Virus record (IMG/VR): IMGVR_UViG_3300038330_000008 | Span: 1-26,451 of that record | From: a virus | Lineage: Duplodnaviria; Caudoviricetes | Length of the DNA: 26,451 bases | Direction: 5' to 3' (one strand) | In this document: piece after piece, positions 1 through 26,451 of the stretch | Layout: every line of letters begins with the position of its first letter | Position numbering within the stretch: the stretch's first letter is position 1 | Position numbers and translations under genes: made by a program | The notes under the pieces: generated by a model | What the model saw: only the letters and a program-made list of their open reading frames with translations | Databases searched by the model: none | What the model was told of the DNA's origin: nothing

Positions 1-108
1 CCCATGCCCCCCTACTGGGCGAGCGCCATCCAGATCCTGGCTCTCTTGGTGATCATCTTCTTCCTGCTGACGAGGTTCGTGCAGCTTCCGAATGTGTTAC
101 CCCGATGA
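1..108 (+). CDS. Small membrane protein, probably 5'-truncated by the window edge (holin-like position)
   Basis: Frame 1 reads PMPPYWASAIQILALLVIIFFLLTRFVQLPNVLPR*, one strong hydrophobic helix; TGA at 106-108. Not in the ORF track. Confidence 0.65.
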   Translation, partial: PMPPYWASAIQILALLVIIFFLLTRFVQLPNVLPR

Positions 109-158
109 CCAAGAAACCATCAATCATCCAGCGCCCTCTGTGGTACGGCAGAGGTTAG
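105..158 (+). CDS. 17-aa mini-ORF MTKKPSIIQRPLWYGRG duplicating the N-terminus of the next gene
   Basis: ATG overlaps the upstream stop (ATGA); first 10 codons match the gene at 166. Confidence 0.4.
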   Translation: MTKKPSIIQRPLWYGRG

Positions 159-196
159 TAACGCCATGACCAAGAAACCCTCGATCACTCAGCGCC
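105..196 (+). repeat. Imperfect 31-nt direct repeat (105-135 and 166-196)
   Basis: ATGACCAAGAAACCATCAATCATCCAGCGCC vs ATGACCAAGAAACCCTCGATCACTCAGCGCC, 27/31 identical. Confidence 0.9.
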
Positions 197-708
197 TCAA
201 GGCCGTGAAGGAACGTATCCGGGAGGCAGGCGGGGAAGCCTATGGCTCTCCCGAGGATCTCCCCCCAGAGGAGGAGCGTAAGCCCTACACCCGCCTGGAC
301 CCCCTGGAACGCGCCATGATCGTCCACGCCAAGCGCAAGCACCCGTCGCTCACCCACAAGCAACTGGCCGACGATTTTGGGTGCGACGAGCGGGCCATCC
401 AGCGCCTCCTCAAGAAGTACCGCCACATGCCACCCGTCAAGGAACTCCTCCACGGCATTGCCCATGAAGCCGTGGTGGACATGAAACGCGCCTCGACCGT
501 TGCTGCCGAGAGGGGCGATCCCAACCCGGCCGAGAAGATCCTGATCCACGCAGGCGAGATCCAGCCCATCATCGAACGCGAAGGCCGCGCCTACGGCCCT
601 CAGATCGTGGTCGGCATCCTTCCAGGAATGCCCGTTCCAGCCCTCCCAGCCAAGCAGGAAGCTCCATTGGTCATTGAGGCGATGGGGGTTGGGTCGCCAG
701 AGGAATGA
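166..708 (+). CDS. terS: Probable terminase small subunit (HTH DNA-binding protein)
   Basis: HTH-like segment HPSLTHKQLADDFGCDERAIQRLLKKY; 180 aa; directly upstream of TerL; GAGGT SD at 151-155. Confidence 0.65.
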   Translation: MTKKPSITQRLKAVKERIREAGGEAYGSPEDLPPEEERKPYTRLDPLERAMIVHAKRKHPSLTHKQLADDFGCDERAIQRLLKKYRHMPPVKELLHGIAHEAVVDMKRASTVAAERGDPNPAEKILIHAGEIQPIIEREGRAYGPQIVVGILPGMPVPALPAKQEAPLVIEAMGVGSPEE

Positions 709-773
709 TGGCTGGAGCGGCTCGCAGTCGCTCCGCTCCTGCGAAGGCAAAGGTTAGCGTGGTGGTGAGATGA
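705..773 (+). CDS. 22-aa bridging mini-ORF MMAGAARSRSAPAKAKVSVVVR
   Basis: Start overlaps the terS stop (ATGA at 705-708) and stop overlaps the terL start (ATGA at 770-773). Confidence 0.4.
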   Translation: MMAGAARSRSAPAKAKVSVVVR

Positions 774-2311
774 TCCCAGGCGCGGCGGAGTTCTCGACCG
801 AATCTCAGCCACTGGTGCATGAACATGCCCGCTGCTGCTGGTGCAAGGCTCCCTTCGTCCGCACGGGTCCCTACTGGGTCTGCTCCACACCGGCCTGCTA
901 CGCCCGACAGCAAGCCTACGGCCTCGGGCTGAGGACTAAGGAGGGAACCAGGTGGCTCTATCTCCCCCTCCCCCGGCAGGTCGATTTCCACGTCTCACCT
1001 GCGCCAAACACACTATTCGGAGGGGCTGCGGGTCCCGGTAAGTCGCACGCGCTGAGGTACGACGCCTACATGAGGTGCCTGACCTATCCGGGCTACTCCG
1101 CGCTCCTGCTCCGTAGAACCTTCCCGGAGCTGAAGAAAACCCACATGAGGGCGGCAGAGCGCGAACAGGACCTCATCTCCGCCCGCTTTGGAGCCACTGA
1201 GCGGGTGATGCGCTTCTCCAACGGGAGCTACCTGGAGTTCGGCCACTGTGAGACCTCCCAGGACGTGTCCAAGTACCTCTCCACCGAGTACTGCTGGATC
1301 GGCTTCGATGAGATCACGACCTTCGCCTGGGACGATGTGCTCGAACTCATGAGCCGCGCCAGAACCTCTGATGCGAGCCTGACGGCTATGGTCCGTGCCG
1401 CCACCAACCCCGGCGGCATCTCCGGTCTCCAGATCCGGGACTTCTTCATCGACGGCAACGCCAACCCGGAGGATTACCCCGAGTACGACCCTGCCGAATG
1501 GAGCTACGTGCCCGCGATCTGGACCGATAACCCCTACCTGGACCCGAAGTACGTGAAGCGCCTCAAGGCCCTCCCCAAGATCCGGGTCAAGCAGCTTCTC
1601 GAAGCCGACTGGTACTGCTTCGAGGGCCAGTTCTTCGCTACCTGGGATGAAACCTACAACATCCGGGATCTGGGGGCCGTCTCCGAGGACGTGGAATGGT
1701 TCCGCTCGCTCGACTGGGGCTATAACAGCCCAGGGGTGTGTCTGTGGTGGGCCTGCCTCCCGGATGGGCATTACTACATTGCCCATGAGTACAAGTTCCA
1801 GTACACCCCTATCCCAGAGGTCGCAGACCGCATCATCCAGCACACGAAGGACTTGGGCATCTCCAATATCCGGTACACGGCAGCAGATCCGGCCACGCGC
1901 CAGAACTCCGGCCAGATGGGGGAGTCCATCCTGGAAACCTTCGGCTACCACGGGGTCCCCCTGATGAGTGTCAGTAACGAGCGCAGAAACGGCTGGCAGC
2001 GCCTCCACACCCTGTTCCAGCCCGCTCCAGACACCATGCCGTGGCTCATCGTGTCCCCGGCCTGCCGCTATCTCATCAGGACGATCCCCGCCGCCATCCA
2101 GGACGTGAATGATCCTGATGATCTCGATACCGATGGGGACGATCACGGCCTCGACGCCATGCGCTACGGAGCCATGTCCCGCCCAGCCCCGACGACCCTT
2201 GTGGATCGCACCCTCCCCGGCCCCGGTACGGCTGGGTACTTGTTTCGTGAAGCCCGTAGACCTAAGATTGCGGTGCTTGGGTCCAGGAATGTACGCCTAG
2301 GAGTTCGATAA
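770..2311 (+). CDS. terL: Terminase large subunit
   Basis: Q motif (PLPRQ), Walker A LFGGAAGPGKS, Walker B WIGFDE, motif III ATNPGG, RNase H-like nuclease motifs SLDWG, AADP and DDHGLDAMRY. Confidence 0.97.
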   Translation: MIPGAAEFSTESQPLVHEHARCCWCKAPFVRTGPYWVCSTPACYARQQAYGLGLRTKEGTRWLYLPLPRQVDFHVSPAPNTLFGGAAGPGKSHALRYDAYMRCLTYPGYSALLLRRTFPELKKTHMRAAEREQDLISARFGATERVMRFSNGSYLEFGHCETSQDVSKYLSTEYCWIGFDEITTFAWDDVLELMSRARTSDASLTAMVRAATNPGGISGLQIRDFFIDGNANPEDYPEYDPAEWSYVPAIWTDNPYLDPKYVKRLKALPKIRVKQLLEADWYCFEGQFFATWDETYNIRDLGAVSEDVEWFRSLDWGYNSPGVCLWWACLPDGHYYIAHEYKFQYTPIPEVADRIIQHTKDLGISNIRYTAADPATRQNSGQMGESILETFGYHGVPLMSVSNERRNGWQRLHTLFQPAPDTMPWLIVSPACRYLIRTIPAAIQDVNDPDDLDTDGDDHGLDAMRYGAMSRPAPTTLVDRTLPGPGTAGYLFREARRPKIAVLGSRNVRLGVR

Positions 2312-4363
2312 ATGCCTGACTCACTCCCGTACGATACCGGAGGGGCGCAACCGATCCCGCTCCCCACGAATGACAAGCACCCGAACTCTCTCGGCCAGTG
2401 GCGTACCAGGATCGAAGCCTCCGAGGACATCCTCAAGCAGAAAATGGCTGAGTGGAAGGCGAACATGGATGCCTACCACGGGAAAACGCTCCTCCGCATC
2501 CCGGAGCAGCACACGGTCGTCGTGCCCAAGGATTTCTCCTTCACCGAGCAGAAGAAATCCCAGCTATTCTTCCAGACCCCGGAGATCCAACTCACCGCCC
2601 TCCAGAAGCACCTGGAGGCATCGGTCCTGGTGTTTCAGGCCCGTGTGAACCACGAGCTAGGCCCAGCCGGAGTGGATGTCATGAGCCTGATGGAGGAGGT
2701 CATGTTCGATGTCCTCTGCCCGTCAGGTGTGGGCGTGAGCAAGATCGGCTACGAGACGGTTGTGGACGGCTACCGCCAGATCAGCGCAGACGGTACCCAG
2801 TCCCAGGACCCGATGAACCCCTCCCCGATGGAGCAGGTCCCCAACGTGGTCTTCGAGCAGTACTTCTGGCGCAGGATCGCTCCCGGCAAGCTCCGCTTCC
2901 CCGACACCTTCCGGGGTAGCGACTTCGATGATGCCGACTGGCTGGGGTTTGAGTTCGAGATGGATGCCCTGACCGCCCGCAAGATGTACAACCTGGAGAA
3001 GGTCCCCTCCCAGGGATCGGCAGCCCAGGATGAGTTCTCGCTCTCCCTAGACAAGCCGAGTGTGCTCCATGACGCGAAGAAAGCCAAAGGCTGGGAAATC
3101 TGGTACAAAGCCTCCCGGTTCGATGATCAGGAGAAGCACCCGAACAAACTTCGGCTCCTGGTGCTCCTTGACGGGGTTGATGTTCCGGTACGCCATGAAG
3201 ATTCTCCGTACCAGAGGGTCGGCCCGGATGGGCGGCTGGGCGGGATGGAAGGGTTCCCGATCCACGTACTCACGCTGAGGTTCTCGGATTCCGCCCTCCC
3301 GCCCTCAGACTGCACCCAGTCGCGGGCGCAGGTCGATGAACTCTCGATAGGCCGCTCCCAGATGATCCTCCAGCGCGACAGAAGCATCCCGCTCAGGGTC
3401 GGGGATATTAACCGGCTGGGTGGGCAGGATGGCCTCGACAAGCTGAGGGCGAATATCTGGCAGTCCATCATCCCGGTCTCCGGGCTGGACTCGGGCAACC
3501 CGCCCATCGTGGAGATCGCCAGGGCTGTCTTTCCCCCGGAGAACTTCCGCTTCAACGAGCAGATCGAGAAGGACATCGGGGAAATCTGGGCGATGGGCGC
3601 GAACCAACTCGGGATGCCGGAGCAAACCGTGAGGAGCGCCACCGAGAGCAGCATCATTCAGCAGAACTCAGTCACCCGCCTCCAACGTGAGCGCAACCGT
3701 GTATTCCACTGGTTCACGAATGGCGTGGCGAAACTGGCAAGCCTCATCCAGATGTACGACGATCAGACCGATTACGTCCGTGTGGTGGGTCCAGACGGCA
3801 TCGCGCAACTGCAACCCTGGGACCAGCAGGCCATCCAGGGCAAGTTCGCCTACGCCATCAAGCCCGACTCCGGTATCCCGGTCGATGCGAACCAGGAGCG
3901 CCAGAACGCGATCAACACCTATCAGATGATGATCAACGACCCGGCCATCAACCGGATCGAACTCATCTCGGCCACCTTGAGGAAGCTCAACCTTGATCCT
4001 CAGCGAATGCTCCTTCAGGAGCAGCCAGAGAAGGGTCCTGAGCCGCCGAATATCTCATACCGCTTCTCCGGTGAGGATCTGGACCCGAACTTCCCCAGAT
4101 TCCCTATAGTTATGGAAATATTGAGGTTAGGCGGCATCAACATCTCTCCAGAGGCCATCAAAGCCGCTCAGGATCATGCCCGGAAAGCCTCGCTCGCCAT
4201 GAATCAGACTGTGGGGGTGAGTGCAGAGGATACCGGGCAGGGTACGCCCCCGCCTGAAACAGAGCATGGTGGTCTTGCTGAACAACAGCGTCCTCTCGAA
4301 GCCCATTCAGAGCGGCGTACCGGCGAAATGCCCGGACCTCCGGTAGGGGGAACCATTCAATGA
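2312..4363 (+). CDS. Portal protein
   Basis: 683 aa directly after TerL; GVGVSKIGY and [11 protein letters not shown] (SATE/TATE-type) motifs typical of podovirus/P22-like portals; low-complexity C-terminal tail. Confidence 0.88.
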
Positions 4364-4866
4364 GGTATGTGGCTCGTCACGGGCACACGGCTGGGGGCCA
4401 ACGCACGCAGTTGCACCGGGCGTGGAGCAATATGTGGACCCGCTGTACGAATCCACGCACCGGCAAATATGCTCGGTACGGTGGGCGCGGCATCAACGTT
4501 TGCGACCGCTGGCGCACCTTTGAGCACTTCGCGGAGGATATGGGTGAGCCACCTCCCGGTCTCACGCTGGATCGCATCGACAATGACGGTCCCTACAGCC
4601 CCGAGAACTGCCACTGGGCCACCCCTCTCCAGCAGTCGGAGAATTCCCGGCGCATCACACGGCGGGTGAATGGGCAATCGGCCTCGGAAGTGGCACGGCA
4701 GCTTGGGCTGAAGTCCGCAACGCTACGTATGCACCTGCGGAAGGTGGAACCGGGAAACTGGCTGCTAGTGGGGCAGCCCCCCGGTCGCCATCTCAAGATC
4801 CTCGGGCGCTCGTGGTATCTGCTCCCAGATATGCCATCCGTGAAGGAGATCCGGTGGACCCTCTGA
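4360..4866 (+). CDS. Free-standing HNH-type homing endonuclease with C-terminal HTH
   Basis: WSNMWTRC...[18 protein letters not shown]...[23 protein letters not shown], a common phage HNH-like family signature; ATGA-coupled to the portal gene. Confidence 0.9.
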
Positions 4867-5138
4867 GCGAGGACCGCTGCCCGGACTGCGGGTTCCTGTT
4901 CCCCGCGCCGGGGCTGTTCTGGTATCGGTGCCCCCATCCTCCGCTCGGCACCTTCAACGTCCAGCGGGACGAGATTCCGGGTGGGCAGGTGATCGAGAAC
5001 CTCAGCCCGACGCCACAGCGGTTCTACTCCAAGAGCGCCATCAAGCGGGCGGCGGAGGCCAAGGGACTCGTGCAGGTGGTACGGCACGCCCCGGAGCGGG
5101 GCACGGACAAGAGCAAGCACACGCAGCGGTGGATATGA
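4854..5138 (+). CDS. Small Zn-ribbon-like protein of the type often found after portal genes
   Basis: AAGGAG SD before GTG at 4854; CPDCG and CPH motifs; [16 protein letters not shown] helix. Confidence 0.7.
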
Positions 5139-5233
5139 TTACCGACCCCTACCTGCGCTGGTGTGTGGCCTTTGCGCTGGTCTGGGCGGGTATGCTCGCC
5201 GGTGTGGGCGTGGCATGGCTGGTGGGCTGGTGA
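5135..5233 (+). CDS. 32-aa single-pass membrane peptide
   Basis: [32 protein letters not shown]; ATGA overlap with the upstream stop. Confidence 0.6.
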   Translation: MITDPYLRWCVAFALVWAGMLAGVGVAWLVGW

Positions 5234-5277
5234 AGGTGGTAAACTCTCGCCTCACCCGTTTCTGATTGGAGTTCTGC

Positions 5278-5697
5278 ATGAGCCGTCTGTGTGTCATCAC
5301 GATCCTTGGCCCCGGTGGGGGCGACATCGACAACACCCTCCCCGGCGCACCCGCCTACCCCGGCAACGCGCTCCCCGGCTACGGTGGTCGCCCAGTGGAC
5401 CCCGGCTACGGGCAGGGGGGCATCAATTACCCCTCACAGGGCCTTCCCGGTGGCGGCCATATCAGCCTCCTCCCGGTGTTCCCGTTCGATCCGACGATTC
5501 CCAGCAACGAGTTGCCCGGTGAGCAGCCCGAAGCCGGGAACGAGCTTCCCATCCGTCCGGGTGCCCGCTTCATCGTGAAGTGGCTCTGCGGCTCCGGGTT
5601 GATTCTGGTGCCGGATCAGGATCTCCCGGCAGGCCGTCCCAATCGCCCGTCACAGGGCCTCCCGGAGACTCCGGCCACCAAGCCCGTGCCCAAGTAA
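5278..5697 (+). CDS. Pro/Gly-rich repeat protein, function unknown
   Basis: GGAG SD at 5268-5271; GC3-rich codons; seven xx(N/Q)xLP motifs. Confidence 0.75.
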   Translation: MSRLCVITILGPGGGDIDNTLPGAPAYPGNALPGYGGRPVDPGYGQGGINYPSQGLPGGGHISLLPVFPFDPTIPSNELPGEQPEAGNELPIRPGARFIVKWLCGSGLILVPDQDLPAGRPNRPSQGLPETPATKPVPK

Positions 5698-5698
5698 C

Positions 5699-5956
5699 AT
5701 GGACGGAGACGCGCTCATCATCGGGGCCGATGGCGAGGTCGCCACGGTCCCGACCGTCTCGCTCACGGACGAGGAAGCCCGCCTGCTCCGGGCGTACCGG
5801 CGCTTCCTTGAGTACCGCCACCTCCGGGAAGCTCTGTACTGTGATCGCTGTTTCGAGGGCAACCTCTCGGATGGGTGCGCGGCAGCCGTGACGGAGCACG
5901 AGATCGTGATAAAGTGCCGCTGTAAAGTGAGGACGTTTCTCGGCCCCACCTACTAG
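5699..5956 (+). CDS. Small Cys-rich (Zn-binding) hypothetical protein
   Basis: YCDRC...GC...KCRC; starts 1 nt after the upstream stop; typical codon bias. Confidence 0.75.
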   Translation: MDGDALIIGADGEVATVPTVSLTDEEARLLRAYRRFLEYRHLREALYCDRCFEGNLSDGCAAAVTEHEIVIKCRCKVRTFLGPTY

Positions 5957-5963
5957 GAGGGTT

Positions 5964-6407
5964 ATGAGGCAGTTCGCTCGCCGCTCGGCCCTGATCCTCC
6001 TGCTCAGCCTCAGCACCCTCGGGTGCGAGGACAAGATCATCATTCAGGCCCCGACCGCGCCTGATCCGCCCCCGACCCCTCAGCCCGACCGTATCGAGTT
6101 CCGAGTTTCCGGCTCCTTCCGCTCCGTCACCGTGCGCCACGTCACGGCGCAGGACGGCACCTCGCAGGTCAAGACGGATCTGCCGTACTTCAACTTCTTC
6201 ACCTCCACGCGGGATTTCCTGTTCCTCAGCCTCGAAGCGTGGGCGGCTGGCGAGGGGTTTCTGCAAGTCCAGATCTGGGCGAATGGCTACCTGCTTCAGG
6301 AGGCCAGCATCAGCGAGGAGAACCCGCGTATTTCCATCGCCACCACGTTCCGCCGTGCCGTGGTGACGCCCACGACAGGAGTAACCAGTGCCCAAGCAGC
6401 CCAGTGA
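5964..6407 (+). CDS. Lipoprotein with MmpS-like beta-sandwich domain
   Basis: Strong AGGAGG SD; basic N-terminus, hydrophobic core and lipobox STLG-C; Pro linker; FRVSG...LPY...VQIWANG pattern resembles MmpS-family domains. Confidence 0.75.
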   Translation: MRQFARRSALILLLSLSTLGCEDKIIIQAPTAPDPPPTPQPDRIEFRVSGSFRSVTVRHVTAQDGTSQVKTDLPYFNFFTSTRDFLFLSLEAWAAGEGFLQVQIWANGYLLQEASISEENPRISIATTFRRAVVTPTTGVTSAQAAQ

Positions 6408-6537
6408 CCGCAAGGATGCTCCATCGCCCGCCAAGGCGAAGGAAATCCTCTCCCACGGTACCGTCCAGGGCCACAAACTGACGCCCAAGGCCCGCAAGTT
6501 CTTCGGGGCTGTTGCCTCCAAGGGGAAAAAGTCCTAG
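6388..6537 (+). CDS. 49-aa basic hypothetical protein (missed by the ORF track)
   Basis: AGGAG SD then GTG at 6388: MPKQPSDRKDAPSPAKAKEILSHGTVQGHKLTPKARKFFGAVASKGKKS*; fills the gap before the scaffold gene. Confidence 0.7.
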   Translation: MPKQPSDRKDAPSPAKAKEILSHGTVQGHKLTPKARKFFGAVASKGKKS

Positions 6538-6581
6538 ACTCTCCGGCTAACGATTGACCCACGATACGGGTTATCCCGACT

Positions 6582-7475
6582 ATGCCCGACGATCTGTTCA
6601 GTTCAGACGACATCCAGACCGCTTCCGAGGCTCCCGCAGCCCCGGCTGAGGACTCCGGCCCGTCCCCGGAGGTTCAGGAAGGCTCTCTCGAAACCGCCGC
6701 ACCGACCGCACCTGCCGCGACAGCGCAGGCGGGGGTGACGCCTTCCACACAACCGGCTCCCAAACCCCAGGGTCCCATCCCGTTCGACCGGCACAAGGCC
6801 GTTCTGGACAATGCCCGCAAGGAGTACGAACAGAAGTACGCCTGGGCACAAGGCATCAATCCAGAACAGGGCTATCAGCTTGCGGGACTTGCCCGCGCTC
6901 TAGCCCAAGATCCCGTCGCTACCTACCGCGCCATCGGTGCTCAACTGGAAGCTGCCGGCCTCCTCCAGGGGGCCAACGGCCAGCAACCTCCCCCTCCCGG
7001 CTCGGATAAGCCTCAGCCCGACCTCATCACCGAGGATGGGCGCAGAGTCTATTCCGCGCAGCAGGCGGAGGCGCTCAATGACTGGGGCATGAAGCAGATG
7101 GAGCAGCGCATTGCTCAACGCTTCGGCCCTATCGAGCAGCAGTTCCAGATGAGTCAGGTCATGGCGGAAGCGAACAGCACGGCCTCTCAGGTCTTGCAGG
7201 AAGCCTCCCAGTGGCCGCATTTCAACGAGTGTGCCGTAGAAATCCGTGATGAGATGATCCGCGACAAGCGGTTGAGCCTCGAAGGGGCGTACCGCCGGGT
7301 CGTGGTCCCCAAGCTGCGTCAACTGGAGCGGGCCTCGGTGCTCAAGGAGCTAAAGCAGAAACCCTCAGCCACCACCATGAATCCCGGTCGTCGCCCCACA
7401 ACCGCTGAATCACCTGCGGATACTCCCTGGGAGGACCTGCTGGCGCGGACCTGGGACACGATGGTGGGCACATGA
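6582..7475 (+). CDS. Probable capsid scaffolding protein
   Basis: Directly before the major capsid gene; acidic Pro/Ala-rich N-terminus, GPIPFDRH motif, Gln/Ala-rich helices. Confidence 0.8.
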   Translation: MPDDLFSSDDIQTASEAPAAPAEDSGPSPEVQEGSLETAAPTAPAATAQAGVTPSTQPAPKPQGPIPFDRHKAVLDNARKEYEQKYAWAQGINPEQGYQLAGLARALAQDPVATYRAIGAQLEAAGLLQGANGQQPPPPGSDKPQPDLITEDGRRVYSAQQAEALNDWGMKQMEQRIAQRFGPIEQQFQMSQVMAEANSTASQVLQEASQWPHFNECAVEIRDEMIRDKRLSLEGAYRRVVVPKLRQLERASVLKELKQKPSATTMNPGRRPTTAESPADTPWEDLLARTWDTMVGT

Positions 7476-7487
7476 TAGGACGATGCC

Positions 7488-8459
7488 ATGCCCGATCCAC
7501 AACTAGGCCAGGTAGCCGCCTCCGTCTGGGAACAGAAGCTCGGGGACAAGCCCACCGATAACTTCTTCAACTCCCGCGCTTTCTTCTTCAGCCTCGGCAA
7601 AAAGGGCATGAGGGAAGAAGCTGACGGTGGCCGCCTCATCGAGTACTCGCTCGAATACACCGAGAACACCACCTTCCGTGCCTACACGGAACTGGAACTC
7701 CTCGACACCACCCGGATTGACGTGTTCGATGCGGCCCGCTACGAGTGGCGCATCAACGCCGGGACCGTTGTGTACTCAGAACTGGAACGCCTGAGAGCAG
7801 CGGCAGGCTCCCGCAAGTTCAACGTCATTGCCGAGAAGCTCGAAAACGGCAAGGACAGCCACATCAACCAGATGAATATCCAGTGTCTGGGCACCTCCAC
7901 GGGTGGCCCCGGCATTGACGGGCTGCAATCGATCATCGCGGACAACCCCGCCGTGGGCATTGTCGGCGGCATCGACCCGGCAACCTGGGCCTTCTGGCGC
8001 AACAAGACCGCTGCGGGCACCATGACCGCCGTGGCCTTCGATAACCTCATCGCGGCCATGCGTTCGGTGTACAACCAGTGCAGTAGCGGGGGCGTGGACG
8101 AACTCCCGACCGCGTGCCTCACGACCAGAGCCGTTCTGGAGGGGTACGAGTCGAAGCTCACGGTCAATGAGCGGTTCTACACCTCCGACCTCAAGACGAA
8201 GGGTGACGCCGGGTTCGCCAACGACGCCCTGATGTTCAAGGCCGTACCCATCTTCTACGATGAGGCGGCTCCGGCTGGGAAGGCGTACTTCTACAACAAC
8301 CGGAACCTCAAGCTCGCCTACCTCAAGGGCGGCTGGATGAAGATGTACCCGGAGGTGGACCCAGCGAACCAACTCGCCAACGTCCACAAGGTAGCGACCT
8401 TCGCCAACCTCATCACGAATAACCGCAGACGGTTGGGCGTGGTACACACTATCACCTAG
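7488..8459 (+). CDS. Major capsid protein (HK97 fold)
   Basis: 323 aa; strongest codon bias in the window; GGRLIEYSL, IDGLQSII, VGGID...WRN, GFANDALMFK and NLITNNRR motifs of a widespread podophage capsid family; followed by a terminator. Confidence 0.92.
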   Translation: MPDPQLGQVAASVWEQKLGDKPTDNFFNSRAFFFSLGKKGMREEADGGRLIEYSLEYTENTTFRAYTELELLDTTRIDVFDAARYEWRINAGTVVYSELERLRAAAGSRKFNVIAEKLENGKDSHINQMNIQCLGTSTGGPGIDGLQSIIADNPAVGIVGGIDPATWAFWRNKTAAGTMTAVAFDNLIAAMRSVYNQCSSGGVDELPTACLTTRAVLEGYESKLTVNERFYTSDLKTKGDAGFANDALMFKAVPIFYDEAAPAGKAYFYNNRNLKLAYLKGGWMKMYPEVDPANQLANVHKVATFANLITNNRRRLGVVHTIT

Positions 8460-8483
8460 AGATTTCTCAGCGTCTCCAGGTGT

Positions 8484-8522
8484 ACCGAGGGGGAAGGGCT
8501 GGGATCTTCCCCCTCGGTTTTT
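8484..8522 (+). terminator. Intrinsic terminator after the capsid gene
   Basis: Perfect 13-bp stem ACCGAGGGGGAAG/CTTCCCCCTCGGT, 9-nt loop, followed by TTTT. Confidence 0.8.
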
Positions 8523-8536
8523 CTCCAGAGGAAGTC

Positions 8537-9088
8537 ATGCCACGAGCAAAGGTCGAGAAGGAAGCGGAGGAGCAGGACGGGGGCGCGACCCTGACCTTCG
8601 AGCAACTGAAAGACCTCATGGTGGGTGTGGCGGAAGGTTCCTCCCGTGCCATGCACAAGGAGCTACGGCCCTCCAATCCCACCTTCCCCGACGTGAGCGC
8701 CTACAATCCCCTGGGGGAGCGTGACCATCCCCGCCCGGATCTCACCCGCCCGACCTACTTCTGCGGCGGGGAGCAGCGGAGGGAGTGGCTCACCAGGGAG
8801 GAGATCGACGCCTTCAACGCCATCAAGACCGATTGTGTGGCGAAGGACGGGCGCTGGACGGCCAGGATTCAGCGGGACAACTCCGGGCAACCCCGGCTAT
8901 TTGTCAATGTGCCGCACAGAGGCATCGACCAGCGGGCGGAACTCCCGCCGCTCCTGATCATCCTGCGCGAACTCGTGGAAGGGCCGGAACTCAACGACAT
9001 CGAGATGCTGCGCCTCAAGGTGCAGGAACTTGAGAAGCAGGTGGTCCGCAACCACAAAGCCCCTGTTGAGGTCGAGGATGGCGCTTAG
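8537..9088 (+). CDS. Hypothetical protein (post-capsid position)
   Basis: GAGG SD before ATG at 8537; typical codon bias; C-terminal coiled coil. Confidence 0.8.
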   Translation: MPRAKVEKEAEEQDGGATLTFEQLKDLMVGVAEGSSRAMHKELRPSNPTFPDVSAYNPLGERDHPRPDLTRPTYFCGGEQRREWLTREEIDAFNAIKTDCVAKDGRWTARIQRDNSGQPRLFVNVPHRGIDQRAELPPLLIILRELVEGPELNDIEMLRLKVQELEKQVVRNHKAPVEVEDGA

Positions 9089-9440
9089 CCAGCTATTCGC
9101 CATGACGGAACCGGCTGTCTACCCGCTCCATATCTACCGTGGGGATTCCTATCGCTGGATCTTCATCTGCTGGGCAGACAGCGCCAAGACGGTGCCTGCG
9201 GATCTGACGGGCGTGGTGGTGATCGCGGAGATTCATCAGGTGCGGATCATCGTGCCGCTCACTTGCATCGTCACCGGGCAGGAAATCGAGATGAAGCTCT
9301 CTGGTGTGGATAGCAAGTCGCTGGATCGCAGCGATGCCGTCTGGGATCTGCAACTGGCCTATCCCTCGGGTGACGTGAAAACGATCCTCAAGGGCGGGGT
9401 GCTCATCAAGGGCGACGTGGTGGGATCGAGGGCTGCGTAG
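9078..9440 (+). CDS. BppU/baseplate-upper-like small structural domain protein
   Basis: LHIYRGDSY...PADLTG...AVWDLQLAYPSGDVKTILKG..I..DV pattern of this beta-sandwich family; start may be 9078 or 9102. Confidence 0.7.
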   Translation: MALSQLFAMTEPAVYPLHIYRGDSYRWIFICWADSAKTVPADLTGVVVIAEIHQVRIIVPLTCIVTGQEIEMKLSGVDSKSLDRSDAVWDLQLAYPSGDVKTILKGGVLIKGDVVGSRAA

Positions 9441-9494
9441 GATGCCCCTCTGGGGCCTCCAGCGCCTCTAGGAGCGACGAACGAGGGCCGCCTA

Positions 9495-10175
9495 ATGCCG
9501 ACTGACGTAGAAGCCGTAGACATCATCCTCGGGGGCATCCAAGGGCCTCCGGGACCGACCGGGGCACCGGGACCGCCCGTGGACCCCTCCACCGATCTCG
9601 TCGTGGACACCATCCAGACGGCGGGTGTGGTCGGGGTGGGGCTGGCCCCCAATCCGAACTGGGGGATTGTCGTCTCAGCCGACACGGGACTGACCGGGAG
9701 CGCCTACTTTGGGGATGCGGTGCATGGGGCGACCACGATCCGGGCTATCGAGGGGTATCTGGAGGGTGGCCGCAGCGTCCCGATGGGCTACTGGCAGAAT
9801 GAACCCTTCAATGCGGCGAATTTCACGTCCTCGCATGGGACGTGGGTGCTGACCGCCCCCGATCAGGTGATTCTGCGTTATACCCTCATTGGCAAGACGA
9901 TGATGGTGGCCTTCTCCATCGACAACTCCACCGTGGTCGGGGTGACCACCTACCTCCGCATCAAGGTGCCGGGGGGCTATACGGCCTCCTCCTTGTCCAC
10001 CGGGCGTGGGGCCACCGACTACGTGGACAACGGGGCACCCATTTCGGTCACGGGGTTCGCGGTCGTGATTCCGTCCAGCACCCAGATCCAGTTGTACAAG
10101 GATGAGTTCGTGAACTGGCAGACCTCCTTGAACAACACCGATGTGCGTGGCTCCATCGCCTTCGAGATCGCCTGA
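9495..10175 (+). CDS. Short fibre / receptor-binding protein with short collagen stretch
   Basis: GIQGPPGPTGAPGPP, then a C-terminal beta domain paralogous to that of 13147-14535. Confidence 0.75.
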   Translation: MPTDVEAVDIILGGIQGPPGPTGAPGPPVDPSTDLVVDTIQTAGVVGVGLAPNPNWGIVVSADTGLTGSAYFGDAVHGATTIRAIEGYLEGGRSVPMGYWQNEPFNAANFTSSHGTWVLTAPDQVILRYTLIGKTMMVAFSIDNSTVVGVTTYLRIKVPGGYTASSLSTGRGATDYVDNGAPISVTGFAVVIPSSTQIQLYKDEFVNWQTSLNNTDVRGSIAFEIA

Positions 10176-10234
10176 TGTGTATTTGGTTCTGGCCCAATAA
10201 CCTTTCGGGTATTCGCGCCTTCGAGATTGCGTAA
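10157..10234 (+). repeat. Imperfect 19-nt direct repeat of the fibre gene 3' end (10157-10175 and 10216-10234)
   Basis: CGCCTTCGAGATCGCCTGA vs CGCCTTCGAGATTGCGTAA; all three differences are synonymous (AFEIA-stop in both). Confidence 0.8.
10175..10234 (+). CDS. 19-aa bridging mini-ORF MCIWFWPNNLSGIRAFEIA
   Basis: TGATG overlap upstream and TAATG overlap downstream. Confidence 0.4.
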   Translation: MCIWFWPNNLSGIRAFEIA

Positions 10235-11202
10235 TGACGCTCCAAGACATCGAGCAGGCCATCTACCGGCGCACCGGGTACTCCGACTACCCGCCGCAGG
10301 ATGTCCAGCGCCGGGTGCGGGGCTACATCAACGAGTGGCACCGCAGGATTCTCTCGCTACCGGGGCTGACAAAGCTCCGCGACTCCACGGAGCGGCTGAC
10401 GATCATGAGTGTGGCGGGGCAGTCTCACTACTCGCTTGGTCCCACCGTCGCTCGGGTGCTCAACATCACTGACCGCCAGAACGACCTCAAGCTCCTGCCG
10501 CAATCACTTGACTGGTATCGCACGCAGGAGCCTGATCCGACAGGTATCCAGGGGGTGCCCGACTACTACATCCCCATCGGATTCCGCCCGGTGATGGTGC
10601 AGCCGCAGCGCACGGGCCTCTGGGTGCTCTCGTCCAGTGTGACGGATACCGGCACCGTGTTCCTTGAAGGCGTGCGCGGGTTGGGCGTGACGCAGACGGA
10701 GAGTGTGATCCTCAGCGGTACGACCACGGTGCAGGCGGGAGTGTTCTCGGACTACCTCTCGGTGGAGAAATTCTACCTCTCGGCTCCACAGACGGGCACG
10801 GTGATGCTCGTGAGCGATGCCGCGGCCAGCGTAGAACTCGGGCGCATCCTCCCCGGCACCACGATGATGCGCCACTTCACGATCATCCTGTTCCCCACGC
10901 CGTCTGGTGCCGTGCCCTACCACATTGACTACACGCGCCAGATCCTCGATCTGGTGAACCCGACCGATGAGCCGCTCCTCCCGCAGGACTTCCATCACCT
11001 CCTGGTGCTCGCCGGGCGTGCCGACGAGTACGAGCGCAAGGACGACACGCGCTCGGGGGATGCCAAGGCGGAACTGGCCGGGGGGATCGTGATGCTCCGC
11101 CACTACGTCGAGAACCCTCCGGGCTACTTCATCGTGCCGGGGGAGGATGTGACTGGGGGCCGCTCGAATCTCGGCCCGTGGTTCCCCCGTGGACGGTGGT
11201 AG
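10234..11202 (+). CDS. Head-tail adaptor / tail tubular protein A-like
   Basis: MTLQDI..., GYINEW.R.I, AGQSHYSL, G.P.YY, LFPTP and DEPLLPQDFHHLLV motifs typical of adaptor proteins; sits before the nozzle gene. Confidence 0.75.
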   Translation: MTLQDIEQAIYRRTGYSDYPPQDVQRRVRGYINEWHRRILSLPGLTKLRDSTERLTIMSVAGQSHYSLGPTVARVLNITDRQNDLKLLPQSLDWYRTQEPDPTGIQGVPDYYIPIGFRPVMVQPQRTGLWVLSSSVTDTGTVFLEGVRGLGVTQTESVILSGTTTVQAGVFSDYLSVEKFYLSAPQTGTVMLVSDAAASVELGRILPGTTMMRHFTIILFPTPSGAVPYHIDYTRQILDLVNPTDEPLLPQDFHHLLVLAGRADEYERKDDTRSGDAKAELAGGIVMLRHYVENPPGYFIVPGEDVTGGRSNLGPWFPRGRW

Positions 11203-11205
11203 CCG

Positions 11206-13146
11206 GTGGCTTCGCGTAACCGGCAGTACCTCACCATCCGTGACTTGAGGGGCGGCATGAACGACACCGACCCGCCCACCCTCGTGGCCGAGAACGAGTG
11301 TATCGAAGCGGTGAACGTGGACTGGCAGGAGGGCGGGATCGCGCACCGTCGCCACGGTTCCGAGGTGTTCGACGTGAGCGGCCACACCTTCACGAAGGAT
11401 CTCGCCACCCTCTACCGCCATGTCTCGGACTTCACGCAACTCAAGGCGGAACTCTGGGCCTTCGACTTCGATGGGCATGTGAACCGGCTCAGTGACGGGG
11501 CGACGTGGACCGCCTTCGACACGCCCGATCCCATCTCGGACCCCCAGCACGTCGTCTGCTGCACCTTCAACGGCCAATGCTTCATGGCCTACAACTCGGG
11601 GGTGGATCGCCTGCATGTGGCGCAGGATAACGGCCCCGGAGACCGGACCCTGCGCCGGGTCGGGATCACGCCCCCTGCGGCCCCGACCATCGGCACCAAG
11701 AGTGCGGGAGCCGTCACCGACACCCGCACCTACAAGGTGGGCTGGCGCTACGAGACGACCGTGTTCGGCACCTACATCACCCGCTCGGAACTCTCCCCCG
11801 CCTCGACGCCTGCGACGGTGCTCGCCGCGCAGCAGGTGATCGTGAACCGGCCTGCGCTCCCAACCTCCCCCGTCGAGGATGTGACGCACTGGGATCTCTA
11901 TGCGGCCTCGACGGACGGCGTGTACTACGGCCCGATTGCCTCGGCTCCCGCCGCCACCGCGAGCCTCATCGATAACGTCGCCGTCATCAACACCTTCCCG
12001 GTGGCTCCGCTCATCGGGGCCTACCTGCCGCCGCCCTCGGCCCGCTTCCTCATCACGGACGGCAACCGCCTGATCATGGCCGGAAGCTGGGAGCAGGAGC
12101 CGAATGCGCCCCGCAGCCACGGCCTGAGCAGCCGGGTGTGGTTCACCCCCGTGTTGGGCACCAGCAGCGGCAACGGGGAACGGGTGCCCGAGATCGCCAA
12201 TGTCCAGAACAACTACCTCGATCTCACCGAGAAGGACGGGGAATCCATCACCGGGCTGGCGCAACTGCTCGGCATGGTCTACGTGTTCAAGCAGCGCCAA
12301 CTCTGGAAGCTCGTGCCCACCGGCATCGATACGGCCCCCTACCATGTGGTGCAGGTGAGCCGTGACATCGGCACCCTCTCGCACAAGTCGATCTGTGTGG
12401 GCGAGGATCAGGATGGCAACCCGGCGCTCTACTTCCTCAGCCACACGGGTCCCTACCGCATTGGCTCGACCGGGCTGGAGTTTCTGGGTTGGAAGATCCG
12501 GCGCTTCTGGGACCGGGTGAACCTGACACCCACGGAGCAGCACGCGACGGGTCTCCACTACAGCGAGAAACAGGAAATCTGGTGGTGGATCGCGGTGGAT
12601 GGGTCCAACTCCCCCAATGTGCGGCTGATGTACGACATGCTCGACGGGGGCTTCTCGGTGAATCCCTACCCCAATCAGGACCCGGTGGGGACGGCCTCGT
12701 GCCTCTTTTCGGATGTGCCTGGGACGCGCATGTCGATTGAGATGAAGCCGTACTTCTCGCTCAACAAGGGCGAGCCGGTCATCCTCAAGGGGGATACCGG
12801 CACCCGCGACTACGGCGAGAAGTATCAGGCGCTCATCACGACCAAGCCTTACGTCCTGGAGACGATCCTGCGGGAGACGAGCGCGTGGGAGGGGCGGATT
12901 CTCGCCGTGGCGGCCCCGACCGAGGTGCAACTCACGCTCATCCGGGACTTCGGGCTGGAGATCCACGAGGAGATGATCGACCTGACGCCCCAGTTGGCCG
13001 AGACGCATGTGATCCGCAAGTTCGAGGCGAGCTACCTCTCGGGGAATCGCGCCCTTCAGGTGACGCTGGGCGATCCGGGGAACGTGGATGCCGACTGGAC
13101 GCTCGATGAACTGGTGCTCCCTGTCCAAGCCCATCAGGAGGACTGA
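11206..13146 (+). CDS. Tail nozzle / packaged-DNA stabilisation protein (tubular B or P22 gp10-like)
   Basis: DLRGGMND N-terminus, AVNVDW..GG...RRHGS, beta-propeller-like motifs ([34 protein letters not shown]). Confidence 0.75.
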
Positions 13147-14535
13147 GTGAAGCTGGGCCTGATGAACCGGGAGGAAATCTCGCACCTGAGCCGTCCGCTG
13201 ACGGATGAACTCGACTCGATGATTGCCCGCATTCGGGCGACATGGGACGTGGACCACAACCCGGATGGCACGCACCACTCCGGGCTGAGCGGGGAGCCGG
13301 GACCGCCCGGACCACCCGGACCCGCAGGCCCCGCTGGAGGCCCCCAGGGACCTCCAGGACCGCAGGGGGACCCAGGGCCTGCCGGACCCACAGGCCCCAC
13401 CGGATCGACCGGCCCAGCGGGTCCTACGGGACCAGAAGGGCCATCTGGTGCCGACTCCACGGTTCCCGGCCCACAGGGTCCGCAGGGAGCCATCGGCCCT
13501 CCCGGACCTGAAGGGCCAGAGGGAGCGGCGAGCACCGTGCCCGGTCCCGAGGGGCCAGCAGGAGCCACAGGTCCGGAGGGTCCAGAGGGGCCGCAAGGGG
13601 CGGATAGCACGGTGCCAGGGCCTCCCGGAGCCACAGGAGCGACAGGGCCAGAGGGACCACAGGGCGATCCCGGCCCGCAGGGGATTCAGGGCATCCCTGG
13701 GACGACCGGGGCCACCGGCTCGCAGGGTCCTCAAGGCGTCAAGGGCGATACCGGGAATACCGGGGCGCAGGGGATTCAGGGGATACCGGGTCCAGAAGGG
13801 CCAGAGGGTCCAATCGGCCCCGAGGGACCGCAGGGGGATGTCGGGCCACAGGGACCCGCAGGGACCGCGACGGTGCCCGATCCCCTCGCCATCAACGTCC
13901 TCACGGTCGCTGACTCCGCCGCCATCGGGGGCTGCCCACTGGTGGCCGGGACGGATCTCACCGTCTGCGGCACCTCGCAACTCACCGGGGATGTGGGCCT
14001 CGGCGGGGTGCCGGTGGCGGGCACCGACCTGACGGTGTACGGGACGACCACCCTCTCGGGGGCGGTGACGGCGGGGGCAAGTCTCACGGTGCAGGGTGGC
14101 CTCGGGGTGATGATTCCCTCTGGCGGGGTGACGGAACTGGGTCGCTCGGCGGCGATGGGCTACGGCATCAACGTGGCCTACTCTGCCGCGAACTTCACAG
14201 CCGGGGCCGGGGCGTGGACGGTGGACGCGGGGGATCAGGTGATCCTGCGCTACACGCTGGTCGGCAAGACGATGCTCCTGATGTTCTACCTCAACACCAC
14301 CAGTGTGTCGGTGGCGACCAATGAACTCCGCATCAAGATTCCCGGTGGCTTTGCGGTGAGTTCCTCGGCTTATGGGACCGGGATCTGGACCGGAGAATCA
14401 CCGATGACGACCGGCCCCATCACCGCGACGTACACTCTCGCCTATGTCGCCTTGAACAAGGCCGGGTTTGCGAACTTCGCTACCGCGACCAACACGCTGA
14501 GTGTGCGCGGTTCCATCACCTTCGAGATTGCCTGA
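13147..14535 (+). CDS. Collagen-like tail fibre protein
   Basis: N-terminal DHNPDGTH anchor motif, long G-X-Y tract, two [11 protein letters not shown] repeats, C-terminal beta domain ending [10 protein letters not shown]; AGGAGG SD. Confidence 0.85.
13282..13863 (+). repeat. Collagen G-X-Y tract with three STVP interruptions
   Basis: Repeated GPE/GPQ/GAT triplets; GADSTVPGP twice and GAASTVPGP once. Confidence 0.9.
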
Positions 14536-14546
14536 GAGGGGTTCCT

Positions 14547-14840
14547 ATGAGTGTCGGCCTCCCGGTCACGAAAGACGAGATTGACGCCCGCTCGGGCGAC
14601 ATCTCGCGCACCTTCCAGCGCGTGTTCGAGGATGTGCTGACGATGCAGGAATATCTGACCGCGACGGTCGATGCCGATCTCGTCGCACTGGGGTACACCA
14701 CTGAGGAAGTGGGCCTGCTCAAGTCGGCCTTTGCGGATCTAGAACAACTTGGACGCATCTGGGATGGAAGCGAGGGTCTTGCCGCTGCCAAGGACTTTAG
14801 AATCTTTGTGCAGCGGTTGTGGGGTGTGGGCGCGTTCTAA
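14547..14840 (+). CDS. Small helical protein after the fibre (possible fibre chaperone or cap)
   Basis: 97 aa with SD; DADLVALGYTTEEV motif; position directly after the fibre gene. Confidence 0.75.
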   Translation: MSVGLPVTKDEIDARSGDISRTFQRVFEDVLTMQEYLTATVDADLVALGYTTEEVGLLKSAFADLEQLGRIWDGSEGLAAAKDFRIFVQRLWGVGAF

Positions 14841-15307
14841 TGGTCGTGACGCTCGCGCCAAATCGTACCTCGTCGGATCATCGTAATGAGGCTGGGACTG
14901 ACACCGTAGAGGTCGGCAATGGTGCGGGGCGATTCGCCCGTCAGTTGTCGGATGGCGTCGGCGTCTGCTCGACTGAGCTTGATGATGCGCCGTTCACGGT
15001 CGTCTCTGTCCTTCACGTTATCAGCCGGTGTCCCGGCCAGCAGGTGTGCGACGTTGCAGCACGGCGGGTTGTCGCAGGCGTGGCGTACGTTCTCAGGCCA
15101 CCAGCCGTGATGGATGAAGAAGGCGACCCGATGAGCCAGCAAAGTGTGTGGGTCCATGCGGAACACCCCGTACTTGAATGGGCCGCAAGACAGTTTCCCA
15201 GCCTGCCACGGCCAACACTCGTCCGACTCTCGGACTTCGACTTTGGCCCAGAAGCGCGAGAGTTGTTGTGGGGTGAGTGGATTTGTGGAGAGAATGCGCG
15301 TAGCCAT
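14837..15307 (-). CDS. HNH homing endonuclease (HNH_3 type) with C-terminal HTH, inverted in the late operon
   Basis: RFWAKV..DECWPW...YGVF...AHRVAF...VRHACDNPPCCNVAHLLAGTPADNVKD, then KLS..D...IR...IADLYGVSPSLITMIRRG.IW. Confidence 0.93.
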   Translation of the reverse strand: MATRILSTNPLTPQQLSRFWAKVEVRESDECWPWQAGKLSCGPFKYGVFRMDPHTLLAHRVAFFIHHGWWPENVRHACDNPPCCNVAHLLAGTPADNVKDRDDRERRIIKLSRADADAIRQLTGESPRTIADLYGVSPSLITMIRRGTIWRERHDH

Positions 15308-15379
15308 GACGCCTCCCTGATAGGCGGGGTGGTTAGAGGCCGGGCGGCGGTGATACGTCGTCCTGCCTCGCTCATTCTA
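15308..15379 (-). promoter_or_regulatory. Putative promoter and structured leader of the inverted HNH gene
   Basis: TAGAAT -10-like box (15379-15374), a long imperfect inverted repeat (15336-15369), then a CGCCT/AGGCG stem enclosing the GGAGG SD. No convincing -35. Confidence 0.55.
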
Positions 15380-15405
15380 GCGTATCCTCTGCCGGGAGAG
15401 TAATC

Positions 15406-16614
15406 ATGCTACGCGACCGAGGCGGCTTCGACCGGGAAGCGCGGCGGCGGGCGCTCCTGGAGCAACTGGGGCAGGTGGGGCCAACGGCGGCTCCGGTGCT
15501 GGCGGCTCCCATTACACCCTCGCCCTCACGGGTGCGGACCTACGAGCCGCCCCCGACTGCGGCGGCTCCCATCAGGCGTCCTAATCCCTTCTCGGGAGGC
15601 TACGTGGCTCCGGGCACGACGGCACCGCCTCCGGCCACGTTCCCCACGCCCTCGATGCAGCCGCTGAGCACAGGGCAGGGACCGCAGCGGCCGGGTCGTC
15701 CTGAGCGTCCTGTCGGCGCAGCCCCGCCCCCGCCACAGGCTCCCGCACCACCTCCGGCTCCGGGGACTACCCCTGAGCAGGGGTTGTCCCAGTTCGAGCA
15801 GGATCGGCAGGATCGGCTGAACCGCTTCCGTGAGGAGCGCGGCCTGCCGCCCATCCAGACACCACCGGAGACGGCTGTGCCTCCTGCGGAGGGTGAGGAA
15901 GGCGAGGCAGCCCCGGCGACGGGGGAACTCCCGGAAGGTTGGGTCACGGTTGGGGGTCTCAGTATGCCCTCGGGCTGGGGAGCCTTTGCCGGACCGGGCC
16001 ACATGGAAGGCTACGGGGTGCATGGCGGCCCCAGCAGCTACGGCGAGGCCAGCACCGAGAACCCGCACTTCGGGCGGCAGTATCAGGTGAGCCGCATCCT
16101 CAGTCACATTGACCCGGATGCTGAGGATTCCCTGGAGCAGGCCCATGCCGTCTTCGAGAAGGCCGGGATCGCGCACCAGTGGGACGGGTTCGACCGCTTC
16201 GACTTCGGCCAAGGCTGGGTGGATCTCAAGCACAACAAGCGGTTCGTCAAGACCGGAGAGGGACCCAACGACTGGACGTATCTGGAGCAGGGTGGGGCGG
16301 GAGGGTCGGCTGAGGCGGTGGGTGGCCGTGGCACCATGACCGGGACCTTGGGAGCCGGGGGGATGACGGTCGATCAACTCACCACGCTGTTCTCCACCGA
16401 TCCCGCCCTCTCGCAACTCGCAGCCCCGAGTCCGCAATTTCTCCAGTTCCTCGCCGGGTTGAGCGAGGCGGAGCAGAGCCAGTTGATCAAGCAGTTGCTC
16501 GCACGGCCCGGTGAGACGCCCGAGGAGGAAGCCCCGCGTGAGGAGGCCCCGCCCACGGAGCGGGCCACGCATCAGCGGGGCGGTGCCCGAGGCGGCACGG
16601 GCAGGGGGTACTGA
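15406..16614 (+). CDS. Probable internal virion / DNA-ejection protein
   Basis: Pro-rich disordered N-terminal half with a small aromatic globular core; first of five such genes after the tail module. Confidence 0.6.
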   Translation: MLRDRGGFDREARRRALLEQLGQVGPTAAPVLAAPITPSPSRVRTYEPPPTAAAPIRRPNPFSGGYVAPGTTAPPPATFPTPSMQPLSTGQGPQRPGRPERPVGAAPPPPQAPAPPPAPGTTPEQGLSQFEQDRQDRLNRFREERGLPPIQTPPETAVPPAEGEEGEAAPATGELPEGWVTVGGLSMPSGWGAFAGPGHMEGYGVHGGPSSYGEASTENPHFGRQYQVSRILSHIDPDAEDSLEQAHAVFEKAGIAHQWDGFDRFDFGQGWVDLKHNKRFVKTGEGPNDWTYLEQGGAGGSAEAVGGRGTMTGTLGAGGMTVDQLTTLFSTDPALSQLAAPSPQFLQFLAGLSEAEQSQLIKQLLARPGETPEEEAPREEAPPTERATHQRGGARGGTGRGY

Positions 16615-17528
16615 TGGCGACCACGGCACCGACCACGACCTCACCGCAGTTCGTTGGCCCCACGCGCCAGTGGTTCGACACGCTGCAAGAGAGCCAGAAA
16701 CAGAAGGCGTTCACCCAATGGAACCAGTGGGGCGTGCCGCAGCGCCAAGCCTTCCTCACCAGTGACCCGAACGCCCAGAAGACGCAACTTCAGGGGATCA
16801 TCGGGCAAGCCGTTCCACCGACGAAGCCTCCAAGTGGTGCGCCGGTTAACAACATTCCCACCACTCCTGGTGTGGGTACGCCCGGGCTGGTGACGAATAC
16901 CCCTGGGGTGATTGGTGTCCAGCCACAGGCGGGGCAGACGACCACGAACACCGCCCTCGTCCGGCAGCAACTCATGAATATGCTGGCCCTCGATCCCAAC
17001 AAGATCGGGGCGAACGATCCCGACATCGCTCCGGCCCGTGCTGCCTATGATGTCGCAGCACAGCGAGCCGGGGATCGGCAGCAGTCGCAACTGGCTGAGC
17101 AGGCCGCGTTCCAAGGACTCGGCACCGGAGCACTCCATACGGCCCAGCAGGGCATCGAGCAGCAGTCGAAGGAAGCGAGGGCTGCCTACAACGCCGACCT
17201 CACCATGCAGGCGCTGGAGAGTCGGAGAGGTCGTCTCATGGAGGGTCTCAAGCTCGGGGCCGGGTTGCTCTCACAGGAGCAGGAGAACAAGCTCCGCATG
17301 GACATCGCCAACCTCGATGCCGAGATCCGCCGCTTCGGGATTCAAGTGCAGGAGCGGTTGGGACTGGGCGACCTCGATCTGCGGAAGCTCCTCGGGATGC
17401 GCGAACTCGATCTGACCAAGCGGGCACAGGATCTCCAGAACAAGCAGTTCGGGCAGCGTCTTGGCTTCGACATCGGGAGTCGTGAGGCGGAACTCAATCA
17501 AGCGCCATTCAACATCTTCGGGTTCTAG
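16614..17528 (+). CDS. Probable DNA-ejection (pilot) protein
   Basis: Gln/Ala-rich helices (QLAEQAAFQGLGTGA..., RLGLGDLDL); TGATG coupling to the upstream gene. Confidence 0.7.
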   Translation: MATTAPTTTSPQFVGPTRQWFDTLQESQKQKAFTQWNQWGVPQRQAFLTSDPNAQKTQLQGIIGQAVPPTKPPSGAPVNNIPTTPGVGTPGLVTNTPGVIGVQPQAGQTTTNTALVRQQLMNMLALDPNKIGANDPDIAPARAAYDVAAQRAGDRQQSQLAEQAAFQGLGTGALHTAQQGIEQQSKEARAAYNADLTMQALESRRGRLMEGLKLGAGLLSQEQENKLRMDIANLDAEIRRFGIQVQERLGLGDLDLRKLLGMRELDLTKRAQDLQNKQFGQRLGFDIGSREAELNQAPFNIFGF

Positions 17529-17539
17529 GTAGGTGAGTG

Positions 17540-18706
17540 ATGGCTGAACTAACAGGCTGGGATGTCTTCTGGCTAGGCGTAGACCGGGTTGCTGGGATGG
17601 CCGAGGGTGCGGCTGAGGGCCAGAAGACCGAGGCCGAGATCGCCAACCAACGGGCCGAGATTGCCCGCCGTGCCTTAGCAGACCTGAACCAGGGCAACCT
17701 CTCCCTCTACCAACAACTCATTGAGGCGGGGAAGCTGGAGATGGCCCAGCGCCAGTTCCAGTTGGATGCCCCAACCGCACGCGCCAAGCAGGTCGTCATG
17801 GGCGACGTGATGGCGAACGTGCAGGACGTGAACGCCACAGGGTTGCCCGAAGGCGTGCCGGACATCAACTTCGAGGGGGGCTTGCGTCCTTCGCTTCTGG
17901 GTCCGAACTCACGGGCATTTGGCGCAGAACTCTCCCGTCAAGCCCTCCTCAACCAGATGCCAGGAGGCGGTGGGGGTGTCGGGACCGGGCTGAGTACGGC
18001 CACGGCTGGTCCGAGAGGGCGGCGGTTCCTCCCGGCTGATATGGCAGGGGACTACACGGGCAATGCGCGGCAGGGGGGAGGCTTCCCCTCACAGCGGGGG
18101 AATCGGGGTTTCCCGCAGGGAGCCGGGGAGATTGCCACGGCCCGCCCCGAGGAAGTGGCTGGCGAGCAGTCGCCCCTGGTGAATACGCCCCCTCAGACAG
18201 GCGGGCGTGTGGTGCCGGTGGGGGATGTGTTTAACCCGCTGCCCACGCCTCCCACTATCTACGGACTCGGTGGTACTGGTGGAGGCGGAGGTGGTACCGC
18301 AGGGCCGGAAGGACGCCTTGCTGGTCCGGGTGGAAGGAGTACCTCGCCGGGTGCGCCAGCTTCCTTCGGGCGTAGTCCAGGGATGCCAGGGTATGCGTCT
18401 CCCTCCGGGCTGGAGTCGGTTGGAATCGCCGAGTCCGGGCCGGGGTCAGGCGCACCGGGATGGCTCGGTATCCTGGGGCTTCTTGGCATTGGTGGTAAGG
18501 CAGCACAGTGGGGCATCAATCGGTACATGGAACGCCCACGCAATATCCAGCAGACCCGGCCCTACTATCCGCAGGGACCCGTGGAGCCAGGGAGTCCGGG
18601 ATGGACCTCCTCTGACCCGAACTTCCTGACCCCGCCGATGAATGACAGGCCGAGACAGGGGCCGCAGACCGATCAAGGGTTTGTCTGGAATATCCCGCAG
18701 TTCTGA
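17540..18706 (+). CDS. Probable DNA-ejection protein with Gly-rich hydrophobic segment
   Basis: AGGTGA SD; helical N-terminus, Gly/Pro-rich body, GWLGILGLLGIGG segment. Confidence 0.65.
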   Translation: MAELTGWDVFWLGVDRVAGMAEGAAEGQKTEAEIANQRAEIARRALADLNQGNLSLYQQLIEAGKLEMAQRQFQLDAPTARAKQVVMGDVMANVQDVNATGLPEGVPDINFEGGLRPSLLGPNSRAFGAELSRQALLNQMPGGGGGVGTGLSTATAGPRGRRFLPADMAGDYTGNARQGGGFPSQRGNRGFPQGAGEIATARPEEVAGEQSPLVNTPPQTGGRVVPVGDVFNPLPTPPTIYGLGGTGGGGGGTAGPEGRLAGPGGRSTSPGAPASFGRSPGMPGYASPSGLESVGIAESGPGSGAPGWLGILGLLGIGGKAAQWGINRYMERPRNIQQTRPYYPQGPVEPGSPGWTSSDPNFLTPPMNDRPRQGPQTDQGFVWNIPQF

Positions 18707-18715
18707 GGATTTGAG

Positions 18716-19840
18716 ATGCCCAGCATCACGACGCTCAAGGCCATTGGTGGCTTAGGTGGAGCCACCGAGGATATCCAGAAGATCCTTCAGAACCGGTTGG
18801 AGGAGGAGCGTCTGGGTATCCTGCGTGAGGAGGGCCAGCGGCGGCAGCAGTCACTGGACGACTACCGCAAGTCGCAGCAGGCCAAGATCGACTACGACAT
18901 CGAGCAGGACAGGTTACAGCGGCAACGGTTGGAGGAGTTCCTCAAAAACCCCAACCTCACCCAGGAACAGCGCCTGATGGTTGAGTATGCGCTTGCCACC
19001 GGGCAGTCTGCGGCCAAAGGTGCGTTCGAGGACCCGGAAGCAGCGGAACGTAAGCGATACAATGAGCTTGGTACCCAGCACATCTACAAGATGGAGGAAC
19101 TTGCCGCAGGCGGGAGTCGTGGGACGGCAGGAGAGCGAGCCATCCCCCCTGACTTTGCGGCAGGCATCGCCAAGATCAAGGCCGATAACCCCAATGCTGC
19201 TGATGCGCTTCGGGTGTACGACGAGAAGGTCAATAGCGGGCAGTTCTTCGACCTCTACGGCTACGGCATCAACCCTGTGGCTGGGCGGAACCTGCTCTCG
19301 GATACCTACCGTAAGGAGCAACTGGCTGGTGGGGAGCAACCGAGTTGGCCTGCACGGGCTATCAAGCGAGTATGGAACGAGACTCTCCAAAAGTGGGGTG
19401 ACTATCTGCCCCCGGAGGCTACCGAGAATCTTGGTCCCAAGGGTGGTCCGCCTGCTGCTCCTGGACCTGGGGGAACACCTGGACCTACGGTGATCCCTGG
19501 ACTACGGGCTATCCCTGAGATCCCGTTCCAGGATATGGGGGAGGTCCCCATTGGCCCACTCCCCTCAGCGCCACGCTCCTCTCGGGGTGCCCCCTCTACT
19601 GGTGGCCCCAGTGGTGAGGAAATCTGGAGCCGTCTCGGTGAGGCTGGCGCACCTGGAGCGCCGGAGCTTCCCTCGGCGGAGACCATCTTCAACCTGCTTA
19701 ATCAGCGGGCGAGTCAGGCACCGGGAAAGCCAGGAGTCACCACGAGGACGCCCAGGGTCAAGGGGAAGGGCAAGAGGAAGCCAGTACGCCTCAAGGAACG
19801 CCTTCAGATTGAAGGCTACGATGTCATCCCCATGAGGTGA
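18716..19840 (+). CDS. Probable DNA-ejection protein
   Basis: GGLGGA N-terminus followed by a charged coiled coil and Pro-rich tail; GAGG SD. Confidence 0.65.
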   Translation: MPSITTLKAIGGLGGATEDIQKILQNRLEEERLGILREEGQRRQQSLDDYRKSQQAKIDYDIEQDRLQRQRLEEFLKNPNLTQEQRLMVEYALATGQSAAKGAFEDPEAAERKRYNELGTQHIYKMEELAAGGSRGTAGERAIPPDFAAGIAKIKADNPNAADALRVYDEKVNSGQFFDLYGYGINPVAGRNLLSDTYRKEQLAGGEQPSWPARAIKRVWNETLQKWGDYLPPEATENLGPKGGPPAAPGPGGTPGPTVIPGLRAIPEIPFQDMGEVPIGPLPSAPRSSRGAPSTGGPSGEEIWSRLGEAGAPGAPELPSAETIFNLLNQRASQAPGKPGVTTRTPRVKGKGKRKPVRLKERLQIEGYDVIPMR

Positions 19841-19843
19841 TGT

Positions 19844-22800
19844 GTGCCTGAAGGCTCGGTCCAGTACAAGGTTCGCGCTCCTGACGGGCGCTCCATCATC
19901 ATCGTGGGGTTCAAGCCTCCCACCAAGGAGCAGCTTGACCGGATCTTTGCGTCTCTCCCTGGCCCCGATAAGCCCGAGGTGGCGCAGCCCACCTACCCCT
20001 TCGATTACAGCCCTCGCCGGACGGAGGATATTCAGCTTCCCAGTGAAGCTGATGAGATCACACAACGGATGCTGTCCACTCCGGCACCACGCCATAGACC
20101 CAGCCGTGAGGAGAGGCCGCTTCAGGGGAGTGGGGAGCTGGTCTCTCCCACGAAGCCTTCCAGGATGACGGATGTGGATCTGCCTGGACTCGGGGACCCG
20201 GCTGGACTCATTTCCAACCAGGTACGGCGCATCTTCGAGTGGGCCACGGGGATTACCGATACCGGAGGGTGGAGTCCCGCGCACTTCAAGCTGGCGCTGG
20301 AGACGATGACCCCGGAACAGAGAGCCGGGGTGTTCGCCAACATTGCGAGCGTCATCCCGGAGACCGGGTTGGCAAAGGGACTGGGATTTCTCGCGGGAGT
20401 CCGGGGTGTGAACTTTGCCGGGTCCAGGATGGCTCCCTTTGCCGATGAGATGGTGGATGCTGCCACCGCTGCGGCACGGCAGGCAGGGATGGGGGCTGAT
20501 GAGGCAGGAGAGGGCGCTCCCCTCCGGTTGACCCTGGAGGATGAGGTCCCACCACCTGCGACTCCGGGAGAAGCTCCCTCACCTGCGCCTACAGCACCCG
20601 TAGAGGCCCCTCAGCCGCCACAGGAGGCCGCTGGGCCGTCCTGGTGGCAGCGGAGAATGGGTAGGGGTGGTACACCTCCCACAGAGGCTCCTGCGGCTCC
20701 TGGTGGGCAGATTGAACTGACCCCGGATCTGGAGCGGGCTGTCAAGTATCAGGGGATGGACCGGGCCAAGGCTGAAGCCATGATGCGGAAGCAGTACCCG
20801 GAACGCTTCCCCACTGAGGCTCCCGCTGGGAAGGCCAAGGCTCCCCAGACCAAGGCTGAGCAGCTACTGGCTCGGGCGAAGATGATCGAGACCCTGGAGA
20901 AGCAGGTGCGTGAGGGGCGCATCAGCCGTGAGGAGTTCATGGATGCCGTGGCGGAACAGTGGCCCGAGGAAGCGGCCCGGATAGCCGCCCAGCCTGCGGG
21001 GAGGCGTCCACCTCAGCGTCCCGCAGCGGCCCCTGCCACACCTGGAGAGGCCCCAGCAGTAGCTACCGCAGCCACGGAAGCCGTTGCCACCGACGTACCC
21101 ATGAGTTCAGACCAGTTGATGGAGATGGAAGCCTTCGTCTCCAAGCTGGAGAAGCAGGTCAAGGCTGGAACCTCCCCGGAGAGAGCACGGGAAATCTTCC
21201 GCCTCAAGGCCGAGGAGCAGGGCTGGCCGCTTCCCCCTGAGCCGACAGGACCTCCTCCGGTACGTGAGGCTCCACTTCCAGGAACCGGGAATGAGACCAC
21301 ACTGGCCCGTTCCCCCTCTGACTATGCGCCGGGAGGTCCACTGGGTCCTCCGCTTCCTTCTGCGCCTGTCACGCCTGCACCTGCCCCAATCCAGGCGGCT
21401 CCTGCTCCGCCCACGCCCTACCTTGGTGATGTGAGGGGATTAAAGCTGGGGGAGCCTGCGCCTACGCTTACGGCGGCACCGGCCCCGACTGTGGCAGCAC
21501 CGGCTCCGGCTCCGGGTGGTCCCCAACTGGTACGGGGCATCCGTGCCGAGACTCCTACGCCTGCGGTTCCTCTCCCCTCGAAGCAGGGAATCCTTAATCA
21601 AGCCTATGAGGAGCACAACCAGACCATCCGGGAGATGAAGGCACGGGGAGCCTCGAAGCAGGAGATCAGGGACCAGTGGGTCCGGTATCAACAGAAGTCG
21701 GAGGAGATCCTTCGCGGGACGCCAGCACCTGAACCCACAGTGGTACCTGGGATCACAGCAGCACCCATCGAACCTGTGGTCCCTGGACCTGTGACCTCCC
21801 TCAAGGTGGGGGGGCAGCAGGTCACAGCAGACCCGGAGGCTATGGCGGCCATTCAACTCGCCGTACGGGAAGGCCGCATCCCCCGTGAGCAGGGGATCGC
21901 CTCCATCAACCAGCTACGCTCAGGGGTGGACCCGGCAGAGGTCCTTCGTGGGATTCCTACCACACGAGGAGCCGGAGTGACGGATGTGGCCGGAACCAGG
22001 GTGGCTATTCCTGTCGCTCCAGAGGCCCCAGGAGCCGTCCCTGGAGGCGAGCCAGCCCCAACCCTACCCTTACCCCTCCCGGAGGCTCCTACGCCCGCTG
22101 GAGGGCCTCCAGAGCCGTCCCTGGAAGCAGGAATAAGCATCCTAGATGAACCCGAGAGCGTGGGGGTGACGGCTGACCCTCTGGCAGAGGCGAACCGGGC
22201 CTTCTCGCTGGAGGAAGGAAAGCTCTGGGACGACTATGGGAAGCGGCTCATCACAGAGGAGGAGTTGCACGCCGGGAGAGCACGGCTCGTTGAAGCGCGG
22301 AAGGCCCTTGGCCCTGCCAATCCTCCCAGGAAACCAGCGCCTGAACTCTACACCTCGAAGGAGGAATCCGCCTGGGGCCGCTTGAGCACCGAGGAGAAGG
22401 AAGCGGTCGAGGCTGAGTGGCAGGATCTCAGCGAGCGTGTGATGAATGGGGAGATGACCCCGGAGCAGGCCCTTGCCGAGATGGGGAACCATCCGGCCCT
22501 GGCTGATGTGGTGCCCCAGAGACAGCAGGTGCTCGGTGGAGGGCTGGGGGCAGAGCCAATCTCCCCGCTCCAGGAGCTTGAGCGGCCCATCTCCGGGCGT
22601 GGACGTGACGATGAAGGCTTCATGCAGATCCAGAACGCCCTGGGGATCTTCGGGGGAACCGCAGGAGGAGCCACTGGAGCCGCAGCCGGGTACCAGCAGG
22701 GCGATACCCAGGAGGAGAAGATCCGCAACGCCATCATCTACGGGCTGGGCGGGACGGCAGCAGGTGCAGGGCTGGGCTATGCGGGTGGCAATGAGGCGCG

Positions 22801-23851
22801 GATCTGGGGAGAGGGAGGCAAGAGCTTCCTGGGCCGGACTGCCAACATGTACGACCAGTACCAGCAGGCGGCCATGATGACGGGTCCTGCCCAGTGGAAG
22901 TCCCTCTTTGGTGGACTCTCATCGGCTCCGATCCGTATGGTCGAGAACTTCCCGCTCCACCCCTTCCAGACCATGAGGCAGGCAGGAGAGGCTGTTACGG
23001 CTATCCCCCAGGGGATCAGGGATGCCGCGCATGTAGCTTGGACCGGGGAGAACCCGCTGTTCTCGGCCTCGCTCAATAGGAAGCCTGCTGAGGGGCTGGC
23101 GTCACTCCCATTCCGTGCGGTAGGGGTTCCCGATGCCTTCTTCAGGCGGATCAACTTCAACATGACGCCCACCTCGGATGAGGCTGCGAAGCTCGCCTCT
23201 CAGGGCATCCTCGCTCCTGATGAGCAGAGGGCGGCGTTGGCAGCACGGTGGCTCCAGGCCGGGGAGCCTCAGAGCGCGACCCTCAGACAGGGTGGGAACT
23301 TTCTCAGGGGACAGGTGCCCATTCCTCCCTCGATTGCGGGGACAGGGACTCCCACAGAGGAGTTCCTCAATGTCGCCAACAAGGTTGGGCCAGTCGCCCG
23401 TGGGGTCACGATCCCGATTGGCTACACGGCTGGGTCTAACCTCCTAGAGCAGGGCCTCCAGCGTACCCCTGGGATCAACTTCCTCCTCCAGGGCCGCAAT
23501 AATCCCTTGCGGGTACGGCCAGCCCAGTCTGTGGTCAATGCCTTCCTGGGAACCGGAGCAGTCGGGGCAGGGGCGCTGGCGGATATGTTCCTCCCCGAGG
23601 GGTATCAGCCCCGTGCTGCTGCCGCAGCCGCGACAGGTCCCTATGCGCTGCCCTTCGGTGTGGGGGTGGGGCTGAACCAGTACTTCAACTCTGATGACCC
23701 AGATCCCTTGGGCCTCCCGAAGAACATCGTTCAGTCACTGGCGAGAGGGACCCCTCTGAGTGGAGCCAACATCGACCCGGTGAAGTTCCTGACCGATGTA
23801 CAGGGTCGCCTCAAGCCTCCAGCGTGGGACTGGCTCTTTGCTCCGAGGTAG
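19844..23851 (+). CDS. Large internal virion / ejection protein (1335 aa)
   Basis: GAGGTGA SD; YKVRAPDGR...G..PPT N-terminal motif, Pro-rich repeats, Gly/Ala-rich membrane-seeking segments; last gene of the late operon. Confidence 0.7.
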   Translation: MPEGSVQYKVRAPDGRSIIIVGFKPPTKEQLDRIFASLPGPDKPEVAQPTYPFDYSPRRTEDIQLPSEADEITQRMLSTPAPRHRPSREERPLQGSGELVSPTKPSRMTDVDLPGLGDPAGLISNQVRRIFEWATGITDTGGWSPAHFKLALETMTPEQRAGVFANIASVIPETGLAKGLGFLAGVRGVNFAGSRMAPFADEMVDAATAAARQAGMGADEAGEGAPLRLTLEDEVPPPATPGEAPSPAPTAPVEAPQPPQEAAGPSWWQRRMGRGGTPPTEAPAAPGGQIELTPDLERAVKYQGMDRAKAEAMMRKQYPERFPTEAPAGKAKAPQTKAEQLLARAKMIETLEKQVREGRISREEFMDAVAEQWPEEAARIAAQPAGRRPPQRPAAAPATPGEAPAVATAATEAVATDVPMSSDQLMEMEAFVSKLEKQVKAGTSPERAREIFRLKAEEQGWPLPPEPTGPPPVREAPLPGTGNETTLARSPSDYAPGGPLGPPLPSAPVTPAPAPIQAAPAPPTPYLGDVRGLKLGEPAPTLTAAPAPTVAAPAPAPGGPQLVRGIRAETPTPAVPLPSKQGILNQAYEEHNQTIREMKARGASKQEIRDQWVRYQQKSEEILRGTPAPEPTVVPGITAAPIEPVVPGPVTSLKVGGQQVTADPEAMAAIQLAVREGRIPREQGIASINQLRSGVDPAEVLRGIPTTRGAGVTDVAGTRVAIPVAPEAPGAVPGGEPAPTLPLPLPEAPTPAGGPPEPSLEAGISILDEPESVGVTADPLAEANRAFSLEEGKLWDDYGKRLITEEELHAGRARLVEARKALGPANPPRKPAPELYTSKEESAWGRLSTEEKEAVEAEWQDLSERVMNGEMTPEQALAEMGNHPALADVVPQRQQVLGGGLGAEPISPLQELERPISGRGRDDEGFMQIQNALGIFGGTAGGATGAAAGYQQGDTQEEKIRNAIIYGLGGTAAGAGLGYAGGNEARIWGEGGKSFLGRTANMYDQYQQAAMMTGPAQWKSLFGGLSSAPIRMVENFPLHPFQTMRQAGEAVTAIPQGIRDAAHVAWTGENPLFSASLNRKPAEGLASLPFRAVGVPDAFFRRINFNMTPTSDEAAKLASQGILAPDEQRAALAARWLQAGEPQSATLRQGGNFLRGQVPIPPSIAGTGTPTEEFLNVANKVGPVARGVTIPIGYTAGSNLLEQGLQRTPGINFLLQGRNNPLRVRPAQSVVNAFLGTGAVGAGALADMFLPEGYQPRAAAAAATGPYALPFGVGVGLNQYFNSDDPDPLGLPKNIVQSLARGTPLSGANIDPVKFLTDVQGRLKPPAWDWLFAPR

Positions 23852-23975
23852 GGTGGCGGGGCCATCCTGGTGTGGTCCTCCCGCACTTCCAGCAGTAGAG
23901 ATAGACCCGCCCCGGTCGGATCTGCCACACGTCATGGTGCCAGCAGAGCCACTGGCGGAAGCGGGTCCAGTACAT
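23811..23975 (-). CDS. 54-aa small Zn-binding protein
   Basis: MYWTRFRQWLCWHHD...LYCWKCGRTTPGW (C-x2-H...C-x2-C); ATG overlaps the upstream stop (TGATG). Confidence 0.65.
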   Translation of the reverse strand: MYWTRFRQWLCWHHDVWQIRPGRVYLYCWKCGRTTPGWPRHPTSEQRASPTLEA

Positions 23976-24064
23976 CACGACAACAGCACCGCCACGGCGT
24001 ACATCAGCACGCCTGCGACGAGTAGCGAGAGTGACACGAGGAACCCCACGTAGAGGGTCCACAT
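23975..24064 (-). CDS. 29-aa membrane peptide (missed by the ORF track)
   Basis: MWTLYVGFLVSLSLLVAGVLMYAVAVLLS*; starts 2 nt after the upstream stop and is coupled to the next gene. Confidence 0.6.
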   Translation of the reverse strand: MWTLYVGFLVSLSLLVAGVLMYAVAVLLS

Positions 24065-24066
24065 GG

Positions 24067-24258
24067 TCAGTCTCCAGTGGGGGAGGGGGCGAAGGTGACG
24101 CCTATGGCAGGCGGAGCCTTGGGATCAGCGCCCGGAATGATGCGGGCGTAGAGCCAGCCACCAGCCACCCTGATGCGCTCAGTCCTGTCGCCGCTTTCGT
24201 TCTTCTGAAACGCTTCCCAGTCTCGTGCGGTCTCGTTCGGGTTGTAGTCGCTCGGCAT
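24067..24258 (-). CDS. 63-aa hypothetical phage protein
   Basis: GGAGGAG SD before ATG at 24258; TERIRVAGGWLY...VTFAP motif. Confidence 0.75.
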   Translation of the reverse strand: MPSDYNPNETARDWEAFQKNESGDRTERIRVAGGWLYARIIPGADPKAPPAIGVTFAPSPTGD

Positions 24259-24367
24259 GATTCTCCTCCGGGTGGAACGTCCACCCACACATGGCGCAGT
24301 ACGCCTCGGTTCCTACACGCTCCACGAGTCTCGTCTCATGGCAGCGCGGGCATTCGAGTTCGCTCAT
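24179..24367 (-). CDS. Small Zn-ribbon protein
   Basis: MSELECPRCH...YCAMCGWTF (CxxC...CxxC). Confidence 0.65.
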   Translation of the reverse strand: MSELECPRCHETRLVERVGTEAYCAMCGWTFHPEENHAERLQPERDRTRLGSVSEERKRRQD

Positions 24368-24424
24368 CAGTGTCACTCACAACCACAGATGGGCATGGCA
24401 GCGCGGGCATTCTAGCTCAGTCAC
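24337..24424 (-). repeat. Imperfect 31-nt direct repeat (24424-24394 and 24367-24337)
   Basis: GTGACTGAGCTAGAATGCCCGCGCTGCCATG vs ATGAGCGAACTCGAATGCCCGCGCTGCCATG, 26/31 identical. Confidence 0.9.
24377..24424 (-). CDS. 15-aa mini-ORF MTELECPRCHAHLWL duplicating the N-terminus of the next gene
   Basis: GTG lies within the last codons of the upstream gene; first 10 codons match the gene at 24367. Confidence 0.4.
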   Translation of the reverse strand: MTELECPRCHAHLWL

Positions 24425-24824
24425 CTTCCGCTTCCCGCTTGACCCGGAATCTCCCGATGGGATCGTTCTCCTTTGTGGGGGCTTCTGTTCCGACCACATG
24501 AGGCTCATCACGCTTGGCGACCTTCACGTAGCTGGAGGTGCTCTTGGTTTTGGAGTCCTCGATGACGTTCATCGGGACGCCTCGCTCCAGGAGTCTGCGC
24601 TCCGAGAGGGTGCTCCGGGTGGAGGTCACGATGGAGGCCACGAGATCCTCGGTCTCGTAGGCGGTCATACCCTGGGCGCTCAGGCCCGCCATGATGATCT
24701 CGGAGAGGTTCTTCATCTCCCCCTCGATCTCCTTCACCTTCTGGGCGAGATCCCAGCGGCTCCTGATGGAATCTTCCAGGTGATCGAGGCTGACACGGGG
24801 CAGGTTCGACGGGTGCAGGGCCAT
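24417..24824 (-). CDS. Coiled-coil hypothetical protein (Gam/Gp157-like architecture)
   Basis: AAGGAG SD before ATG at 24824 (alternative ATG at 24869); N-terminal coiled coil, then short strands (STRSTLSERRLL...SSYVKV). Confidence 0.7.
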   Translation of the reverse strand: MALHPSNLPRVSLDHLEDSIRSRWDLAQKVKEIEGEMKNLSEIIMAGLSAQGMTAYETEDLVASIVTSTRSTLSERRLLERGVPMNVIEDSKTKSTSSYVKVAKRDEPHVVGTEAPTKENDPIGRFRVKREAEGD

Positions 24825-24900
24825 AGGTTCTCTCCTTGAACCGAGAAAGTAGACTCGAACAGGCTTCATAGTGGAGCTTTAAGCAAGAGCTATACCCTCC

Positions 24901-25374
24901 TCACAGGGTCAGTGGTTCCCGCAAGAGAAGCAGGATGGATGGGATGAGTTTAGAGAGCACCATGAGAGGCCACGTTACCCACGGAACCGGAGAGAGCCAG
25001 AGAAACACCGTGGTATCAGCAACCGATCCCACCACGTTCGAGGTCATCCTGTTTCCACTCTGGGTGAGTACCCACCAATCCAAGGACTCACTCACCAAGA
25101 AGGCTCCGAGGCTGGCGACGAGCATGGACGGGGCGCAATAGGCGGTTGCCACCGCGCCACAGAGGAGGCCCCACGCCACCGCACGGTGCCCCCCGACCCG
25201 CTGGAGTTCATCCCGGATCATCAGGACTCCTCCGACGAGGAGGCTGCCAAGATAGGGCCAGCGTCCGAGTCCGATGTTAACGACAGCGATGGCTGCCACG
25301 TAGAGGCCAAGCCAGAGGAGGACCGGGCCTGATCGATCCATCGGAGCATCTTGGGGATGTTGGTCATGGCCCAT
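24901..25374 (-). CDS. yhhQ: VUT/YhhQ-family queuosine-precursor (preQ0/preQ1) transporter, compact form
   Basis: Multi-TM protein with family motifs IRDELQ, ASLGAFLVSESLDWWV and SNVVGSVADTTVFLWL; start may be 25341. Confidence 0.8.
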   Translation of the reverse strand: MGHDQHPQDAPMDRSGPVLLWLGLYVAAIAVVNIGLGRWPYLGSLLVGGVLMIRDELQRVGGHRAVAWGLLCGAVATAYCAPSMLVASLGAFLVSESLDWWVLTQSGNRMTSNVVGSVADTTVFLWLSPVPWVTWPLMVLSKLIPSILLLLREPLTL

Positions 25375-25895
25375 CGGCTCGCCGTCCCTCCGTCAATAGA
25401 ATCTGCCACCTCAATGAACCGTTGAATCCGGCGGCTGGTGTTGACTCGCCCGACATGCACCCACCGACCAGTCGCCTTCGCTTCATCACAGAGCCGTAGG
25501 GCACCCTCAGAGAGCTTGAACAGCGTAGTACCCCCGAGAAACACCGCGTCACACGGCGGGAGGGTGGTGGCTCCATCCTGTAACACGTAGGCGACCGGAT
25601 ACCCAGCCTCACGGATGCGCGGTGCCCATACCTTGAACAGGTCCGCCGTCTGCTCTGCGTTCCCCACCACATCTGGGGCCGAGATGAACAGGCACGTCGA
25701 GCGGTACGGCTGGAGTTTCTCCAACATGGCGAGGAAGGCCCACTCCTCGAAGCCAGAGTACGCCCCGTTGTCACCAGCCCACGGACGATTCTCGTGAATG
25801 TGATGCGACCAACTCCCCGGTACACAGAGCACCCCGACACGCTTGGGATGGAACCATGCGACTGAGGTGGTGGCACCACTAACAAGGAGGATCAC
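25221..25895 (-). CDS. dpdA: DpdA/TGT-like 7-deazaguanine transglycosylase
   Basis: TGT-barrel motifs in the expected order: GDNGAYS, APDVVGN, YVLQDG, FLGG, WVHVGRVN, ADSIDG; adjacent to the YhhQ-like gene. Confidence 0.75.
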   Translation of the reverse strand: MILLVSGATTSVAWFHPKRVGVLCVPGSWSHHIHENRPWAGDNGAYSGFEEWAFLAMLEKLQPYRSTCLFISAPDVVGNAEQTADLFKVWAPRIREAGYPVAYVLQDGATTLPPCDAVFLGGTTLFKLSEGALRLCDEAKATGRWVHVGRVNTSRRIQRFIEVADSIDGGTASRWAMTNIPKMLRWIDQARSSSGLASTWQPSLSLTSDSDAGPILAASSSEES

Positions 25896-26134
25896 TGTGA
25901 GTCCTCATCCCATAGACCTCCTAGAGTGCCCTTTCTAGCTCCGTGGGGACGCTCCAGACGCCGCTGGAGAGGCGAACGCTCGTGGGGTGGGGCCTTACCC
26001 TTCCCCGGCTCCAGTCGTCGCTCTGGAGGGCGTATAGGCGGTTCCTGGAGGGTGGTAATGAAGTCACAGAGGTAGCAGCCTGGACCTCCACGCCCAAGGC
26101 TCAGATCACAGGGACCCAACCCGCAGGAGTTCAC
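25892..26134 (-). CDS. Hypothetical protein with Cys-rich N-terminus
   Basis: GTGA overlaps with both neighbours; C-x4-C...C-x2-C; otherwise low complexity. Confidence 0.45.
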   Translation of the reverse strand: MNSCGLGPCDLSLGRGGPGCYLCDFITTLQEPPIRPPERRLEPGKGKAPPHERSPLQRRLERPHGARKGTLGGLWDEDSQ

Positions 26135-26427
26135 TTGAGCTTCCGCTTGGCGTGGTCGATCCGGGACTCCTCGGGCGTCATGATGCGGTGATGTTGGGCC
26201 TGCTCGTTCTCGATGCGGGCGATCTGGGCCTCAAGCTCGCGGAGTTCCCGGAACTTCCTGGCCCGCTCCAAGCCTCCCTTACTGCCTGACGCCTTGGCCT
26301 CGGCCTTGGTGTAGCGGTGGGGGTTGCCCCGCTCCCAGGCGATCTTGCCCCCACGGGAGGCGATGCGCTTGAGGGCGGTCTTGGAAATGGTCGAGAAGTA
26401 GCGCCTGCGTCCAGGGTCTATGGGCAT
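26131..26427 (-). CDS. KGG-repeat (stress-induced YciG/GsiB-like) protein
   Basis: AGGAGGT SD; IASRGGKIAWERGNPHRYTKAEAKASGSKGG matches the KGG family pattern; coiled-coil tail. Confidence 0.8.
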   Translation of the reverse strand: MPIDPGRRRYFSTISKTALKRIASRGGKIAWERGNPHRYTKAEAKASGSKGGLERARKFRELRELEAQIARIENEQAQHHRIMTPEESRIDHAKRKLK

Positions 26428-26451
26428 GGGGTACCTCCTGTACGTACGTAC

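Follow-up and report, generated by a model that had tools for sequence, protein, structure and literature searches.

Second, mostly silently differing copies of gene termini recur at coupled gene junctions of an uncultured short-tailed-type phage

Ribosome bypassing of the T4 gene 60 type involves a take-off codon followed immediately by a stop within a strong stem-loop, and the CRISPR repeat-spacer unit is 60–61 nt for types I-E and I-F. The mORF gene hybrids of fungal mitochondria, as far as the account of Allomyces atp6 and Glomus atp6, atp9, cox2 and nad3 goes, carry a duplicated gene terminus with synonymous divergence between the copies (PMC3630166). The MobA cassette is described as supplying a homologous replacement of its target, and it can lose its HNH gene (10.1101/2022.08.31.505936). 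Restriction-modification (R-M) genes have been reported to insert with long target duplications, the insert carrying the R and M genes and the duplication exceeding 30 bp in the cases presented (PMC2853133). Phage recombinases tolerate divergence (PMC3945230). The initial annotation of the phage DNA studied here recognised no described system with the signature of its junctions, which was too strong a statement in view of the fungal mORFs (PMC3630166) and of the coupled relay ORFs of MIRUs, as these are portrayed in PMC12548453. A literature search of mostly non-subscription papers, in their main texts, found no paper on a phage with this layout.

The window, i.e. the whole stretch of DNA analysed (26,451 nt), corresponds to a contig of 26 kb from an uncultured bacterial virus, a phage of the short-tailed type. 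Gene termini had been reported as duplicated at three of its junctions (S1–S3), at offsets of 61, 59 and 57 nt, and all three duplications are present, with the synonymous codon pairs correctly listed. The features of these sites are:

4..108, + strand: hydrophobic ORF, 34 aa, upstream of S1, ending in a TGA that shares bases with the orphan ATG (ATGA)
105..135, + strand: S1 copy A, orphan; first 10 codons plus 1 nt of the terS-like gene, 27/31 identical to 166-196
105..158, + strand: S1 mini-ORF of 17 aa, its stop 7 nt upstream of the terS start
136..165, + strand: S1 spacer, 30 nt; two stop codons and an SD-like purine run
166-196, + strand: S1 copy B, the working terS start; offset 61
166..708, + strand: putative terminase small subunit-like gene (terS), judged by its position directly upstream of terL; HTH, PF13384 (E 5e-4), homologues
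10157..10177, + strand: S2 copy A, end of the fibre-like gene 9495-10175 plus TG; 18/21 identical to 10216-10236
10175..10234, + strand: S2 relay mini-ORF, 19 aa; TGATG in, TAATG out
10178-10215, + strand: S2 spacer
10216-10236, + strand: S2 copy B, orphan; offset 59
10234..11202, + strand: head-tail adaptor gene; PF24175 (E 3e-9)
24179..24367, − strand: zinc-ribbon-like ORF, 62 aa; phrog_22274 (E 2e-4); S3 copy B is 24367-24337
24368..24393, − strand: S3 spacer, 26 nt
24424-24377, − strand: S3 mini-ORF, 15 aa
24394..24424, − strand: S3 copy A, orphan start; 24424-24394 against 24367-24337, 26/31 identical
24417..24869, − strand: gene upstream of S3; no family match

The copies are 84–87% identical at S1–S3 and include identical cores of 12–19 nt. 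At S1 and S3 similarity falls to background directly past nt 31, giving both sites the same 31-nt edge, and the common continuation of these two sites that had been pointed out is also present (12/13, p about 0.01). The S3 orphan start, at an offset of 57, overlaps the end of the upstream gene by 8 nt. When all offsets were searched with collagen repeats excluded, three of the 19 matches of at least 18/21 nt fell at offsets 57–61; order-5 Markov genomes are expected to hold 0.02 such matches at offsets 50–70, and 98/100 simulations had none. We confirm that the S1–S3 duplications are real and far above chance. The independent-contig check covered 4/5 sites, including the two described below, with S3 outside it: contigs of other sequencing runs span S1, S2, S4 and S5 with 0–2 differences (for S1, single contigs of each of X2, X3 and X4; for S2, one of X2), so the assembly artefact first named as a possible refutation does not apply there.

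The search for further cases that had been recommended yielded two more, decayed, at 705/770 (S4) and 9427/9482 (S5), with the following features:

705..773, + strand: S4 relay mini-ORF, 22 aa; ATGA-coupled to the terS stop and the terL start
770..2311, + strand: terminase large subunit (terL); phrog_979 (E 9e-38)
9102-9440, + strand: LtfC-like gene; PF23926 (E 1e-3)
9427..9440, + strand: S5 copy A, the final codons of the LtfC-like gene with its stop
9441..9481, + strand: S5 spacer, 41 nt; 9-aa mini-ORF at 9442-9471
9482..9495, + strand: S5 copy B, orphan gene end; TAA overlaps the fibre-1 ATG; offset 55
9495-10175, + strand: fibre-like gene (fibre-1); ATG overlapped by the S5 orphan TAA

At S4, the terS/terL junction, 705–722 resembles the terL start (copy B, 770–787; offset 65). 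Codons 2–6 match at 10/15 nt at S4 (p 0.003) and the last five codons at 11/15 nt at S5 (p 0.0007), for sites that were both found post hoc, after looking; matches of 13/18 arise by chance at about 0.3–1% of termini in relatives, and S4 and S5 are singly weak. Gaps of 49–61 nt occur at only 5/32 hand-called junctions, those with offsets 55, 57, 59, 61 and 65. Weak candidates that are not counted among the sites were seen at the 5233 junction (9/15) and at the vut-like/24869 junction (12/21, offset 88).

At all five sites the orphan copy keeps an overlap with the adjoining gene. Uninterrupted stop-to-start relay ORFs are present at S2 and S4, with a coupling spacing of −1 at S2 and of −4 at both ends of S4; the S1 mini-ORF is in the wrong frame for a relay, and stops interrupt S3 and S5. 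Stops lie 6–8 codons past codon 10 at S1 and S3 and none directly after codon 10, and [LI]W appears early in the spacer in 4/5 mini-ORFs. The contig of run X3 carries only two variants in 1–765, at 127 and 142. Both are non-synonymous in the S1 mini-ORF, altering the Trp of its [LI]W and one copied codon, and in this run codon 8 of the S1 upstream copy encodes Thr, the same as in terS.

Eight of the 10 differing codons at S1–S3 are synonymous or start swaps. Under exact duplication followed by neutral decay of the orphan, P is 0.012 for at least 8 synonymous and 0.00075 for at most 2 non-synonymous differences, in a test of 10 codons only, with copy edges set by similarity. Since neutral decay predicts mostly non-synonymous differences, the synonymous excess counts against exact duplication with decay. 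DGR-type adenine mutagenesis was rejected, as the copy differences are not A-specific.

Two free-standing HNH endonuclease genes, kilobases away from the sites, are candidate mobilisers:

4360..4866, + strand: HNH1; phrog_3377 (E 2.5e-42)
14837..15307, − strand: HNH2; phrog_59 (E 2.5e-21)

Neither is flanked by a terminus duplication. Family searches identified no recombinase among the genes of the window, the ORFs scanned include no cas gene, and no sigma-70-like promoter was found in 1–12000. The single match of an Rfam search (E 0.77) is at chance level.

The spacers are 26–41 nt long, and their overall kinship is modest: tested against genome segments, the summed pair scores give p 0.019 and 0.035. 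They form a chain S4–S1–S3–S5 (anchored p 0.003, 0.015 and 0.005) in which the S4 spacer resembles that of S1 in register (p 0.003), and the S1, S2 and S3 spacers have 7/12 columns in common (p 0.0016). As set members the S2 and S4 spacers do not reach significance, with S2 weakly linked; anchored p is above 0.07 in 6/10 pairs, ordinary gene starts score equally well against the spacers, and a five-way MAFFT alignment is poor (43% column identity, S2 misregistered). The S1–S3 spacers have no second match within the window, and no spacer contains a nuclease ORF. We rejected a hairpin element (folds not significant against shuffles, z from +1.95 to −1.34), the HNH1 start as origin of the spacers (rank 7 of 32 gene starts; HNH2 is outside the top 8) and, for S2, a remnant of a fibre paralogue: the 14 residues before the common tail are at background (p 0.78) and score below all 126 homologue tails used (127/150 matches were anchorable, self removed).

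Motif searches of IMG/VR and GTDB were exact-match only and would miss diverged copies. In IMG/VR the S1/S3 motif occurs at 92 loci, 64 of them distinct, with a duplication at 0/64 and a best flank match of 15/21, against 19–20 for the window; neither the S3/S5 consensus nor a pattern based on S1 has a match there. In GTDB the S3/S5 consensus gave 27 single matches in 27 different records, none with a flanking duplication; the best flank match was 12/18 and no genome had more than one copy. For the small insertion element that had been suggested, the evidence falls short of a discrete family (kinship p 0.02–0.035, S2 weakly linked, no copies found outside the phage). The wider idea of a common process that supplies a recoded terminus fares better and is partly borne out by the synonymous excess, the five similar offsets, the 31-nt edge of S1 and S3 and the partial spacer kinship.

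Relatives were found neither by IMG/VR single-protein scans with terS, adaptor and terL, nor by a terS-alignment scan there, nor by a GTDB scan with the adaptor alignment, and GenBank phages reach at best 34% (terL) and 30% (capsid) identity. Close protein relatives exist for the adaptor (87% and 73% identity) and as terS cluster member P0028; the search turned up no candidate homologue of the zinc-ribbon ORF. At the nearest loci compared the adaptor is 28–48% identical. Genomes of relatives are about 40–43 kb. The pattern is absent from about 770 kb of distant relatives, with no excess at offsets 50–70 in 764 called genes. The adaptor junction is tight in relatives: of 49 gaps scored (51 examined), 39 are ≤15 nt and none is 45–70 nt. 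No empty allele or joint was found in 4 runs over 1–11000, nor was a donor seen. In one relative locus, L017, a repeat of about 35 nt of the portal stop region flanks a 435-nt two-ORF cargo.

We tentatively propose, as a real possibility, that the inserts are terminus-replacing micro-cassettes that carry a diverged donor terminus and were filtered for intact translational coupling. Each of the three clear and two decayed junctions has an insert of 55–65 nt that combines a second, mostly synonymously differing terminus copy with about 26–41 nt of other DNA. Such pieces would likely have entered originally tightly coupled junctions by recombination with diverged relative phages, the incoming piece supplying the working terminus. 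Because the piece would already have served as a working terminus in the donor lineage, silent recoding is accounted for without selection on a mini-peptide; the mini-ORF peptides would likely be by-products. Entry or spread was probably by break repair or annealing at short identical cores, for which the likeliest candidate trigger would be one of the free-standing HNH nucleases, working in trans. Inserts may have survived only where they pass ribosomes on or provide a new ribosome-binding site. We count for this proposal the offset cluster, the 31-nt edge, the synonymous excess, the tight adaptor junction in relatives, the X3 variants, the spacer chain, the columns common to the S1, S2 and S3 spacers, the L017 repeat, the two HNH genes and the precedents in PMC3630166 and PMC3945230. 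Against it we count that no empty allele, donor or recombinase was found, that the HNH genes are unflanked, the modest spacer kinship, the lack of an excess in distant relatives, the post hoc status of S4 and S5 and the 10-codon size of the synonymous test. Ordinary recombination leaves the fixed 31-nt edge and the uniform insert size unexplained. A bolder version, which we think unlikely, is that gene-less homing micro-cassettes of ~60 nt exist in phages: a trans nuclease would recognise coupled stop/start junctions and cut 31 nt past the start, the swapped-in, silently recoded terminus would immunise the site and keep ribosomes relayed, and a single family would have spread to five or more junctions of one genome, those of both terminase genes among them.

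Larger cargo cassettes, of HNH or small accessory genes with a recoded terminus, may instead have eroded to a minimal spacer, for which we see a limited chance. Erosion accounts for the synonymous excess equally well, L017 would represent the full-size state within this phage family, two HNH genes remain in the window, and nuclease loss with the cassette kept is described for MobA (10.1101/2022.08.31.505936). However, it needs five independent deletions that all stopped at 55–65 nt, and the spacer ranks of HNH1 and HNH2 and their lack of terminus duplications speak against it.

It is also rather unlikely that the mini-ORFs are kept by selection, as decoy leaders or relays that tune stoichiometry (e.g. 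terS:terL) or as hop sites like that of T4 gene 60. The orphan copies conserve amino acids, the relays at S2 and S4 and the recurrent [LI]W would fit, and deletable direct repeats seem to have persisted long enough to diverge. However, S1 lacks the relay frame, the S3 and S5 mini-ORFs stop early, and a hop is opposed by folds that do not beat shuffles and by the lack of a stop directly after codon 10. Both X3 variants in 1–765 change amino acids of the S1 mini-ORF, that Trp among them, so the selected decoy leader raised initially appears disfavoured.

An exact duplication of the target site, whether through a MIRU- or MITE-like element or through off-target spacer integration by Cas1-Cas2, with neutral decay and survivors at gene termini, is doubtful. 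It accounts for the fixed edge; the unit, roughly 30 + 30 nt, is similar to the repeat-spacer unit of CRISPR, off-target CRISPR arrays are reported in the account of 10.1101/148544, and MIRUs insert at start codons with coupling. Against this stand the two neutral-orphan P values, the absence of a GTDB genome with more than one S3/S5 consensus copy, the lack of duplication at the 64 distinct IMG/VR motif matches and the lack of a cas gene among the scanned ORFs. Chance or artefact, suggested by the singly weak S4 and S5 and by S3 being outside the contig check, is very improbable against 0.02 expected and 3 observed matches, and artefact is already refuted for the four bridged sites.

If terminus replacement by micro-cassettes is the true reading, a process known from fungal kilobase nuclease cassettes works at about 60 nt in a phage and recurs within one genome. 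It would offer a concrete route to rewire gene junctions with translational coupling intact and account for short ORFs that copy a neighbour's terminal codons and are missed or mis-started by gene callers. Being of different ages, the five sites would provide a natural series of stages in decay. If a nuclease that acts in trans at a fixed distance of 31 nt is responsible, it would define a new kind of minimal mobile element.

Compared with known systems, the offsets of 55–65 nt agree with the ~60-nt repeat and spacer unit expected of Cas1-Cas2 (neo-CRISPR), but the codon-blind decay of an exact duplication is not seen. For the spacers, which such integration would leave unrelated to each other and matching foreign or self DNA, the picture is mixed: their kinship is partial, and those of S1–S3 have no second match in the window. 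Unlike the R-M insertions described in PMC2853133, the phage inserts lack R and M genes and only S1 and S3 reach 31 nt; the copies are 14–31 nt and, at the clear sites, 84–87% identical, against about 46 bp and 93–100% among the R-M cases listed. The T4 gene 60 MobA cassette with its 50-nt bypass, as presented in 10.1101/2022.08.31.505936, likewise combines a phage and an insert of 50–60 nt with an element that brings a homologous substitute for its target, but here the inserts sit at the ends of genes, every downstream gene keeps a start of its own, and a stop directly after a take-off codon and a significant hairpin are lacking. Mycobacterial MIRUs, in the description given in PMC12548453, resemble our sites as short start-codon inserts whose mini-ORF is coupled to the gene that follows. 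They differ in that the phage repeat is a silently changed terminus of the gene itself, the inserts are weakly alike and 3/5 are not complete relays. The MIRU spacing of −4 occurs at S4, with −1 at S2 and early stops at S1, S3 and S5, and a dispersed family of mutually similar short repeats, as MIRUs form, would be approached here to the degree of the modest spacer kinship. MIRUs also have many copies in the mycobacterial host chromosome, whereas the exact-match GTDB search gave single matches. With the mORF hybrids, to the extent that they are detailed in PMC3630166, our sites have in common a terminus present twice, DNA that diverges far more than protein, and one orphaned copy; they differ in spacers of 26–41 nt without an endonuclease ORF as opposed to about 1 kb, in copies of 14–31 nt, in that 3/5 are 5′ ends, and in being in a phage genome. 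By analogy, the inserts would work like fungal mORF gene hybrids and MIRU relays while belonging to neither.

The window is a complete contig of 26,451 nt with 64% GC and a tailed-phage gene set, including terminase, capsid, an SU10-type adaptor, a collagen fibre and two free-standing HNH genes. Contigs sharing this adaptor are often 40–43 kb, so part of the phage genome is likely missing. One HNH gene (HNH1, 4360–4866) overlaps the portal stop on one side (ATGA) and a zinc-ribbon gene on the other (by 13 nt); among 129 related loci it has no homologue, and in two of these, L006 and L007, the zinc-ribbon gene lies directly 3' of portal. The other (HNH2, 14837–15307, minus strand) lies among the virion genes in antisense orientation, and its stop codon overlaps that of the gene at 14547–14840. 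The fibre-like genes at 9495–10175 and 13147–14535 have in common a C-terminal domain of ~125 aa, for which 1,855 relatives were counted at E ≤ 0.001; the first, fibre 1, had no Pfam match. The minus-strand stretch 24901–25895 holds a Vut_1-like membrane gene (PF02592, E 5e-5) that overlaps a phrog_15826 gene of unassigned function.

The initial annotation had described short duplications of gene termini at three boundaries, and our measurements agree with it.

Duplicated gene termini, with identity between copies and offset
105/166, start of terS (S1): 27/31 identical, offset 61
10157/10216, end of fibre 1 (S2): 18/21 identical, offset 59
24424/24367, minus strand, start of a zinc-ribbon-like ORF (S3): 26/31 identical, offset 57

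Markov-simulated genomes gave an expectation of 0.02 such hits at offsets 50–70. Two sites were added by inspecting the 32 junctions between 33 hand-called genes, of which five have gaps of 49–61 nt: S1, S2, S3, terS|terL (705/770, S4) and LtfC-like|fibre 1 (9427/9482, S5). Alternative gene starts would add two or three gaps at 44–77 nt, without convincing duplication. S4 is a 22-codon ORF running from the terS stop to the terL start, with ATGA at either end and an offset of 65; its codons 2–6 match terL at 10/15 nt (p = 0.003). At S5 the final codons of the LtfC-like gene, R-A-A-stop, recur in synonymously altered form 55 nt downstream, ending in a TAATG overlap (11/15 nt, p = 0.0007). S4 and S5 are weaker than S1–S3 because they were identified post hoc; by estimate, ~16 comparable termini were open to such a test.

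Two other places bear a fainter likeness. At 5230–5265 an 11-aa ORF is GTGA-coupled to the stop at 5233 and the gene end is weakly resembled (9/15 nt) ~47 nt downstream, possibly a sixth, very decayed site. The end of the vut-like gene (24901–24920) has a borderline match (12/21 nt, offset 88) to ~24815–24830 on the minus strand, probably the true start region of the following gene.

Logan contigs from four other runs (X2–X5) were compared over 1–11000; these runs are separate from the possible source run (X1) and are all 2020 mine-drainage metagenomes, perhaps of one campaign. Single contigs span S1 in X2 (1–472, 0 differences), X3 (1–765, 2) and X4 (1–263, 0), S2 in X2 (9940–10689, 1 difference), and S4 and S5 in X2 and X4 (0 differences). 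No joint corresponding to an empty allele was listed among the contigs over this range, which show presence, not absence. Five variants cluster at 8243–8264 in the capsid gene in X3, two also occurring at low depth in X2, which points to a patch acquired by recombination or to another strain.

At S1, S3 and S4, where a gene start is duplicated, it is the upstream copy that runs into the stop of the preceding gene; at S2 and S5, where a gene end is duplicated, it is the downstream copy that runs into the start of the following gene. The orphan copy, outside the working gene, therefore always carries the neighbour junction. The relay is unbroken at S2 and S4. S1 is not in relay frame, and an SD-like run precedes terS; S3 has a stop 9 nt ahead of the downstream ATG; the frame of S5 agrees with TAATG and contains an internal stop. 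Another open frame of 25 aa (92–169) spans the whole S1 insert and overlaps the terS start by ATGA. In relatives, the gap between the adaptor and its upstream gene is ≤15 nt in 39 of 49 junctions and 45–70 nt in none (51 examined, two without a scorable ORF), from which we infer that these junctions were tightly coupled ancestrally and gained the inserts later.

The spacers between copies in S1, S2 and S3 have 7 of 12 columns in common near their 5' ends (p = 0.0016 against genome triples). Anchored pair scores gave p = 0.003 for S4–S1, 0.015 for S1–S3, 0.005 for S3–S5, 0.057 for S1–S5 and >0.07 for the remaining six; for the sums, anchored scoring gave p = 0.035 and local scoring p = 0.019 (0.0006 against shuffles). 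These sequence scores suggest that the spacers may form one family. Ordinary gene starts score equally, so convergence on start-like, SD-like sequence may explain part of the likeness. No spacer fold was better than shuffles, the spacers had no Rfam match, and no motif copy found by exact matching in IMG/VR or GTDB was accompanied by a duplication. Derivation of the S2 peptide from a fibre remnant was rejected.

Among 95 non-redundant related loci (~770 kb, from 129 in IMG/VR and metagenomes) none had a terminus duplication with 18/21 matches at offsets 30–150, and their 764 called genes showed no excess at offsets 50–70 over control offsets. As far as seen, the 60-nt form is restricted to the lineage of the window. 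Tandem paralogues of ~250 aa immediately follow the capsid region in L083 (1613–3205, with near-identical 5' ends) and L102 (6044–7574), and a small Cys/His-containing ORF is tandemly duplicated in L123 (4523–4730, offset 122).

The phenomenon is real and extends from three to five sites, its mechanism being partly inferred. Our tentative preference, held with less than even confidence, is for terminus-replacing inserts from a donor lineage, filtered for coupling. Each junction would likely have received a short piece, the donor version of a gene terminus plus ~30–40 nt, through annealing or repair of a break at a short identical core. From then on the imported copy would be the working terminus and the native copy would be stranded, retaining its overlap with the neighbour; inserts that relay ribosomes or supply a ribosome-binding site would survive and the rest be lost. 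The HNH genes would be candidate triggers only. Phage recombinases tolerate divergence (PMC3945230); none was identified in the window. Plain recombination leaves unexplained the uniform insert size and the common 31-nt edge, which is mainly what keeps a homing micro-cassette under consideration.

Related layouts at other sizes occur in two loci. In L017 (2980–3450) ~35 nt around the portal stop are repeated with a few changes 435 nt downstream, enclosing a 435-nt cargo with two ORFs (60 and 71 aa), perhaps an example, within this phage family, of a terminus-duplicating cassette at full size. In L010 (6110–6265) 16 nt over the adaptor stop/start junction recur without change 139 nt upstream, within a Cys-rich ORF.

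The S1–S3 cores differ at 12 bases over 10 codons, and 8 of the 10 differing codons are synonymous or start swaps. Under a model in which an exact duplication decays with the orphan neutral and only the working copy constrained, 3.6 synonymous codons are expected (P = 0.012 for ≥8 synonymous, 0.00075 for ≤2 non-synonymous, in a small sample with core edges placed by DNA similarity), so both copies were likely under protein-level constraint while diverging. This excess has two readings, working termini in separate lineages or mini-ORFs selected in place. The only two X3 variants in 1–765 both lie within the S1 mini-ORF and change amino acids, one yielding the terS residue and the other removing Trp (one contig, depth 5.7). 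They favour a constraint that is now relaxed, and therefore divergence in separate lineages; selected mini-ORFs, or a translational hop, appear unlikely. That the inserts are eroded remains of larger cassettes is rather unlikely. An origin as exact duplications made by a process of MIRU, MITE or Cas1-Cas2 type, for which the neutral-orphan model fits the codon differences poorly, is quite improbable.

No description of a ~60-nt terminus-duplicating layout in a phage was found in the literature searched. In fungal mORF gene hybrids a nuclease ORF imports a foreign terminus and the native one is left behind (PMC3630166). The phage inserts resemble these hybrids, and also MIRU relays (PMC12548453), in their mode of working. 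Unlike the hybrids they contain no nuclease ORF, and unlike MIRUs they have no clear dispersed repeat, and for these reasons they belong to neither class.
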